Made by a program: the position numbers and the translations under genes | The notes under the pieces: model-generated | The model's database searches: none | Seen by the model: only the letters and a program-made list of their open reading frames with translations | Told to the model about the DNA's origin: nothing | Shown: positions 1 to 64,000 of the stretch, in pieces | How positions within the stretch are numbered: position 1 is the stretch's first letter | How the letters are laid out: the number at the start of each line of letters is the position of its first letter | Source of the DNA: a virus | Strand: one strand, 5' to 3' | Length of the DNA: 64,000 bases | Virus record (IMG/VR): IMGVR_UViG_3300045988_162923

Positions 1-397
1 ATTGAACTTGGTATTGAAATGTTTGAAATCCTTGATTATTTTTTGTAGGTTCTGTTCTTAATGTAATTTGTTTAGAAGTAGTAATATCTTTAATAGATAT
101 TAACCACATTTTTAAATTCTTATTAACACAGAATAAATAATCAAGCTTAGAATGATTTAATACATTATCATAGATAGAACCTTTTGTTCCTCCAGTTGAT
201 CGTAAATCAATTGAATCATTTTCAGTCTAAGTAGCTTTACACTATACTGTAAAAAACTAATTATCTTTTTCAATAATTAAATCATACCACTAAGTATCAT
301 TAATTGGTAAAGATACTGTATAACCCTAAATAGTAAAATAATTTATTGCCATACTTAATCCAAGTCTACCAATCTATTTTCTGTTAACTTCATTCAT
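1..397 (-). CDS. Hypothetical protein, 5'-partial in window (runs off left edge); contains >=6 in-frame TAG codons (recoded)
   Basis: Minus-strand ATG at 397. Continuous protein-like translation (MNEVNRKQIGRLGLSMAINYF...) only if TAG is read as sense. No standard-code ORF here. Confidence 0.45.
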
Positions 398-538
398 AAC
401 AATTTATCCTTTATACAACCAGTCCGCCGCAATTGACCACTCTGCCACTCTCCCATATAAATAACTTTAGGTAGTTGAACCACACATCCCGAATGAATAT
501 TTTATTTGCCCATTGGATCATTTGTTCTTCTGGCACAA

Positions 539-679
539 TGGCACTGGTGGCTGGATTTGAACCAACGAATACAGGAGTCTGGCCGTAAATAATAGATTTG
601 AACTATTATCTTCCTATTGGATGTAATTCTTTATACTAATCTACGAAAGTCCTGTGCCTTACCGCTTGGCGACACCAGT
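539..679 (-). tRNA. tRNA gene interrupted by a ~66-nt insertion in the anticodon loop (type I tRNA; mature anticodon unresolved)
   Basis: 5' half ACTGGTG-TC-GCC..GGC-A-CAGGA (acceptor, D arm, anticodon 5' stem) at ~640-679. 3' half TCCTG-TATTC-GTTGG-TTCAAAT-CCAGC-CACCAGT-G-CCA at 539-~575. The halves pair perfectly but are separated by an insert that itself folds as a mini tRNA-like unit (CGTAGAT...AATAG-TTCAAAT-CTATT-ATTTACG-G-CCA). Confidence 0.5.
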
Positions 680-975
680 ATAATTAAACAAGACTCTTAA
701 AAACAAAATTACAAAAAATTCTTTAAAAGAGAATTAAACAGTTATTATGTTAAATAATTTGCTGTTACAGAGTCTTAAATACGAGGGAATCCATATACCA
801 CGTAGGTAATATGAATACGAACAATGCCTAATTGTTTAACCCAGACTACATATTAGGAAAAGGGATGGTTCAGGGGAGGTTATCTGTGTCATCTAGACCT
901 CATTTTTTCATTCTAATACCAATCTACTCAGGGAGATCAATCCTTTTCAATTAAATATCTTTAACAGAACCCTGA

Positions 976-1052
976 TGGTCCGGATGACAGGATTTGAACC
1001 TGCGGCATCTTGAACCCAAATCAAGCGCGATACCAAACTTCGCCACATCCGG
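976..1052 (-). tRNA. tRNA-Pro (anticodon UGG)
   Basis: Minus-strand cloverleaf. Acceptor CCGGATG/CATCCGG, anticodon stem CTTGA/TCAAG with loop TTTGGGT, T-loop TTCAAAT, encoded CCA. Confidence 0.65.
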
Positions 1053-1356
1053 ATATAAACTATTTTAATTAAAATAGTTTAAATATTAAATTAAACTTCA
1101 GGATGCCTAATGAAAAATTCAATAAATAATCCTTCATCCTGCTTATCGTCACAGAAAAGCTCAAGTTCATCACCATGCTGACCAAGCAAAGCTCCAAGAG
1201 CAATATACTGAGAAAGCGCAGATTTCATATTATATCTATCACCCTGCGGACTTACAAGCCACACATTACTATGCGCACGATTAACCGCAGCAATAAAATC
1301 TTCAACCTGAGAAATATTTGTAAGTTTCATTGTAAAATTCCTTTCTATTGGAATAA

Positions 1357-1431
1357 TGGTGCCAAAGGTTGGAATCGAACCAACATGACGGAATTATCAG
1401 TTCCGCATACTAACCGTTATATGACTTCGGC
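1357..1431 (-). tRNA. tRNA-Ile (anticodon GAU)
   Basis: Acceptor GCCGAAG/CTTTGGC (one G-U), anticodon stem CGGAA/TTCCG with loop CTGATAA, T-loop GGTTCGATTCC, CCA encoded. Confidence 0.7.
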
Positions 1432-1480
1432 TTATACAAGACAGATTTTTTAACGGCGTTTTATCCATTTAAACTAATCC

Positions 1481-1530
1481 CCGAAATTGGTCGAGGATAT
1501 AGGATTCGAACCTATAATTTCCGGCTCCCA
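1481..1530 (-). ncRNA. tRNA-like 3' fragment (T-arm + acceptor 3' strand) following the conserved promoter/leader; no matching 5' half found
   Basis: Minus strand ...TATAGG-TTCGAAT-CCTATA-TCCTCGA-C. Lies immediately downstream of a consensus promoter and the conserved leader AAGATAAAGAAAGACA. Confidence 0.3.
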
Positions 1531-1580
1531 AAGCAAATATTATTAATTGCTGATACTGTCTTTCTTTATCTTATATAAAT

Positions 1581-1609
1581 ATTATATCATAAAATTTTTA
1601 TAAAATCAA
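1581..1609 (-). promoter_or_regulatory. Sigma70-type consensus promoter (minus strand): TTGATT-17 nt-TATAAT with TGn extended -10
   Basis: Reverse complement of 1581-1609 reads TTGATTTTATAAAAATTTTATGATATAAT. Member of a >15-copy near-identical promoter family. Confidence 0.6.
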
Positions 1610-1613
1610 AAAT

Positions 1614-1690
1614 TGGCACTTCATTGAGGACTCGAACCTCAAACCCTCTAATTAGAAATCAGATGCTCTCGTCCATTGAGCTAATGAAGT
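1614..1690 (-). tRNA. tRNA-Arg (anticodon UCU)
   Basis: Acceptor ACTTCAT/ATGAAGT, D stem GCTC/GAGC, anticodon stem TCTGA/TTAGA (one G-U) with loop TTTCTAA, T arm TGAGG-TTCGAGT-CCTCA, CCA encoded. Confidence 0.65.
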
Positions 1691-1777
1691 ATATACTAGA
1701 CATAATTAAATGGTACGTCATTTACTTTAAAAAAAATGGCAAAATATTTAATGTTTGCTGTTTATGCCTTTTTAATA

Positions 1778-1925
1778 TGGTAGGGCCGGTTGGATTCGAA
1801 CCAACGATTTGGCAATTTGGCCTAAGACGTTAGATTTGAACTTACATCTTTCTTGCGCACAGACTATTCTACCATTTAAACTAGTCTTAGATAAGTTGCC
1901 GGCCTTACCCCTTGGCCACGACCCC
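1778..1925 (-). tRNA. tRNA gene with a ~85-nt anticodon-loop insertion that itself is a CCA-terminated tRNA-like unit (nested tRNA-like element); mature anticodon unresolved
   Basis: Outer tRNA: GGGGTCG-T-GGCC-AAGGGGTAA-GGCC-G-GCAA(c) ... TTGCC-AAATC-GTTGG-TTCGAAT-CCAAC-CGGCCCT-A-CCA. Inserted unit: CTAAGAC...GTAAG-TTCAAAT-CTAAC-GTCTTAG-G-CCA, a perfect 7-bp acceptor-like helix plus T-arm-like hairpin. Confidence 0.45.
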
Positions 1926-1928
1926 ATA

Positions 1929-2525
1929 TTATTCTAAAATTATTTCCTAAGATAATTGAAATTTTTTACTATTTAAATATTTATAATTAGAAGTTAATGA
2001 ATGACAATTAGGACATAATAATTCTAAATTATCCAATTCATTATGGGTTTTATCTCCATCTTTATGATGAATTTCTAATGGACATTTACCAGTAATAGGA
2101 TTTATTTCTCCCCAACCACATTTCTAACACTTATTATCATATTTCTATAATAAATAAGATCTAATATTATCAGAAATTTTATAAGTATTACCAGTCTTTT
2201 TTAATCCATTTTCTTCACCATTATTAACTTTTTCAATATAAATATTTCTTTCATATTCTCGCTAGCATTTTATAGAACAATATTTATACTATCCTTTTTG
2301 AAGTTCTACTTTACAATTTAAGCAAAATTCTTCTTTAGGTTTTATTCTGTTTAAACATCCACAAGATTTAGTCTATCCTAAAGTTAAATGGCTAGTTTGA
2401 ATTTCTTTTTGATTACCACAATCACACTAACAAAGCCAATAAGTATTACCTTTACGACTTTCTACTTTTTTAAGTGCTACTAACTTTCCAAATCTTTGAC
2501 CTGTTATATCTAATGCTTTTGGCAT
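1929..2525 (-). CDS. HNH homing endonuclease with N-terminal Zn-ribbon DNA-binding repeat (RFGKL...YWLC-Q-CDCGN...SCGC); 6 in-frame TAG codons (recoded)
   Basis: Translation with TAG=Q gives ...LDNLELLCPNCHSLTS plus HHKDGDKTHNELDNLELLCPNCH, a classic HNH motif. The ORF is unreadable in the standard code. It abuts the 5' end of the insertion-containing tRNA at 1925. Confidence 0.7.
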
Positions 2526-2645
2526 ATTAAATTCTCCTTTAATTTAAAAATTTTTCTATTAAATATAAAATTTTAATTTACTGAATTAAAATTTTATGTC
2601 CAAAATTTTCAGCTCCTATTTTTTAAATTATTGGAGTATTTAATT

Positions 2646-2720
2646 GGGGTGACTGGTGGAAATTGAATCCACGACCTTCTGAGCCACAATCAGACGTTCT
2701 ACCAACTGAACTACAGCCAC
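2646..2720 (-). tRNA. tRNA-His (anticodon GUG)
   Basis: GTGGCTGTAGTTCAGTTGGTAGAAC...anticodon loop TTGTGGC...T arm GTGGATTCAATTTCCAC...CAGTCACCCCA. Close to the bacterial tRNA-His consensus. Confidence 0.7.
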
Positions 2721-2721
2721 A

Positions 2722-2798
2722 TGGCATCCCTTGAGAGACTCGAACTCCCAATCTTGTGATTCGTAGTCACACGCTTTATTCCATTAAGCTAAAGGGAT
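2722..2798 (-). tRNA. tRNA-Arg (anticodon ACG)
   Basis: Acceptor ATCCCTT/AAGGGAT, anticodon stem TGTGA/TCACA with loop CTACGAA, T arm GGGAGTTCGAGTCTCTC, CCA encoded. Confidence 0.65.
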
Positions 2799-2803
2799 AA
2801 ATT

Positions 2804-2889
2804 TGGTGCCGGTGGCGGGACTCGAACCCGCACGGTGTTGCCACCGAGGGATTTTAAGTCCCTTGTGTCTGCCATTCCACCACACCGGC
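2804..2889 (-). tRNA. tRNA-Leu (anticodon UAA), type II with long variable arm
   Basis: Acceptor GCCGGTG/CACCGGC, anticodon stem AGGGA/TCCCT with loop CTTAAAA, long variable arm, T-loop GGTTCGAGTCC, CCA encoded. Confidence 0.7.
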
Positions 2890-2930
2890 ATATAAGGGAG
2901 AGATTATTTATCTCTCAACCTTACATATAT

Positions 2931-2959
2931 ATTATATCATAAATTTTTTATAAAATCAA
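2931..2959 (-). promoter_or_regulatory. Consensus promoter TTGATT-17-TATAAT (minus strand), upstream of the His/Arg/Leu tRNA cluster
   Basis: Reverse complement reads TTGATTTTATAAAAAATTTATGATATAAT. Confidence 0.6.
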
Positions 2960-4074
2960 ACAAGATACTTCGTTGTAAAATCAGGAGTATTTTTCTGGAA
3001 AGTAACTTCTTTAATACTCTGAGACTCAGCCTTTTTAATTACAGCCTTGCGCTCATCTTCGTCTTCAATCTGCCAATAATCATCAGGATCAACATAAATC
3101 TTAGTATTTTCACCTTTGATATAAAGCTGTCCATCTCTAAAAGTGATTTTGCTAGGAATAATCGCAAACCGCAATCTATTATCACTCTTAGTATCATATG
3201 CGTCATACCATTCATAAGAAGTCTCAGCCAAATCAATATGACGACCATAAGTTGTATATACTTTACCAGAAGCGAGAGTAACTGTCATATTGAAAGTAAC
3301 AGAACTGCTCTGAGTAATATTAAGATCATTTAGAGTTTCTTCAAGGCTATAACCCTGATTAATTTCAAAAACAATAGCACGCAGATAATCATAAGTCATG
3401 TTAATTGTACGAGAGAAATTAACAATGGAATTAATTACTTCATAATAAGCTGGCAACAACTTATCTTTGAGATATTCTCTAATTTCATTTTCTGTTGGAT
3501 AATTAATCATAAAATGATAATGGAAACGACCGGGACGATTAAGAAGATACTCATTCAACTTACGGGTTTCATTACAAGTAATGACAAAAAGTTTCTTGCC
3601 ATTATCAAGTCCATCGAACAAAGAAAGCATTTCTTCCTGCGGATCACTATGCTCAACTTCGCCAAAAGTCTTTTCAAATTCATCAAAAATAACTACGACT
3701 TCCTGTTCAATAGAGCTAAGAAAATTAGCAATACCCGGAATATATTCATTAACAATGATTACCGGCAATCCATTTTCAATAGCCTTTGCCGCAAGGACGC
3801 GAGCAAATAGAGACTTGCCAATACCTTTCTGACCACTTAAAATAATACCAAAATTACGAGTTGAACACTTATAAGATTTAATTACTTTATTTACTTTTGC
3901 TTCATGATTACCGTAAATCTTTTCTTCATTAATCGACAAATCAGGACGAGAAACCAAGAAAAAGCCAGCCATTTTATTAAAGCTAACTTCAAAAGACATA
4001 GTTGGAAGACGCTTATATGTTTTTACATCTTCACCATAAATTTGAAATCGGCTGCCAGCATTAACAACATTCAT
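2956..4074 (-). CDS. AAA+ ATPase (Walker A GQKGIGKS, Walker B VVVIFDEFEK); standard code
   Basis: 372-aa ORF with no in-frame TAG. P-loop and DExx motifs visible. Embedded between tRNA clusters. Confidence 0.7.
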   Translation of the reverse strand: MNVVNAGSRFQIYGEDVKTYKRLPTMSFEVSFNKMAGFFLVSRPDLSINEEKIYGNHEAKVNKVIKSYKCSTRNFGIILSGQKGIGKSLFARVLAAKAIENGLPVIIVNEYIPGIANFLSSIEQEVVVIFDEFEKTFGEVEHSDPQEEMLSLFDGLDNGKKLFVITCNETRKLNEYLLNRPGRFHYHFMINYPTENEIREYLKDKLLPAYYEVINSIVNFSRTINMTYDYLRAIVFEINQGYSLEETLNDLNITQSSSVTFNMTVTLASGKVYTTYGRHIDLAETSYEWYDAYDTKSDNRLRFAIIPSKITFRDGQLYIKGENTKIYVDPDDYWQIEDEDERKAVIKKAESQSIKEVTFQKNTPDFTTKYLV

Positions 4075-4099
4075 AATTTATATTATCCTTTCTTTCTGT

Positions 4100-4190
4100 T
4101 GGCGCTGGGGGTGGGATTCGAACCCACGGGAGTAATTAGCTCACACAAGTTTTCAAGACTAGGCGCTTATGACCACTTGCGCACCCCAGC
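4100..4190 (-). tRNA. Type II tRNA, probably tRNA-Ser (anticodon UGA) - anticodon stem has one mismatch
   Basis: Acceptor GCTGGGG/CCCCAGC, long variable arm, T-loop GGTTCGAATCC, CCA encoded. Anticodon-loop candidate CTTGAAA. Confidence 0.5.
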
Positions 4191-4367
4191 ATATTCAATT
4201 ACTAGACTCGCAGGACTAGAAAATAAATATTAGAAAAGCAAATAAATCACTTTCCTTATTGAAATACAAAGTTTGTCCAATTACTTACTTTAGATTTTCA
4301 TAATATTTCATCTATCTATTATTAGAAAATATTATTAGTAGTAAATTTTTGCAGTTATCAAGTCTAA

Positions 4368-4459
4368 TGGCGCGGAGGGAGAGATTCGAACTCTCGGACC
4401 GGGTTGCCCCGGTCAAGGGATTAGCAATCCCCCGCACTCGGCCTCTATGCGACCTCCGC
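4368..4459 (-). tRNA. tRNA-Ser (anticodon GCU), type II
   Basis: Acceptor GCGGAGG/CCTCCGC, anticodon stem GGGGA/TCCCT with loop TTGCTAA, long GC-rich variable arm, T-loop GAGTTCGAATCTC, CCA. Confidence 0.7.
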
Positions 4460-4727
4460 ATATATGAAAAATAGAGAGTAAAAAAACGATTTGCTTTACA
4501 GAAAGAGGAGAGAAAACAAAACATGACCACCCATCGAAAGGATGCAAAACAGGAAGTTAAAGAAAAACATAAAACAAACTAGATGTAAAAAACTCTCTCT
4601 ATTGAATAGTTTTTTGTTCCTATATATTCAAATATATAGAAAAGAGTAGTCCTTATTCTTTCAAAGGAATCCCAGCAGCCATACAACATCATTATTCCTA
4701 TATGGATCCTCTCGTGCTGTTCTTCAA

Positions 4728-4804
4728 TGGTGGGCAGAGAAGGTACCGACCCTTCACCCTCTGGTTTTTCAGACCAGTGCTCAGACCTCATAAGCTATCT
4801 GCCC
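4728..4804 (-). tRNA. tRNA-Phe (anticodon GAA) with a non-canonical T-loop (GTCGGTA instead of TTCRANN)
   Basis: Acceptor GGGCAGA/TCTGCCC-A-CCA, D stem GCTT/GAGC (one G-U), anticodon stem CTGGT/ACCAG with loop CTGAAAA, T stem GAAGG/CCTTC. Confidence 0.5.
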
Positions 4805-5150
4805 ATAGAGACAAAAAACAAGACACAATTACTTTCAAATATCATTAGAAATATTTAATGGCTGTTTGTGTCTTTTAATCAATTATAAAGCTATTTAAAT
4901 GTACTTAACCGACTTATTAAAATCACTAGACGTAAAAAGATAATATATAGGACTCGAACCTATTCGTTTTAATTTGCAATTAAAATGTGAAACCAAATCA
5001 CGAAAATTATTCTTAAAGAATATTTGCTGAATACGTCTAACATTATAATGCCTTAGAAGAAACGCAACATCTAAGGACTTACATATTATATTTTATGAAC
5101 AAAATAAGACAATCAAATGAAAAATTGGAGACTGTTCAAATGAATTGAAC

Positions 5151-5224
5151 TGGTTGCGGTCGGCGGAATCGAACCGCGTCTCCGGGTTATGAGCCCAGTA
5201 TCCTACCGTTAGAAGACCACCGCA
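5151..5224 (-). tRNA. tRNA-Met/fMet (anticodon CAU)
   Basis: Anticodon stem CTGGG/CCCGG with loop CTCATAA, T-loop GGTTCGATTCC, CCA encoded. Acceptor has one mismatch. Confidence 0.6.
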
Positions 5225-5225
5225 A

Positions 5226-5302
5226 TGGTGCCTGCCTTTGGATTCGAACCAAATATCTCTAGGGTATGAGTCTAGCGCTTGTTCCTCATAAGCTCCACAG
5301 GC
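5226..5302 (-). tRNA. Second CAU-anticodon tRNA (Met or Ile2-lysidine type); imperfect stems
   Basis: Loop CTCATAC flanked by CTAGA/CCTAG, T arm TTTGGTTCGAATCCAAA, CCA encoded. Adjacent to the other CAU tRNA (typical Met/fMet/Ile2 trio in phages). Confidence 0.5.
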
Positions 5303-5409
5303 ATATTTAATTGTGATGGTTATAAAACTTAATCTAATGCAGGCATCAGACTAATAGAACGCTCCATCAAGTTCTATGCTTCAAAATCGCTTATATCGGG
5401 AAAAGCGAA

Positions 5410-5486
5410 TGGCGATGCTAAGGGGACTCGAACCCCTGACCTTCGGAGAGACAGTCCGACATTCTAGCCAACTGAACTATAGCACC
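5410..5486 (-). tRNA. tRNA-Asp (anticodon GUC)
   Basis: GGTGCTATAGTTCAGTTGGCTAGAAT...stem TCGGA/TCCGA with loop CTGTCTC...T-loop GGGGTTCGAGTCCCC...CCA. Confidence 0.6.
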
Positions 5487-5489
5487 ATA

Positions 5490-6169
5490 TGGTCAGCGCA
5501 AGGGGGATCGAACCCCTACATTCTACCTTTGGTGTTAAGTATAAGATTTGAACTTACATCTTTTCGTACTCTTCTTTTAATCGTTTTATATTTTTACCAT
5601 TTGTAGTATCTAATTGTTGATTGCAATTAGGACAAACCCATCGAAGATTTTCTAATCTATCATCATGATTATGACCATTGACATGATCTAAAATCAAAGT
5701 CAGAGGTTTATCCTACCAAAAAGGTTCTTGCCCGCAAATAGAACATATATAAGGAGTATATTCTCCTTGTAAATAATATTTTCTTAATATTTTCTAATCT
5801 GCGGTAGAATTTTCAATAAAGATATTAGATGGATTTCGTTTTATAGGACGTCTATTTCCTAAAGAAAAATGGTCAGTTGATATATTCAACTAATCTATTC
5901 TTTTTCTAATACGAGTTCCATTATCTCCACTATGAGAACTATATCCTAATTTCTTAGCAACTTCTGCCATAGAACCACTGGATATTACAATTTCTTTAAA
6001 CTATTCATTAGTAAAAGTATCAATTTTTGCTGGCATTTTAAAAATCTCCTATCATTTTTTCTATTATATTTGATTTTTAAGACGCCATCCTTAAAAGAAA
6101 GTGTCCAAAATATTCTTCTTAAACTAACCTAACGAAAGGGTAGTGACTATACCTATTTGTCTATGCGCC
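5490..6169 (-). tRNA. tRNA gene split by a ~610-nt anticodon-loop insertion that contains a complete HNH endonuclease gene plus a tRNA-like mini-helix
   Basis: 5' half CGGCGCA-TA-GAC..GTC-A-CTACC-(ctttcgt...) at 6113-6169. 3' half (..ccaaa)-GGTAG-AATGT-AGGGG-TTCGATC-CCCCT-TGCGCTG-A-CCA at 5490-5530. Anticodon stem CTACC/GGTAG and acceptor CGGCGCA/TGCGCTG pair. The loop begins with the same CTTTCGT as the 539-679 insertion-tRNA. Confidence 0.45.
5554..6036 (-). CDS. HNH homing endonuclease (LDHVNGHNHDDRLENLRWVCPNCN), 4 in-frame TAG codons (recoded); located inside the tRNA anticodon-loop insertion
   Basis: MPAKIDTFTNE-Q-FKEIV... with HNH motif H-x-NGHNHDD...N...CPNC. Continuous only with TAG as sense. 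Confidence 0.65.
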
Positions 6170-6238
6170 GTTAAAAATGTGGGACTTTTGGCGGGAGGCT
6201 CCCACGGGACCTCAGCCTTTTGGTGGTGTAAAAGGCAT

Positions 6239-6314
6239 TGGTGACCCCAGACGGATTCGAACCGCCATCTTAACCTTGAGAGGGTTACCACCTAGCCAAT
6301 TAGTAGATGGGGCC
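6239..6314 (-). tRNA. tRNA-Glu (anticodon CUC) - tentative
   Basis: Acceptor GGCCCCA/TGGGGTC, anticodon stem TAACC/GGTTA with loop CTCTCAA, T-loop GCGGTTCGAATCCGTC, CCA. Confidence 0.55.
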
Positions 6315-6317
6315 AAA

Positions 6318-6500
6318 TTAATTATCAGAAACTAAATTTCTTGACTTTTCTTTTTCTTGTGCGCGTTCATATTTCATTCCCTTACCTTTTTTCGCAGGAG
6401 TTCGAGAACCGCGCCGTTTAAACATCATATATTCTTGAAGTTCATCAGGGCTTTTCTTAAAGATGCGTCTATCAATTTTCTTCTTGGTATTCATTTCCAT
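6318..6500 (-). CDS. Small basic protein (60 aa, K/R-rich)
   Basis: ORF from the track. Composition plausible for a nucleic-acid-binding peptide. No homology claim. Confidence 0.3.
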   Translation of the reverse strand: MEMNTKKKIDRRIFKKSPDELQEYMMFKRRGSRTPAKKGKGMKYERAQEKEKSRNLVSDN

Positions 6501-6618
6501 ATTCCTCCTTCATAAGTCTACACCATTCAAGGAACTGCCATTCAAATTCATCGGATTGGATTTGAGTATCAAAGTCATTGAACATCTTTTTAAATTCCTT
6601 TCTTAACTTTGTAAAAAT

Positions 6619-6648
6619 ATTATATCATATTTTTTTAAAAATGTCAAA
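6619..6648 (-). promoter_or_regulatory. Consensus promoter TTGACA-17-TATAAT (minus strand)
   Basis: Reverse complement reads TTGACATTTTTAAAAAAATATGATATAAT. Confidence 0.6.
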
Positions 6649-6673
6649 AAGAATTTAATATGCTAAATCCTTT

Positions 6674-6757
6674 TGGTGCTCAGAGTGGGACTTGAACCCA
6701 CACGTCTTTCGACAATCGGGTTTGAGCCGATCGCGTCTGCCATTCCGCCACCAGAGC
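6674..6757 (-). tRNA. tRNA-Leu (anticodon CAA), type II
   Basis: Acceptor GCTCTGG/TCTGAGC (one mismatch), anticodon stem ATCGG/CCGAT with loop CTCAAAC, long variable arm, T-loop GGGTTCAAGTCCC, CCA. Confidence 0.65.
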
Positions 6758-7087
6758 ATATCACATTTCGGCGGTTCCGGACCCGCCAAGGCAGTATCAC
6801 CTTAAATAACTTTTATGTCCCCTCTTAAAAAGTCATTCACAAAAAAGCTGGCTTTATGGTTAAGCCTTACCCTCTTTTCCATTTTTCCTTTTGCGTAAAG
6901 CAGTCCAAACAATCAAAAGAGTAAGCATAAAAGATAGCTCCAAGTGATTTATAGACTAACTTGATAAGTCTCGCAGCATCACATATTTTCCAAGTAACTA
7001 ATAAGGTTTAGCTGCCATTTTTCATAAATATAATCTATAATAATAATCCTATATTACATTATGGGCGATTATCATTCCCGTTCTAAT

Positions 7088-7165
7088 TACCATTACCTCA
7101 TTTGGATTCGAACCAAAAACTCCACCCTCTACTGGGCGGCGTGTTTCCATTACACCATAAGGCTT
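7088..7165 (-). pseudogene. tRNA-like sequence with intact T-arm but unpairable acceptor/anticodon stems and no U33 (probable tRNA pseudogene or non-canonical tRNA)
   Basis: T arm TTTGG-TTCGAAT-CCAAA present. Anticodon region CAGTAGA/AGTAGAG ambiguous. No CCA. Confidence 0.25.
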
Positions 7166-7230
7166 ATTAGCAACTTATTTACATAACGATGGAGTTGCCA
7201 ACCACCGGATAGTACAAAGATATCGGCTTA

Positions 7231-7306
7231 TGGTACCGGCGAAAGGACTCGAACCTTCAGATTAATGATCCTAAATCATTCGCCTATGCCATTCGGCTAC
7301 ACCGGT
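7231..7306 (-). tRNA. Type I tRNA with anticodon UAG (would decode CUA, a Leu codon, despite lacking the long variable arm of bacterial tRNA-Leu)
   Basis: Acceptor ACCGGTG/CGCCGGT (one G-U), anticodon stem AATGA/TCATT with loop TTTAGGA, 5-nt variable region AATCT, T arm GAAGG-TTCGAGT-CCTTC, CCA encoded. Confidence 0.55.
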
Positions 7307-7527
7307 ATATGGTGGAAAGAAGTATTTCACCTTTTATAGCGCGCTTCTCCCCGTTCCCGCGCTACCCCTCTCCCAATTAGCTTGATTATGAGAGGATTTT
7401 ACTATGAAGTTCATCATAGTTACCCGATTTCCCTTTGCCTCAGTTTATTTTTAATTGGTCTATTGCCAACGGCAGGTGACTAATCTACCTAGTTCAAACC
7501 GGAAACCCCATGTATAAGACCAATAAT

Positions 7528-7602
7528 GGCGGATACAGAAGGGCTCGAACCTTCGACCCACGGTTTAACAGACCGTTGCTCTGCCAACTGAGCTATGCAT
7601 CC
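7528..7602 (-). tRNA. tRNA-Asn (anticodon GUU)
   Basis: GGATGCATAGCTCAGTTGGCAGAGC...stem ACGGT/ACCGT with loop CTGTTAA...GGTTCGAGCCC...CCA. Confidence 0.7.
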
Positions 7603-7900
7603 ATATTAAATCGCCCTTTTCTTTAACGGTACTTCACAAGTAGGCTAACTCCCGACTTCCTCTTCAAGTTCCAACCAGAATTACTGATGCTCACTGTGTC
7701 TATTTTTCCTCCCATACAGTTTGGATGAATTTTATTTTAGATGACAAAAATAAAATTTAGTTTTAATTGGATTTCACCAAGGAGAGCTTTTTTGTTATTC
7801 GTTCTTTTCATCACTAAGTATGAAGCATCCATCACTCTCGCACAACGTCATCAGCAAGTTTATTGACTCCATCTGAACTGTCATAAAGAAAATTTTCATT
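7603..7900 (-). ncRNA. ~300-nt non-coding region between a consensus promoter (7921-7949) and tRNA-Asn; candidate structured ncRNA or long tRNA leader
   Basis: No ORF in either code. Contains a long A/T hairpin (AAATTTTATTTT...AAAATAAAATT). Transcribed from the promoter on its right. Confidence 0.25.
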
Positions 7901-7920
7901 TTCTTTCATTTGATATAAAT

Positions 7921-7949
7921 ATTATATCATATTTTTTATAAAAAATCAA
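7921..7949 (-). promoter_or_regulatory. Consensus promoter TTGATT-17-TATAAT (minus strand)
   Basis: Reverse complement reads TTGATTTTTTATAAAAAATATGATATAAT. Confidence 0.6.
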
Positions 7950-7989
7950 AAAAGATTTTTTAACTAAACAAAACAAGACAACTTTTTTA

Positions 7990-8065
7990 ATTACGCTGCT
8001 CTACCACTTGAGCTATCGTTTGTAAATTAATACGCACGAGTTGGACTCGAACCAACAACACACGG
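7990..8065 (-). ncRNA. Two juxtaposed tRNA fragments in non-cloverleaf order: a 3' half (T-arm + acceptor 3' strand, 8040-8065) followed by a 5' half-like piece (acceptor/D-arm AAACGATAGCTCAAGTGGTAGAGC, 7990-8030)
   Basis: T arm GTTGG-TTCGAGT-CCAAC-TCGTGCG on the minus strand directly after promoter and leader. D-arm consensus GCTCAAGTGGTAGAGC follows it. The two pieces cannot pair as one tRNA. Confidence 0.3.
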
Positions 8066-8126
8066 ATTACCAATCAATTTAAAAAATTAAAATTGCTGTA
8101 ATTGTCTTTCTTTATCTTACATATAT

Positions 8127-8155
8127 ATTATATCATAAATTTTTTATAAAATCAA
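8127..8155 (-). promoter_or_regulatory. Consensus promoter TTGATT-17-TATAAT (minus strand) followed by conserved leader AAGATAAAGAAAGACA
   Basis: Reverse complement reads TTGATTTTATAAAAAATTTATGATATAAT. Identical to the 2931 and 8388 copies. Confidence 0.6.
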
Positions 8156-8171
8156 AAAATAACTTTTTGAC

Positions 8172-8245
8172 TGGCAGGGGCGCTCCGACTCGAACGGAGA
8201 GTCCCGGTTTTGGAGACCGGTGGTTTACCATTAACCGACACCCCT
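8172..8245 (-). tRNA. tRNA-Trp (anticodon CCA)
   Basis: Acceptor AGGGGTG/CGCCCCT (one G-U), anticodon stem CCGGT/ACCGG with loop CTCCAAA, T-loop CCGTTCGAGTCGG, CCA encoded. Confidence 0.7.
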
Positions 8246-8271
8246 ATAAAATCAAGACTTATAAATTATTT

Positions 8272-8343
8272 TTCCAGAGCGTGGATTTGAACCACGGTCT
8301 TCAGGATTTTACTCTGATAGGCTATCCTCTACCCCACTTCGGA
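8272..8343 (-). tRNA. tRNA, anticodon unresolved (loop AGTAAAATC; 4-bp anticodon stem)
   Basis: Acceptor TCCGAAG/CTCTGGA (one mismatch), T arm CGTGG-TTCAAAT-CCACG. No encoded CCA. Confidence 0.45.
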
Positions 8344-8387
8344 TGACTATTGCTGTAAAAGTCTTTCTTTCTTTATCTTACATATAT

Positions 8388-8416
8388 ATTATATCATTTA
8401 TTTTTTATAAAATCAA
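8388..8416 (-). promoter_or_regulatory. Consensus promoter TTGATT-17-TATAAT (minus strand)
   Basis: Reverse complement reads TTGATTTTATAAAAAATAAATGATATAAT. Conserved leader follows. Confidence 0.6.
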
Positions 8417-8475
8417 AAATAATCTTATAGACTAGAATTGACCAGTATTAAATAGTTTTATTTAATAATAAATAA

Positions 8476-9435
8476 TCAATATCTATCATAGTCTGTATAA
8501 GGAATTCTTAATAAAGGAATATTATTTTTTTTACAATATTTATCCTTCATTTTATCATGTTCAATAACTTTATCTGTATGCCATATACTTGATTGATTAA
8601 AATGCTATTTACCATCATATTCAATTAATTTTAAAACTTTTCCGTTATGATCTAAAATAGCAAAATCAAATCGTAAATAATTTTTATCTTTTAAATCATT
8701 AAAAGTATATTCCTAAATAAAAGAAATATTATTATTTATTAAAATTTTTTTTATTAAATTTTCTCCTAATGAATTCCCTATGCATCCACAGGACTAAGTA
8801 AGTCCCTATAATAGGCTTGATTGCCGAATACTTTTAATATTTCCACAATCACATTGACATACCCAATATGCCTTGTCTTTTTGTTCTTCATCTTTATGTA
8901 GAGCAATTAATTTACCGAATCTTCGTCCAACTAAATTTAATCTTTTAGATTGAATTCCTAAAGGCTAAATATTTTCTATCATATTTATTTTTGCTTTTTC
9001 TTTCTATAAACATCCACAAGACTGAGTATGTTCTGATTTTAAAGATGAAGTAGTAACATTTACAATATTTCCACAGTCACATTTACATTCCCAATAAGAA
9101 GCAGTATTATTTAATTCTTTTCGCTTTAAAATAGTATATTCTTTATTAAAAGATAATACTGTTAATTTACCAAATTTTTGTCCCGATAAATCATCATAAA
9201 AGCTCGGATTATCTTTACGATTTCGATTAATATTTCCTTTTAAACGATTCTCTTTTCCTAAACAACCGCAAGATAAAATTTTTCCATTACGCAAATCAGC
9301 ACCACGAATATTTTTTATTATCCCACAATCACACTAGCATTTCCATAAAAGCTTATTAGAATTATCATGTCCAGCTTCTTCTAAAACTATTAATCTACCA
9401 AAACGCTAATCTATTAAATTTATTTTTTTACCCAA
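8476..9435 (-). CDS. Homing-endonuclease-like protein: three Zn-ribbon repeats (RFGKL..W.C.CDCGN..SCGC) + C-terminal PD-(D/E)XK / DUF559-like nuclease domain (RFDFAI..IEYDGK-Q-HF); TAG-recoded; start approximate (TTG at 9435)
   Basis: ORF-track fragment 9004..9294 is the middle repeat. Full reading frame continuous with TAG=Q. TAG sits at the Q of the DGKQH motif, which is CAA in the paralogue at 22523-23323. Confidence 0.6.
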
Positions 9436-9448
9436 AAATAGACCTTCT

Positions 9449-9500
9449 TTCTGTTCTTCTTTTAATATTATTAAGAAATCTACTTAGAAGAAGAACAGAA
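9449..9500 (-). terminator. Hairpin (12-bp stem TTCTGTTCTTCT/AGAAGAACAGAA) + U-tract on minus strand; terminator after gene 9511-9807
   Basis: Perfect inverted repeat seen in sequence, followed on the minus strand by TCTATTTTT. Confidence 0.45.
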
Positions 9501-9510
9501 AATGACCAAC

Positions 9511-9807
9511 TTAAAGACCTAATTTTTCCATTAAATCCTGGATATGTTTTTTCTCATCTTCAGTAATTTCTTTCTTCTCCTGAACTACTGGAGCAGAATC
9601 TTCAAAATTCATTGCCTTAGAACCAACAGTAGATACATCGCCAACTGGATTCTTAGGACAAGTCATAGAAATAGCAATCTACAGGCGTTCTCCATTCTCG
9701 GTAGCCCAAACATATAATTTACCATCATATTCTCCTATATAATCTTTACCAAATGCTGATGATATTCTACTTTTAACTTCTACTTTCGCAACGCTACCAC
9801 GAGCCAT
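9511..9807 (-). CDS. Small hypothetical protein (98 aa), one in-frame TAG (recoded)
   Basis: MARGSVAKVEVKSR...; ATG overlaps the stop of the upstream nuclease gene (TAATATG). Confidence 0.45.
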
Positions 9808-9808
9808 A

Positions 9809-10546
9809 TTAACTTTCTCCTTTTTTTACAAGATATTTATCACTAAATATCATTTCTATTGTTATATTATTTTTTTCCCAATAAGGAATTCGAACAAGAG
9901 GAATATTATGTTCAAAAGCAAAATAATTTTTTATTAAATCAGATTGCTAAGTCCGTTCAAAAGATTCTCTTCCCCATTTAGCTGGCTTAAAATGCTATTC
10001 ACCATCAAATTCAACCAGTCTAATTAAATTATTATCTTTATCAAAAATAGCAAAATCATATCTTTTATTTTTTAATTCAGAAAATTTAAATTCTTTAGCA
10101 AAAGAAATATTATTTTCTTCTAAAATATCTATAATTTTCTATTCCCCTAAAGATATTCCATTTTTACATCCACAGCTGCTAGTATTTCCACTTCTTAATT
10201 CTGCCCCAGCAACAGATACGATATTTCCGCAATCACATCTACAAATCCATTTTACTTTTCCATTAATACTTTTTGATACTGTATCTTTATATAAAACAGT
10301 TAATTTACCATATTTATTACCAGTCTCATCTTTTCCAATTGCTTCAAAAACTTTTTCATTTCGTAAGCATCCACAACTTTTTGTTGCTCCATTTTTTAAA
10401 CTTAAAGCAGCAATACTTTTTTGATTCCCGCAACTACACTAACAAATCCAATATGTTCTATGATGCTTCTTAGAGGCTTCTTCATCTTTTTTTAAAACAG
10501 TTAATCGTGAAAAAACTTTTCCAATTAAATCTTCAGATTTTGGCAT
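9809..10546 (-). CDS. Homing-endonuclease-like protein: two Zn-ribbon repeats + DUF559-like PD-(D/E)XK domain ([21 protein letters not shown]); TAG-recoded
   Basis: [18 protein letters not shown]...YWIC-Q-CSCGN...SCGC. RBS AAGGAAGAATTTATATG. 4 in-frame TAGs. Confidence 0.6.
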
Positions 10547-10637
10547 ATAAATTCTTCCTTTCTCTATATCTTCTAATTATATTAAATTTTAAGATAAGAA
10601 AATTGAAAAATTTTGTCCATCTTTTTATCTAAAAATT

Positions 10638-12083
10638 TTAATTTGTCCCTTCGCCATTATTAGCCTCCATTATTTTCTTCTCTAATTTATTACATTCATC
10701 AAAAACTAATTGCTTTAAATCAAATGGTTCTCCTCGTTCCATATCTTCTGAACACCAAGGACATAAATATTTATGATATTCCTCATTATATTTCATAGAA
10801 CTGCGATAATATCCATTACCGCATCTATCACAAGTCATACATTCATTTTTAAAGCAATCACTACAAACTATTTCGTCTGAATCAACATAATAAGCTTCAT
10901 CTAATAATATTCTGCGACCACAACAGTCACAATATCCAAAAATATCATTTTCACTATCACCATATGCTAATTCACAACTATCACATCGCATAAAATCACT
11001 ATGCTCAATTAATGATTTACCACAATTTAAACAATTAATTTCTCCGCCAATATCCCAATGCCATTCATCAGCATCACTAGCATAAAATCCTCTCGATCGG
11101 ACTGCTATATAAGGTCGATAGCATGAAGAATTTATCAAATCATCAAATTGTAAAGAATTTTTAGCATCTGCTACTTTATCTCTAATTGGATAAATTTTCC
11201 CACCAATTGCAATATAATCAGTATCTAAAGGATATTGCTTACCAGAAATTTTATCAGTATAGCCAGTAATATTACTATCTTCCCATTTATGAAACTCTAC
11301 TCCCATATTATTTAAACACATAGAAATAGTCTCTAAGGCGCTTAAAGTAGAAAGAGGATATTGCCGACCCGCAAAAATTGCTCTCCAATTCTTTTCAAAG
11401 AAAATTAATACTCTCCATTTTTTAGAATTCCAAAGCACATCTTCAGGAAAATTAGGTAATCTTACCCCATCAGCACCTTTTAAATAACAAATTACAGTTG
11501 ATTTATCAACCATATATGAAAGATTTCCTGCGCGATACTCACCGTCAAGCGCATGGCAAGACCGCCAATTATAAGTATTCTCACTTGAACTTAAAAAATC
11601 AAGTGGATGAACTGATATACATAACTTACCCTCAATCTTATCCTCTTGGATAACACGGCTTGCGCTATTTTGAATATCATTCAATAAGTCTTTATCAGAA
11701 ATAAAATACTTAAATGCTTTAACTAGTTTCATGCCTATTGGAATAATTTTACCATCAGGTAATTTATATTCTTCAATAACTTGATTAGTAAAAAATCCAT
11801 CTCTATTAATTTCAATAAAATCAATTAAATCATAATTGCTATATAAGCAATCAATTGTATCCAAAAAATTATTTAAATTCTTTTGTTTTTCTCTTTTATC
11901 AAGCTTTAAATGTAATACATACGGATATTCATAAATTAGATTACCACCAAATAATTCAATAAAATCTCTTTTAGCGTCTAAAAATCTATTAAATAATTCT
12001 TCTGTTTTAGGATTTTCAATTCCTTGTGAATAACGAATTACTTCATCGAATTGTTTTTTAATTTCTCTGATGTCGAATGACAT
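10638..12083 (-). CDS. Cys-rich protein, paralogue A (conserved N-domain + C-terminal multi-CxxC zinc-ribbon cluster); standard code
   Basis: 481-aa ORF. Shares ...C-SxHP-DF/Y...W.SC....E.R.G......WNxKKWR with 14938..16566. C-terminus CLNCG..CDSC..CDCCG..CSDC..CDRCG..CPWC. Confidence 0.65.
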   Translation of the reverse strand: MSFDIREIKKQFDEVIRYSQGIENPKTEELFNRFLDAKRDFIELFGGNLIYEYPYVLHLKLDKREKQKNLNNFLDTIDCLYSNYDLIDFIEINRDGFFTNQVIEEYKLPDGKIIPIGMKLVKAFKYFISDKDLLNDIQNSASRVIQEDKIEGKLCISVHPLDFLSSSENTYNWRSCHALDGEYRAGNLSYMVDKSTVICYLKGADGVRLPNFPEDVLWNSKKWRVLIFFEKNWRAIFAGRQYPLSTLSALETISMCLNNMGVEFHKWEDSNITGYTDKISGKQYPLDTDYIAIGGKIYPIRDKVADAKNSLQFDDLINSSCYRPYIAVRSRGFYASDADEWHWDIGGEINCLNCGKSLIEHSDFMRCDSCELAYGDSENDIFGYCDCCGRRILLDEAYYVDSDEIVCSDCFKNECMTCDRCGNGYYRSSMKYNEEYHKYLCPWCSEDMERGEPFDLKQLVFDECNKLEKKIMEANNGEGTN

Positions 12084-13060
12084 TCAAGTAGGCCTCCTGC
12101 GCAATCATTACAAATTTTCTTAGGATTATTTGGATCAATTTCAAATGGTTCTCCACAATTATCGCACCATTCAATATTTTCTACCATACAATCAGGGCAG
12201 TAAAAACAAGTCTTACCATCTAATCCTTTCACAGGAAAGACCTCATAACCAGAAAATAATCCCTTACATTTCTTACAATGAACATAAAAATCATTATCAC
12301 CTGCGGCTCCATTACTATTATATAAATCTTGGAACCATCTTTTAGCAGATAAACTAAATTCAATATATTTAAAATCTGGGATAGATTCTTTTTGAAGCAT
12401 CTTTTTAACTTTTTCAATAGTATTTAAAAGAGCACTAATATTTAGAGTTTCAATATATGTGTGTTCATTTTCATAACCAACTGATAAATTTGTGCTACAA
12501 ACCTGCCAAGCTGGTCCTAAAATACTAATATCAGAAAAACTACCAAAATCTTCAATAAATCCAAAAGATTCAATATATGCTATAAAATCGTCATTATCAC
12601 ATGAATAGAATACACAATCATTTTTTCCTTGTCTATCCAATTCAATCATATACTTTAACTGCGGAAATGGACAATTCTCTTGAGCCAATACAGATGCTCC
12701 AATGCCGCCTTGTTCTTCATCAGTAGTAAAAATGATATGTGGACGCAAATTTGTAGAACGTAATATCTGAATAATCGCATATACGCCTGCTCGATCATCA
12801 GCTCCAAGGCCCTGCGGACTCCACATAACATTTTTTCTTGTATCATAATATAATTCAGAAACAGGTTTAGGAAAAACTGTATCCATATGGGCTACAAGAG
12901 CGATCGGAATATCACCGACGGCATAAATATAATCCGCAGTAGTTTTTACTGTTTTGTATTTACTCTGAAGAAAATAAGACATAGTTTTAAGTAAGCTGCC
13001 CTGTTTCATTTTAAATAGCTGCTCTAATGTCTCATATTCTTTTGCTTTCAACCCACGCAA
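12038..13060 (-). CDS. M42/M20-family metallopeptidase-like domain (HMDTV...GADDRAG...TDEEQG) fused to C-terminal zinc ribbons; standard code
   Basis: 340-aa ORF. Motifs typical of co-catalytic metallopeptidases. C-terminal CKKCKG..CFYCPDC..CDNCG..CNDC. Overlaps upstream gene by 46 nt. Confidence 0.55.
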   Translation of the reverse strand: MRGLKAKEYETLEQLFKMKQGSLLKTMSYFLQSKYKTVKTTADYIYAVGDIPIALVAHMDTVFPKPVSELYYDTRKNVMWSPQGLGADDRAGVYAIIQILRSTNLRPHIIFTTDEEQGGIGASVLAQENCPFPQLKYMIELDRQGKNDCVFYSCDNDDFIAYIESFGFIEDFGSFSDISILGPAWQVCSTNLSVGYENEHTYIETLNISALLNTIEKVKKMLQKESIPDFKYIEFSLSAKRWFQDLYNSNGAAGDNDFYVHCKKCKGLFSGYEVFPVKGLDGKTCFYCPDCMVENIEWCDNCGEPFEIDPNNPKKICNDCAGGLLECHSTSEKLKNNSMK

Positions 13061-13096
13061 TTAAAAATTTCTCCTTATATTCTATTTTGTAATTAT

Positions 13097-13125
13097 ATTA
13101 TATCATATTTTTTAATTATTGTCAA
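13097..13125 (-). promoter_or_regulatory. Consensus promoter TTGACA-17-TATAAT (minus strand) driving 12038..13060
   Basis: Reverse complement reads TTGACAATAATTAAAAAATATGATATAAT. Confidence 0.55.
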
Positions 13126-13915
13126 TAATGCTCTCTGGGTGCGTAAAACCAACACCTTTAGTCCAGTAATCTTTATTCTTATCTACTTCTCGACTAAACT
13201 TTAGCGCAGTTTCACAAAAGCTACAAGCACTTCCACTTTGGCATCTTTGCTTACATTTAATACGCATCGGCGCAAATTCATCAGGGATGCCGCGATTATC
13301 GACATTATATTTCAAATTAGTCAATAAGAGATTTAAATTACCGGGCCATAATTCTTCTTTATAAATTCCTAATAAAGTTGCCTCTTTTTCTAAACTATCG
13401 GTATCAAATTGAATAGTATCCACATATGCGCTATAAACTTTTACATCTTCTGGACGAATATAAAATCCACGGATTCCATTTTTACGAGGAATAAAGCCAT
13501 CATAACATACATTAGCAATTACTCGAATCGGTAATCCTATCTTCTTCACTTCTGGAAGTTGAAAAGTTAGTGGAACACCTAAAAATAATTGTTTTACACC
13601 TAAATCAACTAATCCATTTAATTCATACCATGTAGTAATTGGATAAGCCCAATAATAATTAATTGAACGTGAATTACACTCACTTGCCATAAATATATTT
13701 TCAATAGCAAGAGTAAGTTTTACTTTTTCAGAGAACATTTTTAATTCGTCCCAATCAATCTATGGAGTATTCTTTGGAATACGAATTACATACTCTTTAT
13801 CATAAAAATCATCAATAATATTATATAAGCCTTCAATATCTTTATAATCAAGCATAATTTCATCAGCTACGCGCTTATTTGCCGCAGACTACCGAATTGA
13901 TACGGAATATTTCAT
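13112..13915 (-). CDS. Hypothetical protein (267 aa) with C-x3-C-x5-C-x2-C cluster; N-terminal 59 codons include two TAG codons (recoded) upstream of the track ORF 13112..13738
   Basis: Consensus promoter at 13925-13953 and RBS AAGGAGTG sit directly in front of the ATG at 13915. The frame is continuous into MFSEKVKL... only if the two TAGs are read as sense. Confidence 0.45.
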
Positions 13916-13924
13916 ATTATATCA

Positions 13925-13953
13925 CTCCTTATATATATTATAACTTATTTTTG
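13925..13953 (-). promoter_or_regulatory. Consensus promoter TTGACA-17-TATAAT (minus strand)
   Basis: Reverse complement reads TTGACATTTGTGCAAAAATAAGTTATAAT, followed by AAGGAG and the ATG at 13915. Confidence 0.55.
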
Positions 13954-14043
13954 CACAAATGTCAATAAAAATTAGTAAGCAATCTTTTATTTTTGGTTTT
14001 ACGAGTGATGCGTCCATCGCTGGCCGGAGCAGACCCTATAAAA

Positions 14044-14072
14044 AAAGGACTGGGAAATTTCCCAGTCCTTAA
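14044..14072 (-). terminator. Rho-independent terminator for minus-strand gene 14082..14498 (AGGACTGGG-AAATTT-CCCAGTCCT + U-run on minus)
   Basis: Perfect 9-bp stem. A7 tract on the plus strand to the left, which is a T-run on the minus strand after the hairpin. Confidence 0.55.
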
Positions 14073-14081
14073 TACGCTATA

Positions 14082-14498
14082 TTAGCCGTTAATTCGACGA
14101 TAGCCATTAACGGTTCTCTTCTTAGAAGTCTCAGTCGCAGGAATCGTAATTTCAGACTTCTCAACCTCGCCGGCCTTAACCAGAGAAGACAGGCGGTAAG
14201 AAACCTTCGCCGCAGTAGCATCCGGCTCCTCTTCAGCAACCATCGCAGTTACATCAGCAATAGACTTAAACTCATCGGTAGCCAAAGCCGCACGAACCAG
14301 AGCAGTCAGAATATCACCCTCAGCAGCCTTCGCCGCAGCACGTTCCTTAGCCTTTGCTGCCTTCTTATCAAGCAGGTCAATTTCATTCTCACAGAACGAA
14401 ATAACCTCAGCCGGATCATAGCGGCATTCGCCAGTCTTCATAGCCTCAGCAATTGCTTCATACATTTCACGCTTCGTAATCTTTTCCATAATTAACAC
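14082..14498 (-). CDS. Ala/Lys-rich small protein (138 aa), possibly histone-like/DNA-binding; standard code
   Basis: ORF from the track. Locally GC-richer. Preceded by two tandem consensus promoters (14543-14571, 14640-14668). Confidence 0.5.
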   Translation of the reverse strand: MLIMEKITKREMYEAIAEAMKTGECRYDPAEVISFCENEIDLLDKKAAKAKERAAAKAAEGDILTALVRAALATDEFKSIADVTAMVAEEEPDATAAKVSYRLSSLVKAGEVEKSEITIPATETSKKRTVNGYRRING

Positions 14499-14542
14499 CT
14501 TTAACCTTTCATTTTTAAAGTTTATTTATTCTTTGTATATTT

Positions 14543-14571
14543 ATTATATCTTATTTTTTGTTAAAAATCAA
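14543..14571 (-). promoter_or_regulatory. Consensus promoter TTGATT-17-TATAAT (minus strand)
   Basis: Reverse complement reads TTGATTTTTAACAAAAAATAAGATATAAT. Confidence 0.55.
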
Positions 14572-14639
14572 TTAAGATTTAAAGTCGGGGTAAAAGTTTT
14601 TTCTTTATTTCTCTTACCCTTTCTTTATCTTACATATAT

Positions 14640-14668
14640 ATTATATCTTATTTTTTATTAAAAATCAA
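14640..14668 (-). promoter_or_regulatory. Consensus promoter TTGATT-17-TATAAT (minus strand), tandem with 14543
   Basis: Reverse complement reads TTGATTTTTAATAAAAAATAAGATATAAT, preceded by the conserved leader. Confidence 0.55.
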
Positions 14669-14850
14669 ATAACTTTTTTGAAATCGACAAATTGTTCATA
14701 ATGTTCCTTTAAAGTATCTGCTGCTTTTTCAGTCATTTCTTCTTCTGGAATAGTTACTAATCCATCTTTTAATTGTTGAAAAGTAGTCCCTATTGCTCTA
14801 TAAGATTCAATAGCTTCTTGTAAAGCTTTATTTAAACTATCCCATAACAT
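14665..14850 (-). CDS. Small hypothetical protein (61 aa)
   Basis: ORF from the track. Confidence 0.35.
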   Translation of the reverse strand: MLWDSLNKALQEAIESYRAIGTTFQQLKDGLVTIPEEEMTEKAADTLKEHYEQFVDFKKVI

Positions 14851-14937
14851 ATCTTCTAGAGGATTAGTTATTTTTGCTTCTTGCTAATAATCAGAGGCTC
14901 TATATACTAAAGTAGATCCACGCGCCTAAGACTAAGA

Positions 14938-16566
14938 CTAATCTTTCAAACTGTCAAGGAACCATTGCCGGCCTTCTTTACTATTAATGGAAAAAATATC
15001 ACGTAGTCTATCAGCAGCTTCACTATCCGATTCAATCAAAGTTTCAAAATCTACTCGATAATGAACTCCAAAAGATGACTGGATAGGATCACTAATAATT
15101 AATCCAGTTTCTTCATAATCACTCTTACAATTGTAACAAAGATAAGCAGAACGCCAAGTTAATTTATTATCTTTATAAAGACGAATTTCATTCAAATACT
15201 CATTATAAAAAGCGTCGCCACAGTCTTCACACGTGCCAGCTTTTTCAGTATAACAGTCATAGCACAAACAAGTATCATCGTCAATCCAATAGTAATCATC
15301 ATTATGAATAATATCACCACAACATTTACATCTTATGGCATTAGAGCAATTATCACAAAGCAACATACAAGTATCACTAATATCACAAATCTCTTCGCCA
15401 CAATTCATACATTCACTATAGCCAGAATAATCAATATCAATTTCGTGCGGTGCTTCGATGCCAATAAAACATTTTTGATTTTTGGAATAAACATCATTAT
15501 ACATCTTATCACAATAGATGTTAATTGAATAGGGCTTATCATTCAATTCCAAACAAAAATTATTATAATCAGCATCACGGAAGTTATTATAATAAGTACA
15601 AAGATTACTATATTGCCAACCAAGATTAGTAGCCGCAAGATCTCTAATCCATTTCATACAAAGACCATTTAATTCATCATTATGCCAAGGATACTGACGA
15701 ATATCACTAATCAAATCTTTGGTGATAATATAAAGCTGACGCCATTTCTTATTATTCCAATGTGAAAGCTTCTCACCCCAGCCAAATTCCATATCTTCTT
15801 TTGCGCGAAGATAAGCAACAAGGACGCAAGGAGAGTTCATCATTTCAACAGTGCCAATACGATAATCGCCTTCATTACGCCAATTCATACAACTGTCCCA
15901 ATCGCAGTCATTATCACTCATGGTCACATAATCCATAGGATGAATTGACAAACAAAGTGTACCTTTAATAGTATCTTGATTTAAAAATTGAGAATGGGCA
16001 ATTCTAAATTCTTCATATTTTGCTTCTGACAGCTCAAAGAATTTTGTCAACTTACCAAGTAATTTACTGATTTTGGCACCTTTATTGACTAACATTGTTT
16101 GTCCATCATCACTACGAGTAATAGTAAAAGTATCACCCGTATAAATATTATTATGAAGGCTTTCAAAAGTAGTTAGCTCTCTCAAAGCCATAATGTCTTC
16201 AAGCCGATTTACTTTATAAAGAGGATCATGATAGCTTTCTGGCGTCTCAAGATTTCTTTTATCAGCAGTAAAGTCTTGATATTCACGAATAAACTTATAA
16301 CCAATCCGCCAATAACCAAGACAATCTTCAAAATCAGATCTAGACTGGCGCTCAGAACGTTTAAAAGTTACATCTTTGGAAATAGTAAATTTTTCACCAA
16401 GCATCTTCCAAAGAGTTACTTTCTCCTTATCCCAAAACCGTAAAATATGATCGACATTTTCTACATCAAGATCAGGATCTTTATCGTCACTCATACCGCC
16501 ATACATATTGATCCAATTACAAAATATTGATTTATCTTCATTACTTAAATAATTGCATAAAGCCAT
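14938..16566 (-). CDS. Cys-rich protein, paralogue B (N-domain homologous to 10638..12083 + C-terminal multi-CxxC cluster); standard code
   Basis: 542 aa. Shared GTLCLSIHPMDY...WNNKKWRQLYIITKD block. C-terminus CMNCGEEIC..CDNC..CKCCG..CYDC..CEDCG..CYNC. Confidence 0.65.
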   Translation of the reverse strand: MALCNYLSNEDKSIFCNWINMYGGMSDDKDPDLDVENVDHILRFWDKEKVTLWKMLGEKFTISKDVTFKRSERQSRSDFEDCLGYWRIGYKFIREYQDFTADKRNLETPESYHDPLYKVNRLEDIMALRELTTFESLHNNIYTGDTFTITRSDDGQTMLVNKGAKISKLLGKLTKFFELSEAKYEEFRIAHSQFLNQDTIKGTLCLSIHPMDYVTMSDNDCDWDSCMNWRNEGDYRIGTVEMMNSPCVLVAYLRAKEDMEFGWGEKLSHWNNKKWRQLYIITKDLISDIRQYPWHNDELNGLCMKWIRDLAATNLGWQYSNLCTYYNNFRDADYNNFCLELNDKPYSINIYCDKMYNDVYSKNQKCFIGIEAPHEIDIDYSGYSECMNCGEEICDISDTCMLLCDNCSNAIRCKCCGDIIHNDDYYWIDDDTCLCYDCYTEKAGTCEDCGDAFYNEYLNEIRLYKDNKLTWRSAYLCYNCKSDYEETGLIISDPIQSSFGVHYRVDFETLIESDSEAADRLRDIFSINSKEGRQWFLDSLKD

Positions 16567-16606
16567 TTAGAGTACCAACTCTCACTTTCTTTTATCTTCT
16601 ATATAT

Positions 16607-16635
16607 ATTATATCAAATTTTTATATAAAAATCAA
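16607..16635 (-). promoter_or_regulatory. Consensus promoter TTGATT-17-TATAAT (minus strand) driving 14938..16566
   Basis: Reverse complement reads TTGATTTTTATATAAAAATTTGATATAAT. Confidence 0.55.
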
Positions 16636-16675
16636 TTCCCCTCTCTGCGGCCAAACAAAGAGGGGAATCTTTTGA
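16635..16675 (-). terminator. Hairpin terminator (ATTCCCCTCT...AGAGGGGAAT + CTTTTG)
   Basis: 10-bp inverted repeat seen in sequence, between gene 16698..18113 and the promoter at 16607. Confidence 0.45.
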
Positions 16676-16697
16676 AAGGGGTTCTATATATATTAAC

Positions 16698-18113
16698 TTA
16701 CTTCTGCTGATTACTAAGCAACATCATCGGAAGGAGCTTATCCTTCATCGAAGCGCCGTCCGCTTCATCAGAAGCAAGAAAATACAACATCATAGGATTC
16801 ATATTGCTCATATTGCCACCATTTGCCAGCATAGACATCATAAGAATATCCTTCATATCCATGTCCTTATTGTCATCGCTCATCATCATCAACGGCAGCA
16901 TATTACCAAAAGGCATATCAGAAGACGGCTGAGTTACACCATTCATATCGAACAAAGAAACAATCTTTGTAACAAAATCGAAATGGAACATATTACGCAT
17001 CGGCATAATAGTTTTCTTCTCACCAGCACGGATATCAACCGCGATCAAATCACCAGTGTTCTCAGCAAAACCAACTACAAACATCGGGGTTCTATTATGG
17101 ATAATAACATCGCCGACCTTAACATCCTTAATAGCGACCGGCAGCTTAAACATATACTTAGCGCCATCAAAGTTGAACACATCAACGTCGATAATTTCAC
17201 CGCTCGCCGCATCATAAGATACATAAGTGCCGGCGGCATTCTTAATAGCGATACCATACATAGACATTCTCACATTATCATTTGCACACGGACCAAAATC
17301 AAAATTACCAAACTTCATTTTATTATTTTCCTTTCTTTTATCCCATTCTTCGTTAAAAATTTTTCGTGCTGTATCTTCAATACTATCAGCAAGAGAAATA
17401 GTACTTGTTGTGATAGGAGAAGAGCTGATAGAATATCCATCAATAGCTTTCCCAGAACCAATATTATAATCTCCTACTTGAATAGTTGTTGCTGAGCTAG
17501 TACTACCAACAGTAACAGTAGCACTTGTAGTGCTAGAAGTAGAACCAATATTTTCTGATTGAGAAGCAAAAGCTGTGGGCTGAACACTATTATAATAATC
17601 CGATGTTGCTAATTTTACTTTATTTAAAGCCTCTTTAACTTCTTGAGAACTCATAATATATTCAGTGCCTTGCTTTACAACATCATCAACAAGTTTAAAA
17701 TTATTAATAATTTCTTTATTATTATCAATATTCTTGATATATTCTTTATGCTTAATATACTTATCTTCTGTATCATCTTTAGAGGTGGAAGTCCAAAGTG
17801 CTTTATCGAGATAATCATTAGTACAATAAATCATCTCTAGTTTATCATCATCCCAGAACAAATCATACAGAAAATCGCCAAATGAACTATCATGGCGTTC
17901 AAAAGAAATCATTGTGCGAGGCTTCCCATTACGATCCTCACCCAAAGTAAGATATGCTCTACCATGAATATTAAGAATAAACATTCTGCCATCTTCAATA
18001 GCAGTTTTAATTTTGCGCCAATCATCTCGTGGCATTTTCTGATAATATTTAGCACTTACTTGATAGCTAAATTCATCAAAAATGCGCTTCATTTGATTAG
18101 TAGTAATAATCAT
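16698..18113 (-). CDS. Hypothetical protein (471 aa) with Met/Asp-rich low-complexity C-terminus; standard code
   Basis: Long ORF from the track. No recognisable motif. Confidence 0.55.
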   Translation of the reverse strand: MIITTNQMKRIFDEFSYQVSAKYYQKMPRDDWRKIKTAIEDGRMFILNIHGRAYLTLGEDRNGKPRTMISFERHDSSFGDFLYDLFWDDDKLEMIYCTNDYLDKALWTSTSKDDTEDKYIKHKEYIKNIDNNKEIINNFKLVDDVVKQGTEYIMSSQEVKEALNKVKLATSDYYNSVQPTAFASQSENIGSTSSTTSATVTVGSTSSATTIQVGDYNIGSGKAIDGYSISSSPITTSTISLADSIEDTARKIFNEEWDKRKENNKMKFGNFDFGPCANDNVRMSMYGIAIKNAAGTYVSYDAASGEIIDVDVFNFDGAKYMFKLPVAIKDVKVGDVIIHNRTPMFVVGFAENTGDLIAVDIRAGEKKTIMPMRNMFHFDFVTKIVSLFDMNGVTQPSSDMPFGNMLPLMMMSDDNKDMDMKDILMMSMLANGGNMSNMNPMMLYFLASDEADGASMKDKLLPMMLLSNQQK

Positions 18114-18124
18114 TTATCTAACTC

Positions 18125-18349
18125 CTAATTCATTCTTCGTTCAACCTCTTTTTTAATGTAATCAAGGTCACTTTGCGACAAGGAACTCGAAATAGTAATT
18201 TCAGTCTCACCTGCGCAAATTTTATCAATAATATTTTCAATCTCAGAAGTATGAAATGCGTAAGCAGAAAATGCTCTATTTTCTACAGCGCAATCATTAA
18301 CTACTGGACTCCATAAATCAAATGCGCAATGATTGCTATGGTGATACAT
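18125..18349 (-). CDS. Small hypothetical protein (74 aa)
   Basis: ORF from the track. Confidence 0.35.
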   Translation of the reverse strand: MYHHSNHCAFDLWSPVVNDCAVENRAFSAYAFHTSEIENIIDKICAGETEITISSSLSQSDLDYIKKEVERRMN

Positions 18350-18360
18350 ATTACCCCTCC

Positions 18361-18591
18361 TTAGAAATTAACTGCGTTCTTAAAATCTTCCAAAGCGCTC
18401 TTAGTCATTTCAAGGCAAGCGCGATTATCAAAATCTTCAATGATAATCTGTGTAATATCCTTAGTACAATATTCCTCATAAACATTGCCCATAGCATCGC
18501 TATAATCTTCGCCAGTCGTAATACCATAAAAATATTCAACTTCATCGCCATGACGGACACCAACTGTGTAAGTAAAATAGCAATATTCCAT
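18361..18591 (-). CDS. Small hypothetical protein (76 aa)
   Basis: ORF from the track. Consensus promoter 18644-18672 immediately upstream. Confidence 0.4.
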   Translation of the reverse strand: MEYCYFTYTVGVRHGDEVEYFYGITTGEDYSDAMGNVYEEYCTKDITQIIIEDFDNRACLEMTKSALEDFKNAVNF

Positions 18592-18643
18592 ATCTACGCA
18601 CTCTCCTTTATTTCATTTATCTCTTTCTTTATCTTACATATAT

Positions 18644-18672
18644 ATTATATCATTTATTTTTTATAAAATCAA
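18644..18672 (-). promoter_or_regulatory. Consensus promoter TTGATT-17-TATAAT (minus strand) + conserved leader
   Basis: Reverse complement reads TTGATTTTATAAAAAATAAATGATATAAT. Confidence 0.55.
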
Positions 18673-18676
18673 AAAA

Positions 18677-18700
18677 GGGAGGATTATCTCCTCCCTTTTA
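18677..18700 (-). terminator. Hairpin terminator GGGAGGA-TTATC-TCCTCCC flanked by A/T runs
   Basis: Perfect 7-bp GC stem. Terminates the small membrane-peptide genes at ~18700-18850. Confidence 0.5.
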
Positions 18701-18892
18701 TTATTTCATTCGGTGCCAACAATCTAAAGCGAAAGCAATTCCTATAATACAAATACAGGCAAGAAGTCCAAGAACCGCAGGATCACAATCCATAATTAAC
18801 CTCCTTATCGCAATATCAAAACTACAATAGCAGCAATCATAACTGCGAACACAAAAGCATCTACAAGATGACTAGTTAATTTTCCAAATTTA

Positions 18893-19348
18893 TTATCCAA
18901 AATACAACCACCATTTCGCAGTAGAGATTTCAGCGATCTCCAATTTTAGATTTTTAATTGAAATTAAATACTCATTATAAATATTTAATTGCTTCTGAAC
19001 AATTTCATTACTAGACAGTTCAGGATAAATAGAAGCAAAAATAACAGCATTATCAGGAGCCAACGCAGTATAAGTCTCTTTTTCATGGTCTAAATAATTC
19101 TGAACAACAGGATTAATACTATTTTCAATATTAGTCATTTCTTCCTGATATACAGTAATTTTTTGCTCAAGCGTATTAGCCTTAACAATTTTATTTACAT
19201 TAAAAAGACAACAAATTATTACAACAACAAGCATAACAAGTGAAATGGCAAACACTGTAGAACCGGCATCAGAATAAGGCTTCTTAAACCAGAGGATAAC
19301 ACCCAAACTAATACAAACAAGGGAAATTACAAAAAATACAATAAACAT
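18893..19348 (-). CDS. Membrane protein (N-terminal two TM helices), 151 aa
   Basis: ORF from the track. Hydrophobic N-terminus. Confidence 0.45.
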   Translation of the reverse strand: MFIVFFVISLVCISLGVILWFKKPYSDAGSTVFAISLVMLVVVIICCLFNVNKIVKANTLEQKITVYQEEMTNIENSINPVVQNYLDHEKETYTALAPDNAVIFASIYPELSSNEIVQKQLNIYNEYLISIKNLKLEIAEISTAKWWLYFG

Positions 19349-19359
19349 ATTAATTCTCC

Positions 19360-19806
19360 TTAAATAGTACGATACACAGTTTTATCAGCATAGACATTAA
19401 TATCCTTATTGCGCCAAACATCGCAATCATCTATAACAAAAGAATTTAATCTTTCCCATACTTTATAGCCATTGAACATAGTAAAATCAAAATCATTAAA
19501 AATAACCGTAGAAACCTGTCCAGTAGCTAAATCACAAAAAGTTAGGTAGGTCCAGCCATAAGTGCCACTACCATCACTATAATTAGCATATTGAATAGCA
19601 TCACAGGTTACATAAAAACGCCCACGCCACAGATTGTCATGAAGAACGCTGTCATTTAGATCTTTAATTACCTTTACAATTTTCCGCTTCAGATTCTGCT
19701 TACTCTTGGAGCTATGAGATCCTTCCCAATAAGTTTTGTCCTTATTCCGAATACAATCACAAAAATAATTTTTACGCTTTGACATTTTCCTTCCATCCTT
19801 CCTCAA
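19360..19806 (-). CDS. Hypothetical protein (148 aa)
   Basis: ORF from the track. Confidence 0.45.
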   Translation of the reverse strand: MRKDGRKMSKRKNYFCDCIRNKDKTYWEGSHSSKSKQNLKRKIVKVIKDLNDSVLHDNLWRGRFYVTCDAIQYANYSDGSGTYGWTYLTFCDLATGQVSTVIFNDFDFTMFNGYKVWERLNSFVIDDCDVWRNKDINVYADKTVYRTI

Positions 19807-20182
19807 TCACAGTAATAAAAATAGCCTTATTTTCAGTCCAAGCAAATACATAACTATTCCAAAAATTGGGATACCATGTAAAATCAACCCCATATTTATA
19901 CCCATAACTATCCAGCGTTTCCATAAGGTCAGAAATTGCTCCATTGCGGCATCTATGAGTCTCATAATGAGAATTATTCTCCATGCTGGTTACTTCATAT
20001 TCTTTAAAAATATCTTGCATAATAGTATAGATATTTTTCTTGTGTCGAATTACGCCAAGAGCTTTCAACATATCTTCGTCAGTGTAATATTCTTTTACTT
20101 TTCCCATATTAAATCTCCATACATCTTGAAAGAATAGTTTCCTTACAATTTCTAAACATTTTATGATCTTTAACTGTACCAC
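19772..20182 (-). CDS. Hypothetical protein (136 aa)
   Basis: ORF from the track. Confidence 0.45.
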   Translation of the reverse strand: MVQLKIIKCLEIVRKLFFQDVWRFNMGKVKEYYTDEDMLKALGVIRHKKNIYTIMQDIFKEYEVTSMENNSHYETHRCRNGAISDLMETLDSYGYKYGVDFTWYPNFWNSYVFAWTENKAIFITVIEEGWKENVKA

Positions 20183-20837
20183 GAATATGATGAACAGTGC
20201 CTACTTCCCATTTCTTAGAAGCAGTTGTCCAAAGGAAAATGTTATCATTTTCATCTTTGAAAGTATGCATCGTAGCCACACCGAACTGTCCATCAGTATC
20301 ATAAGTCTTTATGACAGTGACAGTAAGCTCAATACGCTGACCAATTTCACCAACATATTCGCTCGGATCTTCATCATAAAGCAGAGTATCAACAAATGCC
20401 TTTACCTTGGCATCAGGGAACAACTTACCATCCTCGCCACCAACATCTTCCCACTTTAACTGAATAGGAGTTACATCAGTCGGCAAATCCGTAGGCAGTT
20501 CTTCAGTAGAAATAAAATACCAGCCCCACAAACGAGTATAGCGAGCAGAAGACTGCTTAAACCATTCGCGATCCTCATAACAATTACCCTTGAAGATAGT
20601 AATATAACCCTTTTCAAAACCAAGAACTTCTTTCTGAGTTTTGCCCGCCTTAATTACTTTGACTTCTGGATAATACCGCGCATACTCAGTATCGCTATAC
20701 CAGCGGCACTTACGAATTGTACCAGTCGAAGGATTCTTCATATTTACATACTGCTTACCACCCGACAGGAAAATGTCACCAACCTGAGTATAAGACTGAA
20801 AACTCTTAGCAACCGGCATAATATCAATTCCTTTCAT
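20109..20837 (-). CDS. Hypothetical protein (242 aa)
   Basis: ORF from the track. Promoter 20858-20886 upstream. Confidence 0.5.
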   Translation of the reverse strand: MKGIDIMPVAKSFQSYTQVGDIFLSGGKQYVNMKNPSTGTIRKCRWYSDTEYARYYPEVKVIKAGKTQKEVLGFEKGYITIFKGNCYEDREWFKQSSARYTRLWGWYFISTEELPTDLPTDVTPIQLKWEDVGGEDGKLFPDAKVKAFVDTLLYDEDPSEYVGEIGQRIELTVTVIKTYDTDGQFGVATMHTFKDENDNIFLWTTASKKWEVGTVHHIRGTVKDHKMFRNCKETILSRCMEI

Positions 20838-20857
20838 TTCTTATCTTTTATAATAAT

Positions 20858-20886
20858 ATTATAATATATTTTTTATAAAAAATCAA
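20858..20886 (-). promoter_or_regulatory. Consensus promoter TTGATT-17-TATAAT (minus strand)
   Basis: Reverse complement reads TTGATTTTTTATAAAAAATATATTATAAT. Confidence 0.55.
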
Positions 20887-20915
20887 AGCTATTCTTTTGA
20901 ATAGCTTTGATTTTT
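20885..20915 (-). terminator. Hairpin terminator AAAGCTATTC-TTTT-GAATAGCTTT + T-run
   Basis: 10-bp perfect stem, just downstream (minus sense) of the lipoprotein gene. Confidence 0.5.
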
Positions 20916-20922
20916 ATATATA

Positions 20923-21594
20923 TTAATTAAAAACGCTCAAATCAACAATGGCGAAATTTGCGCGATGGACATAAACTGGCATACCATCAATCATAATTTC
21001 AGTGGTCTTCGGTAAATTACGAGAGACTTCCCAAGAAACATTATCGCCATTGAACATACAAATCGGATTACCATTCTGTGACTGAATAATAACCATACGA
21101 GAGCGCACAGTAGTATTACTTTGATTTTTAGTAATAAACCACCAATTCAAACTCCAATAATCACTAGCACGCAGATCACTCGGAGCAGTAACGCTATAAC
21201 CATTCTCAGTAGTTAAATCAACATTCTGCGGAATATCAATATCAATTTTTTCAAGTCGAGTATCATAGAACAAAACAGTCGAACCGCACGACTCAATCTT
21301 ATTACCATCAATATCAATAGACATTACAGAAGAAGTAGTCCAATTAGAAATCCAACTTCCGTCACTATCATAAGCGTATTCCTTAATCTTATTAGGAGAA
21401 ATATTAAAACTATTACCTTCAACACTCAACCACTGATCGCCGTAATTATCATAAAAATCAGCGACATAAGAAATCTTTACCGCATCACCGGTCTCTGAGC
21501 TTGAAGCATCCATAGTAATGGTGCTAACATCGGCACAAGCACAAAGGTTGAGAAGAAGAACAATCGTAAAAATTACCGCCATAATCTTTTTCAT
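20923..21594 (-). CDS. Putative lipoprotein (signal peptide + lipobox LLNLCAC), 223 aa
   Basis: MKKIMAVIFTIVLLLNLCACADV... Candidate superinfection-exclusion or surface protein. Confidence 0.55.
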   Translation of the reverse strand: MKKIMAVIFTIVLLLNLCACADVSTITMDASSSETGDAVKISYVADFYDNYGDQWLSVEGNSFNISPNKIKEYAYDSDGSWISNWTTSSVMSIDIDGNKIESCGSTVLFYDTRLEKIDIDIPQNVDLTTENGYSVTAPSDLRASDYWSLNWWFITKNQSNTTVRSRMVIIQSQNGNPICMFNGDNVSWEVSRNLPKTTEIMIDGMPVYVHRANFAIVDLSVFN

Positions 21595-21606
21595 TTTATT
21601 TCCTCC

Positions 21607-21885
21607 TTAATCCTGATTAAATTCAATGGCTTCATAAACATCAAGCAGGCATCGCTCACTAAGATAAACAAACATTTCATTCTTAGTCATTCCATACCAC
21701 CAATCGTAGGGGAAGATATCGCCTTCATACTCCAATTGCTGAGAATACATAATAGATTCTTCAATTTCTTCATTGATATAATCGCAAGCAAGTTCCATCA
21801 AATCTTCCCATGAAACATTGGTAAACACCTGCCGATTATACATATCGCCATAATTATCATCAATTTCAAGAATACCAACTGTCAT
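21607..21885 (-). CDS. Small acidic hypothetical protein (92 aa)
   Basis: ORF from the track. Confidence 0.4.
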   Translation of the reverse strand: MTVGILEIDDNYGDMYNRQVFTNVSWEDLMELACDYINEEIEESIMYSQQLEYEGDIFPYDWWYGMTKNEMFVYLSERCLLDVYEAIEFNQD

Positions 21886-21886
21886 A

Positions 21887-22156
21887 TTAATCCTCCCCGT
21901 ACCAAATCCCAGTATTTACATCGAGTCTATACTTCTCAGTATCGTTTTTTTCCAAAGAATGAAGGGTATATTCATCAATAAGGTTTTGTGCTTTTTCGTA
22001 ATAATCTTTATTTTCAAAGCGATAAACATCAGTAAAATTCATTGAACCAATAATAATTTTATAAGCATAATTTTCTTTAAAAAAACGTACTGTAATAGCC
22101 TGTGATAAATTTATATAAATGTACTCTTCTTCGCTAATCTGTATTTTTACTAACAT
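21887..22156 (-). CDS. Small hypothetical protein (89 aa)
   Basis: ORF from the track. Promoter 22184-22212 upstream. Confidence 0.4.
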   Translation of the reverse strand: MLVKIQISEEEYIYINLSQAITVRFFKENYAYKIIIGSMNFTDVYRFENKDYYEKAQNLIDEYTLHSLEKNDTEKYRLDVNTGIWYGED

Positions 22157-22183
22157 TTATTATTTCCTCACTTTCTATATATA

Positions 22184-22212
22184 TTATATTATATTTTTCA
22201 TAAAAAATCAAA
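22184..22212 (-). promoter_or_regulatory. Consensus promoter TTGATT-17-TATAAT (minus strand)
   Basis: Reverse complement reads TTGATTTTTTATGAAAAATATAATATAAT. Confidence 0.5.
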
Positions 22213-22522
22213 GAAGGTCTTAATTTTCATTAAGACCTTCTGAAGCGCGGCAATATAACATAATGAGGGGCCAAATAATTTTAACCAAGTCAGGATACGC
22301 AGTTTGCGCACATAATGTTTCTATCTTTTTGTCTTCTACTATTGGATCATAAGCATTTTGATTTTGAGATAATTTAATTTTAATTAAATTTTTAGATAAA
22401 TCAATTCTTGTTTCCAAGAGTTCAAGAATTTTATTATCATAATCCGCAATCTAATGCCGCAAATCACTACAAGTATCAAGATATTCAGAAATATCCATTA
22501 CTTTTTCTTTCCCTTCTTTCTT

Positions 22523-23323
22523 TTATACAATATTATACATTGAACTTATTATTTCATTATAATTTAAATGAGACAAAGATGTATATGGAATACGCTTTAA
22601 AATAATATTATTCTTTTTACAATATTCATTTTTTAAATTATCTCTAAATTGAATATCTTCTAATGTGTCTTTAGTATGGCTCCAAGTATTTGTATCTGGT
22701 CCAGTATAATGTTGTTTACCATCAAATTCAATTAAATATTGTAGATTATCGTCTTTATCAAAAATAGCAAAATCAAAGCGTAATCTATAATTAGTTAATG
22801 GATTTCGTAAATCTGGAAAAGTATATTCAGTTTTATAATTTATATTATAATTATTTAATATATCTTTTATAATTTCTTCTCCTCGAGAAGAAATACACCC
22901 ACAAGAGATAATGGCTCCAGAATTTAAATCATTTCCTCGAATAGATTTAATATTTCCACAATCACACTAACAAATATACCAACTTTCATTTTTATCTCTA
23001 CTAGCCTGTTTTCTTAATCCTTCATACTTTATAACTACTAATTTACCAAATCTATCGCCAATCTAAATAGTTCTTTGATTTTCATTATACTTTTTCATTC
23101 GAGTGCTTGCTTTAATTCTATTCTAACATCCACATGATGGGTCTTTTGCTTTTGTAAAGTATGGCATTGCCATTGGTTTAATAGTCCCACAATCACATTT
23201 ACATACCCACATAGTTTGAGTTTTATTATTTACAGTACGATACAAAGCAGTTAAATGACCAAATCTCTAATTAGTTATATCTTTAGCTTGCCCTAAAGGT
23301 ATTTTTTTATATATTTTTTCCAT
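22523..23323 (-). CDS. Homing-endonuclease-like protein: two Zn-ribbon repeats + DUF559-like PD-(D/E)XK domain ([22 protein letters not shown]); TAG-recoded (4 TAG)
   Basis: MEKIYKKIPLGQAKDITN-Q-RFGHLTAL...WVCKCDCG...SCGC-Q-NRIK...YIC-Q-CDCGN. The DGKQHY here uses CAA for Q where paralogues use TAG. Inserted among standard-code early genes. Confidence 0.6.
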
Positions 23324-23402
23324 AATTTAATAATTACCTCCTATTATTTATATTATATATAAATAATAGGAGGTATCATTTAACCGTTTTTGTCCATGAA
23401 TG

Positions 23403-24137
23403 TTACGGCAGCTTCTTTTTCTGTTTTCTTTTTCTACTTCTTACAGTCGCAGCATTAATTACAGCTCTATGAATAGATTCAACTTTAGCTAAATACCCTT
23501 GGGTCACCCATCCTTTAAGATTAATAGGTGTATAGCCAATAACATCAGCGCAAACATTATAATGAAATTTATCTTTATAGATAGGACCAGAGTGATTATG
23601 ACCGTGTAAATTTACAGCCCACTCAATGCCTTCAAGCGGCTCATGAGACAGAATAAGTTTCGGTCCAATGGTAAGAACACCTTCATACACTTCATCGAAC
23701 AAACAGTTATCGGCACTTACAGTCCAATACTCAAAAGGTGACTGAAAGCCATAACCTTCATCAACTTCATACTTACAATGAGGATAAAGCCGTTTCATTT
23801 CAAGGAGTGCTTCATCCTTCTGATATTTTTCTTTATCGAATTTTTCAGTTACAATTTCGCGCTCATAGTTGGATCGACCGGTATCATGGTTTCCAAGAAT
23901 AAGAATCTTATATCCTTTGAGCTTGCGCACGCAAGAAATATCACCTACATCGCCGAGTAGAATAAAAGTATCATGCTTACCAACTTTGTTATTAATGTTT
24001 GTAATTAATTCTTCATCTGTTGGACGCTTTGTAAAGCCAGATTTAATATCACGATCGCCAAAATGCGTATCGCCCATCAGCCATACAGCGCCCTTTTTGC
24101 CCCAATTATCAAAACAATTATAAAGACCGGGAACCAT
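23403..24137 (-). CDS. Calcineurin-like metallophosphoesterase (GDTHFG, GDVGD, GNHD, HGHNH motifs); standard code
   Basis: 244-aa ORF. Canonical phosphoesterase signature GDxHG...GDxxD...GNH[DE]...GH. Confidence 0.7.
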   Translation of the reverse strand: MVPGLYNCFDNWGKKGAVWLMGDTHFGDRDIKSGFTKRPTDEELITNINNKVGKHDTFILLGDVGDISCVRKLKGYKILILGNHDTGRSNYEREIVTEKFDKEKYQKDEALLEMKRLYPHCKYEVDEGYGFQSPFEYWTVSADNCLFDEVYEGVLTIGPKLILSHEPLEGIEWAVNLHGHNHSGPIYKDKFHYNVCADVIGYTPINLKGWVTQGYLAKVESIHRAVINAATVRSRKRKQKKKLP

Positions 24138-24384
24138 ATTATACCTCCTTTTAATTATTTACCAGAGATAAAGTGGAACTCCTCCAAGGAAAAGACTAAA
24201 TTCTTTATCTTTGTTCTCATTGTTCCACTTTTCTACATACCTTTCCGCACTTTTATGGGTCAAAAAATATTCAGACAAATTAAGATTTTCGTCCTTAAAA
24301 CGGACACCGACTTCATATACACAAATAGACGGATTTTTCAACCAATTCTTAATACGATTAAACATTTTTGCCCAAGCGCCCCTT

Positions 24385-24621
24385 TCACCAATTCACATTA
24401 TCTTCAATTTCTCTTAGCGCGTCACTATCAACAATGAGACATGAGCTATCGGATAATTCCGCAAGAGTGATCTCATTAATATTATCATAATGACGCCACA
24501 CTTTCATAATAGCATCTTGATAGCCTGTACCGCTATCCTCTTCACTATGAACGATTCCGCATTGAGAGTCATCTTTATGATTTACTTCATCATAAAACTT
24601 AACTTTATATCTATAAAACAT
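24385..24621 (-). CDS. Small hypothetical protein (78 aa)
   Basis: ORF from the track. Confidence 0.35.
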   Translation of the reverse strand: MFYRYKVKFYDEVNHKDDSQCGIVHSEEDSGTGYQDAIMKVWRHYDNINEITLAELSDSSCLIVDSDALREIEDNVNW

Positions 24622-24632
24622 CTTAATTCTCC

Positions 24633-24899
24633 TTAGCCCAGATCAATAAGGATACCTTCGTAATGAGGAAAAACCTTTTTCAGATAATTATAAATCTTTT
24701 GACCATCTTCCGGAGTCAAATCATTATCGTATTCTTCTCCGGTATATTCGATACAGTCATCAAAATATAACATTTCAAAAGATTCAGTATTATCACTGAA
24801 AAATGTTTCTTTTACATCAATATCAATACCAAGTTCATCTCTGATGGCATCTTCAAAATCATAGTATCCAACAACTGGCACAAGAGTATAAATTAACAT
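24633..24899 (-). CDS. Small acidic hypothetical protein (88 aa)
   Basis: ORF from the track. Confidence 0.4.
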   Translation of the reverse strand: MLIYTLVPVVGYYDFEDAIRDELGIDIDVKETFFSDNTESFEMLYFDDCIEYTGEEYDNDLTPEDGQKIYNYLKKVFPHYEGILIDLG

Positions 24900-24911
24900 A
24901 ATTATTCTCCT

Positions 24912-25367
24912 TTAAGTAATGGGTTTAGAAATACCCGTTGGTAATGTAATAAAAGTTCTTTCAGGAATAAGAGGAATCATATTAAATGCGACTCTAAAAT
25001 CAGAATAAGAAGTTACTTTTTTATTATAAATATGTGGAACTTCATCGTCTTCAACCGCATCAATAATACAATTTTCAAGATTATAAGTTGCGATATTGCC
25101 ATCATCATATTTTACTACAATAGTGTTATTTTTATTAAAATGAACGAATTCCTCTTCACTAATAGGGATAAGGTCATAATCATATTTGATATAAGCATTA
25201 ACACCTACATCATCAGAGCCAAGCAGACAAAAAAGACCGCAAACAAAATTTAGAAAAAGCGCAAATATTGCGAAAACACCAATAAGCGCAATACAATCAC
25301 CAAAATGTGGACGGACAGTACAAATAAGATAAACAACTATAGCAGATGCCAAAAAAATCCAAATCAT
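24912..25367 (-). CDS. Membrane protein (151 aa)
   Basis: ORF from the track. Hydrophobic N-terminal half. Confidence 0.4.
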   Translation of the reverse strand: MIWIFLASAIVVYLICTVRPHFGDCIALIGVFAIFALFLNFVCGLFCLLGSDDVGVNAYIKYDYDLIPISEEEFVHFNKNNTIVVKYDDGNIATYNLENCIIDAVEDDEVPHIYNKKVTSYSDFRVAFNMIPLIPERTFITLPTGISKPIT

Positions 25368-25482
25368 TTATTTCATCCTTTCCCACTAATATATAAAACA
25401 AGAGCAATAACTGCAAGTACAAGTAAAACTGCGACAGCCATTACTGCGGCAACACTCAAAATAACACAAAAGAGCATATCAA

Positions 25483-25749
25483 TCATTTATTTTCCTCTTT
25501 CTTATAAACATAATCAACACCATAAGTATGAAGATGGTTGTCATCATCAATCCAAGAGAAAACGCCAAATCCGCCTTCCATATTGGGCCAATCAGAATAG
25601 TCAAATCTATATTCTGCGGAAGTCTGATATTCAAAGTAATTTAAGACTTCTTCAATCATATCAGCATAGCAGACATGAGCTTCATTACTTACACGATATT
25701 TATTTGCACTTTGAAGAATGTAACGAAAATGAGTTAATTTATTTTCCAT
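25483..25749 (-). CDS. Small hypothetical protein (88 aa)
   Basis: ORF from the track. Confidence 0.4.
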   Translation of the reverse strand: MENKLTHFRYILQSANKYRVSNEAHVCYADMIEEVLNYFEYQTSAEYRFDYSDWPNMEGGFGVFSWIDDDNHLHTYGVDYVYKKEENK

Positions 25750-25752
25750 ATT

Positions 25753-26055
25753 TTAACCCTTCTTATGAGCAAATACATGATTATTCAATAAAACAAATTC
25801 TTTATTTATTTCTTCTGGATGACGATCATAATACATTTCAATGGCAGAATCCCCTCTTACAGGGAAACGACTTTCTATTTGATCAACATACAAGATTGCA
25901 CCATCACATTCTTCCATTACGTCATAGAAAAAGACTGGAAGTTCAGGGTCACACTTTTGAAGCTGCTCAATAAGTTCCTTAACCTTCATCTTCTTCCTCC
26001 TCATAACCATAAATTTCGCCATCCTGAATACTGCGGAAATGATTCTCGCCGGCAT
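25753..26055 (-). CDS. Small hypothetical protein (100 aa)
   Basis: ORF from the track. Confidence 0.4.
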   Translation of the reverse strand: MPARIISAVFRMAKFMVMRRKKMKVKELIEQLQKCDPELPVFFYDVMEECDGAILYVDQIESRFPVRGDSAIEMYYDRHPEEINKEFVLLNNHVFAHKKG

Positions 26056-26332
26056 AAAGACGATCCAAATAAGTCCGATGCTGTGCTATGGCTTCTTCGC
26101 GATTCTTAGTGCGATAAAGGATACACCATTCAGACTGATCTTCAACGAAGGAAACCGCGGTTTCATAGGCCTGAACATCATTAACAAATGCAGTATCAAG
26201 AGTAATGTAAGTCTTACCTTTCATAAAGGTAACATTACCAATTACCTCGCCTCGAAGAGCTTCAAGAAAATTATTCGTAATAAAGTTCGTAAACATTTCA
26301 TAATCACTCAAAAAAGTAGTAGTTTCCTTCAT
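25979..26332 (-). CDS. Hypothetical protein (117 aa)
   Basis: ORF from the track. Promoter 26374-26402 upstream. Confidence 0.45.
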   Translation of the reverse strand: MKETTTFLSDYEMFTNFITNNFLEALRGEVIGNVTFMKGKTYITLDTAFVNDVQAYETAVSFVEDQSEWCILYRTKNREEAIAQHRTYLDRLYAGENHFRSIQDGEIYGYEEEEDEG

Positions 26333-26373
26333 AAATCGTATCTCCTTTATTATTTTCTTTATTTTATATAAAT

Positions 26374-26402
26374 ATTATAATATATTTTTTATAAAAAATC
26401 AA
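26374..26402 (-). promoter_or_regulatory. Consensus promoter TTGATT-17-TATAAT (minus strand)
   Basis: Reverse complement reads TTGATTTTTTATAAAAAATATATTATAAT (same as the 20858 copy). Confidence 0.55.
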
Positions 26403-26403
26403 T

Positions 26404-26434
26404 AAAGGTCTTTTGGTATAACCAAAAGACCTTT
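26404..26434 (-). terminator. Hairpin terminator AAAGGTCTTTTGG-TATAA-CCAAAAGACCTTT
   Basis: 13-bp perfect inverted repeat. Confidence 0.5.
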
Positions 26435-26439
26435 AATAG

Positions 26440-26847
26440 TTAATTAAAAGGAATTAATTCGATATTCTTCCAACAAGATGGAACAAACCAACTTGTCCAA
26501 AGATTCTCTGCCATTGCTTGCTTACCGCGTACACGCTCATTAAATTCTGTGATCTGATTAAACAATTCATTTGCGCCATAATTAATATCATTAAGATAAA
26601 GCTGGTTATTATACTGATAAATAAGTGAATCGCGTTGAACTTCAAGAGCTTGAGCAGTAGCAATACCGGTAATCTGATTTCCAATAATCGCTACTAGACA
26701 AACGATAACACAAATAACCATGAGAATGAACAAAATGGTAAAAATGACATTTAAAACAAGGACTGGTCCTTTATACCCATCTTCAGTGGCTTTCATAATA
26801 AAATATGAAATAATACAAAGAACAATTGCGCCAATAAACAGTAACAT
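26440..26847 (-). CDS. Membrane protein (135 aa, two TM helices)
   Basis: ORF from the track. Confidence 0.4.
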   Translation of the reverse strand: MLLFIGAIVLCIISYFIMKATEDGYKGPVLVLNVIFTILFILMVICVIVCLVAIIGNQITGIATAQALEVQRDSLIYQYNNQLYLNDINYGANELFNQITEFNERVRGKQAMAENLWTSWFVPSCWKNIELIPFN

Positions 26848-26905
26848 ATAATTCTCCTTATATTGATTTTATAGATTTTTTTATGTATAATAATATTATA
26901 AAAGA

Positions 26906-27229
26906 TTAACAATCATAATCTTTATTAGGATCAAAAGGCTCTGCCCACCACTCTGTCCAACTTTCTTTTTCCTCTTGGTAATGAGCATCTACATCCGCAT
27001 CAGTGATATTGTCATCAGGGAAAGAATCAATAAGATCTTCGCGGCATTCTTCCCAACTCATAATACCATACATTCCTTCATAAGACTCATAGATTTCCAT
27101 GGCGAGAGTGTATGCTTCTCGATCGGCCTCATCATCGTCTTTACAATCAGCGAAAGTCTGGAAGGTCGCTCCGCCAAAACTACCTGTCATACCAGCGTAA
27201 AGTGCGTAAGTCTTTTTATTGTAAGTCAA
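26906..27229 (-). CDS. Acidic hypothetical protein (107 aa)
   Basis: ORF from the track. Confidence 0.4.
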   Translation of the reverse strand: MTYNKKTYALYAGMTGSFGGATFQTFADCKDDDEADREAYTLAMEIYESYEGMYGIMSWEECREDLIDSFPDDNITDADVDAHYQEEKESWTEWWAEPFDPNKDYDC

Positions 27230-27797
27230 TTGTAAATCCTCCTATAATTGTGCCTTTTGGAACATAAATATAATAATATGGAGCGTTGTCATTGAAAAAA
27301 TGCTTACGCAGAAATTCAGATTTATAAGTTATTTGATGTGTTTCTACACTTGGTGCTTTATCATCAGTTTCGATAATATAGGCGCGATTTGCTAAGACGC
27401 TTTGAGTGAGATAACCGCGTTCTGTCTTAATCATATAATTGTATCTAATATTATTATTTTTATCGGCAGAACGATACAAATAAGTTTGACTATTATCTGC
27501 TAATGCGATGATTTCATTATCAGATTCGATAGTATCTATCATAATATTTGAATTATTACTAATAATACAACCGATAAAGAATGCGAAAATCCCGCAAATA
27601 ATGGCGCCAAACACTATTCCGCCAATAGCATTTAAAATAACAGGGCCGATGCCTTCTTCCCAATAAATTGTATGACCTACTAGGAGAATAATAATTATGC
27701 CAGTAATAACAAACCAAAGCCACATTTTAATACTCCTTCTCGCTATAATCGCTACATACTTTATAATTTCTATTACATTCTTTATTTTCTTTGTCAA
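27216..27797 (-). CDS. Membrane protein (193 aa)
   Basis: ORF from the track. Confidence 0.45.
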   Translation of the reverse strand: MTKKIKNVIEIIKYVAIIARRSIKMWLWFVITGIIIILLVGHTIYWEEGIGPVILNAIGGIVFGAIICGIFAFFIGCIISNNSNIMIDTIESDNEIIALADNSQTYLYRSADKNNNIRYNYMIKTERGYLTQSVLANRAYIIETDDKAPSVETHQITYKSEFLRKHFFNDNAPYYYIYVPKGTIIGGFTIDLQ

Positions 27798-28185
27798 AAC
27801 AAGAACATCCTTTTTGGCAAGTAATCTCGATTCGTTTCGGATTCATTACTGTTGTCACGGCAATACCTTGTGGCACACGCACTTGCTGTTGGATAAGTTT
27901 TGGAATTGGATTTGGATCTTCTTCAAAGGCGCAATTGCCAGAAAATTTACAGTGCGCGCAACTACCAAATTTGGCTGCGCATTCTTTACAAAAAGGCTTA
28001 TCATTATAGAATAAAACTTCTTTATGATAAATCTGCTTGCCGCATGAAGTACAATTATATTTAATACGATAAAATTCACCACAACTGGGAGAATCTAATT
28101 GAACATTTTTGCCCAAGAGCACGCACAATGAATATGCGCCAGTTTTATCTTTTGAATATGCGCATTGATGACAAGTTGTAATCAT
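27727..28185 (-). CDS. Cys-rich zinc-finger protein (152 aa)
   Basis: Multiple CxxC pairs (CHQC, CTSCG, CKEC, CAHC, CQKGCSC). Confidence 0.45.
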   Translation of the reverse strand: MITTCHQCAYSKDKTGAYSLCVLLGKNVQLDSPSCGEFYRIKYNCTSCGKQIYHKEVLFYNDKPFCKECAAKFGSCAHCKFSGNCAFEEDPNPIPKLIQQQVRVPQGIAVTTVMNPKRIEITCQKGCSCFDKENKECNRNYKVCSDYSEKEY

Positions 28186-28196
28186 GCGGTTCCTCC

Positions 28197-28538
28197 TTAT
28201 GAGATTTTTACACCTAGGTAAGTGTGAATTTCAGCGTCTTTTTTATTGGGGAAGTAACGTAATAAAAGGTCTTTGATAAAGAGATCTTCATCAGTGTAAT
28301 GTGAAGGATTAATTTCTGCGGGATAGCTATCTTCATCACAGTAATCCATAGTAATGCCAAGAATACCGTACCAATTTTCATTATGTTCCCAATCAGCGCT
28401 ATTAAAATTATAGTCTTTAAGAAATTCGGTATCATAGAGTTCTTGAATTTGGTCATGGGTAAGAGACTTCATGTCTGCGGCATTGAGGCGGTAGCCGCGT
28501 GTAATAACTGCGGAATATTCAATACTCATTTTTATCAA
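28197..28538 (-). CDS. Hypothetical protein (113 aa)
   Basis: ORF from the track. Promoter 28567-28595 upstream. Confidence 0.45.
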   Translation of the reverse strand: MIKMSIEYSAVITRGYRLNAADMKSLTHDQIQELYDTEFLKDYNFNSADWEHNENWYGILGITMDYCDEDSYPAEINPSHYTDEDLFIKDLLLRYFPNKKDAEIHTYLGVKIS

Positions 28539-28566
28539 TACCTTTCTTTTTTCATTTTCTATAAAT

Positions 28567-28595
28567 ATTATATATTATTTTTTATTAAAAATCAA
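28567..28595 (-). promoter_or_regulatory. Consensus promoter TTGATT-17-TATAAT (minus strand); rightmost promoter of the 10.6-28.5 kb minus-strand gene block
   Basis: Reverse complement reads TTGATTTTTAATAAAAAATAATATATAAT. Confidence 0.55.
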
Positions 28596-28628
28596 ATTGG
28601 TAAATTTTTAATTAGTTATATTTTAATT

Positions 28629-28968
28629 AAATTAGGTAATTTTTCATAGTTTCTAATAAAAATATAAAATGGTCGTTTTAAATAAAAATGGTTAAAATTT
28701 TCTGATAAATGGTCAAAATTTTCTATATTTTTGTCCGAAAATTTCTATTGTTTTGGTCAAAAATTTCTATTAGTTGGTCATAAATAAGTGTTTAGAACCA
28801 AATTAGGTAATTTTTCATAGTTTCCTATTTTTATTTAAAGTGGATAAATTAGGTAAAATTTTTAGGTAATTTTTCATATGTTCCTCTTTTTATTTAAAAT
28901 TTTAGGTAATTTTTCATAGTTACTGATCGGGAAATCGAAGTGCTGATTAGGTAATTTTTCATAGTTCC
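28629..28968. repeat. Iteron array A: 5 direct copies of ~20-bp TTAGGTAATTTTTCATAGTT
   Basis: Copies at ~28631, 28803, 28862, 28902, 28948. Three more copies at 29676-29755 on the other side of the recoded wHTH gene. Confidence 0.6.
28669..28790. repeat. Iteron array B: ~5 direct copies of TGGTCAAAA(A)TTTTCTAT (degenerate)
   Basis: AATGGTCGTTTTAAAT / AATGGTTAAAATTTTCTGAT / AATGGTCAAAATTTTCTATAT / TTGTCCGAAAATTTCTATTG / TTGGTCAAAAATTTCTATTAG. Confidence 0.5.
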
Positions 28969-29028
28969 CTATTTTTATTTAGTTGGGTAAAAATCGTTAA
29001 TTTTACCTATTTAGATTTTAAATAAAGT

Positions 29029-29682
29029 ATGAAAGGAGGCAATATTAAATTGGCTGAAGATAAAAAACGCTTTCCGGCGAATACTACTATGGAAGTTCTT
29101 ACTTTTTTAAATGATAAAAAAATTAATGGTGAGTTATATGCTTATTTATAGACTTTATCTACTTATGAAGTAATAGATAAAGATAATAATTTATTTAGAA
29201 CTTTTGTGTTAAAGAAATCATTACCTTCATAGTCTTAGATATGTAAGACATTAGGTATCAAAAGCCCCAAGACTTATAAATCACATTTAAGTTATTTAAT
29301 TGAGTAGGGTTATGTTATTGAAGAAGAAGATAAATATATGTTACCTGAAATGGAGAATATATATTTTTTAATTCCATTAAAGACTTTATAGTATATAAAT
29401 GATAACTGTAAAGAGCATATTATAAAGATTTATGTATATCTTGGTTAGAGATATAAATGGGCATTGGAACGAGGAATATAGTATGAATTTACTTTAAAAG
29501 AGTTAGGGGAACATAGTGGTATTAAAGTAGAGAATAATACTCGTGGTTATGAAATTGTTAATAATGCTTTAACATTTTTATGTAATTCTGAATTAATAGA
29601 TTATGTTAGTTTTTTTGATGGTAAAAGTTAGAAGAAGCGATTAACGAAATTTTGCTTTGATTATAAAGATTTAGTTAGGTAA
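29029..29682 (+). CDS. Winged-helix DNA-binding protein (217 aa) flanked by iterons; candidate replication initiator or regulator; 8 in-frame TAG codons (recoded)
   Basis: ATG at 29029 (or TTG at 29050 after AAGGAGG). Translation ...LKELGEHSGIKVENNTRGYEIVNNALTFLCNSELIDYV... continuous only with TAG as sense. Ends TAA at 29680. Confidence 0.5.
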
Positions 29683-29755
29683 TTTTTCATACCCACTTTA
29701 GGTAATTTTTCATAGTTGCTTCGTATTAAATTAGGTAAAAAATCATAGTTTATCT
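29676..29755. repeat. Iteron array A, right-hand copies (3 copies of GGTAATTTTTCATAGTT variant)
   Basis: Copies at ~29676, 29700, 29733. Confidence 0.55.
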
Positions 29756-29861
29756 AAGTAATAAGTAATATAAGTAGGGATGGTATAGGCTTTAAATGTC
29801 CCTTCGGGCCATTTAAATCCTATACAAGACTTTTTTCGAGGGAGTTAAGGGAGGAATAATA

Positions 29862-30128
29862 ATGGTAATAGATGGTAAAGTAGTAAATGAATTAAAGCAC
29901 TGTGGATTAAAGTTATATTTATTTTTAAGTTGCTTTTATAATGAATAGGAATGGATAGTAAATCCGTAGGAATATGCTAATTGGTTAAATATAGATTATA
30001 AAGTAAAAAGTAGAACAGTTAGAAAATCTATGAATGATGCTATTATTAATTTAATTGAATGTGGATATATGAAAATAATAGATGAAGATAAATATTATTT
30101 TTCAATAGATAAATTAAAGGAGAAATAA
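29862..30128 (+). CDS. Small wHTH-like protein (88 aa), 2 in-frame TAG (recoded)
   Basis: RBS GGAGGAATAATAATG. MVIDGKVVNELKHCGLKLYLFLSCFYNE-Q-EWIVNP-Q-EYANWL... Confidence 0.45.
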
Positions 30129-30129
30129 A

Positions 30130-30399
30130 ATGATACAATTAGATGAAAATAAATTAAGTGATTCAACAATAATGAATATAGGATTAGATTTAGGTATTTA
30201 TCCATATGATGATGAAGGTATTAAAGCATATAGATAGAGAATAATTGGATATATAAATCCAACCGCATTATGTAAAGAAAGTTAGAAAACATATAATATA
30301 TATACAGATGGTAATCCTAATGCTTGGTTAGATGGATATAATACAGCTAAATATAGTATGTATGATTATTACCATGAAGTATATGGTGATGAGTTATAA
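30130..30399 (+). CDS. Small hypothetical protein (89 aa), 2 in-frame TAG (recoded)
   Basis: RBS AAGGAGAAATAAAATG. ATG overlaps the previous stop. Confidence 0.4.
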
Positions 30400-30533
30400 G
30401 AGTGTATTTGATTTATATTTATAATTATGTTATAATATAAATATAATAAGAAAGGAGTAAGGAACATCCTATATAATGAGGGCATTTTAATGCCCGAGTT
30501 GAAAATTTAAAGGGACCCTTAGAGAAAATTGAA

Positions 30534-30899
30534 ATGGAATTTTGCTATGAAACTTTAAAGGATAATGATGAAAGAGTAGGCACTTATAAAGGATTGCCTG
30601 TATATGCTCTTTCTACTTATAATTATAAAGATTATGATGATATGGTCTTTATTATGTATGATGATGGCATGAAGCTTGTTTATAAGGGCTTTGTTGTTGG
30701 TACTATTCAGCGTGATGGTGGTATTAAGTCGGTAAGTCAATATAGATATACTCCTAAAAAGAAAGGCGCAGTAGTGCCGCAGTCTATGGGTGATATTCTT
30801 TATGATAAGCATGAATGTATGTTAGAAGATAAGCATACTCTCGCAGAAGCTATGATTAAAGAATATAGTGCTTTGAGTATTGATGATTTGTTAAGATAA
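30534..30899 (+). CDS. Hypothetical protein (121 aa), standard code
   Basis: ORF from the track. Followed immediately by a strong bidirectional terminator. Confidence 0.5.
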   Translation: MEFCYETLKDNDERVGTYKGLPVYALSTYNYKDYDDMVFIMYDDGMKLVYKGFVVGTIQRDGGIKSVSQYRYTPKKKGAVVPQSMGDILYDKHECMLEDKHTLAEAMIKEYSALSIDDLLR

Positions 30900-30905
30900 A
30901 AAAAA

Positions 30906-30935
30906 TAACCGCTGAAATAGCGGTTATTTTTTTTA
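30906..30935. terminator. Bidirectional rho-independent terminator (TAACCGCT-GAAAT-AGCGGTTA, A-run left, T-run right)
   Basis: 8-bp GC-containing stem with T9 on plus and A9 on the left. Confidence 0.65.
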
Positions 30936-31012
30936 TTTAATTGTAATACAAAGCAAGGTAGTAGAAAGAATAAAATTGAAAGGATGGAGGTTGTTCCTCA
31001 CTTTGTAATTAT

Positions 31013-31041
31013 ATTATATAATAAATTTTTTCTTTTGTCAA
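31013..31041 (-). promoter_or_regulatory. Consensus promoter TTGACA-17-TATAAT (minus strand) firing toward the 30906 terminator (~100-nt transcript, no ORF)
   Basis: Reverse complement reads TTGACAAAAGAAAAAATTTATTATATAAT. Confidence 0.45.
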
Positions 31042-31432
31042 GATTTTGTTAAGAATTTTTTATAAGTGTTAATTGTGCGGGAGGGCATTCGGCAATTCCT
31101 TCTCTATTGGATCATAAGCTTGAAATAGTTTATTTGATTGCTATTGGATTAGTGGGAGAGAGATAAAAATATAGGAATTATATAGGAAGAAAGATTATAG
31201 AGGTAATAAGAATTATAATGAATTGTAGATAGCTATAGAAAATTGTGGGGAAACTGTGGAAGTGTCGTGCCGATCGGTCCTATACAATTATCTCAACAAT
31301 CCATCCTCATCGTCACCGTAATAAAAATAAAAAAAAGAGTGAAACTCAACGTTTCACTCTTTAATATCTCGATTTCTATTCAGATTTCCAATTCTTAGGA
31401 TGAAAATTGTCCCACCCGAAGAAGTGTCCGTT

Positions 31433-31810
31433 TTAATCTACGAATACCTTCAAAAAGTCCGAAATTGCCTTATCCGAAGTCTTAGCAGTCGTGCGCGCAG
31501 AAGCACCCTTGTCATCATACTTCTCCATGACCTCAATCAAAGGCATAACGGCCTCAATAGTATCAAGGAACTGATCGGTCAGGCTGGTCATTTCATCGGT
31601 AGTACAAGTGTCATCTACATCAAAATACTCCAATAGCAGATTCACGAGATCAGTTGCCTTTTCATTGATAGCCGTGCGCAGGTTAGTCTTATCATCCTGT
31701 TCCTTGGTCTCCTGGACTGCCTCATTCAGAGTCTTAGCCATTTCATCTGCGATAGACTGAGCGTCCTCACCCTTAGCAAGACGAGCAATAATATCTTCCT
31801 TAGTAAACAT
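31433..31810 (-). CDS. Acidic hypothetical protein (125 aa)
   Basis: ORF from the track. Promoter 31862-31890 upstream, hairpin terminator ~31330-31362 downstream. Confidence 0.5.
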   Translation of the reverse strand: MFTKEDIIARLAKGEDAQSIADEMAKTLNEAVQETKEQDDKTNLRTAINEKATDLVNLLLEYFDVDDTCTTDEMTSLTDQFLDTIEAVMPLIEVMEKYDDKGASARTTAKTSDKAISDFLKVFVD

Positions 31811-31861
31811 ATATGTTACCTCTTTATCTAATAGTAAAGTGATCTCTCACTTTCTAAATAT

Positions 31862-31890
31862 ATTATATCATTTTTTTTTATAAATGTCAA
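31862..31890 (-). promoter_or_regulatory. Perfect consensus promoter TTGACA-17-TATAAT (minus strand)
   Basis: Reverse complement reads TTGACATTTATAAAAAAAAATGATATAAT. Confidence 0.6.
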
Positions 31891-32201
31891 ATGGGCGGAT
31901 TGTCTAAATGGGCCGCGCTTTAAAAATGCTTTTTTTTAATATTATAACAAATTTTTTTAATATTGTCAAATGCCGGGCATATGATATAGTACCGATCGGC
32001 GCCCTGCGGGGGGCATCACTTTCGGGAGAACCAGGTCGCATATGGAGGCCACTGGATTGAGCAAAAATTTTCCATATGGGATAAAGGATCGGGAATTCGG
32101 TCCAACACCTCCGGCGTCGGCCCGCTAAACTATCCCTTATAAATATTGTACCACCCCAGGTCGCATTTGTCAATAGGCAAAATGAACAAAAAAAAGAGGG
32201 G

Positions 32202-32363
32202 TTATTCCCCCTCTTTTTCTCGCCGCTCTTTTTCCATTTCCGCAAGACGTCTGCGACGCTCCTTTTCTTCTTCCTCGCGTCTCCGGGCATTTCGTCGCAT
32301 GGTATTCATAGCAGTCGTACAAGCGACTTGAGTAGCAATCATAGCGCCTACATTGATAATCAT
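32202..32363 (-). CDS. Small Arg/Glu-rich peptide (53 aa)
   Basis: RBS GGAGGTAAAAAAATG. MIINVGAMIATQVACTTAMNTMRRNARRREEEEKERRRRLAEMEKERREKEGE. Confidence 0.35.
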   Translation of the reverse strand: MIINVGAMIATQVACTTAMNTMRRNARRREEEEKERRRRLAEMEKERREKEGE

Positions 32364-32375
32364 TTTTTTACCTCC

Positions 32376-32657
32376 TTAACAATCATAGGTGAAACAACCG
32401 GCGTAAGGGTCAAAGCCCTCATCGCTGTCAATGTCATCTGGTTCATCATCTTCATCAAGTTCATCAGGTTCATAAGCCAGAAAGAAAATTTTTGCGCCTT
32501 CATGTTGAGCTGCGAGGTCACGAGCTTCCCCGTAACTCGCACACGGCACACCCGCAAAAGTTCCGTCTCCCTTAACAACTGCCCACCGCACATCAGTCCA
32601 GTCAAAATTTTTCATGTTATCAGTTCCTTTTCTCTTGGATTGTCTATAGTATAGCAC
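32376..32657 (-). CDS. Hypothetical protein (~85 aa from internal Met), acidic C-terminus
   Basis: ORF from the track. The first ~8 codons of the track ORF are probably 5'UTR (promoter 32648-32676). Confidence 0.45.
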   Translation of the reverse strand: MLYYRQSKRKGTDNMKNFDWTDVRWAVVKGDGTFAGVPCASYGEARDLAAQHEGAKIFFLAYEPDELDEDDEPDDIDSDEGFDPYAGCFTYDC

Positions 32658-32676
32658 AAAAAGGGGCTTTTGTCAA
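32648..32676 (-). promoter_or_regulatory. Consensus promoter TTGACA-17-TATACT (minus strand), GC-rich-module type
   Basis: Reverse complement reads TTGACAAAAGCCCCTTTTTGTGCTATACT. Confidence 0.5.
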
Positions 32677-32686
32677 GCCCCTTTTT

Positions 32687-33274
32687 TCAAAATGGCAAAT
32701 CTTCTTCGTTGGAAAGTGTGGAATTGTAGTCGCTGGTAATTTCAGGAATGTCGATGAAATTTCTGGAAGCAATGTAATCCGCAAGATGGACAAGCCTGTC
32801 AATATTTGTAAAAGGTCTGTCCTCGCGGTCGGTACTCCATTGCCCCATGTGGGATTTAATGGCTTGCGTGAGCAGAAACGGAGCAGGTTCGTCAAAGTAT
32901 TCGCACCAGGCAGAATCTACCAATTTTGCGGCATTTGCGGCATGGTTGGGATATTCTTCCTTGTCAAAATCTTCTAAACCGTATTTTGCGGTATCGTGAC
33001 AGATACAAGCGACACGCGCAAGGTCTTTATATTCGTCTTTCATGTAAGCCCACTGAGACATTCTCAAAAGTTCTTCACAGAACGCGCAAACGGCTTTAGT
33101 GTGCCGAACTAGACCACCTTCGCCCTGAGAAAAAACAGGATGAAATTTTCCAGAACTTGAAGCGCCGATTTTCCAGAAATAGGACGGAACTTTTTCGTCA
33201 AGATAGAACTTAACGAACATTCGCAAATCTTCACTTTCGATCTGGTCGATTTCCTTGGAAAAATATTCAAACAT
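32687..33274 (-). CDS. HD-domain phosphohydrolase (CICHDTAKYG ... HLADYIASR)
   Basis: 195-aa ORF. H...HD...H...D metal-binding pattern of the HD superfamily. Confidence 0.6.
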   Translation of the reverse strand: MFEYFSKEIDQIESEDLRMFVKFYLDEKVPSYFWKIGASSSGKFHPVFSQGEGGLVRHTKAVCAFCEELLRMSQWAYMKDEYKDLARVACICHDTAKYGLEDFDKEEYPNHAANAAKLVDSAWCEYFDEPAPFLLTQAIKSHMGQWSTDREDRPFTNIDRLVHLADYIASRNFIDIPEITSDYNSTLSNEEDLPF

Positions 33275-33328
33275 ACGCTTTACCTTTCTGCGGTTGGTTG
33301 GGTTGTCCGCTCCCTTAACTGTATAGAC

Positions 33329-33357
33329 ATTATACCATACAAAAAAGCCGTTGTCAA
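33329..33357 (-). promoter_or_regulatory. Consensus promoter TTGACA-17-TATAAT (minus strand)
   Basis: Reverse complement reads TTGACAACGGCTTTTTTGTATGGTATAAT. Confidence 0.5.
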
Positions 33358-33412
33358 GCCTAACTTTTCCGCAGTTTTTGCCTAGGAAAAGGGCGATTTC
33401 TCGCCCTTTTTC

Positions 33413-33817
33413 TTAACTTTTTGGCTTTCTTTTCTGCGTGAGCGTCAATTCGTAGCAATTTTCACCAACTTTGAACGCAATCATGCGCTCTTTGTTCGTA
33501 ATTTCCACGTTTTCGCACGCATTTTCGCTGTTTTCAGCCAAAAAAGTTGCTAATTCCGCGATAATTCCGGCTTTAGTCGGATTTTCTTTGCGCTTGCGCT
33601 GGTCAAATTTGTAATTTGTCGGCACTTTGCGCGTTCCCGCGTTCATATATTTTTTAGCTTCTTTTTCCTGTTCTGGTGGCAAGTCAAACTCAACACGTTC
33701 ACCCTTGTCGATAGCGCGGTCGGCTTCCCACACGCTTTCCGCTTCTTCCTGCGTCCAGCCCATGAGCTTCATATTTTTGTCAATCCACGCCTGTTTGTCT
33801 TTTTCCTTTAATGCCAT
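33413..33817 (-). CDS. Hypothetical protein (134 aa); paralogue of 38668..39024
   Basis: Shared block FDLPPEQEKEAKKYMNAGTRKV / FELPPELEAGAKKARQTGTRKV. Confidence 0.5.
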   Translation of the reverse strand: MALKEKDKQAWIDKNMKLMGWTQEEAESVWEADRAIDKGERVEFDLPPEQEKEAKKYMNAGTRKVPTNYKFDQRKRKENPTKAGIIAELATFLAENSENACENVEITNKERMIAFKVGENCYELTLTQKRKPKS

Positions 33818-33869
33818 TTAATTCCACCTTTCTTCTGGATGGGGCGGATTGCTCCGCCCCGATTGGCAA

Positions 33870-34310
33870 TTACTGGTGAATACGGAAATAAGCTTTCCGC
33901 TTTTCCTCAACGCGGTCGAGCGTGCCATCCTTTACCATCTGCCGGACGATAGCAGAAACACGCTGGTTCGTCAGGTCTACGATTTCCGGAACGGACTTAA
34001 TCAGTTCCGTGATAGTGAACAGACGGGTCGGCTCTGCGGACATCACCGCCGCAATCGAGGTCTTGAAACCGTCGTTCGCCACCTGCGTGGCAGTCGGCTT
34101 CTTGTCAGCCGCGTTCTTCTTGGAAAGCAGTTCCAGCTCATGGTCGATGAAACCGATAACTGCGTCATAGTTGTCCGCGGTCTGCGGATACGCTTCACGG
34201 AGAATGTTGAAGTAGTCGCGCTTGGTCAGCTTGGAAGTAGTCTTAGTCATAGTATCAATTCCTTTCTGGTTTTTTAGTGTGTCCTTCACTTGATGAATAT
34301 ATTGTATCAC
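33870..34310 (-). CDS. Putative DNA-binding protein (~125 aa from internal Met MTKTTSKL); paralogue of 39068..39469
   Basis: Shared KKPTATQ.ANDGFK......LFTITELIKSVPEI.DLTNQRVSAIV.QMVK.G.L. Confidence 0.5.
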   Translation of the reverse strand: MIQYIHQVKDTLKNQKGIDTMTKTTSKLTKRDYFNILREAYPQTADNYDAVIGFIDHELELLSKKNAADKKPTATQVANDGFKTSIAAVMSAEPTRLFTITELIKSVPEIVDLTNQRVSAIVRQMVKDGTLDRVEEKRKAYFRIHQ

Positions 34311-35253
34311 AAACCTTGCGATTTGTCAATACCTAACTTGAATTTTTTTTGCCATCCTATCAGCCGCTACCTTCCAGCAAATGGTAGCTGTTGGTTCACA
34401 TTTATATCCCGCAACAATAGGACTCCGTGCGGAAGATTCTAACGAGAAAGTCTTACATCGCTCTCATGGGCTACGGTCATATTCACCGTTGCTTTCTCTC
34501 TCTTTTGTACCCTCATTGTATCACATCTGAGGGGCTTTGTCAAGAGGAAATTTTCAATTCCCAAAAATTTTTTTCGCCCCTTGGGAACTCTCCATTCCCT
34601 CTTGACATTATGTAGTATAACAGATACGCCTTAAAAAGTCTATTGGCAAAATGACGAAAATGGGATAAAATAAAAAGATTATTTTGTATAACTTTTCTCT
34701 TGACAAATTGCTGGCGGGGTGGTATAATGGAAATTCGGCGCCTCACATACGTGGGCGCCGCGCCCAAAAATTCCCAAGTAAAAAGGCGAAAAAAGTTGAG
34801 GAAATTTATTCCTCAACTTCGCACGCGGTTTCCAGAAGTCGGCAGAGCATGATAATATCATAAAAGTCAATACCTTCCAGTTCTTCTTGCCAGCAGAAGC
34901 AACCGCAGTATTCACCATTGACATTTACTGGATAGCAGCACCAGTTATTTTCAATTTTACGGACTTCGTTCATCTCAGGTGGAAAATAATGTTTCTTTGG
35001 TTCAGTGTTCCAATAGCTGATTGGCATACCGTCTGCCCCATACAGGGCAAACGGTTGACAATAATCTTCACACCACTTTCTCACAACTTTTATGAAAAAT
35101 TCCATTTTTAACCCTCCACCAGATTTTCCCTGATAAATTCATCATCTTCATAGAAGAATTCGCCCCATGAAAATTTACAAATCCAAAGGGCTTCATAATG
35201 GTCCCACTGGACAGCTTGGGCGATGTAACCGCCCTTTCTGAACTTTTTCCCTT

Positions 35254-35529
35254 TCATGCGTTAAAATCCTTCTTTCCATCAAGAATTGCTTCAATTTCAG
35301 AAGTGGTTAGGCGGTCAACCTTTTCTTCAATCTCGTGAAGAATTACTCCATCATCTCCACAAATTTCATCGGTGATGTTCAGCCATCCATTGTAGATGTG
35401 AAGCAGGACAAAATCACCAGATTCAACTGTTGCGCCACAACAACCGCAAATGATTTCGTCTCTGTCCTGATTCCAAATGCCGCTACAGACATTGCCCTCG
35501 TTGTCCATGAAAATAACCTGTTTATTCAT
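35254..35529 (-). CDS. Small Cys-containing protein (~91 aa; true start at second Met, MNKQVIF...)
   Basis: The track ORF starts MIYQKKGIDTM. The first 10 codons are the conserved 5'UTR (AAAGAAAGGAATTGATACA-ATG) shared with 37292..37573. Confidence 0.45.
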   Translation of the reverse strand: MNKQVIFMDNEGNVCSGIWNQDRDEIICGCCGATVESGDFVLLHIYNGWLNITDEICGDDGVILHEIEEKVDRLTTSEIEAILDGKKDFNA

Positions 35530-35583
35530 TGTATCAATTCCTTTCTTTTGATAAATCAATTATACCATACCACAGAGGCTTTG

Positions 35584-35988
35584 TCAAGCCTCTGTGGAAA
35601 ATTTATTTTTAATTTCATTTAGTTTTTCATGTTCTTCAATCCAGTATTTCCATGTTCCGTACCCATCTTCACAGAAATAATACAATCCGGGCGAATTAAA
35701 TACACCATTGATAATTTTAACAGGCTTTTCATAGCCCATTTCTTCAAAGAAATCATCAATAAATTGCGCGTCCGCATAGCTGTTAACGCGGATTGCCCAA
35801 ATACAATCAGGATCAGTATTGGAATTAAATGCCAGTAAATTTCCTGCCCGATTATAGATTTTCAAGCGGTTATCATCATCCGCCATTAAATCATTATAGC
35901 GGCAACCCCACTCATGACGGCGGCAGTCATCATAATCGTCAAATTCCTGTCCGCAATAATCGCACTTATAAATATTCAATTCTGTCAT
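35584..35988 (-). CDS. Hypothetical protein (134 aa) with N-terminal CxxC..C..C zinc ribbon
   Basis: ORF from the track. CDYCGQEFDDYDDCRRHEWGC. Confidence 0.45.
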   Translation of the reverse strand: MTELNIYKCDYCGQEFDDYDDCRRHEWGCRYNDLMADDDNRLKIYNRAGNLLAFNSNTDPDCIWAIRVNSYADAQFIDDFFEEMGYEKPVKIINGVFNSPGLYYFCEDGYGTWKYWIEEHEKLNEIKNKFSTEA

Positions 35989-36826
35989 GGTATCAATTCC
36001 TTTCTTTATTGTATAATTATTATAACATATTTTTATTTATTTGTCAAGCCGGTCGGGAATTTCTTTTTTATAATTTTCCCTAACCGGCTTACGCTTATTT
36101 CTCCCAAATGTCTTGTGCCAACCAGAAGAAACCAGTTCTTAAACGGGACTGAATCTCAAAAAGGTTATCACTCAGCTCTTGGATGTCCTCGCGGTCATCT
36201 TCAGCCGCGTCCTTTTTAGTAGCCGCAACATCTTCAGATAACTGAAGAATTTCTTCGGCAATTTTATTAAGTCTTTCAGCAATACTATTTGTCATTGTTC
36301 ATTCTCCTTACTTGTTCTCTCTTGGAACAATTATAGTATAACAAGTATCGGGAAAAATGTCAACTGTCATTTTACACAAATTTTGCCCGAAAAAATTGTG
36401 TAATGTGTTTAAAATCTAAAAATCCTCGCGCTTGGGCCGTGGGCGCGAGGCTGAAAGATTAACAGATTTTTAAAAAATCCAGAGAGCATAACCCTCTGGA
36501 TTTTATTTTTAGCCGTCAACATAAATAATAAGGGTATTGTCTTTGGTTTTCAAACCAGTAACAGGCAATCCCAATACCCATTCTTCGCTTGCGTCCAGAA
36601 GGTCTCCATTCAAGGTCATGCGGCCTTTGCGGTTTTTGAGATAGCGACCACAGGTATTTTCATTTATCACTTCAACGCCATTTCCATCATAAAACATCAG
36701 CGCTCCTTTTACAGTGCCGATTACATTTTTAATCATGCTCAAAGTCATTTTTATCAATTCCTTTCTTTTGATAAATAAATTATAGCACAAGAGGTTGATT
36801 TTGTCAAGCCCCTTGTGCTATTTTTT

Positions 36827-37279
36827 TTAACGTTCAGATGCGATACTAAGATATCGAACAATCATGTCCATTTCGCAACCCATGTCCTGCTGGTCGCAAA
36901 CCGCATAACCCACAAGGTCGCCGTCCGCACAAATCGGATAAACGCCATAAGTGTTATTGAAAACAAACGGCTTTCTTTTAAAATCCCACTGGGTCGAAAC
37001 ATAAGGCGGAAAGTTTTCCATACCACGCAGTTTTACGGTAGTGTCATAGATTGCGATGGGACGCAGACCAGAATTTGATGCCATTGTAATGGCAACCCGC
37101 AGAGCTTCTTCGGTCAAAGAACCAAGTACTGAATACCTCTTAAAGCAAACACAGTTATCATCTTCAATAAAGATTTCAAGAGGGTCTCCCTCGCGAATCT
37201 TCAAACTACGGCGGATTTCTTTCGGAATAACAACACGTCCAAGGTCATCAATTCTGCGAATAATGCCAGTTGCTTTCAT
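36827..37279 (-). CDS. AbrB/SpoVT-family transition-state-regulator-like protein (N-terminal swapped-hairpin DNA-binding domain GIIRRIDDLGRVVIPKEIRRSLKIREGDPLEIF)
   Basis: Textbook AbrB/SpoVT N-domain motif. 150 aa with extra C-terminal domain. Confidence 0.6.
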   Translation of the reverse strand: MKATGIIRRIDDLGRVVIPKEIRRSLKIREGDPLEIFIEDDNCVCFKRYSVLGSLTEEALRVAITMASNSGLRPIAIYDTTVKLRGMENFPPYVSTQWDFKRKPFVFNNTYGVYPICADGDLVGYAVCDQQDMGCEMDMIVRYLSIASER

Positions 37280-37291
37280 TGTACTTCCTCC

Positions 37292-37573
37292 TTAAAGATA
37301 AATAGTGCCTTGATCGCAAGCAGGCGGATTCAGTCTATCTACTGTAATATCAGTTTCTGCGTTCTGACCATCTTTATCTTCATACTCGACATGGAATGTC
37401 AAGTCTCCAACATTATCCAGATAGTCCTGAATAGCCTTGACGATTGTGTTCAGATATTTTCTTTCTTTGGCTTCATCTCTGTCTTGCTGTTCTCTGTAAG
37501 CAAGACCAATCAATGTGGCGATTTCTCCATCAGTCAAGCCTTTCAACATTTCTTCCATATTATTATCTAACAT
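37292..37573 (-). CDS. Small acidic protein (~93 aa; start at second Met)
   Basis: Same conserved 5'UTR + RBS as 35254..35529. Promoter 37603-37631. Confidence 0.4.
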   Translation of the reverse strand: MLDNNMEEMLKGLTDGEIATLIGLAYREQQDRDEAKERKYLNTIVKAIQDYLDNVGDLTFHVEYEDKDGQNAETDITVDRLNPPACDQGTIYL

Positions 37574-37602
37574 TGTATCAATTCCTTTCTTTTGATAAAT
37601 CA

Positions 37603-37631
37603 ATTATATCATATAAGGGCTTGTTTGTCAA
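37603..37631 (-). promoter_or_regulatory. Consensus promoter TTGACA-17-TATAAT (minus strand)
   Basis: Reverse complement reads TTGACAAACAAGCCCTTATATGATATAAT. Confidence 0.5.
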
Positions 37632-37885
37632 GCCTTTAAATTAAATTTTCTTCATAAAGCATTTCGCCTTTACTCCATCGTTGAAAATGTACATTCATAA
37701 GCTCCAGGTGTCTTTCATAATAATCGGCATCAGCAGGGTTCTCAAAATCATGCTCTATAACTACACCTGTCTTATCGTTAATCATACGAATAACTTCACC
37801 CTGATAAATTGGCTTATCCATAATTAGCACTCCTTTCTTTTGATAGCCCTATTATATCACAATAGGGCTATCTTGTCAACTCTTA

Positions 37886-38323
37886 TTATTTGATAGATAC
37901 GCAGTTAATACCGCGATCTTTAATCCATTCAATGAAATCTTCACCGCTGAGATTTTTTGCCAAATCTTCCATAGTAGGATGAACTTCACTAAATTTGTAA
38001 GTAATTGTAACCGGCTTGTAATTTTTCCAACTAAAAGTATAAATCTCAAAGCCAATTGCAGCGCGGACGCGAGGTTTTTTAAGGAAAAGCGTTTGTTGTA
38101 CTTCCAGACAAGGGATGGTATATTCATCCAGCAAATCCAAAAGGTCACCAAATGATTTACAGTAAAATTCGCGATCTTGCGGCTTCTCATCTCTAACAAG
38201 CAGATTATAGCCCCGCCATGTTAAAAGTTTGCTTTCTTCTTTGCCCCAATCCATAAAAATATTCATATCATAAATCTTTTTCATTGTGTTAATCCTCCAT
38301 CCAATCTTTAATTCTTTCAGCAC
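37886..38323 (-). CDS. Hypothetical protein (145 aa)
   Basis: ORF from the track. Confidence 0.45.
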   Translation of the reverse strand: MLKELKIGWRINTMKKIYDMNIFMDWGKEESKLLTWRGYNLLVRDEKPQDREFYCKSFGDLLDLLDEYTIPCLEVQQTLFLKKPRVRAAIGFEIYTFSWKNYKPVTITYKFSEVHPTMEDLAKNLSGEDFIEWIKDRGINCVSIK

Positions 38324-38667
38324 AATCTATACAATCAATGTCTCTTTCATCACACTGAGAATACAGTGGACAACAAGCGCAATCATTAAATGTCTCAACC
38401 CAACTTTCCAAGCACTCAGTTAGACGCTCGGTATTTACTTCAATGTTCATTAGGTGTTTCCTCCCTTAACCTTGTACCAACATTATAAAGCTTTTTGGGA
38501 GAAAAGTCAACCGTCAAAATACACAAAAAATGTGCGGAAAATTTGTTGAATGTTACTCTTGACAAAAATGACGCGCCCACTGGATTGTGGTCGCGCGGCC
38601 GAATTTCCATCTATTTCCAAATAATTTGGGTAAAAAAATTCCTCCCATTTTTTGGGAGGAACTTTTG

Positions 38668-39024
38668 TCATTTTCTGGGGCAAGCCAACGTCAGCCGGTA
38701 CTTTTTACCATTGTAAGTAAATTCCATTTCTCGCTCTGGATTTGTAATGGTAATGTTATCCAAATCCAAATCGGGGTAGGCGTCTTCCAAAGAGCTTTCC
38801 AAATACTGGATGAGTTCGCGCTTGTCCTCGTCGGGTTTGCGCTCTCGTTTAACCTCTGTGACCTTGCGCGTTCCAGTTTGTCTTGCCTTTTTCGCTCCTG
38901 CTTCAAGCTCCGGCGGCAATTCAAACAACTTTTCACCGCGGTCAATGCGTTTGTCGTCCTCTTGGACTTGTCGCGCTTCATCGACTGAAATATTCAACCG
39001 CTTGGCGAGTTCTTCGACTGTCAT
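38668..39024 (-). CDS. Hypothetical protein (118 aa); paralogue of 33413..33817
   Basis: See 33413..33817. Confidence 0.5.
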   Translation of the reverse strand: MTVEELAKRLNISVDEARQVQEDDKRIDRGEKLFELPPELEAGAKKARQTGTRKVTEVKRERKPDEDKRELIQYLESSLEDAYPDLDLDNITITNPEREMEFTYNGKKYRLTLACPRK

Positions 39025-39067
39025 TTTTTACCTCCTTTCGGAAGTGGGGGCAAAAGCCCCCATCCGG

Positions 39068-39469
39068 TCACGCCACCTTGAAGAAAGCCTTTCTCTTGTC
39101 GTCAACACGGACAAGGCTTCCAGCCTTTACCATCTGACCGACAATCGCGCTGACGCGCTGGTTGGTCAGGTCGGCAATCTCCGGCACGGACTTAATCAGC
39201 TCAGTGATAGTGAAAAGCTGGTCAGGGGTCATGCCCATGTGGGCAAGAATCGCGGACTTGAAGCCATCATTGGCGAGCTGGGTCGCAGTCGGCTTCTTTT
39301 CGGCGCTGTTCTTCTTCGCCAGCAGTTCGAGTTCGTGGTTAATGAAATCCACGATAGTCTGGTTGGACTGGACTTCGTTCATCTGGAGCAGAGCGGTGAA
39401 GCAATCCTTCTTAGTCATCTTAGTAGCCATAATATCAATTCCTTTCTGGTTTTTCAGTGTGTCCTTCAC
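39068..39469 (-). CDS. Putative DNA-binding protein (~120 aa from internal Met); paralogue of 33870..34310
   Basis: See 33870..34310. Duplicated two-gene cassette. Confidence 0.5.
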   Translation of the reverse strand: MKDTLKNQKGIDIMATKMTKKDCFTALLQMNEVQSNQTIVDFINHELELLAKKNSAEKKPTATQLANDGFKSAILAHMGMTPDQLFTITELIKSVPEIADLTNQRVSAIVGQMVKAGSLVRVDDKRKAFFKVA

Positions 39470-39613
39470 TTGATGAATTTATTGTATCACAAATCTTTCG
39501 ACTTGTCAATACCTTTTTAAGATTTTTTTTCGTATCCTTGGGGAGAAGTTCATCTCCCCTTGGAACATTTACATTGTATCACACTTTGCGGCGATTGTCA
39601 AGCGTTAATTTTC

Positions 39614-40120
39614 TCAGCCGACAATTTTTTTCAGAGCCGCGATTTCCTTGGAAAGCTGTTCCAGCTTTTCCTGCTTCTTACAGAGGGCAATTTTCCACTC
39701 AGTCACGCGGTTACTCAGATACTTTTCATAGGCTTCCGGGTTGAACTGGTAATAATACCGCTTACAGGTAATTGTTTCCACGTCGCGGTATTCGATGTGG
39801 ATACCGCCTGCCGCCTTGGTAATCATTTCCTGAACAGACTGCGGCAGAGCCTTGAAATCGTTCAGCTTCATGATACTTTCATTGTTGGCGTTCAGAACGT
39901 ATTCCGCGCCATAGCAAGAATCAACTTCTTTTTCAAAAGTTTCAGTCTTGACGATGGTTACAATGTGATGATTTTCAAGAGTGCTGAGAAGTGCCATACC
40001 CTTGGGGCGGTTAGTGTTGTATTCCTTGGAGGTAAAGGGGTTAGTGCCAAAGAGTTCCTTAACGCGGCAAACAGCTTCGGCGAGGTTAGCGGCATCGGTA
40101 AAGTTAATTCTAGTCATGGT
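39614..40120 (-). CDS. Hypothetical protein (~168 aa from MTRINFTD...)
   Basis: Track ORF 39614..40288. The upstream part is probably UTR (conserved KKGIDTM leader). Confidence 0.4.
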   Translation of the reverse strand, partial: TMTRINFTDAANLAEAVCRVKELFGTNPFTSKEYNTNRPKGMALLSTLENHHIVTIVKTETFEKEVDSCYGAEYVLNANNESIMKLNDFKALPQSVQEMITKAAGGIHIEYRDVETITCKRYYYQFNPEAYEKYLSNRVTEWKIALCKKQEKLEQLSKEIAALKKIVG

Positions 40121-40184
40121 ATCAATTCCTTTCTTAATTTCTGTATTGATTATATCACATTCGGTCGGGTTTGTCAAGTGGTTT

Positions 40185-40844
40185 TTACCACTTGGGGAAC
40201 ATTTTATTTTCGTGGCAATTCCACTGGTGGCAGTTTTTGGTAAAGCGCTTATGGAGCGAATAGCACTTAACAAAAATTGCCATTTCATTCAGTGCGTCAG
40301 AAAGCGCGGTGTGTTCTTCTTCAAAGTCGGGGTTTCTGGTGATGTAGGCATAGACCGCTTCAACACCTGTTGCGCAAGACCTACCGCCATTCTTAGAACG
40401 CATACCATGTTCATGGCAGAATTTGTCAAAGCCTTTCTGGTGCGTGATGGTCTGTAAAGCCATCAAATAAAGGTCGATAAACTCAAATTCGTCCAGAAGC
40501 GCGGCAAAAGGTGTCTTAATGAAATCAAAACAGCTATTGTATGCCATAACATACTTTACACCATAGAACCGGCAGAGGTTGCGTACAATGGACACGGCTT
40601 CGGCTTCGGTAGTTACCGCAGAAATTGTGCCATTTATCAGACGGGCTTCATAGACCGGAAAATGCTTCTTGGCATAATCGTCTTTGTTGATGTTGTCATA
40701 ATGTTCCATGATGAGGATGGAAGTTGTTGCCAAAATGTTACCATCCTTGTCGTGAATGACAGCACCCGCGTTATACATTCCGGTCGGGTTAGAACTGCCA
40801 CCGACTGTCTCAGTGTCCAACGTACAGTAGATATTTTTGTTCAT
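40185..40844 (-). CDS. DnaQ-like 3'-5' exonuclease (DEDDh: CTLDTETVG / AYNSCFDF / HTALSDALNEMAI)
   Basis: 219 aa. Exo I-III motifs recognisable. Confidence 0.6.
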   Translation of the reverse strand: MNKNIYCTLDTETVGGSSNPTGMYNAGAVIHDKDGNILATTSILIMEHYDNINKDDYAKKHFPVYEARLINGTISAVTTEAEAVSIVRNLCRFYGVKYVMAYNSCFDFIKTPFAALLDEFEFIDLYLMALQTITHQKGFDKFCHEHGMRSKNGGRSCATGVEAVYAYITRNPDFEEEHTALSDALNEMAIFVKCYSLHKRFTKNCHQWNCHENKMFPKW

Positions 40845-41333
40845 TTTTGGTAATTCCTTTCTTTTGGATGGGGCTTACCATCGTTTCCCCTATCCTTAAT
40901 TTCTGTATTGATTATAGCACATCAGGAGCTGTTTGTCAAGAGGAAATTTTATTTTTTTTTACACACGAACCGCGGAAGTTGTGTAGCCCAGCTAATGATA
41001 CCAAGCACTTTTAATCGCTATTCCCTCTTGACATTATAAAGTATATCACATGATGGGCGATTTGTCAAGAGGTTTTATATATTTTTTCAAGAAATCTTAT
41101 CTCAAAATGAGCGTATAACGTTTCTTTCCTCTTGACATTATAGAGTATATCACATTTCAGGATTTTTGTCTATTGGCAAAATACACAAAAATCCGCTCAA
41201 AAAATTAGTGAACATTCCCTCTTGACAAAATGGCGCGGCCACACAATCGTGACCGCGCGGCTGTCATTTTACAACTATTTCCAAAAAATGAATCAAAAAA
41301 AATTGGGAATCCAGATTTTGGATTCCCATTTTT

Positions 41334-41624
41334 TCAATCAATAGGAAGCGAATTGTAAGAAACGGGAGAAACAGTAATACCAACATTTGACTTCAACAAG
41401 AACTTGGCATCTTCTCCGATGTAATCAAAACTGTAAACAGCCCATTCCGTTTCAATATCTTCATCATCCAGCATCAGATTTTGCCAAGCTGGGTTAACAG
41501 CGGCAACCTTGTCAAAAATTGTCTGGACTGCTTCTTTTGCTTTTTCAAATGTGTCAAATGCACAATCCAAGTCTGTAAAATCAGCTTCTTCAAAATGAAC
41601 TACCCAAATAATCTTTGTTTCCAT
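41334..41624 (-). CDS. Small acidic protein (96 aa)
   Basis: ORF from the track. Confidence 0.4.
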   Translation of the reverse strand: METKIIWVVHFEEADFTDLDCAFDTFEKAKEAVQTIFDKVAAVNPAWQNLMLDDEDIETEWAVYSFDYIGEDAKFLLKSNVGITVSPVSYNSLPID

Positions 41625-41639
41625 TTTTTGTCAATCCTT

Positions 41640-41891
41640 TCAGAGTTCAGTAATATAATTATCTTCCATTGTCCAGACGGCACACAGATTATCGAATGAA
41701 AAATCTTTATCCATTTTTTTAAGTTTATTTCCGATATCTGTCAAAAAATTTTCGATATTTTCATCAAAATATATGTCTTCTTCTTCTGATGTTCCATCGA
41801 CATGATTACCATAATCTTCCATTGGCTTCCATTTATCATCAACTTCTACTTCAACTGGAACACATTTCGTGACATAAGCGATAAATTTCAT
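41640..41891 (-). CDS. Small acidic protein (83 aa)
   Basis: ORF from the track. Confidence 0.4.
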   Translation of the reverse strand: MKFIAYVTKCVPVEVEVDDKWKPMEDYGNHVDGTSEEEDIYFDENIENFLTDIGNKLKKMDKDFSFDNLCAVWTMEDNYITEL

Positions 41892-41906
41892 TTTTTACTA
41901 ATCCTT

Positions 41907-42161
41907 TCACATTTCAAAAATTGAATTTCCATTTACTGTATCTACGCACAATCCATCATAGGGAAATTCTGCCCGAATTTCTTCAAGAAACTCTGAAGCA
42001 AATTTATTGTAATAGTCAACTGCTTCATCTGGAGCATCATAAAATTCTGGATATTTTTCACAATCGCTTACCAGTTTATCCCATTTTCTATCAACTTCAA
42101 TTTCTTTTTCAATTCTTGCCGGATAAGACACAATAACTTTCATACCATCACCCCAAGGCAA
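41907..42161 (-). CDS. Small acidic protein (84 aa)
   Basis: ORF from the track. Confidence 0.4.
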   Translation of the reverse strand: MPWGDGMKVIVSYPARIEKEIEVDRKWDKLVSDCEKYPEFYDAPDEAVDYYNKFASEFLEEIRAEFPYDGLCVDTVNGNSIFEM

Positions 42162-42433
42162 TCAAAATTTTAATATCGGTCGCTTCTTCCATCAAGATTT
42201 CAAGCTGTTCGTCATTCATCTGTTATCCCTTCCTTTTTTCCCCAAGTGATAATTTTTGTGTAAGACTTTAATCCGAACATAAGTTTTTTCATGTCCAGAA
42301 TAAACAGGTCAGCGTCTCGTTCTGTGCGGAACTCTAATGTATTGCTATAATACAATCCCCTTTTATCAAAACCTGAATATTTGACAATAATATTTTTAGG
42401 AACCATTTTCTTATTTCCTTTCTTTGGAAGCGC

Positions 42434-42910
42434 TTAGCGCGCTTCCAGAATATTCCGCAGGATTTCAATGATATTTTCTTTTGTGGGGTCGATTGCTTCA
42501 CCAAGCGTCCAAGCGTTCCGCACTCGCGCATCATCATCGAAAATCAGTGCTGTTCCATCTTCTGGAAGTTCCCGCTTGACTACCTGATGTTTCGGTGTTC
42601 CATACTTGACTCCGTGGAAATGGTCAAAGGGAAAATCATGATTGCTCAGCCATTCTTTTTTTGCTTCTCTCACCGCTTTATCATAGTCGGGAGTGGAAAC
42701 CTTGCTCAGCCAAGTTACAACGGAAATTTCAATCCCGATAACGCGACACTGAGAAAGCAGGTTGGCAAGTTCTGCCATGTCGGTTAGAGGTTCTGCGATT
42801 TTATACGGGGTCGGGTCGGATGTTCTCAGCATTTCCAGCCAGTTCTCAACGCCATACAGGTCAGCGATAGTTCCATCCATGTCGAACACGATTTCTTTAA
42901 TCATTTTTTT
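42434..42910 (-). CDS. HAD-superfamily hydrolase / 5'(3')-deoxyribonucleotidase-like (FDMDGTIADL motif I); start probably at internal MIKEIVFDMDG
   Basis: Track ORF 42434..43180. Motif I DxDGT plus C-terminal FDDD motif typical of HAD phosphatases. Confidence 0.5.
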   Translation of the reverse strand, partial: KKMIKEIVFDMDGTIADLYGVENWLEMLRTSDPTPYKIAEPLTDMAELANLLSQCRVIGIEISVVTWLSKVSTPDYDKAVREAKKEWLSNHDFPFDHFHGVKYGTPKHQVVKRELPEDGTALIFDDDARVRNAWTLGEAIDPTKENIIEILRNILEAR

Positions 42911-43091
42911 TTCATTCCTTTTCGTTTTTGTATCTTGATTATAACACGCTTTTGCTTGTTTGTCAAGAGCCAGTTTTGAATTTCTGCGATATTTCCGCAC
43001 GAATTTTTTTCTCAGTTTGTTGTCAGGTTTTACACAGCGGGGACAATTTAAGTCCCACGCTGTAAAATCCTTACAAGTCCCTTTTTTCAGA

Positions 43092-43406
43092 TCATCCATG
43101 GAAAAAGCCCCGGATAATCTTTTCAAATGCGGGTTTGTAGTTTTCGGTCCAACGGCGCTCAAGTTCGGAGTTAGTGCCATTCACATAAGCGTCCCACTCG
43201 ATAGCGCCAAGGGCGTTGTGCTCGAACAGTTCGGCATCAGTAGGCATAGTCTCAGCAAAAATCAACTGCTGTTTGATATAAGCGTCAATAGTGAAGTTCT
43301 TCATTGTAATTACCTCGTTCCTTAACTTTGTACCCTTATTATACACCCTATTATTCTCTTTGTCTATTGGCAGAATACACAAATTCGGGATCAAATATTT
43401 TTTCAT
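43092..43406 (-). CDS. Hypothetical protein (104 aa)
   Basis: ORF from the track. Confidence 0.4.
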   Translation of the reverse strand: MKKYLIPNLCILPIDKENNRVYNKGTKLRNEVITMKNFTIDAYIKQQLIFAETMPTDAELFEHNALGAIEWDAYVNGTNSELERRWTENYKPAFEKIIRGFFHG

Positions 43407-43579
43407 TTTTGTTCAATTTTTCGCTTGACAAAATGGTTAGCCGGTGTTATAATGGAAATACCGGGGCTGGCAAACGTCGGCGGGCGGCCGCAAATCCTTT
43501 ATCCTTTAATTATAGCATACTCAGTTGAAAATGTCAATAGGCAAATTAAATAAAAATTAAAGCCCATTTGGGCTTTAAT

Positions 43580-43837
43580 TTACAAAATGTGGATTTCTGC
43601 GTCATAGGGATAAATGATCTGGTCACCTCGAACAAACTCCCAGTCCATTGTTTCAACATCTATGGCTGTTACATAAGTTCCATCTTCATCCATTAGCGGC
43701 ATAAGCTCATTAGCAATTTTCAAATAAATGCGTTCCGCATTATTAGACGGAGCAAAACAAGTGCCAATTGCTACATTCTTAAAGACAATAGGAGATTTCT
43801 TATTACATACAACTTTCATGTTATCAGCTTCTTTCAA
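43580..43837 (-). CDS. Small protein (85 aa); paralogue of 43834..44064
   Basis: Shared ..G.CF......D.LY.K.. Confidence 0.4.
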   Translation of the reverse strand: MKEADNMKVVCNKKSPIVFKNVAIGTCFAPSNNAERIYLKIANELMPLMDEDGTYVTAIDVETMDWEFVRGDQIIYPYDAEIHIL

Positions 43838-44064
43838 TACTCGGCGTGAATTTCTGCCCTTACTGGAAAAACATGGTGTTCATCATCAATCGCAGTATAA
43901 CCCATCACTTCAAGATTAACTGCGTTGATTGGTCCAATACTCTGTTCATAGAAAGATGGCATTTTCATGTAAAGAACATCAGAATTTCCAGTGGAATAGA
44001 AGCAATCACCAACCCTCAACTTGCTAAATTCAACTGCTCTAGTACCATCGCGAATAATTTTCAT
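43834..44064 (-). CDS. Small protein (76 aa); paralogue of 43580..43837
   Basis: ORF from the track. Confidence 0.4.
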   Translation of the reverse strand: MKIIRDGTRAVEFSKLRVGDCFYSTGNSDVLYMKMPSFYEQSIGPINAVNLEVMGYTAIDDEHHVFPVRAEIHAEY

Positions 44065-44645
44065 AGTATCAATTTCCTTTCTTTATTGTATAATTATTAT
44101 ATCACATTTTTATTATTTTGTCAATAGAGAATTTTATTGTCCAGTAGTTAAAACCACTGGACAATAAAAGGTACGGTAAAGAGAACGAATGAACGGATGA
44201 TAACATCGACAATGCTTTTCTTGTTTCCAGTAGCGAATTTCAGGACAGCGACCAGCCAGTCAATGACAAAAATAGCAATTACCAGAGTGAAGATAACCAT
44301 TTTCATTTTAAGTACCTCGCTTTCTTTTATATCATTATTCTATCATAGACTGGCTAGTTTGTCAACCCTTTTGTTCAGCTCTCTGCCAAAAAATTTTCAT
44401 AATACAGGTCAAAGTCATACGCATGGCAAAGATTTCCATGTACTCGAACTGGGGCAGATCAAAGTGCCAAGCAAAAATGTTCCAGCCCCACCAAATCAAA
44501 GCGGCAGTTGCGAACCACTTGCCAACTGTGTAGATAATCATGCTGATTGCCGCGCCTGCGGTCATGTTCTTGAAATCCATTGTTTTCATTTCCTTTCTTA
44601 ATTTGTACATTTATTATATCATGTAAGGGCTTGTTTGTCAAGCCC

Positions 44646-44960
44646 TTATTTCATAATCGCAGAAAATTCTTCTGTATGACCGCATTTATCGCAAGTGTAA
44701 TAATAATCTTTTGAGCCACGATAATTAGTAGCGCTAGAGAACTGATACTGACCACCGCATTCACAGTAACCATTATTCCAGCGGTCATGATTTCCTTCCG
44801 CGTCTTTATACAAAAGAGTCGCAACGCCAAAAGCGATAGCAAGCGCAACTAGAATGGCAATGATTTTGCCACGGCAAGTTTCAGGGGCAAGAAAAGCAAT
44901 CATCAGAGGGAAAATAGCCATAACTGCCCATACGATGTAAAAGCTCGGATTTGTAAACAT
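44646..44960 (-). CDS. Membrane protein with C-terminal zinc ribbon (104 aa)
   Basis: ORF from the track. Confidence 0.4.
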   Translation of the reverse strand: MFTNPSFYIVWAVMAIFPLMIAFLAPETCRGKIIAILVALAIAFGVATLLYKDAEGNHDRWNNGYCECGGQYQFSSATNYRGSKDYYYTCDKCGHTEEFSAIMK

Positions 44961-46051
44961 TGTAGTTACCTCATTCCTTAATTTCTGTATTGATTATACC
45001 ACATGGTAGCGGCTTTGTCAAGCCCTTTTATAAGAAAATTATTGCGGCAGAGAAAACTACCAGTACATAACCAATAGTTCCCATTATTACAGTGTGTCTA
45101 AACGCGCCATTTACATTCGCGTCAATGATAGCAAATCCGGCAAGGAATACCAGAAAAGCTATGAAGTATTGAAGTATTTTCATGTTAGAAACTCCAATGA
45201 CTTTCATGGTCAGCAAGCAAGGCTTCCCACATTTTGTTATAAAGCGGATAACCGCCCTCTTTGATACATTTTTCTCTGATAGATTCCCGAACCGCGAAAA
45301 TGCGGGCTAGTTCTTTATCCTGTTCTTGAAGCATAACTAAGTTAGCATCAAATTCCTTTTTGGTCATTGTAGTAACCTCTTTCTTAATTTCTACAGTTAT
45401 TATAGCATGGAATGGGGACTTTGTCAATCCCCATCACGCATTTTTTTCAGTTCTTCCAAAACTTCCCAAATCGCATTGTATTCTTCGTGGGAAGTCGCAT
45501 GGATGTTGGCAAAATTATTCAGGCTTTCATCATCCCAGCCATAGCGGTCGAGCCATGCGGACAATTTCTCAGCAAGTGTGTTCATAGTCATTGTGAATTA
45601 CCTCGTTCCTTAACTTTGTATCTTTATTATAACACCATGCTATTCTGTTTGTCTATTGGCAAAACGCACAAATTTCGGGAGAATTTTTTGTATAATATTT
45701 GTTCGATTTTTCCCTTGACAAATTGGCTGGCAGTATGTTATAATAAAATGCCGGCTAGTGGCGATTGTGGCCGGTGCGCCCATTTTATCATATTCTATTG
45801 GATTTGTCAATAGGCAAAATACACAAAAAATAAGGGGAATTTTCATTCCCCTTTGTGCGTCTTTTCGTATTCTTCAATCATGCGGCGAACCATCAGCCCG
45901 CCAACTGAATAGGTAGGCGCGGGATGCCCATTTACATAATCCTTAATGATGATTTTTTCATCCTCGGTCAGCGCGTCGAGCGTCTCTTTGAGTGCGTCAA
46001 GCTTTTTTACATCGAACATTTTTTATCAATTCCTTTCTTTATTGTATAATT

Positions 46052-46080
46052 ATTATAGCACGTTAAGTGCTAGTTGTCAA
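46052..46080 (-). promoter_or_regulatory. Consensus promoter TTGACA-17-TATAAT (minus strand)
   Basis: Reverse complement reads TTGACAACTAGCACTTAACGTGCTATAAT. Confidence 0.5.
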
Positions 46081-47334
46081 GTGTTTATTTCAGAAGTCCA
46101 AAGCCACAACGGAAAATAATAATAATTTCGCCGGTTGTATTGTCAACAACAATGTACTTGTTGCGCCAATGGTGCTTTCTACCAGTAGAACAACGCTGAG
46201 CAAATGTCATAGCATCATCCAGAGAATCCCAGTGAAGCGGAAATTCATAATCATTTTCATAAACATGATACATAATTTTTACTTCCTTTCTCCGGGACTT
46301 AATAGCCCCGGTTTTCCAAGCGGCACAGCCGACCAGCAAGGACGCCAGCCAGCCAAGTCTTAGACTGTTTCATCAGCCAAGCGGCGGTGCTCTGGCAGTT
46401 CGCCCAAATGTCCCAAGTCTGACCCTCGCGGATAATGTCCGCTTTCTTCATGCCCATGAGCTTGTTGTAGTAGGTGTTGTAGTTGTCAGCCATTGTTGTT
46501 ATCTCCTTCGTTCTTTGTGTCTTAATTATAGCATGAAGATTGCGGTTTGTCAAGCCCTAATTTTATTTTATTTCACCATTTTTAAAATACCCTGCGACGG
46601 GAATAAGTTTATAAGCTTCGGGATTTAGTCCATTATCATAGATAAATTTTTCAGCTGTTTCTTTGTCCTCAAAGACACAACCAGTGAATTCCAGACCGCG
46701 TTCGTATTTCATCAAACCAACCATTTTATTTGTCCCTTTCTTAATCAACGTATTCAGAATACAAAACTTTCCATTCAGCCGCATCCAGCTTACTTCTGTG
46801 GAAAGCATCAATTTCATTGTATCCAAAAATGATTTTTTCTTCCTGAGTGTTAATGTTCAAAATACCAAACTCAAACATGATTATTACCTCTCTTTATTTT
46901 GTATCTGTATTATAACACATCTGATAGCTGTTGTCAAGAACTAATTTTGCTTAATTCCACTCACGGCTGTTATAGTAGTCACGCACAGCATCCCATGCCT
47001 GAGACATAGAACCAGTAGCAAAACAGTAACCAGCTCCAAAAGAAAAAGAAGAAGCGGACACTTTGCGGCTAGGCACATGGCTATAATAGCCACGATCTGC
47101 GGAAAATGCTTTCTTCTGCTCATCAGATACGATGATAGATACTGTAGTCTTTGCCATGGTGTGTTACCTCATTTCCTTACCTTGTATTTGTATTATATCA
47201 TTTCGGGAACGCTTTGTCAAGCCTTTTTGCGCAAATATTTTACAGAATTTTTCTTTAGTACTTTAGCTTGGCGAAGTTCCGGAAACTCACTATCGTGTGC
47301 GGAAACTAACAAACGCAGAAAGAGCACGCTTTGC

Positions 47335-47643
47335 TTAGCGTGCTCTAACCTCGATGATTTCATCATCACAGATGGGTGATGTTCCCATGGTATTCATTAC
47401 CAAAAGAACCTTATCTCCAACGGACACATTTTCGTCTGTAGTACTCCATTCATTGCCCGCGCCATCTGTGTAGAATTGGACATTGCCATTGACTTCACAA
47501 ACAGTTGCGCTTCTCGCATAGATGTTATTGACATCCTGAGCTGGGTGTGCCTTAATGTACTGGCAGAGTAAGATAATGAGTAGGACAACAATGACTGCGC
47601 TGATAGCGCTGAAGATGTTCATGCGGCGTCTGATTTCTTCCAT
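47335..47643 (-). CDS. Secreted/membrane-anchored small protein (102 aa)
   Basis: ORF from the track. N-terminal hydrophobic helix. Confidence 0.4.
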   Translation of the reverse strand: MEEIRRRMNIFSAISAVIVVLLIILLCQYIKAHPAQDVNNIYARSATVCEVNGNVQFYTDGAGNEWSTTDENVSVGDKVLLVMNTMGTSPICDDEIIEVRAR

Positions 47644-47761
47644 AGTGAATACCTCTTTTCTTTACTGTATCTATAGTATAACACATTGCGGGAAACTTGT
47701 CAAGGGATAATTTTACACAAAAAGCACAAAAGATTTTTGTGACATTTGTATAATACGCAAA

Positions 47762-47791
47762 CTCGGCGCGCCACACCCGCCAGCGCGCCGA
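47762..47791. terminator. GC-rich perfect hairpin CTCGGCGCGC-N10-GCGCGCCGAG at the right boundary of the GC-richer module
   Basis: 10-bp all-GC stem seen directly. Marks the compositional transition. Confidence 0.5.
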
Positions 47792-47921
47792 GCAGCCTAT
47801 TGATGTGATGATTGTGTGTTATTTATTATGTGCTATTCATTATGTGTATAAATTATTATACTTATTGCGTGCTTGCGCACGTGTTCGCAGTCTTTGAGCA
47901 GCTTGAGATTGTGAGAGTTGC

Positions 47922-48233
47922 TTATTCAATTATGTTCTCGACTTTCTCTGCTAACTCTTCTGGTACATCAAGATCTAGGTCGAGCAGCACCTACATTGCT
48001 ATCTTGTATTTCACTAAGTCTTCGTTAGTTTTACTGATGCCCACATACTGCTATCCATCATTATTAAGAATAGAGAAATAAACTTCATCTCCAATATTCA
48101 ATTTGTATGTATCTCTGATTCCTTTTGGAATAACTACTCGGCCTAATGTATCAATCTTACGTGATACATTCATTGGCATTATTGATAACATTATCATTCT
48201 CCTTCTGGATAGATAGATTAGCTGATAGCACAA
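47922..48233 (-). CDS. AbrB/MazE-like swapped-hairpin DNA-binding protein (IDTLGRVVIPKGIRDTYKLNIGDEVYF), 103 aa, 2 in-frame TAG (recoded)
   Basis: Track ORF 48051..48233 continues through TAG to TAA at 47922. C-terminal acidic tail. Confidence 0.5.
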
Positions 48234-48454
48234 AGCGGGGCATGAGTTTGTATTGATAATGAAAGGTTAAAGATGTAAGGAAAACTCTTTGTGCTTTATT
48301 TGACGGGGGTGTATAAATGAAGCTGTACTTGCTCTGTGAGAATCAAGACAACAGACTGCTAATATTTTCTCAGGACAGAATCAGAGAGAAATACCCCGGG
48401 GTGTATTATGGGAAAAAATTTTTTTATTTTTAATTTTTGAGTATGTGCTGAGCA

Positions 48455-48585
48455 AAACTCTCTCCAAAACATTTTTCAATTCTGGATCACGAAAAACATT
48501 TTTCGATTTCAAATTACGGAAAAACATTTTTCGATTCTAAATCACGAAGATTCTAAATCACAAAAAATATTTACTTATAACAAAA
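48455..48585. repeat. Direct-repeat array: 3-4 copies of ~27-bp AAAAACATTTTTCGATTCTAAATCACG
   Basis: AAAACATTTTTCAATTCTGGATCACG / AAAAACATTTTTCGATTTCAAATTACGG / AAAAACATTTTTCGATTCTAAATCACGAAG / ATTCTAAATCAC. Confidence 0.5.
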
Positions 48586-49149
48586 ATAAGTAGTACTTTC
48601 CCACCAACCAGTATTTACATAACTACTTTTCCAAATACCGCTACCTTGTGTAAATTGAGCCTGATATACTACGTTCAAAGGAACATCAACGTATCCTTCT
48701 AAAGCCAATCGCGCATTTTCATAACATCTATCTTCAATATCAGTAGGATTCGCACGCGCATACCATTCCAAATAAGCGCCCGGTTGAGTAATTACGCCTT
48801 CAATAGTATCTGGAAAATCTTTATCTAACATTCTATTAATAACAATTCGAGCAACTACTTGCTGATGCCAATCAGGGCAACCCTTACTTTCATAATGAAC
48901 AACGTTAGCCAGCATTTTCAATTCCGCATCTGTATAGGGAACCGCATACCGCACTTCACTTACGCCATCATAAATCTCTTGTGCTCTTACAATAATAGGA
49001 TCATCTTCTGAAAGTCCAATAGAACGAGCTAATTCAGCAATTTGATGGGCTTTATCCTTAACATCATCTACATCCTTGCCGACATAAGTAAATCCGCACA
49101 AAGATAAAATTAAGCATAAAGCTAAACAAATAACAATAAATTTTTTCAT
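48571..49149 (-). CDS. SleB/CwlJ-family cell-wall hydrolase with lipoprotein-type signal peptide; candidate lysin
   Basis: MKKFIVICLALCLILSLCGF... plus VARIVINRMLDKDFPDTIEGVITQPGAYLEWY, resembling the Hydrolase_2 signature. Confidence 0.55.
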   Translation of the reverse strand: MKKFIVICLALCLILSLCGFTYVGKDVDDVKDKAHQIAELARSIGLSEDDPIIVRAQEIYDGVSEVRYAVPYTDAELKMLANVVHYESKGCPDWHQQVVARIVINRMLDKDFPDTIEGVITQPGAYLEWYARANPTDIEDRCYENARLALEGYVDVPLNVVYQAQFTQGSGIWKSSYVNTGWWESTTYFCYK

Positions 49150-49543
49150 TTTTCTTTACATCCTTTATCATAAAATTTACATTCTAGCATACATTGTCCA
49201 TCAAAAAAACAAGGTCTACATTTCATTAAAAGAAAAGTCTATAATTCTGTAGGATTACTATAATTATTACAATAATTCCATGCTTTTTCAAAGCCATATT
49301 CTTGTGCTACTCGCACAATTACATATTCATTTTTTAAACAACACCACTTTTTTTTATCTTCATCAGTAAAGTGCTTGCGCTTCTAAGTGCCATCAAAAGT
49401 ATAAGCAATAGTGCCGTCTTCGCGTTCAATGGGAGTAAAAGTAGTCTAAATCTAAAATGGATTTTCTAAATTTAATTTCTTACTTTCATATAAAGTAAAT
49501 TCGCGTTCCCAAAGACTTATTTTCCATTCAAAACCAGTAATCA

Positions 49544-49990
49544 TCATGCCCATCTTGCCTCTAACGCATTCAGAATATCTTTATAAGCATCTTCGCGCTC
49601 TTTATCAATTGGTCGATATACTTTGCGCAATTCTGTATTAAAACAGTTATTTCCAATATCAAGAATGCCGCGATTTTTTGTCGCCCATCCTCCAAGAGCA
49701 AAAGGATAACAATTAATGATATGCTCACCTTCCGGGAAATCAATGATGGTCAAAGTTGATTCAGAGATCATATCAAAAATATCTGGAGTATGCTTATTAC
49801 ACAGATGAACGGTAATGTCATGCGCCAACAGCACATTGAGAAGCGGTGCAAGATATTCATTGTTACGGTAGTCTGTACAAAAACATACTGTGCTACGTGG
49901 AGAGAGCGCTTGGGCAATTCTTGTTAGAGGATCTATCCAATTTTTCTAGTTATCTTCTTTTAGTTTATTTGTCAAATTTGTCACTGTCAT
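49544..49990 (-). CDS. Hypothetical protein (~148 aa) - track ORF 49544..49834 extended upstream through one TAG to the ATG at 49990
   Basis: In-frame continuation MTVTNLTNKLKEDN-Q-KNWIDPLTRIAQALSPRST... Would overlap the upstream gene end by 26 nt. Confidence 0.3.
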
Positions 49991-50198
49991 CTTCATCATT
50001 CCATCCTTCAGGCATTAATATATCTAAAATATAATTAAAAATATTAGTGATAGCAAAAAATGGACCACTAATTAAAAATATTAATAAAACAATAAATTTA
50101 TCATTATTTGATTCTATCTCTTTAATAAAAGGAACATATTCTATAAATTCAAGAGCGGAAATTATTCCCCATAATAAAATTATTATAGTTCCTCCCAA
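49965..50198 (-). CDS. Small membrane protein (77 aa)
   Basis: ORF from the track. Confidence 0.4.
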   Translation of the reverse strand: MGGTIIILLWGIISALEFIEYVPFIKEIESNNDKFIVLLIFLISGPFFAITNIFNYILDILMPEGWNDEDDSDKFDK

Positions 50199-50551
50199 TC
50201 AAAATATCCTCCTTCATATTCATAAACTATACAATTTGGAATGAACGTTAGCATTTCAATACCTGCTAAATCTTCAGGAGGATCTTTTGGTTCATAACTT
50301 GTGAATACAATTAAATTATAATCTTCATATTTTGAAAAATCTGTAATTATACCATCAAAATCAGCGTTAAATACAATACTTAATCCAATAGTACAAGGAT
50401 ATTTATTTATAACTTTACCTAATATTATTTCTTTTTGACTTAATGCGGTATTATTAGAACCATTAGAAAAAATAAATACAGCACAATTTAATCCTTCAAA
50501 AATTACCATAATTATTAAAAAAATAATATTTATAGTACTTAATACTTCCAT
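50183..50551 (-). CDS. Membrane-anchored protein (122 aa)
   Basis: ORF from the track. Last gene of the minus-strand block. Confidence 0.45.
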   Translation of the reverse strand: MEVLSTINIIFLIIMVIFEGLNCAVFIFSNGSNNTALSQKEIILGKVINKYPCTIGLSIVFNADFDGIITDFSKYEDYNLIVFTSYEPKDPPEDLAGIEMLTFIPNCIVYEYEGGYFDWEEL

Positions 50552-50741
50552 ATAATCCTCCTATCTTTTTATTCTATAAATATTATAATAAATTTTTTTA
50601 AAATTGTCAAATTTCTGTAAATGGGCAATTTCTATTAATTTATCTAAAAAAATTTTTAATCTTTTATTTAAAAGATTAAAAATTTTCTTTGACAGAAGAG
50701 AAAATTTGCGATATAATATTTATATAGACTGGAGGTAAAAA

Positions 50742-51806
50742 ATGATAAAGTTAGATTATTCTTTACAAACTCCAGAAGAGAGAAATGAATTAGTCGAAAA
50801 GATTCTTGCTGAGAATTCTGAACCAAGTGAAAAATATTTAGAAATCTTGGCTGACTATTTAGTTCTTTGTATGGAGAAACAAGAGAAAAAGGAAAAAAAA
50901 TTATTAACTGAAAATCGTATGGCTACAGTTAATAAAAGAGAAACTTCTTTTGAAGGTCTTGTCTCTCAACTAGAAAATGGCGAAGATGGAATTTATAATT
51001 TAATTACTGAAAATAAAAATACAATATTTTAGCCAAAAGTTACAATTACAAAAAAAGATGTTGAAGAAATACCTTATTTAAAATAGTTAAAAGAAGCCAT
51101 TTCAGCTTGGGAAGCCAAATTGAAAGTGACAGAAGGTAAAGATGCTTTTATAATTAAAAAAGCATTAATTGAAATGCGGAAAGATTAGTATGTTATTAAA
51201 AATGCTTACCGTAAACCAATTATTCCTAATAAATTAACTCGCTCAAGATGTTTAACTCCTTTAGATGGAGAAGTAAAAATGTTAGATGATGAAGATGGAT
51301 ATGTTTATCCAATTCCAGAAGGAGTAAGTTTATTAGATCCTGTCGTTTGTTCTGCTATTTTATGCAACTATTCTCGATTAAAACAAGATAGTCAAGGCGA
51401 GTATGAAAAAGATTTATGGTATTTAATGGAAGATTTTGATAAATTATGCGACCAAGCCTTGAAAGACTATCCATTATATGACAGAATAGTTGAATATAAA
51501 ATTGATGGATTACAAAATATTGACATTCAAGAGAAAATCCAAATGGAATTTGGTATTAAACATAGTCTTGAGTATATTTCTAGTCTATGGAGAAACAAAA
51601 TTCCAAAATTAATTGCATCTACTGCGGAAGATGAATATTTAAGTTGGTATTATTTAAATGTTGAAAAAGGACATTATAAACGTTGTAGTAGATGTGGTGA
51701 AATAAAATTAGCTCATAATAAATATTTTAGTAAAAATAAAACTAGTAAAGATGGATTTTATAGCATTTGTAAATGTTGTCGAAATTCTAAGGCCAAAAAA
51801 TCATAA
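50742..51806 (+). CDS. Hypothetical protein (354 aa) with C-terminal zinc ribbon (CSRCG...CKCC); 3 in-frame TAG (recoded); first gene of late block
   Basis: Track ORFs 50742..51032 and 51279..51806 are in the same frame and joined by a TAG-containing segment. Possible late regulator or small-terminase candidate. Confidence 0.45.
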
Positions 51807-51850
51807 TCCTTTCTATGAATTACTAATAATCTAATGAAAGGAGAAATTTT

Positions 51851-53026
51851 ATGGCAGAAACTTATTATTGCGAGAAATGTAATCGCACAATGAATGCTTC
51901 TGAATTTTATGGTAGTAATAATTTAGAAAAGTATCCTACCGGTAAATTAAATCAATGTAAAAAATGTATTACAATGCACGTTGATAACTGGAATCCAGAT
52001 ACTTATCTTTGGATTTTACAAGAAGCTGATGTTCCTTATGTTCCTAAAGAATGGCAAAGTCTTATGATGAAATATGCCACTAATCCAAGTGAAGTAACAG
52101 GAACTACTATTTTAGGACGTTATCTTTCTAAAATGAAATTAAAACAATATAAAGATACTCGTTGGAAAGATACTGAACGACTTCAAGAATTAGAAGATGC
52201 TAAATTAGAGCAAACTATGAAACGTCAAGGTTATGACGCAGTTCAGATTATGGAAGCAAAAGAAAAAGGCAGAGTATTTACAATGCCTGATAAGCCCCTT
52301 GAGGAACCTGTATATGAAGATACTACTATAGTTCCGCAAGAAGATTATTTTGCTTAGCAAAACGGTCCAGAAGAAGATTTAGATTTAACTGAAGAAGACC
52401 GTACGTATCTAAGATTAAAATGGGGCAAAACTTATAAACCTGAAGAATGGGTTAAATTAGAATAGTTATATGAAGAAATGATGGCTTCATATGATATTCA
52501 AGGCGCAGGTCACAAAGATACATTAAAATTAATATGTAAGACATCTTTGAAAGCGAATTAGCTGATCGATATTGGTGATATCGAAGGATTCCAAAAGATG
52601 AGCAAAGTTTATGATAGTTTAATGAAATCTGGTAAATTTACTGCTGCTCAAAATAAATCTGAGTCTTCTGGAGAATTTGATTCTATTAGTGAATTAGTTG
52701 AAATGTGTGAACGCGAAGGATTTATTCCTCGCTATTATACTGAAGGTCCTATGGACAAAGTTGATGAAACTTTAAATGATTTAAAGAATTATACTCATAC
52801 ATTAGTCACTGAAGAAATGAATCTTGGTAATCTTATTGAAGCTGCCGTTAAAAATATGGTTGATTAGGAAAACCGTGAAGAAGATGAAGATATTGAAGAT
52901 ATGGATAATTTAGATGAAGAAGTATTAAAAGATGAAGATTTTATAGAACATAATTAGTTCTTAGAAGATGAAAGTGATTTAGATGAAATAATTTATGAAA
53001 ATATGGCGAAAGGAAAAGAAGTCTAA
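51851..53026 (+). CDS. Hypothetical protein (391 aa), N-terminal CxxC..CxxC zinc ribbon and very acidic C-terminus; 6 in-frame TAG (recoded); stop overlaps the terL start
   Basis: Track ORFs 51851..52357 and 52598..52867 are in the same frame. Its position immediately upstream of TerL suggests a small-terminase/packaging role. Confidence 0.4.
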
Positions 53027-54759
53027 TGGCACTTAAAGACTTATTAGATTTAAGTGCCTCTCGCCGTAAAGTTGGTCTTTCAGAAGAGCGATTAAGAGGT
53101 ATTATTCCAGAAGCACGTAAGTATATTGCCTTCTGGAGAGAATATCCTGATTTATTTATTGATTTCATGGCGGGACCGGATGGTGGTCCCCAACACTTTC
53201 ATTTATTCTTTTATTAGAGAATCTTTTTGCGTGCGGCAATGCGACATAAATATATTTATGCCGTATTTCCTCGTGCGTATTCTAAATCATTCTTATCTAT
53301 GATGGTACTTATGTGTCGAGCTATTCTTTATCCTCGTTGTAAATTATTTATTACTTCTGGTGGTAAGGAACAGGCCGCAGGTATCGTTAAAGAAAAAGTA
53401 CAAGAAATTTGTACATTAATTCCAGCATTTAATAAAGAAATTGATTGGCGGCGTGGTCAAACACTTGAAGGTAAGGACTATGTTAAATATGTATTTAAGA
53501 ATGGTTCTTATTTTGATAATATTGCTGCTAGAGAATCTTCTCGTGGTAAACGTCGTCATGGCGGCCTTATTGAGGAATGCGTTGGTGTTGATGGAGATAT
53601 TTTATCTTAGGTTATTATTCCTACGATGAACATTTCTCGTATGTGTATGGATGGCACAACGCATGATGAAGAAACTCTTAATAAATCTTAGATTTATATT
53701 ACTACTGCTGGATATAAAAATACATTCCCTTATGATAAGTTAATTCAGTTACTTGTCTGGGAAATTATTAAACCTTAGCAGTCAATTATAATGGGTGGTA
53801 CTTGGCGTATTCCTGTGTTAATTGGCTTACAATCTAAATCATTTATTCAAGATTTAAAACAAGATGGTACTTTCAATGAAAGTTCTTTTGATCGTGAATA
53901 TGAAAGTAAATGGTCTGGTACTGTTGAAGACGCATTTTTCAATGCGGAAATTTTTGATAGAAACCGCATTTTAAATTAGCCTGAATATGAAGCAAGTGGT
54001 CGTTCTTCTAAATTAGCTTTTTATGTTTTAGCGGCTGATATTGGACGTAAAGGTTGTGATTCTGTTATTTGTGTATTTAAAGTAACTCCGCAATCTCAAG
54101 GCGGCGCCACAAAAAGTCTTGTTAATATTTATACTTTGTCAGATGAACATTTTGAAGATTAGGCTATTAAATTAAAGAAATTATATTATAAATATAATGC
54201 TCGTTAGATTGTAATAGATGGTAATGGTATGGGTATTGGCTTAATTGACTATATGGTTAAATCTTAGACTGATCCTGATACTAATGAAACTTATCCTGAT
54301 TTTGGTGTCTCTAATGACGAAGAAGGATACTACAAAAAATATAAGACCTCTGTTACCGAATTAGATGCTATGTATATTTTAAAAGCGAATGCGCCAATCA
54401 ATACTGAAGCGCATGCTATTGCGCGTTCATAGCTATCTTCTGGAAAAGTAAAATTCCTTATTGATGAACGTATTGCTAAAAATAAATTAATGGCAACTAA
54501 AGTTGGTCAATCTATGAAACCTGAGTAGAGGGCAGAATATTTAAAACCATTTACTTTAACTTCCATATTAAAAGAAGAAATGATGAATTTGCGTGAAGAA
54601 ACTGAAGGAGTAAATATTATCCTGAAGCAGGCAAATCGTGGTATCCGAAAGGATAAATTTTCAGCTTTTGAATATGGATTATATTATTTAAAACTCGAAG
54701 AAGATAAAAAGAAAAAACGTAAGAAATTTAAAGCATCTGATTGGTGCTTTATGAATTAA
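53026..54759 (+). CDS. terL: Terminase large subunit (ATPase + RNase-H-like nuclease domains); ~11 in-frame TAG codons (recoded)
   Basis: Track ORFs 53026.., 53227.., 53791.. are all in one frame. Nuclease-domain motifs LAADIGRKGCDSVICVF and IVIDGNGMGIGLIDY. Followed by the portal gene. Confidence 0.7.
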
Positions 54760-54771
54760 GGAGGGAAGTCT

Positions 54772-55128
54772 ATGCGTGCTTCTAGAGGAGAAATAAAAAT
54801 AGAAGAAATCTTAGAAGAAGCTGGACTTCCTTTTAAAATGGAATATATATTTCCAGATTTAAGAAGTCCAAATGGACGTCCTTTGAGATTTGATTTCGTT
54901 ATATTTGATGATGATGGTAAAATTGATTTTATCATTGAGTATTAGGGCAAGCAACATTATGAAGCAAGTTCTAAATTTGGAGGTAAACGCGGTTTATATC
55001 AATAGCAATATAATGATAATCAAAAGAGACGTTTTTGTGCTTTGCACGATTTTAAATTAATAGAAATTCCATACACTGATGAAAACCTTATTTCTTATGA
55101 TTATATAATGAAACTAGCAGGTTATTAA
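54772..55128 (+). CDS. Freestanding PD-(D/E)XK / DUF559-like endonuclease (LRFDFVIFDDDGKIDFIIEY-Q-GKQHY); 2 in-frame TAG; homing-endonuclease-like insertion between terL and portal
   Basis: Same nuclease-domain family as the C-termini of the Zn-ribbon proteins at 8476-10546 and 22523-23323. Confidence 0.55.
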
Positions 55129-55140
55129 GGAGGTGGAATT

Positions 55141-56826
55141 TTGGATAATCAAACTCAGACCCTAAATCAAGTCCGTGCTGAAGAAATTCATAATAAAGGA
55201 TTTGATATGACTGATTCTTATCGAGAATATAGAACTGCGATTGCTAATGAATATAAAAAAGTTAAGGTTGGTAATAGAAGTCTAAATGATGTTATTTTAG
55301 ATTTAGATTATTACCAAAAAATAAACATTCCGGGTCAAAAAGGTTTTTGTAAAGCAGATATTTATAAAGCAATAGCTGATCATGATTTACCGGAATTGCG
55401 TCGTATATCTAATTTATTTTATAGTGTAAATGGTATATATGAGCGCACTTGTAATTATTTTGCTTTTTTATATAGATATGATTGGTATGTCGCGCCAGAG
55501 ATTCTAGATGATGCAGTCAAAGAGGAAAAGATATTAAAAGATTTTTCAAAGACTCTTAATTATTTAGATAGTAGTTATATTAAGAAAATTTGTGGAGATA
55601 TATCTTTAAAAGTAATTAAGGAAGGTTGTTATTATGGATATATAGTTCCTTCTAATGACCATTTAATTTTACAAGATTTGCCGGTTAACTTCTGCCGTTC
55701 TCGATACAGCGTAGATAATATGCCTGTTATTGAATTTAATATGAAGTTCTTTGATACTTTCCGCGATATTAATTATCGTATGAAGGTATTGAAATTATTC
55801 CCTGATGAATTTGCCAAAGGTTATATGTTATATAAGCAAGGTAAATTAAAATCAGAAGAAATTGTATTAGGCAGAGATTCTACTATTGGATGTTGGTATA
55901 TGTTAGATCCACAGTATTGTGTGAAGTTTAATTTAAATAATGATGATATGCCATTATTTGTTAGTTCTATTCCTGCTATTATGGATTTAGATGCTGCACA
56001 AGAATTAGACCGTAAAAAGCAAATGTAGAAGTTGTTAAAAATCATTGTTCAAAAACTTCCTATGGATAAAAATGGAGATTTAATTTTTGACTCTGATGAA
56101 GCATTAGATATTCACCATAATGCTGTAGAGATGTTGCGTAGATGTATTGGTGTTGATGTTTTAACTACATTTACTGATGTTGATACTATTGATTTAGCAG
56201 ATAGGAATACTACAACAACTACTGATGACTTATCTAAAGTAGAACGTACTGTTTATAATTCTTTAGGTATTTCATAGAATTTGTTTAATACTGATGGTAA
56301 TATGGCATTAGAAAAATCAGTATTAAATGATGAATCATATTTGCGCAATCTTTTATTACAATACAATATTTTCTTTAATAGAATTACTGCTATGCGTAAT
56401 AGCAATAGTCGTAAATATAATTTTAAATTTTATATGCTTGAAACTACACAATATAATTATTAGAATTTAGCAAAATTATATAAAGAACATGTGTAGTTAG
56501 GATACTCTAAAATGCTTCCTCAAATTGCTTTAGGCCATTCTTAGAGTTTCATTCTAAATGCTGCTCATTTTGAGAATGATGTACTACATTTGAGTGAAGT
56601 TATGATACCTCCTCTTATGAGTTCTACTATGGGTAGTGAAGATATTTTGGGCTTAAAAGGTTCAGGAAATAAAACTGAAACTCAAAATAATTCAGGAACA
56701 TAGAAAACAAATGTTACTACAACAACGGCTAAAACATCAAGCGGTTCTGGTACGGCCGGACGACCTGAGAAAGCCGATGATGAAAAGAGTAGTAAAACTA
56801 TTTAGAATAAAGAATCAATGAGTTAA
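55141..56826 (+). CDS. Portal protein (~561 aa); 6 in-frame TAG (recoded)
   Basis: Track ORF 55141..56028 extends in frame through TAGs to TAA at 56824. Size and position (after TerL, before scaffold/capsid) fit a portal. S/T/G-rich C-terminus. Confidence 0.55.
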
Positions 56827-56833
56827 GGAGGAC

Positions 56834-58462
56834 ATGATGAAACATACAAGTATTAAATTAGAAACACCTTGTGAGTTTATAAATATTACTCCTGTTAATC
56901 CTTTAATTTCTAAGTGTTAGATTAAAGTGTGCTATGTCGGAGATACACCTAACCGCAATGGTAGTATTATTACTAAAGAAGTTGCGCGTTAGATGGCTAA
57001 TTCTTTGCCAGGTAGTCCCATTGTTGGTTATTACAATGATGCTACTGGAGATTTTGAAGAGCATAATCGTGTAATTGATATTTCAAATGGTCAATTTAAA
57101 ATCCAAGATACAACTAAGCCTTATGGTTTTGTTGATTTAAGTGCGCGTGCATGGTTTTAGAAATTTAATGATGATGGCATAGAGCATGAATATCTAATGA
57201 CTGAGGGTTATATTTGGACTGGCCAGTATCCTGAGTGCCAGCGCATTATAGACCAAGGTAATAATCAATCCATGGAATTAGATGAAAAAACTTTAAATGC
57301 AACATGGACAAAAGATGATAATGGTAAGCCAAAGTTTTTTATTATAAATGAGGCAATAATCTCTAAGCTTTGTGTTTTGGGAGAAGAATGTGAACCTTGT
57401 TTTGAAGGCTCTCAAATCACAAAATTTAGTCTTACATTCGATGAAGATTTTAAGCAAAAGCTATTCTCCATGATGAATGATTTAAAAGAATTAATTAAAG
57501 AAGGAGGAACCAAAGTGTTTTCAAGATATGCTGTTGAAATTGGCGATAACTTATGGAACTCTTTATGGAATTACACTTTAGAGAAATATCCTGATGCTGA
57601 CAATGCTTATAGTTCAGTATATGCTATCGAAGGTGTATGTGAAGAGGATTCTCAGAAGTTTGCTGTCTTACAGAATCGTGCTGATAATAAGTATTATCGT
57701 TTAAATTTCTCTTTAAATGAAACCGATGGTTTTGTTCCTGCTGATGCTTTAATTGAAGTAACTGAGTCTTATACTCCTGCCGCTGAACCTCAATTTTCTT
57801 TAGAGGCAGTAAAGACTTATGAAACTGAATATGCTTCTAAAAAAAAGGCAGAAGAAGAGGACAAAAATAATAAAGATAATAAGTCTAATTCTGATAATAA
57901 ATCAGAGGGCAAAGATAATGATTCTGATAATCCAGAAGATGGCAAAGACAAAAAGCCAATCGGTAAAAAAGATGATCCTGATGATGGTAAGGGTAATAAC
58001 TCTGACGATGATGGTAACAAAGATGATGAAGATAAGAAAAAGAAGAAAAAGTATTCATTAGAAGATGTTACTGAATATCAAGAACTAAAAACTGAATATG
58101 AAGAATTAAAATCTAAATATGCCGCTTTAGAAACAGAAAAGAATTCTTTAACAGAAGAAATTGAACCTTTAAGAAAGTTCAAACTTGCTTCTGAAAAGAA
58201 AGATAAGGAAGCTATGATTGCTCAATTCTATATGTTATCTGATGACGATAAGAAAGATGTCATTGATAACATTGATAAGTATTCTGTTGATGATATTGAA
58301 GCAAAGCTTTCTGTTATTTGCGTTCGCAACAAGGTAAGTTTCGACCTTGACGAAAATAAAGAAACCAAGCCTACTACTTATAATTTAAATAATGGTGAAG
58401 ATGATGATGAATCTATTCCGGCTTGGGTAAAAGCTGCGTTGAAATATGAAAACGCTAGATAA
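56834..58462 (+). CDS. Head scaffolding protein (possibly with N-terminal prohead-protease-like domain); acidic/Lys-rich repeat region and coiled coil; 3 in-frame TAG
   Basis: RBS AAGGAGG. Track ORF 57197..58462 extended upstream. YQELKTEYEELKSKYAALETEKNSLTEEIEPLRKFKL coiled coil. Confidence 0.5.
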
Positions 58463-58485
58463 ATTTAATAAGGAGGACATACTAA

Positions 58486-59397
58486 ATGTTTAAAGACTTT
58501 TGGACTCGAAATATGGACCCAAAGTATCACAAGTCTCAGGCTAAGTATGTTGAGTTTGGTTACGGTCAGGTCGAACCTAATCACCTGTCAGCACAGAGAA
58601 CCGCTCAAATTTATGCTCAGTTGCCTGCTAAACCAGAGATTGAGATTCTTGAAAACGGTCAATATGTAAAGTATGATTATGCTGCTAATGGCAATGGCAT
58701 TGGCGAAGTTAATTTCACTGGCGCTGGCGAGTGGATGTTAGTATATAATGAAATTAAGTTATATCGTAACCATCTTGATGGTACAAAACAGTGGGATTGC
58801 GAATTCGCAATGCTAAAGGACGATTATCAGGCTCGTGTATATAGCCCATTGGATTGGGAACATCCTGAGCAGGAATATCAGACCAAGTGGCTTAATGGCG
58901 TTGATGCTGATGGTAAGAGTTCTTACACTTGGAAGATGAATGTTGATATCAATCGTGATGGCAAGACTGTTACTATTGATGGTCAGGATTATGATGTTGC
59001 TGATAATAAATTTACTTATAATGGTACTGAATATACTCTTGTTGATGGTAAAGTAACTATTGACTTTGTTCGTACTTTTGATGATGTTACTACTAATGTT
59101 CGCGATATCTATGAAATGAATTGGACTAATGATCCATATCATAAGTTAGGTATTTATCGTGAAAAGCGCATGAATCCAGGTACTGCTATGGTTCCTCGTG
59201 TTTTCAAGACTAATGTTGGTGATATTTATACTACCAATATGATTAATGAAGAAACCTTAGAGATTGGCGATATCCTTTCTCCTGATGCTACTGGTATTTT
59301 AAGTAAGACTGGCGACGCTACTATGAGTTGGCAGGTTGTTAAGCTTTATACCATGCCTGATGGACAAAAAGGCGCTAAGATTATGCGTATTAAGTAA
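58486..59397 (+). CDS. Structural (capsid-associated/decoration?) protein, 303 aa, no TAG
   Basis: RBS AAGGAGG. Strongly biased 'highly expressed' codon usage (GGT/GCT/CGT). Confidence 0.45.
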   Translation: MFKDFWTRNMDPKYHKSQAKYVEFGYGQVEPNHLSAQRTAQIYAQLPAKPEIEILENGQYVKYDYAANGNGIGEVNFTGAGEWMLVYNEIKLYRNHLDGTKQWDCEFAMLKDDYQARVYSPLDWEHPEQEYQTKWLNGVDADGKSSYTWKMNVDINRDGKTVTIDGQDYDVADNKFTYNGTEYTLVDGKVTIDFVRTFDDVTTNVRDIYEMNWTNDPYHKLGIYREKRMNPGTAMVPRVFKTNVGDIYTTNMINEETLEIGDILSPDATGILSKTGDATMSWQVVKLYTMPDGQKGAKIMRIK

Positions 59398-59414
59398 GAA
59401 AGGAGAGAAGAACA

Positions 59415-60521
59415 ATGTTAGATAGAAAAAATTTAGTCGCTTTAATGAAGACTGTTGCTAAAGCTGATCCTTCTGCTCCTACTGCTTATAGTTTTGGTGG
59501 TCAGAATCTAAGTTATGATGCTTTGAATGACACTCTTCGCGCAGAAATGAATGAATTAGCTGGTACTTATTCACTTTATCGTGATAATAAGAATCAGATT
59601 TTCTCTATGATTGAAGAAACTCTTGATGAAGTTCTTCCAAAGAAAGTTATTCAGCAATATGATCAGTTTGCTGAAGTTAAGACCTTTGCTCAGGGCGATA
59701 AGCCAATTTTCCGTCGTCCATTACAGACTCGTGCTCGCGCAAAGCAGTTCGTAACTCGTGTCGGTCTTGCTGGTATTTATGAAGTATTTAAGCTTGGACC
59801 TGCTGAGAACGAATGCTTCGAAGTTCGTACATCTGCTATCGGCGGAGCCGCTCAGATCGGTTTCGAAGAATTCCTTGATGGTCGTGTTGATTTCGCTGAA
59901 ATGACTAAGATCATTATGGAAGGCATGGACGAACTTATTTACAAAGAAGTTGCTCGTGCTCTTGTTTCTTCTATCAATCAGTTACCACCTGCTAACCGCG
60001 TTGCTGTTGCTGGTTTCGATGAAGCTGCTATGGATAAGTTAATTACTATTGCTCGTGCTTATGGTACTCCTACTATTTATTGTACTTATGAGTTTGCTGT
60101 TAAGATGATTCCACAGGAAGCTTGGAGATACACTGAGGCTATGAAGACTGAGCTTTGGAATACTGGTCGTCTTCCTACTTATAAGGGAACTCAGGTTATT
60201 ATTCTTGAGCAGGGCTTTGAAGATGAAACCAATAGTCGTAAGGTAATTGATCCTGGTTATGCTTGGGTTATTCCTACTGGTGCTGATGGCAAGCCTGTTA
60301 AGATTGCTTTCGAGGGCAATACCATTGTTGATGAATTCCATGGTTATGATCGTTCTCGTGAAATTTAGGTTTATAAGAAGGTTGGCGTTGTTTGCATGCT
60401 TGCTAACAATATTTGCGCTTACTGCGATACTTCACTTGTTGGTCAGATGGCTACTTGGAATTATGATGGTGTCACTGGTAAGGTCGTTACCTATGATGGT
60501 AGATTAGATGGTACAATCTAA
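59415..60521 (+). CDS. Major capsid protein candidate (368 aa); 1 in-frame TAG near C-terminus
   Basis: RBS AAGGAGAG. High-expression codon bias. Followed by the strongest terminator in the window. Track ORF 59415..60368 continues through TAG to TAA at 60519. Confidence 0.5.
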
Positions 60522-60550
60522 TTCATAATTAATATATAAATTTACCTAAT

Positions 60551-60590
60551 GGGGAGAGGGAAATAACTCCCTCTCCCCATTATTTTTTTT
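60551..60590 (+). terminator. Strong rho-independent terminator (GGGGAGAGGG-loop-CCCTCTCCCC + T8)
   Basis: 10-bp G/C stem followed by TTATTTTTTTT. Confidence 0.7.
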
Positions 60591-60611
60591 AAGAGATAAA
60601 GGAGATATAAA

Positions 60612-61205
60612 ATGATTAATCAAACTGATATGTATAATGTTAAGAATAGAAGTTCTAGTGTTGTTGTCTATTCAATTCCAGAAAGTAATTTACGTAGAAC
60701 ATTTGCCCCAGGCGAGTCTAAAAGAATTCCTTTTAGTGAATTAGAGAAGCTAACTTATCAGCCTGGTGGCCGTGAATTAATTGCTAATTTTTTACAGATT
60801 ATGGAAGAAGAAGTTACTCAGGATTTAAATATTCACAGAGAGCCTGAATATAATATGTCAGAAGACCAAGTCCGCGATTTAATTTTAAATGGTTCACTTG
60901 ATGCTTTCTTGGATGCTCTTGATTTTGCTCCAATTGGAGTTATTGATTTAATTAAGAGTCTTTCTGTATCTCTTCCTATTACTGATTTCCAAAAGCGTCA
61001 AGCTCTTTTAAAGAAAACTGGATTTGATGTAGATAAAGCTATTGCTAATGATAAGGCTAGTAAGGAGAGCAATGAATCTTCTAGTATCCTAGAAGATGTA
61101 AGTCCTAATAAGAGAAGAGTTGTTCAGGAAGAAGCTCCTCAAGGCCGCCGCACTGCAGGCAATAACTATAAGGTAATTAATAAAACCGCGGAAACTTCTA
61201 AGTAA
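60612..61205 (+). CDS. Hypothetical structural protein (197 aa)
   Basis: RBS AAAGGAGAT. ORF from the track. Confidence 0.45.
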   Translation: MINQTDMYNVKNRSSSVVVYSIPESNLRRTFAPGESKRIPFSELEKLTYQPGGRELIANFLQIMEEEVTQDLNIHREPEYNMSEDQVRDLILNGSLDAFLDALDFAPIGVIDLIKSLSVSLPITDFQKRQALLKKTGFDVDKAIANDKASKESNESSSILEDVSPNKRRVVQEEAPQGRRTAGNNYKVINKTAETSK

Positions 61206-61225
61206 TAAAAGAAGGGAGCGATTAA

Positions 61226-61807
61226 ATGGGAACACTATTCTCTACTGTATATAATCGCTTTCTAGGAAAAGTTACTGATGATATGTATCTGGAATTAACT
61301 CCATAGGATACTTTAAAAGATTTATAGAATTTGATTATAGATGCTATACCGGGATTTGAATTTCCGCGTAAAAATCTATATGATTATACAATTCAAGTTG
61401 ATACTGTTGATGAAGATAGTACAACTTCAAATGATTTTATTGTAGGTACTTTATGGGGAACTATTCCAGAACCGGGCGAAAAACCTCAAGTCCTAGTAGA
61501 TCGTTCTACTTTTGGATGTGATTTAACTGAAGAAGAAATTAATATTTTAGCTATTTTGATGATGTGCGGTTGGGTACAACGTCAAGTCACTTCTATTGAA
61601 AACACTCGAATGAAATATAGTGGTTCAGATTTTAAATTTACTTCATAGGCAAATCATTTGTCTAAATTATTAAATTTATTATCTGACTGTCAAAGATAGT
61701 CCCATCATTTACAACGTCTTTATAAACGTAGACGTTTAAATGATAAAGGTGAATATGAATCTACATGGGATATGTTTAAACCTGATGAATACAAGTTATG
61801 GTATTAA
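61226..61807 (+). CDS. Head-tail connector/head-completion-like protein (193 aa); 4 in-frame TAG
   Basis: RBS AAGGGAG. Track ORF 61331..61648 extended both ways through TAGs. Confidence 0.4.
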
Positions 61808-61933
61808 TATCCCAAAAGAGAGTGTTGAAAAAAATTGTTTACGCTTAACCAACCAATTATGGAAATTAATTCCAATGCGTGAACATGATGAAGATTGGCA
61901 AAAATAGCTAGAAACTGTCATAAATGAAATCGT

Positions 61934-61970
61934 GGGGTTCAGTGTAATTTTTAGTACTGAACCCCTTTTC
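61934..61970 (+). terminator. Hairpin GGGGTTCAGTG-N10-TACTGAACCCC + TTTTC
   Basis: 11-bp perfect inverted repeat. Alternatively lies inside a small recoded ORF (61875..62093). Confidence 0.4.
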
Positions 61971-62076
61971 TTATAGCTTTTAGGAAAACTTGAAGGCTTA
62001 GATAATCAGGAGACAGAATTTAATTTCTATCGTAAAACTGTTTTTGAAGCTATTAATTTATTATAGGAAATAAATC

Positions 62077-63141
62077 ATGGCATCAGGATATGATTATAGT
62101 AGTTAGCATCCATTTAGATTGATATAGGGACGACTGGGTACATATGATAAACGTCCGTATGAAGGTAACTCTGTTGAAGGCGTGAATGATACTGCGGCAA
62201 GACTGCGTTAGATGGGTGGTAATCTCCAACAAGAACGTATGATAATGTCTAAGCGCAGAAGTTTAGATTAGGCAGTATGGAATTCATATTAGGCTGCTGA
62301 GATTATAAAACCAAAAGCAGCATTAAAAAAACCTATACGTGCTTTAATAAATCCTAATAAATTAAAGCAAGATTATGATGATAAGATTCTTTCTGTTGGA
62401 TATGAATATAATTTTAAACCAGGGGATGTATTTGAGTGGCGTGGTACTCATACTTATTGGCTTATTTATTTACAAGATTTAACTGAACTTGCATATTTTA
62501 GAGGAGATATACGTAAATGTTCTTTTGAAATTAATTGGCAAGATGAAGAAGGTAATGAGCAAAGTACTTATGCGGCTATTCGCGGACCAGTTGAAACTAA
62601 AATTGATTATATTTAGAAACATGGTATTAGTGTAGATAATCCAAATTATACATTAAATATATTAATGCCTAAGACAGAAGAAACTTTGAAATATTTTAAA
62701 CGTTATAGTAAATTTTATCTTTCTCCATATATAGAAGGCGCTGATAAAATATGTTGGCGAGTTGAAGCAATAGATTCTATTAGTATGCCGGGAATATTAG
62801 AAGTTAATGCTACAGAATATTTTGCTAACAAAATTGAAGATGATTTAGAAAAAGGTATTGTTGGAGCATTAATTACTAAACCTATAGATCCAAATGAAAA
62901 TCCTGATTTATATGAAATTTAGGGAGAAACTTTTATTCACCCTAAAAAAGAATATAAATATAATTTTTCTGGTTGGGAAGCTGGAGAGTGGAGTATAGAT
63001 AAAAAATTCCCTGTTAAATATAAAATAGATGATTTTGACCCTCGTGAAATTACAATATATTGGGAGGCAGGATTTAGCGGACAATTTGATTTAACTTATG
63101 GCAATTATAAAAAAACTATTGTAGTTGAATCATTGTTTTAA
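62077..63141 (+). CDS. Tail/structural protein (354 aa); 7 in-frame TAG
   Basis: Track ORF 62665..62922 extended in frame. Continuous with TAG=Q. Confidence 0.45.
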
Positions 63142-63156
63142 AGGAGATAAAGGTGT

Positions 63157-63741
63157 ATGAAAATTGATGGAGTAAAAATACCAAAGTCAAGTTTCTTATC
63201 TATTGAAAAAGATGCAGGCATTATAGTAGATAGAATTTGTGCCAATGAAAGATTAAAACGATTATTATATTATACTACTCCAGATGCAATGGAAAGACCT
63301 AATTTAACTGATGATTAGATGTATGAATTATTTAAAAAGAATATTAAATTAGTACCAAAAGTTTATGTTGATGGTTCTGTATTAAATTATTTAATTATTT
63401 CTTTTGATAAATTTGTAACTAATGAGACTAATCCAGAATTTAGAAATAATCTTATTGAATTTGATATTGTTTGTAATTTTGATTAGTGGCATTTAAAAGA
63501 TTATTAGTTAAGACCTTTCAGAATTGCAGCAGAATTAGATAGTATATTAAGTGATACTCATTTAACTGGTATTGGTAAATTAGAGTATGTTGATGCTGAA
63601 CTTTTTGTTTTAAATGATTATTATGGTGGAGTCTGTTTAACTTATTAGGCTATCCATGGTGAAGAAGATAAAAAGAGAATGCCTAATCCAATAGATGATG
63701 AAAAATTTTTAAAAGATTTTGAGGAAATGAATAGTAAATAA
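63157..63741 (+). CDS. Structural protein (194 aa); 4 in-frame TAG
   Basis: RBS AAGGAGATAAAGGTGTATG. Stop TAA overlaps the next ATG (TAATG). Confidence 0.4.
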
Positions 63742-64000
63742 TGGATATACGATTGGCACTTATGTGTGGAACTGATATTCCAGTTCCTGAAATACAATCA
63801 ATTATTCATTAGCCTAAAATCCGTGAAATTGCTTATATTGGAGAACAAGACTTTTTTATAGGGATGTAGTGTTTTTGTATTAACAAAGATAATTTACATA
63901 TAAACGAGGGCGAAAGTCTTTTAAGGAATACAAGTAATTTTTAGATATTTATGACAATGATGTAGGAAAAGGAAATGGCAGATAAAAAATATGCTACTCG
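63741..64000 (+). CDS. Structural protein, 3'-partial (runs off window end); TAG-recoded
   Basis: MDIRLALMCGTDIPVPEIQSIIH-Q-PKIREIAYIGEQDFF... Confidence 0.35.

What the first reader, a model, noticed from the sequence alone, without database searches (positions are those of the whole stretch)
31900..47800. Compositionally distinct GC-richer module of very small genes, each with its own perfect TTGACA-N17-TATAAT promoter and a conserved 5'UTR; contains a duplicated two-gene cassette
From ~31.9 to ~47.8 kb, GC content is visibly higher (roughly 40-50% against ~30% elsewhere). Genes are mostly 60-250 codons on the minus strand in the standard code. Each is preceded by a promoter of the form TTGACA-17-TA(T/C)AAT, but with unrelated spacer sequences (for example 32648, 33329, 37603, 46052, and at least 20 more recognisable as '...TTGTCAAG...' on the plus strand). 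Several share an identical 5'UTR (TATAATTGATTTATCAAAAGAAAGGAATTGATACA-ATG), which the ORF track mistranslates as MIYQKKGIDTM. A two-gene cassette is duplicated (33413-34310 vs 38668-39469). The block ends at a 10-bp all-GC hairpin (47762-47791). Recognisable products are nucleotide-metabolism or anti-host-like: HD hydrolase, HAD 5'-nucleotidase, DnaQ-like exonuclease, AbrB/SpoVT regulator, and many acidic mini-proteins (candidate host-takeover/anti-defence proteins). It looks like a horizontally acquired or fast-evolving accessory early module.
Basis: partly seen in the sequence, partly recalled or inferred. Interest (0 to 1): 0.6.

Follow-up and report, generated by a model that had tools for sequence, protein, structure and literature searches.

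The report
Standard-code early gene module, recoded phage
This 16-kb block is probably the first-expressed "host-takeover" region of a roughly 200-kb human-gut phage that reads TAG as glutamine elsewhere; it has about 40 tiny genes, each on a host-type promoter, free of TAG and using different codons from the rest of the genome, with gene content reshuffled at the repeated promoter and leader sequences.

Summary
Window 31.3-47.8 kb is GC-richer (0.38-0.47 per kb against 0.24-0.38). It carries 42 minus-strand ORFs of 45-219 aa, 39 near-consensus extended -10 sigma-70/sigmaA promoters, repeated leaders, and a diverged duplicated two-gene cassette.

The module has no in-frame TAG and no TAG stops, and GC3 is 0.44 against 0.22.

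The module is not a recent foreign island. Fifteen related IMG/VR contigs have the same promoter-dense, GC-elevated, TAG-free block with a conserved core. Late-region GC is unchanged across sub-clades, while module GC3 of orthologues ranges from 0.25 to 0.75 and is highest in the conserved core.

The small ORFs turn over even between phages whose core genes are 92-99% identical, and homology blocks break at promoter/leader/start-codon junctions.

Best reading: a sigmaA-driven immediate-early host-takeover region (SPO1-like), translated in the standard code with host tRNAs, and shuffled by its regulatory cassettes as in T4 PeSLs. Expression timing and host are inferred.

One sub-feature is unexplained: a conserved multi-copy face-to-face promoter pair flanking a covarying GC hairpin, also present in the published phage phAss-1.

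I rate this a new variant of known kinds, of moderate interest.

The parts
31334..47791 (-). Whole module: 42 small TAG-free ORFs, about 36 minus-strand consensus promoters, terminators and composite elements. It is bounded by the GC hairpin at 47791-47762 and the terminator at 31362-31334.
47762..47791 (-). GC-rich hairpin (CTCGGCGCGC-11 nt-GCGCGCCGAG, then TTTG). It separates the upstream AT-rich, TAG-containing genes (AbrB-like, cell-wall hydrolase) from the module. It has the same CGG...CCGA form as the hairpins inside the composite elements.
32687..33274 (-). HD-domain phosphohydrolase, a core gene. Its nearest named relatives are gp32.6 of SPO1-like Bacillus phages.
33413..34329 (-). Two-gene cassette, copy 1: promoter P34329, a 60-nt leader, protein A (34250-33870, winged-helix) and protein B (33817-33413).
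38668..39509 (-). Two-gene cassette, copy 2: promoter P39509, a near-identical leader, protein A' (39430-39068) and protein B' (39024-38668).
40185..40844 (-). DEDDh (DnaQ-like) 3'-5' exonuclease, a core gene.
42434..42904 (-). Probable HAD-type nucleotidase or phosphatase, a core gene. All family hits are weak.
36827..37279 (-). TAG-free AbrB/SpoVT-type regulator. It is variable: absent from L001, 55% identical in L002 and 62% in L014/L015.
45626..45853 (.). Composite element a. In order: terminator 45853-45832; minus-strand promoter 45810-45782; GC hairpin; plus-strand promoter 45715-45744 facing the first; then promoter 45655-45626 (TAGACA -35).
43338..43581 (.). Composite element b. In order: bidirectional terminator 43581-43554; minus-strand promoter 43537-43509; GC-rich spacer; plus-strand promoter 43425-43453; promoter 43366-43338.
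34515..34815 (.). Composite element f. In order: terminator; GC hairpin near 34765-34735; plus-strand promoter 34700-34728; a TTTTGCCAATAGAC promoter; and a short hairpin unit whose 3' arm carries the -35 of P34543.
40911..41328 (-). Composite element c (degenerate). It holds bidirectional terminator 41328-41304, GC hairpin 41258-41233, and promoters P41172 and P41068. Those two promoters drive short units in which 5' GUCAAGAGG pairs with the CCUCUUGAC of the next promoter.
38482..38661 (-). Composite element d (degenerate): terminator, GGAAATTCGG followed by a GC hairpin, then promoter P38510.
36335..36500 (-). Composite element e (degenerate): terminator, GC hairpin followed by a T-run, then promoter P36363.
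31960..32224 (-). Composite element g: terminator 32224-32185, then promoter P32173 driving a non-coding stretch of about 170 nt. That stretch is about 72% conserved right after HD in sub-clade L003-L008. It contains the CGG..CCGAATTCCC hairpin and a CCATATGG...CCATATG repeat.
34335..34543 (-). Promoter P34543 with a non-coding stretch of about 180 nt upstream of cassette copy 1, a candidate RNA. It is present in L002 and absent from L001. No Rfam family matches it.
35527..35587 (-). Example of a class-I regulatory cassette: a hairpin enclosing the -35 (dG -22.6), a consensus promoter, and a 38-nt leader identical to that of P37631.
41334..42406 (-). AT-rich sub-block inside the module: four translationally coupled ORFs with GC3 0.18-0.34 and no promoters of their own. 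It is mostly absent from L001 and L002.

Best explanation
The block is the immediate-early host-takeover region of an uncultured human-gut phage of about 200 kb. The phage infects a Firmicute, probably a member of the Clostridia, and reads TAG as glutamine in its middle and late genes.

Proposed mechanism, with each step marked as shown or inferred:

1. On entry, host sigmaA RNA polymerase fires from about 36 near-consensus extended -10 promoters. Each drives one to three tiny ORFs that have a strong AGAAAGGA ribosome-binding site. The anatomy is shown; the timing is inferred.

2. These ORFs contain no TAG at all and use host-like codons (CTG, CAG and NNC rather than TTA, CAA and NNT). They can therefore be translated by the uninfected cell's standard-code machinery and tRNA pool. 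The AT-rich remainder of the genome contains TAG and waits for phage tRNAs and a suppressor. That remainder includes the phage sigma factor heading the late operon, a lysis-type hydrolase and a second AbrB. The composition and TAG pattern are shown; the causal reading is inferred.

3. A conserved core is kept across the clade: HD hydrolase, HAD phosphatase, DEDDh exonuclease, and two copies of a winged-helix plus HTH gene pair. The surrounding ORFan genes, many acidic and some membrane proteins, are gained, lost and swapped by homologous recombination between the repeated promoter/leader/terminator cassettes. The pattern is shown; the recombination mechanism is inferred by analogy with T4 PeSLs.

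4. Strong terminators and composite elements divide the module into seven or eight super-cassettes. The anatomy is shown; the function is unknown.
For: Promoters. There are 34 perfect promoters against 0.25 expected, and 39 sites with at least 11 of 12 matches.

Genetic code. TAG-sense ORFs restore long late genes. TAG codons in late genes align to Q 1005 times and to TAG 502 times in orthologues. TAG per 1000 codons is 0 in the module, 5.2 in middle genes and 11.0 in late genes, and 0 of 42 module stops are TAG.

Codon usage. Leu TTA is 6% in the module and 63% in late genes; CTG is 30% and 2%; Gln CAG is 74% and 34%. Glu GAA stays at 80% in both, so the shift is codon-specific rather than a uniform GC shift.

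Context. The window carries 19-20 phage tRNA genes, including Leu-UAA. The late operon starts with a phage sigma factor that has 3 in-frame TAGs, followed by TerL and portal.

Relatives. All 15 clade relatives have a promoter-dense, GC-elevated module. In the 11 I tested, the module is also TAG-free. GC3 of core orthologues ranges from 0.25 to 0.75 between sub-clades, while the late-region GC profile on the same contigs is unchanged. GC3 is higher in core genes and in genes with their own promoter.

Gene turnover. Small ORFs differ from L001 and L002, whose core genes are 92-99% identical. Homology-block ends fall in promoter/UTR/start junctions in 11 of 17 cases (p=3e-5) and 14 of 17 cases (p=2e-8), against 18% expected. 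Between 8 and 13 of 36 promoters have a stable hairpin around the -35.

Phage lineage and host. HD is closest to SPO1-like gp32.6, and TerL is closest to Enterococcus phages of about 140 kb. Homologous contigs are binned with Clostridia, Eubacteriales and Lachnospiraceae MAGs.

Literature. The SPO1 host-takeover module is described in PMC6873191, PeSLs in PMC2839356 and PMC4122927, and partial recoding with standard-code early genes in bioRxiv 10.1101/2021.08.26.457843.
Against: - There are no expression data, so 'early' rests on promoter type, TAG absence and analogy.
- The host is not identified, so 'host-like codon usage' is untested. The MAG binning is weak evidence.
- Consensus sigmaA promoters also precede a few AT-rich, TAG-containing genes outside the module (13965, 13125, 6647, 50610), so promoter type alone does not define the class.
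- Intergenic GC in the module is also raised (0.37), which codon selection alone does not explain, although GC hairpins contribute.
- GC3 varies from 0.18 to 0.74 among module genes.
- No module protein is homologous to a known host-takeover protein.
- BLAST block ends are biased towards conserved repeats, so the breakpoint statistic partly restates that the cassettes are conserved.
- No suppressor tRNA was found in this window.
Confidence: 0.7

Rival explanations
1. A recently acquired foreign island (a moron cluster) from a higher-GC phage or host, not yet ameliorated to the AT-rich genome.
For: Composition and codon usage are distinct. Each gene has its own promoter and terminator, as morons do. 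ORFan content is highly variable.
Against: - The same block, with its core genes, is present beside HD in all 15 clade relatives, down to 55% HD identity.
- The oldest (core) genes have the highest GC3.
- Module GC3 differs between sub-clades while the rest of the genome does not.
- The AT-rich genome outside the module uses the same promoter and leader architecture.
Confidence: 0.07
2. The GC elevation is a by-product of GC-biased gene conversion or repair in a hyper-recombining region, not of selection for host-matched translation.
For: The region recombines frequently. Intergenic GC is also raised to 0.37. Promoter spacers are GC-rich inside the module and AT-rich outside it.
Against: - The shift is codon-specific. 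Glu GAA/GAG is unchanged at 0.80/0.20 while Gln, Leu and the NNC codons shift strongly.
- GC3 is higher in the conserved core and in promoter-proximal genes than in the swapped ORFans.
- Sub-clade L013 has a promoter-dense module with HD GC3 of only 0.25.
Confidence: 0.15
3. The genes are not early lytic genes. They are constitutively expressed accessory genes, for example expressed from a prophage or carrier state: superinfection exclusion, defence or anti-defence functions.
For: Autonomous host-type promoters and terminators and a cluster of small membrane proteins (45.2-44.1 kb) are typical of prophage-expressed morons. AbrB/MazE-like and winged-helix regulators are present.
Against: - No integrase or repressor module was seen in the 64 kb.
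- A genome of about 200 kb with more than 19 tRNAs, its own sigma factor, a TerL closest to Enterococcus phages of about 140 kb and an HD closest to SPO1-like phages suggests a virulent lifestyle.
- The core enzymes (HD, HAD, exonuclease) look like nucleotide-pool or host-DNA functions of lytic early regions.
Confidence: 0.08

Closest known systems
[quoted passage not shown] 1998; PMC6873191)
   Same: A cluster of several dozen mostly small genes in a Firmicute phage. They form many short transcription units with very strong sigmaA-type early promoters and strong ribosome-binding sites. The phage uses its own sigma factor for later genes. HD is homologous to SPO1 gp32.6.
   Different: - No sequence homology of any small protein to SPO1 proteins or to any PHROG family.
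- No evidence that the module lies in a terminal redundancy.
- The module is compositionally and codon-wise distinct from its own genome, and is the TAG-free part of a code-15 genome.
- It contains face-to-face promoter elements.
PeSL (promoter-early stem-loop) cassettes in the hyperplastic regions of T4-like phages (PMC2839356, PMC4122927)
   Same: Repeated composite elements of a consensus sigma-70 promoter plus a GC stem-loop lie between ORFan genes. Differences between close relatives are insertions, deletions and replacements whose junctions lie between the stem-loop or -10 and the Shine-Dalgarno or start codon.
   Different: - The host is a Firmicute and the promoters have an extended -10.
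- In the clearest cases the hairpin encloses the -35 itself.
- Only about a quarter to a third of the promoters have such a hairpin.
- The shared repeat extends through a conserved leader of 30-60 nt.
- Mini-circle formation and terminator activity are untested.
Partial stop-codon recoding in gut phages (Borges et al.; bioRxiv 10.1101/2021.08.26.457843) and phAss-1 (PMC10607447)
   Same: The genome is TAG->Gln recoded. Structural, lysis and some other genes carry in-frame TAG, and a subset of genes stays readable in the standard code. The published model is that early genes use host translation. phAss-1 has a homologous face-to-face element and a promoter-dense, GC-richer end region.
   Different: Those papers do not describe a discrete, promoter-dense, compositionally decoupled early module, nor the regulatory-cassette shuffling. 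The words 'promoter' and 'early' do not occur in the phAss-1 paper.
Face-to-face (convergent) promoter switches, such as coliphage 186 pR/pL (PMC5001618, PMC3675496)
   Same: Two strong promoters fire towards each other over a short distance, which is expected to give transcriptional interference.
   Different: Here the -10 boxes are only about 37 bp apart and enclose a covarying 8-10 bp GC hairpin. The element is present in up to 4 full copies per fetched locus (2 full copies in this window) and in many phages. No repressor, operator or lysis-lysogeny context is evident.

Membership tests
SPO1-type host-takeover module | A cluster of many small genes in short operons with strong sigmaA early promoters and strong RBS | tested here: met
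   42 ORFs of 45-219 aa, 39 promoters with at least 11 of 12 matches, and AGAAAGGA-type RBS.
SPO1-type host-takeover module | Located in the terminal redundancy of the genome | tested here: inconclusive
   The module is internal in the window and in the 201-kb contig of L001. Several relatives' contigs end near it, but the physical genome ends are unknown.
SPO1-type host-takeover module | Proteins homologous to SPO1 gp37-gp60 | tested here: not met
   None of the 30 small proteins hits any PHROG family at E<=1e-3. Pfam gave only weak or unrelated hits.
SPO1-type host-takeover module | Expressed early; products shut off host processes | not testable with these tools
   This needs transcriptomics and toxicity assays.
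PeSL-type regulatory cassettes (T4-like hyperplastic regions) | A repeated composite of a consensus sigma-70 early promoter plus an adjacent stable GC stem-loop in intergenic regions | tested here: met
   8 promoters have a hairpin of dG <= -10 around the -35, and 13 of 36 have dG <= -6. The remaining promoters lack the stem-loop, so the feature is met for a subset only.
PeSL-type regulatory cassettes (T4-like hyperplastic regions) | Insertions, deletions and replacements between close relatives have junctions in the cassettes | tested here: met
   11 of 17 and 14 of 17 homology-block ends fall in promoter/UTR/start junctions, against 18% expected.
PeSL-type regulatory cassettes (T4-like hyperplastic regions) | The stem-loop terminates transcription; recombination yields mini-circles | not testable with these tools
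   This is an experimental question.
Code-15 (TAG->Gln) partially recoded phage | In-frame TAG in many genes, aligning with Gln in orthologues; TAG not used as a stop | tested here: met
   (TAG aligns to Q 1005 times and to TAG 502 times). No TAG stops occur in the module.
Code-15 (TAG->Gln) partially recoded phage | A phage-encoded suppressor tRNA(CUA) | tested here: not met
   None of the 19-20 tRNAs in this 64-kb window has a CUA anticodon. One could lie elsewhere in the genome, or be the Gln-like tRNA with an insert at 542-679.
DEDDh (DnaQ-like) exonuclease, for g40844 | Exo I (DxE), Exo II (NxxxD) and Exo III (Hx4D) motifs on an RNase-H-like fold | tested here: met
   D10, E12, N103, D107, H178 and D183 are invariant in 18 sequences. 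The AlphaFold2 model has pLDDT 87.5. Foldseek hits are REXO2/Orn, TREX1, ExoI and a DnaQ domain, with TM-scores of 0.5-0.57. No Pfam hit was found.
HAD 5'-nucleotidase, for g42904 | A significant match to a HAD family model with the DxD motif | tested here: inconclusive
   PF00702 scores 17.3 bits, below the cutoff of 26.4. PHROG hits for 5'-3' deoxyribonucleotidase and PNK have E of about 1e-5. An N-terminal FDMDGT motif is present.

The most novel reading that the evidence does not exclude
One phage genome runs two translation regimes, and this may be general in code-15 Firmicute gut phages.

The first regime is an immediate-early module written in standard code. Its codon usage is kept matched to each lineage's host, with module GC3 of 0.25-0.75 across sub-clades. 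The second regime is the rest of the genome, fixed at low GC, dependent on phage tRNAs and using TAG as Gln.

The module is also partitioned by a previously undescribed multi-copy element. This is a face-to-face pair of consensus promoters about 37 bp apart around a covarying 8-10 bp GC hairpin, with one start site placed so that its RNA begins with the hairpin. I propose that it acts as a bidirectional insulator and/or makes an antisense sRNA of about 95 nt that gates each super-cassette.
Probability: 0.35. Interest if true: 0.7.

Novelty: new variant of a known kind. Interest (0 to 1): 0.55.

Why it matters
The finding gives a concrete, sequence-defined picture of how a stop-codon-recoded phage boots up. 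A self-contained block can be transcribed by host polymerase and translated by an unmodified host, ahead of the sigma factor, lysis and structural genes that need TAG suppression.

The decoupling of early-module codon usage from the rest of the genome across sub-clades offers a testable handle on host range and on why such phages carry large tRNA sets.

The module is also a rich, rapidly exchanging reservoir of about 35 ORFan proteins per genome. These are candidates for host-takeover or anti-defence functions in abundant, uncultured phages that probably infect gut Clostridia.

The consensus promoter and leader cassettes, and the face-to-face promoter/hairpin element, are candidate parts for expression control in Firmicutes.

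Tried and rejected
- Megablast of the module against GenBank phages found nothing. The clade is absent from isolate collections. A sensitive search with an element from relative L003 found only the face-to-face element in phAss-1, and the window's TerL matched Enterococcus phages.
- Rfam found no family in the module at gathering threshold or at E<=1. The weak miRNA-like hits are just long hairpins.
- The RNA-structure test of the conserved non-coding stretch after P32173 showed little covariation (4 of 39 pairs). The result is unresolved.
- TGA or TAA reassignment is rejected. Only TAG-sense reading restores the late ORFs.
- I considered integron attC-like sites for the GC hairpins. I rejected this because the cassettes carry their own promoters, no integrase is present, and the hairpins sit at a fixed register between two promoters.
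- I considered RNase III processing sites. The stems of 8-10 bp are too short. The longer GUCAAGAGG...CCUCUUGAC stems (10-14 bp) and sense/antisense duplexes remain possible substrates.
- PDB sequence searches for the exonuclease and for cassette protein A found nothing useful, so structure prediction was needed.
- Host identification through genome contigs yielded only phage contigs binned into Clostridia, Eubacteriales and Lachnospiraceae MAGs. This is suggestive, not proof.
- I looked for a suppressor tRNA among the two tRNA calls that ARAGORN missed. One has a CAT anticodon and the other has an unexplained insert of about 65 nt.

Full report
1. THE OBSERVATION

A 1-kb composition profile gives GC of 0.38-0.47 from 32 to 48 kb, against 0.24-0.38 elsewhere. 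The strict pattern TTGACA-N16-18-TAYAAT occurs 34 times in the window, where shuffles give 0.25. Thirty of these lie between 31.0 and 47.3 kb, and 27 of those are on the minus strand. The consensus scan finds 39 sites with at least 11 of 12 matches in 31-48.5 kb, nearly all with a TG extended -10. It also finds 40 terminator-like hairpins against 14.5 expected.

Reading the minus strand and scoring start sites, I curated 42 ORFs of 45-219 aa between 47643 and 31433.

- The exact string TATAATTGATTTATCAAAAGAAAGGAATTGATACAATG occurs twice. The shorter GAAAGGAATTGATAYNATG occurs seven times.
- The two-gene cassette is duplicated. It is an old duplication: protein A is 61% identical between copies and protein B 40%. 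The 98-nt promoter plus leader is about 94% identical.
- The hairpin at 47762-47791 exists, with a stem of 9 GC pairs and 1 TA pair.

I would move the left boundary to about 31.33 kb so that it includes g31810 and its terminator.

Treating TAG as sense turns the fragmented plus-strand region at 50.7-63.7 kb into long ORFs, and the same holds for several minus-strand genes. TGA- or TAA-sense reading does not do this.

- With TAG read as Gln, the late operon encodes a phage sigma factor (phrog_5767, 1e-52, three in-frame TAGs), then TerL and portal.
- TAG codons in the window's late genes align with Gln 1005 times and with TAG 502 times in orthologues from other contigs. The reassignment is therefore code 15.
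- TAG occurs 11.0 times per 1000 codons in late genes, 5.2 in the minus-strand genes left of 28 kb, and 0 in the module. None of the 42 module genes uses TAG as its stop (27 TAA, 15 TGA).
- Immediately upstream of the module, on the same strand, lie AT-rich genes. Several carry in-frame TAG, including an AbrB-like gene with two TAGs; a TAG-free SleB-type cell-wall hydrolase lies among them. The GC hairpin separates these genes from the module.

3. COMPOSITION IS A CODON-USAGE DIFFERENCE, AND IT IS DECOUPLED FROM THE GENOME

GC1/GC2/GC3 are 0.50/0.34/0.44 in the module and 0.42/0.33/0.22 outside it.

| Codon share | Module | Late genes |
|---|---|---|
| Leu TTA | 6% | 63% |
| Leu CTG | 30% | 2% |
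| Gln CAG | 74% | 34% |
| Glu GAA | 80% | 83% |

NNC codons rise two- to six-fold in the module. Because Glu GAA is essentially unchanged, this is not a uniform GC shift. The window carries 19-20 tRNA genes, including Leu-UAA, Arg-ACG, Pro-UGG and Ser-UGA. The cognate codons of these four are the ones enriched in late genes.

4. RELATIVES

A scan of IMG/VR with the HD protein returned 15 contigs of the same clade (55-97% identity; contigs of 12-201 kb, most over 65 kb). It also returned distant HD homologues that lack the module.

- Every clade member has 4-25 perfect promoters within 11-20 kb around HD, and GC is raised. The rise reaches 54% in some contigs, while L013 stays at 27-36%.
- In the 11 contigs I tested, module ORF coverage is the same under code 11 and under TAG-sense reading (about 0.70 and 0.72). 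In their late regions it is about 0.55 and 0.81.
- A scan with a capsid-region protein found at least 174 clade contigs. On contigs where both regions were fetched, the late-region GC profile is almost identical (27-42% per kb; orthologue GC3 0.31-0.33). HD GC3 on the same contigs is 0.43-0.45 in the window's sub-clade and 0.65-0.67 in L004-L008.
- Across all relatives, core-orthologue GC3 runs from 0.25 (L013) to 0.75 (L014/15).
- Within the window, GC3 is higher in the seven core genes than in the others (0.52 against 0.37, p=0.003). It is also higher in genes with their own promoter (0.43 against 0.34, p=0.014).

A recently imported island should show the reverse pattern, so I reject that reading. 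The data fit selection on early genes to match the host's tRNA pool. GC-biased conversion in a recombining region is a weaker alternative.

5. GENE FLUX AND WHERE IT HAPPENS

Against L001 and L002, the core genes (HD, cassette proteins, exonuclease, HAD) are 92-99% identical. Yet many small ORFs are missing, replaced or relocated.

Ends of homology blocks of at least 150 bp fall in promoter/UTR cassettes, or within a few bases of a start codon, in 11 of 17 cases for L001 and 14 of 17 for L002. The expected share is 18% (p=3e-5 and p=2e-8). Examples are ends 1-6 nt from the ATG of g42406, g38284, g36295 and g35257.

About a quarter to a third of the promoters sit in a stable hairpin that encloses the -35, for example GGGGCTTGACAAAAGCCCCTTTTT.

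This is the anatomy and behaviour described for PeSL cassettes of T4-like phages (PMC2839356, PMC4122927), here in a Firmicute phage and extended through a conserved leader.

One caveat applies. BLAST ends are drawn towards repeats, so the statistic partly restates that regulatory cassettes are conserved while ORFs are swapped. That, however, is the point being made.

6. GENE PRODUCTS

- HD hydrolase: PF01966 and phrog_5889. The nearest named relatives are gp32.6 of SPO1-like phages.
- g40844: a DEDDh exonuclease, shown by invariant motif residues, a confident model (pLDDT 87.5), and Foldseek hits to Orn/REXO2, TREX1, ExoI and a DnaQ domain.
- g42904: only weakly HAD-like.
- g37279: AbrB/SpoVT-like.
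- Cassette protein A: a helical N-terminus and a C-terminal winged helix, with weak MarR/ArsR/TubR matches. It belongs to a family of more than 2000 clusters.
- Cassette protein B': a weak HTH-like N-terminus.
- Other properties: twenty of 42 proteins have pI <= 5.0, and five clustered ORFs look like small membrane proteins.
- Homology of the small proteins: none of the 30 I scanned hits a PHROG family. Homology to known host-takeover proteins is therefore not shown, and the anti-defence idea remains open.

7. THE COMPOSITE ELEMENTS

Seven or eight times, a strong terminator is followed by a conserved element (alignment A1).

Its full form is TTTGTGYATTTTGCCTA-TTGACA-17-TATAAT, then 2-4 nt, then an 8-10 bp GC stem with a 9-11 nt loop, then (G)AAATTTCC, then ATTATA-17-TGTCAA. 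That is, two consensus promoters face each other across about 37 bp. A further promoter with a weak -35 follows.

- The window has two full copies (45810/45715 and 43537/43425). It has one copy with only the reverse promoter (34700) and several degenerate ones.
- The window plus L001-L008 hold 21 distinct full copies.
- An exact-pattern scan of IMG/VR found 103 stretches. About half are of this GC-hairpin type, and some are on other contigs.
- Across 61 distinct centres from 51 loci, the hairpin keeps its register: 3 unpaired nt on one side and 8 on the other. Its arms take 41 different sequences, and only 20 of 555 pairs are G-U.
- The asymmetry places the reverse promoter's start site at the foot of the hairpin. 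Its RNA would begin with the hairpin and end at the upstream bidirectional terminator, giving a length of about 95-125 nt.
- The published code-15 phage phAss-1 has a homologous element. Its 17-kb end region has 16 perfect promoters and GC of about 50%, against 44.5% genome-wide. The phAss-1 paper does not discuss promoters.

I cannot assign a function. My working hypothesis is an insulator, a transcriptional-interference unit, and/or a small antisense RNA.

Short units downstream fold so that a 5' GUCAAGAGG pairs with the CCUCUUGAC of the next promoter (z of about -3.3 to -3.9 for three of the four units, -1.7 for the fourth).

8. PLACING THE PHAGE

- The HD protein was found in human-gut metagenome assemblies.
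- TerL is about 67% identical at the nucleotide level to Enterococcus phages of about 140 kb.
- Homologous contigs are binned with Clostridia, Eubacteriales and Lachnospiraceae MAGs.
- The extended AGAAAGGA Shine-Dalgarno sequence and the TG-extended -10 are typical of Firmicutes (my own knowledge).

9. VERDICT

The feature is real and is more than chance. It is best explained as the sigmaA-driven, standard-code, host-codon-matched immediate-early host-takeover region of a code-15 Firmicute gut phage, with PeSL-like cassette shuffling.

[quoted passage not shown] It is not a homologous member of either.

It also fits, and sharpens, the published model that recoded phages translate their early genes in the host code.

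New here are:
- the discrete compositional and codon decoupling, conserved across a large clade;
- the breakpoint evidence in a Firmicute phage;
- the face-to-face promoter/hairpin element.

Expression timing, host identity and the function of the element are inferred or unknown.

Noticed in passing
window 50739-63741 (+), 8476-10576 (-), 14665-16566 (-), 22523-23326 (-), 29026-29682 (+): Outside the module the genome is TAG->Gln recoded. Genes carry up to 10 in-frame TAGs, and these align with Gln or TAG in orthologues.
   Followed up: yes
window 50582-51806: Divergent consensus promoters lie at 50610 (-) and 50689 (+). The plus-strand one precedes a phage sigma factor gene (50742-51806) that has 3 in-frame TAGs, so the late sigma factor could only be made in full after TAG suppression begins.
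   Followed up: partly
window 47920-49149 (-): Just upstream of the module lie an AbrB/SpoVT-like gene with two in-frame TAGs (48191-47920) and a SleB-type cell-wall hydrolase (49149-48571). The AbrB-like gene is a paralogue in kind of the TAG-free AbrB inside the module (37279-36827). It could be a late-made regulator of the early promoters.
   Followed up: partly
window 542-679 (-): Rfam calls a tRNA of 138 nt here that ARAGORN misses. It has a Gln-like D-arm and acceptor stem, with an insert of about 65 nt in the anticodon loop. No tRNA with a CUA anticodon was found in the window, so this might be the suppressor after processing.
   Followed up: partly
window 7093-7164 (-) and 8272-8343 (-): Two odd tRNA calls: one with a 4-base anticodon (gtag, type unknown) and a tRNA-Phe with anticodon AAA.
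   Followed up: no
window 43425-43537, 45715-45810, 34700-34765; L003 4748, L005 6390, L218 (phAss-1) 5146-5284, and others: A face-to-face pair of consensus promoters about 37 bp apart around a covarying 8-10 bp GC hairpin. It is multi-copy, conserved across sub-clades, and present in phAss-1. Its function is unknown.
   Followed up: yes
window 34335-34543 (-) and 31960-32173 (-): Two promoter-driven stretches of about 170-180 nt with no convincing ORF and no Rfam match. The second is about 72% conserved after HD in L003-L008 but shows little covariation.
   Followed up: partly
window 41334-42406 (-): An AT-rich sub-block of four translationally coupled acidic ORFs lies inside the GC-rich module (GC3 0.18-0.34). 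They have no promoters of their own and are largely absent from L001 and L002. This may be a recent insertion.
   Followed up: partly
window 42434-43180 (-): The standard-code ORF runs from 43180 through promoter P42966 into the HAD gene (248 aa). A small Cys-rich ORF starting near 43097 has no stop of its own and reads through the promoter in frame.
   Followed up: no
window 45843-46019 (-): This 58-aa protein has a 16-residue match to alpha/beta-type small acid-soluble spore proteins (PF00269, 23.2 bits, just above the cutoff). If real, it hints at a spore-forming host.
   Followed up: no
window 28200-31300 (+): A short plus-strand block that is very AT-rich and TAG-rich (8 TAGs in 29029-29682), with strongly positive GC skew. 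It converges on the left end of the module.
   Followed up: no
window 53026-54759 (+): TerL is about 67% identical at the nucleotide level to TerL of Enterococcus phages of about 140 kb (H1, VRE9_x, EF1/EF5). Together with the HD link to SPO1-like phages, this places the clade near large isolated phages of Firmicutes.
   Followed up: partly

Follow-up and report, generated by a model that had tools for sequence, protein, structure and literature searches.

TAG as a sense codon, probably for glutamine, in structural and mobile nuclease genes of a predicted SPbeta-like human-gut phage

The window analysed here, the whole 64,000-nucleotide stretch of DNA from the IMG/VR virus record IMGVR_UViG_3300045988_162923, ends in a late block of twelve main ORFs (50742-63741, plus strand), tightly packed with abutting ends or overlaps of a few bases, which as a set are open only when TAG is read as sense. 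A perfect sigma70-type promoter (TTGACA-17-TATAAT, 50689-50717, +), with a divergent partner at 50610-50582 (-), precedes a GGAGG and the ATG at 50742. The genes of the block are, all on the plus strand: 50742-51806 (354 aa, TAG at codons 97, 115 and 149), whose product carries a Cys4 ribbon at its C-terminus and the putative label 'sigma factor', taken from a single PHROG annotation (PHROG 5767); 51851-53026, YonG-like (391 aa, 5 TAG; PHROG 3314); 53026-54759, the large terminase (577 aa, 10 TAG); 54772-55128, a small PD-(D/E)xK-type homing-endonuclease-like protein (118 aa, 2 TAG; PHROG 9084/559, weak match to Pfam DUF2726); 55141-56826, the portal protein (561 aa, 7 TAG; PHROG 2739, E 1e-70 over residues 36-522, and tblastn matches to phage portals); 56834-58462, YonD-like (542 aa, 3 TAG; PHROG 3313) and scaffold-like, with an acidic, low-complexity centre; 58486-59397 (303 aa, no TAG); 59415-60521, the YonB-like major capsid protein (368 aa, 1 TAG; PHROG 4088), followed by a strong terminator (60547-60582); 60612-61205 (197 aa, no TAG); 61226-61807 (193 aa, 4 TAG; PHROG 3853), followed by a further terminator (61934-61965); 62077-63141 (354 aa, 7 TAG); and 63157-63741, a YomW-like tail-module protein (194 aa, 4 TAG). 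The Pfam families YonG_N (on the L002 orthologue), YonD_N, YonB, YomW, YomV and YomU were detected on the orthologous genes of three relatives (L002-L004). As a separate observation, a protein whose gene contains TAG TCT TAG TCT TAG occurs in a 542-aa form (633 aa by read-through) on two short contigs only, called with the standard code.

On the plus strand between 50651 and 64000, table 11 yielded 29 ORFs with a median of 62 aa and a coding density of 0.735; with TAG as sense there were 14 ORFs, with a median of 328 aa and a density of 0.953. The in-frame stops across the twelve late ORFs were 46 TAG, no TAA and no TGA, and the terminal codon was always TAA. In the 11 non-nuclease genes of the block (4034 codons), the frame contained 44 TAG, 0 TAA and 0 TGA, versus 146 TAG, 413 TAA and 382 TGA in the off-frames of the same genes, a difference that excludes chance. 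The alignments with PHROG profiles (portal, terminase and others) run unbroken over the TAG positions, and the conserved late genes, interrupted by in-frame TAG only, regain full length with TAG as sense, as is characteristic of code 15. The full-length proteins proposed in a preliminary description of this DNA were thus recovered; its statement that table 11 fragments every late gene holds for most of them, but not for 58486-59397 and 60612-61205, which have no TAG, and barely for the capsid gene, whose sole TAG lies near the end (codon 318 of 368).

The same description had set a recoded late block against standard-code minus-strand genes at 10.6-50.5 kb, and recoding proved not to be limited in this way. 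Five recoded genes of mobile nuclease type lie on the minus strand of the tRNA region (1-10.6 kb): the 3' part of a PDDEXK_5 nuclease gene (2-397, 6 in-frame TAG, start beyond the window edge); two HNH endonucleases (1929-2525, 198 aa, 7 TAG; 5554-6036, 160 aa, 4 TAG, E 8e-40); a homing-endonuclease-like protein with a Cys-repeat N-terminus and a PD-(D/E)xK C-terminus (8476-9435, 319 aa, 8 TAG); and its paralogue (9809-10546, 245 aa, 4 TAG). Another paralogue (22523-23323, -, 266 aa, 4 TAG) stands within the 'early' strand block and, with 54772-55128, completes the seven such genes of the window. Other recoded genes between 10.6 and 50.5 kb are 13112-13915 (-, 267 aa, TAG at codons 9 and 52), preceded by a perfect promoter and RBS; 49146-49553 (-, 135 aa, 4 TAG), adjoining the cell-wall hydrolase gene 48571-49149; and a low-GC island of three genes with 12 TAG (29029-30399, +), the first with a weak HTH match, in which TAG makes up 75% of the Gln-like codons when the TAG-free neighbour 30534-30899 is counted in. 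The genes in which TAG is read as sense comprise those for structure and packaging, every one of the seven of mobile nuclease type and a small number of others; recoding follows gene class across the whole window, not one coordinate block.

The early region (31000-47700, -) contains about 26 perfect sigma70 promoters (about 30 over 31-48 kb) in front of small TAG-free genes; an AAAGGA RBS and the ATG follow each promoter at a distance of about 25 nt. Near-consensus sigma70 sites numbered 47, versus about 4.8 expected, in agreement with the Firmicutes-style promoters first described. Among the 34 genes directly behind such promoters, 32 use TAG neither as sense nor as stop, ending in TAA or TGA, and so read identically under either code; the contrast between early and late genes was in this respect confirmed. 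TAG density was at most 2.0 per 1000 codons in the early module versus 10.9 in the late genes, so that the minus-strand genes of 10.6-50.5 kb are largely TAG-free as stated, but mostly short (median ~85 aa) instead of long. Two TAG-containing genes stand behind perfect host-type promoters, and the recoded set is consequently not simply a late transcription unit.

The preliminary assignment of TAG to Gln (code 15) was supported by three independent comparisons of aligned sequences. At the TAG columns of an alignment of 50 diverse full-length large terminases, Gln reached 32.8% versus a 3.6% background (9-fold), and the columns of codons 64 and 379 were nearly invariant (Gln in 49 and 45 of the 50, respectively); this comparison is partly circular, some full-length database homologues having already been translated with TAG as Gln. 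That circularity is absent from the other two. Among phages in culture that use the standard code (Enterococcus EF1, Staphylococcus SPbeta-like phages and phiCD211), Gln was the most frequent residue aligned to TAG (14 of 61, 23%, versus 3.8% background), and in none of these alignments did a TAG coincide with a homologue's C-terminus. In the relative L002 (54-91% identical), the 46 TAGs of the window align to 15 TAG, 13 CAA, 2 CAG and 16 other codons, and 11 of the window's 112 CAA/CAG codons face TAG. Since CAA and TAG differ at two positions, this swap is an exchange of synonyms and not a matter of mutational proximity. TAG is thus, at the level of aligned codons, interchangeable with CAA/CAG in relatives and placed on conserved Gln positions. 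The three nuclease motif strings on which the assignment was originally based do exist (22706-22723, -; 8599-8616, -; 54937-54954, +), the Gln of the motif being CAA at 22523-23323, and a fourth case, again with TAG for the motif Gln, was found at 9989-10006 (-; GAT GGT GAA TAG CAT TTT). The 54.9-kb string had been misaligned: by paralogue alignment its TAG faces the Asp of E-[FY]-D-G-K-Q-H, and the motif Gln there is CAA.

A tRNA array of 21 ordinary tRNAs and unusual tRNA-like elements occupies 542-8343 (-); an ORF at 4285-4845 (-) was dismissed as a gene since it overlaps two tRNAs. The array extends past window position 1 to a tRNA-Val and then to a tRNA with anticodon CUA, on the independent contig L005, which matches window positions 1-14074 with 100% identity. 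This tRNA (L005 14469-14543), the predicted TAG suppressor whose presence the preliminary description had proposed to look for, thus lies 394-469 nt outside the left edge of the window, and the phage genome encodes it in the same array. It has 75 nt, an encoded CCA, U1 unpaired with C72, G73 and a non-canonical T-loop (GUCGGCA), and scores 42 bits with the Rfam tRNA model; its nearest neighbours among 1038 phage tRNAs are other suppressors, not tRNA-Gln. A CUA tRNA is present in 28 of 52 related IMG/VR loci, and a TCA or TTA anticodon in none of the 52. Over 44 related loci, table 15 raised the coding density above that of table 11 by 0.147 where a suppressor is present and by 0.073 where there is none, a comparison confounded by the tRNA arrays of those loci, and the table-4 control rose too. 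Neither the release-factor-2 gene suggested earlier nor an aminoacyl-tRNA synthetase was found among the ORFs scanned in this 64-kb window of a ~200-kb genome, and no HDV-like or theta ribozyme was detected beside the tRNAs with Rfam (gathering or E-value thresholds). The phage tRNA-Gln(UUG) gene has its anticodon interrupted by a 66-nt tRNA-like insert, missing in a near-identical relative; a similar insert is present in the tRNA-Gln(UUG) of a distant relative, and an exact-pattern scan of IMG/VR gave no match to the split gene. These features hint at regulated Gln decoding, a layer possibly linked to the speculative code switch considered below.

The window is best read, with a probability of about 0.85, as part of a phage of the human gut, ~200 kb in size, in which the structural module is SPbeta-like, the expression signals are of Firmicutes type and some of the genes are written in code 15. 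We infer that recoding serves to control timing: unmodified host machinery would translate the early genes; the phage suppressor tRNA would accumulate, with an enzyme of the host loading it with Gln; and TAG-containing messages could be completed only once it had built up, so that virion proteins and homing nucleases would be made only late. The putative transcription, sigma-like or HTH factor gene at 50742-51806, with a perfect host promoter yet three TAGs, raises the further idea that the code switch may precede late transcription; this gene would be transcribed early and completed once the suppressor tRNA became available, the tRNA acting as master timer. Such an order of events is speculative and rather improbable.

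Fragmentation by the standard table could also be expected of pseudogenes in a decaying prophage, or of sequencing and assembly errors, but that reading is effectively refuted: the frames are interrupted by TAG alone, never by TAA or TGA, the terminase sequence has been assembled independently hundreds of times (on contigs of up to 201 kb), an independent contig is identical across 14 kb, and relatives share the frames with TAG at different positions. It is very improbable that TAG is read as another amino acid (pyrrolysine, Glu, Lys, Trp or Tyr). ARAGORN labels the CUA tRNA 'Pyl', although from the anticodon only; Glu and Lys are the next commonest residues at the terminase TAG columns; and half of the relatives' CUA tRNAs are of an 88-97 nt, long-variable-arm type. 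Desulfitobacteriaceae include pyrrolysine users. For one of the phAss-1 suppressors, the tRNA reported as most similar comes from Dehalobacter, which belongs to that family (PMC10607447). Against these points stand the 9-fold enrichment of Gln with its two nearly invariant columns, and the dominance of CAA/CAG among the non-TAG counterparts in L002. In the CUA tRNA of this phage the D-loop is normal and contains GG, the acceptor and D stems are separated by two bases and the variable loop has 5 nt, an architecture unlike that of tRNA-Pyl; no pyl genes were found within the window.

Possible, though we hold it unlikely, is that the recoding is real and keeps no time. TAG would then accrue, neutrally or by descent, in genes needed only when the suppressor tRNA is present, with structural modules and homing nucleases also swapped among the phages of a code-15 pool; ancestry and drift, not regulation, would underlie the pattern. 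The free exchange of TAG and CAA between relatives fits this, as do the heaviest recoding of the most mobile genes (TAG is 50% of Gln-like codons in nucleases versus 28% in structural genes), the lack of any concentration of TAG towards the N-termini of the late genes, and the variation in recoding of phAss-1 orthologues between species (PMC10607447, Table 2). However, the near-total avoidance of TAG (32/34), stop codon included, in promoter-proximal early genes indicates selection for host-code compatibility and not drift alone, and unrelated clades with recoding show the same class bias (10.1101/2021.08.26.457843). As a variant of this reading, recoding might shield these genes against hosts or competing elements that would express them.

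The layout of the window lends itself unusually cleanly to a test of the timing hypothesis: TAG-free early genes stand behind ~30 consensus promoters, the TAG-rich late block opens with a promoter-driven, TAG-interrupted putative regulator, and every mobile nuclease gene is recoded. In practice, gene calling with the standard table shreds the terminase, portal and tail genes of this phage. PHROG 15503 matches the terminase only in its N-terminal part (residues 10-207), and PHROG 24618 only in its C-terminal part (residues 351-576), which would fit shredded terminases in reference libraries. The code-15 phages gain a large SPbeta-like Firmicutes lineage, abundant in human-gut assemblies; the established view of phage stop-codon recoding, a real and already well described strategy, is unchanged.

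Borges et al. reported the same recoding pattern and model, a recoded homing endonuclease included (10.1101/2021.08.26.457843), and code 15 was proven by metaproteomics in crAss-like phages (PMC9523058). The likeness to Lak and crAss-like phages noted at the outset holds for the strategy. Those phages and the 'gemstone' clades (10.1101/2021.08.26.457843) resemble the window phage in recoding a partial gene set with TAG mostly in structural genes, in standard-code-compatible early genes, in a phage tRNA(CUA), and in preferential recoding that extends to a homing endonuclease; the Sapphire clade (~201 kb, 26% of genes recoded) agrees with this ~200-kb phage in size and code only. They are, in contrast, Bacteroidota phage lineages, unlike the window phage with its SPbeta-type structural module and Firmicutes-type signals. 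They differ too in that no release factor or synthetase was seen within the window, these being optional code-change accessories reported in some clades only. The phAss-1 group reads TAG as Gln with a tRNA-Sup-CTA (Babkin et al. 2023, PMC10607447; OQ749652). Like the window phage, phAss-1 and the proposed genus Phassvirus are from the human gut and related to Enterococcus phage EF1, with terminase, portal and tail genes broken by table 11 and large tRNA sets that include tRNA-Sup-CTA and no dedicated synthetase; the portal proteins are 39.5% identical (tblastn). The window phage, however, is ~200 kb with 34% GC, versus 133-138 kb and 44% GC, and is absent from the 17 genomes listed for the group (PMC10607447). 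Megablast gave no phAss-1 nucleotide match to the late block, which places the phage in a different genus from Phassvirus, delimited by ~80% or more nucleotide identity and a common genome plan, a combination not found here. When the late block was compared with GenBank phages by megablast, only a 210-nt match at 79% emerged, and hence no close deposited genome. By tblastn the late module is syntenic with EF1 and other SPbeta-like Firmicutes siphophages (Bacillus SPbeta, Staphylococcus SPbeta-like, Clostridioides phiCD211), sharing the order 'sigma factor', YonG-like, terminase, portal, YonD, YonB capsid and YomW onwards, with orthologues of YonG, YonF (terminase), YonE (portal), YonD, YonB and YomW in the same order. 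The cultured SPbeta-like phages use the standard code, whereas the same genes carry 46 TAG in the window. Of the phages described so far, the nearest relatives of the window phage are the phAss-1 group and the SPbeta-like phages of Firmicutes, not Lak or crAss-like phages.

By purine skew the window (34% G+C) falls into four strand blocks: two on the minus strand (1-28.6 and 31-50.6 kb), a short plus-strand island between them (29.0-30.9 kb) and a plus-strand block from 50.7 to 64 kb. Within this final block, 29 ORFs (median 62 aa, coding density 0.735) were obtained under the standard table, whereas reading TAG as sense gave 14 ORFs (median 328 aa, density 0.953), so that the late genes became whole as the preliminary description had proposed; opening TGA or TAA in place of TAG gave no comparable gene picture. 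Twelve main ORFs span 50742-63741, abutting or overlapping by a few bases, with ATG starts (one TTG) and a TAA stop in all 12. The 11 late non-nuclease genes (4034 codons) contain 44 in-frame TAG and no TAA or TGA, compared with 146 TAG, 413 TAA and 382 TGA in the other two frames, which excludes chance, pseudogenes and sequencing error as explanations for the broken late genes.

PHROG profiles run through the TAG positions of the late proteins, which include the portal (E 1e-70, residues 36-522), the large terminase, a small homing-endonuclease-like protein and a protein annotated by PHROG as 'sigma factor'. The terminase was matched by separate N-terminal and C-terminal families, which look like fragments. 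Precomputed Pfam assignments on the orthologues of a relative were YonG_N, YonD_N, YonB, YomW, YomV and YomU. By these homologies the late block is a structural module of the Bacillus phage SPbeta type; tblastn detected the same module in Enterococcus phage EF1, Staphylococcus SPbeta-like phages, Clostridioides phiCD211 and Bacillus phages, the top annotated match being phage phAss-1 (portal identity 39.5%). The EF1 terminase homologue (5269-8305) was recovered by tblastn in three pieces, an HNH homing endonuclease being annotated between them, suggesting that the gene is interrupted by an intron or intein type element; its counterpart in the window is directly followed by a recoded nuclease gene.

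Three comparisons addressed the residue read at TAG. The late proteins of L002, a relative with orthologous late genes, are 54-91% identical to those of the window. Opposite the 46 late TAGs of the window, L002 has 15 TAG, 13 CAA, 2 CAG and 16 other codons (Glu, Lys, Arg, Ser and others); opposite the 45 TAGs of L002, the window has 15 TAG and 11 CAA, and 11 of the 112 window CAA/CAG codons face an L002 TAG. Since CAA is two substitutions from TAG, these swaps between relatives represent an exchange of synonyms. In a set of 50 diverse full-length terminases drawn from a library of 1.8 billion proteins, some of which may themselves be TAG-as-Q translations, Gln amounted to 32.8% at the 10 TAG columns against 3.6% overall (49/50 at column 64, 45/50 at column 379). 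The third test was therefore limited to cultured standard-code phages: Gln was found at 14 of the 61 residues aligned to TAG (background 3.8%), the closest cultured phage, EF1, having Gln at 12 of 34, and no TAG coincided with a C-terminus in these alignments. These comparisons show that, in certain classes of gene, TAG is a sense codon that behaves like one for Gln.

The preliminary description had set a recoded late block (50742-64000) against standard-code genes at 10.6-50.5 kb; this held for the late block, but nuclease genes, the island and other genes are recoded elsewhere too. The window has seven mobile-type nuclease genes, all of them recoded: two of HNH type (1929-2525, 5554-6036), four paralogues combining Cys repeats with PD-(D/E)xK (8476-9435, 9809-10546, 22523-23323, 54772-55128) and, at the left edge, one PDDEXK_5 gene. 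TAG makes up 50% of the Gln-like codons (TAG plus CAA/CAG) in the six complete nuclease genes versus 28% in the structural genes. The recoded part of the island (29029-30399) contains 12 TAG; when all four genes of the island (29029-30899) are taken together, TAG reaches 75% of their Gln-like codons. Further recoded genes lie at 13112-13915, 47922-48233 (AbrB-like) and 49146-49553 (adjoining a cell-wall hydrolase gene). The earlier argument from the nuclease paralogues stood in part: the Gln of the E-[FY]-D-G-[KE]-Q-H motif is encoded by TAG at 8599-8616 and 9989-10006 and by CAA at 22706-22723, but the TAG at 54.9 kb aligns with Asp. The observed recoding was confirmed, and its interpretation as TAG to Gln (code 15) was supported with these corrections.

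Two large paralogous minus-strand proteins (10638-12083, 14938-16566) have in common a CxSxHPxD...W..C core and a C-terminus rich in Cys, where CxxC pairs are numerous; a PHROG search gave only 'unknown function' matches. The latter ORF (542 aa) ends TAG TCT TAG TCT TAG (14926-14940), followed 14 codons on by another TAG and then by 72 in-frame codons to a TGA at 14665, an arrangement that can be read either as a triple amber stop and a separate 61-aa gene or as a suppressor-dependent C-terminal extension.

The sigma70-type promoters of the preliminary description were recovered: 47 TTGACA-N16-18-TATAAT sites matched at least 11 of 12 positions, against 4.8 expected. Thirty are perfect, mostly at 31000-47700 (minus), a striking early region, and at 50582-50717, approximately one per 500 bp, and the G+C content of this promoter-rich region is raised (38-47%). 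Many carry an extended -10 (TG at -15/-14) and a conserved AAAGGAATTGATACAATG start region; in each case an AAAGGA ribosome-binding site and an ATG follow after about 25 nt. As had been noted for early genes, TAG is avoided: 32 of the 34 genes directly behind near-consensus promoters use it neither as sense nor as stop and end in TAA or TGA, so they read the same under both codes. Two genes depart from this rule in an informative way: 13112-13915 and the opening gene of the late block, 50742-51806, in which codons 97, 115 and 149 are TAG and whose promoter (50689-50717) is perfect. Three perfect promoters point in the opposite direction (34700, 43425 and 45715, plus), and another (31041, minus) is directed antisense into the plus-strand island.

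ARAGORN and Rfam identified 21 ordinary tRNAs in the window (minus strand, 0.5-8.3 kb), none with anticodon CUA. A protein look-up led to L005, a human-gut contig of 200,199 bp that matches window 1-14074 at 100% identity. There the array runs on past the edge of the window: tRNA-Val comes first, followed by a tRNA(CUA) of 75 nt (394-469 nt past window position 1, array strand, CCA encoded, Rfam tRNA score 42 bits). Its U1 is unpaired with C72 and it carries G73; both features are among the established identity elements of E. coli tRNA-Gln and give a lead, though not a test, on its identity. The T-loop is atypical, and the sequences most similar to this tRNA in a set of 1038 phage tRNAs are likewise suppressors. 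A tRNA(CUA) was present in 28 of 52 related IMG/VR loci, and a TCA or TTA suppressor in none of the 52. Groups of tRNAs are preceded by a second recurring kind of promoter, TTGATT-N17-TATAAT with a TGA ahead of the -10 (8416, 8155, 7949, 2959 and 1609, minus); another copy, with an extended -10, is located 108 nt beyond the left window edge, just upstream of the tRNA-Val and suppressor pair. Also outside the window (L005 15589-18415, about 1.5-4.3 kb to its left), two adjacent genes of 404-407 aa contain Pfam Mtd_N, the major tropism determinant N-terminal domain, suggesting a diversity-generating retroelement target.

The tRNA array provided, as side observations, the most unusual features of the window. 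In one of them, a tRNA-Gln(UUG)-like gene (542-679, minus) is interrupted within the anticodon (CUUU|GAC) by a 66-nt insert that is itself tRNA-like (7-bp acceptor stem, D stem, stub anticodon arm, T arm, discriminator G, CCA) and weakly resembles the Rfam SpF41 sRNA (E 0.49). The same tRNA is uninterrupted in the near-identical relative L014 (15124-15198), making the insert a clean presence/absence difference; no literature on such a split tRNA-Gln was found. A second nested element (1778-1925, minus; outer loop CTTAT|AA, inner 73 nt ending G-CCA) is kept in L014 (13230-13378), with compensatory changes in the inner acceptor, outer acceptor and outer anticodon stems. Similar elements occur in the distant relatives L037 (7884-8054) and L051 (15615-15771), one of them in tRNA-Gln(UUG). 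Two below-threshold matches to Rfam YrlA (Y RNA-like; 7971-8080 and 1433-1543, minus; 38 and 27 bits) represent tRNA-like modules in permuted order, the T arm coming ahead of the D arm, with a long closing stem, one abutting tRNA-Ile; a third was recognised by eye in L005 (about 14330-14460), some 10 nt upstream of the suppressor tRNA. A tRNA at 7093-7164 (minus; 37.5 bits against Rfam tRNA), kept in L005 and L014, has an 8-nt anticodon loop, CAGUAGAG, assigned the anticodon 'gtag' by ARAGORN.

That the genome encodes a CUA tRNA and that its early genes are code-neutral was shown here on sequence grounds. Following Borges et al., the early genes would be expressed under the host's standard code; the suppressor would be transcribed together with the tRNA array, the TTGATT-N17-TATAAT promoter lying just upstream of tRNA-Val, and its build-up may then allow translation of the virion-protein and homing-nuclease messages that contain TAG to run to completion. 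Late-gene TAG to Gln recoding with phage suppressor tRNAs is known from Lak and crAss-like phages and from several further clades of gut phages (10.1101/2021.08.26.457843), and Borges et al. also noted that a homing endonuclease was preferentially recoded; the recoding was confirmed by metaproteomics in crAss-like phages (PMC9523058) and described in the EF1-related phAss-1 group (PMC10607447). Membership of the phAss-1 genus was rejected (no nucleotide similarity, different genome size and G+C), and the present phage is absent from the genomes listed in that paper (PMC10607447). The Sapphire clade agrees with it in size and code, the likeness being in these two traits alone. In public protein collections, hundreds of contigs already carry the terminase at its full length of 577 aa, each TAG being rendered as Gln, indicating that automated pipelines had already used an alternative code on this phage. 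The recoding strategy itself is not new, and the phage adds to an already known kind of recoded phage.
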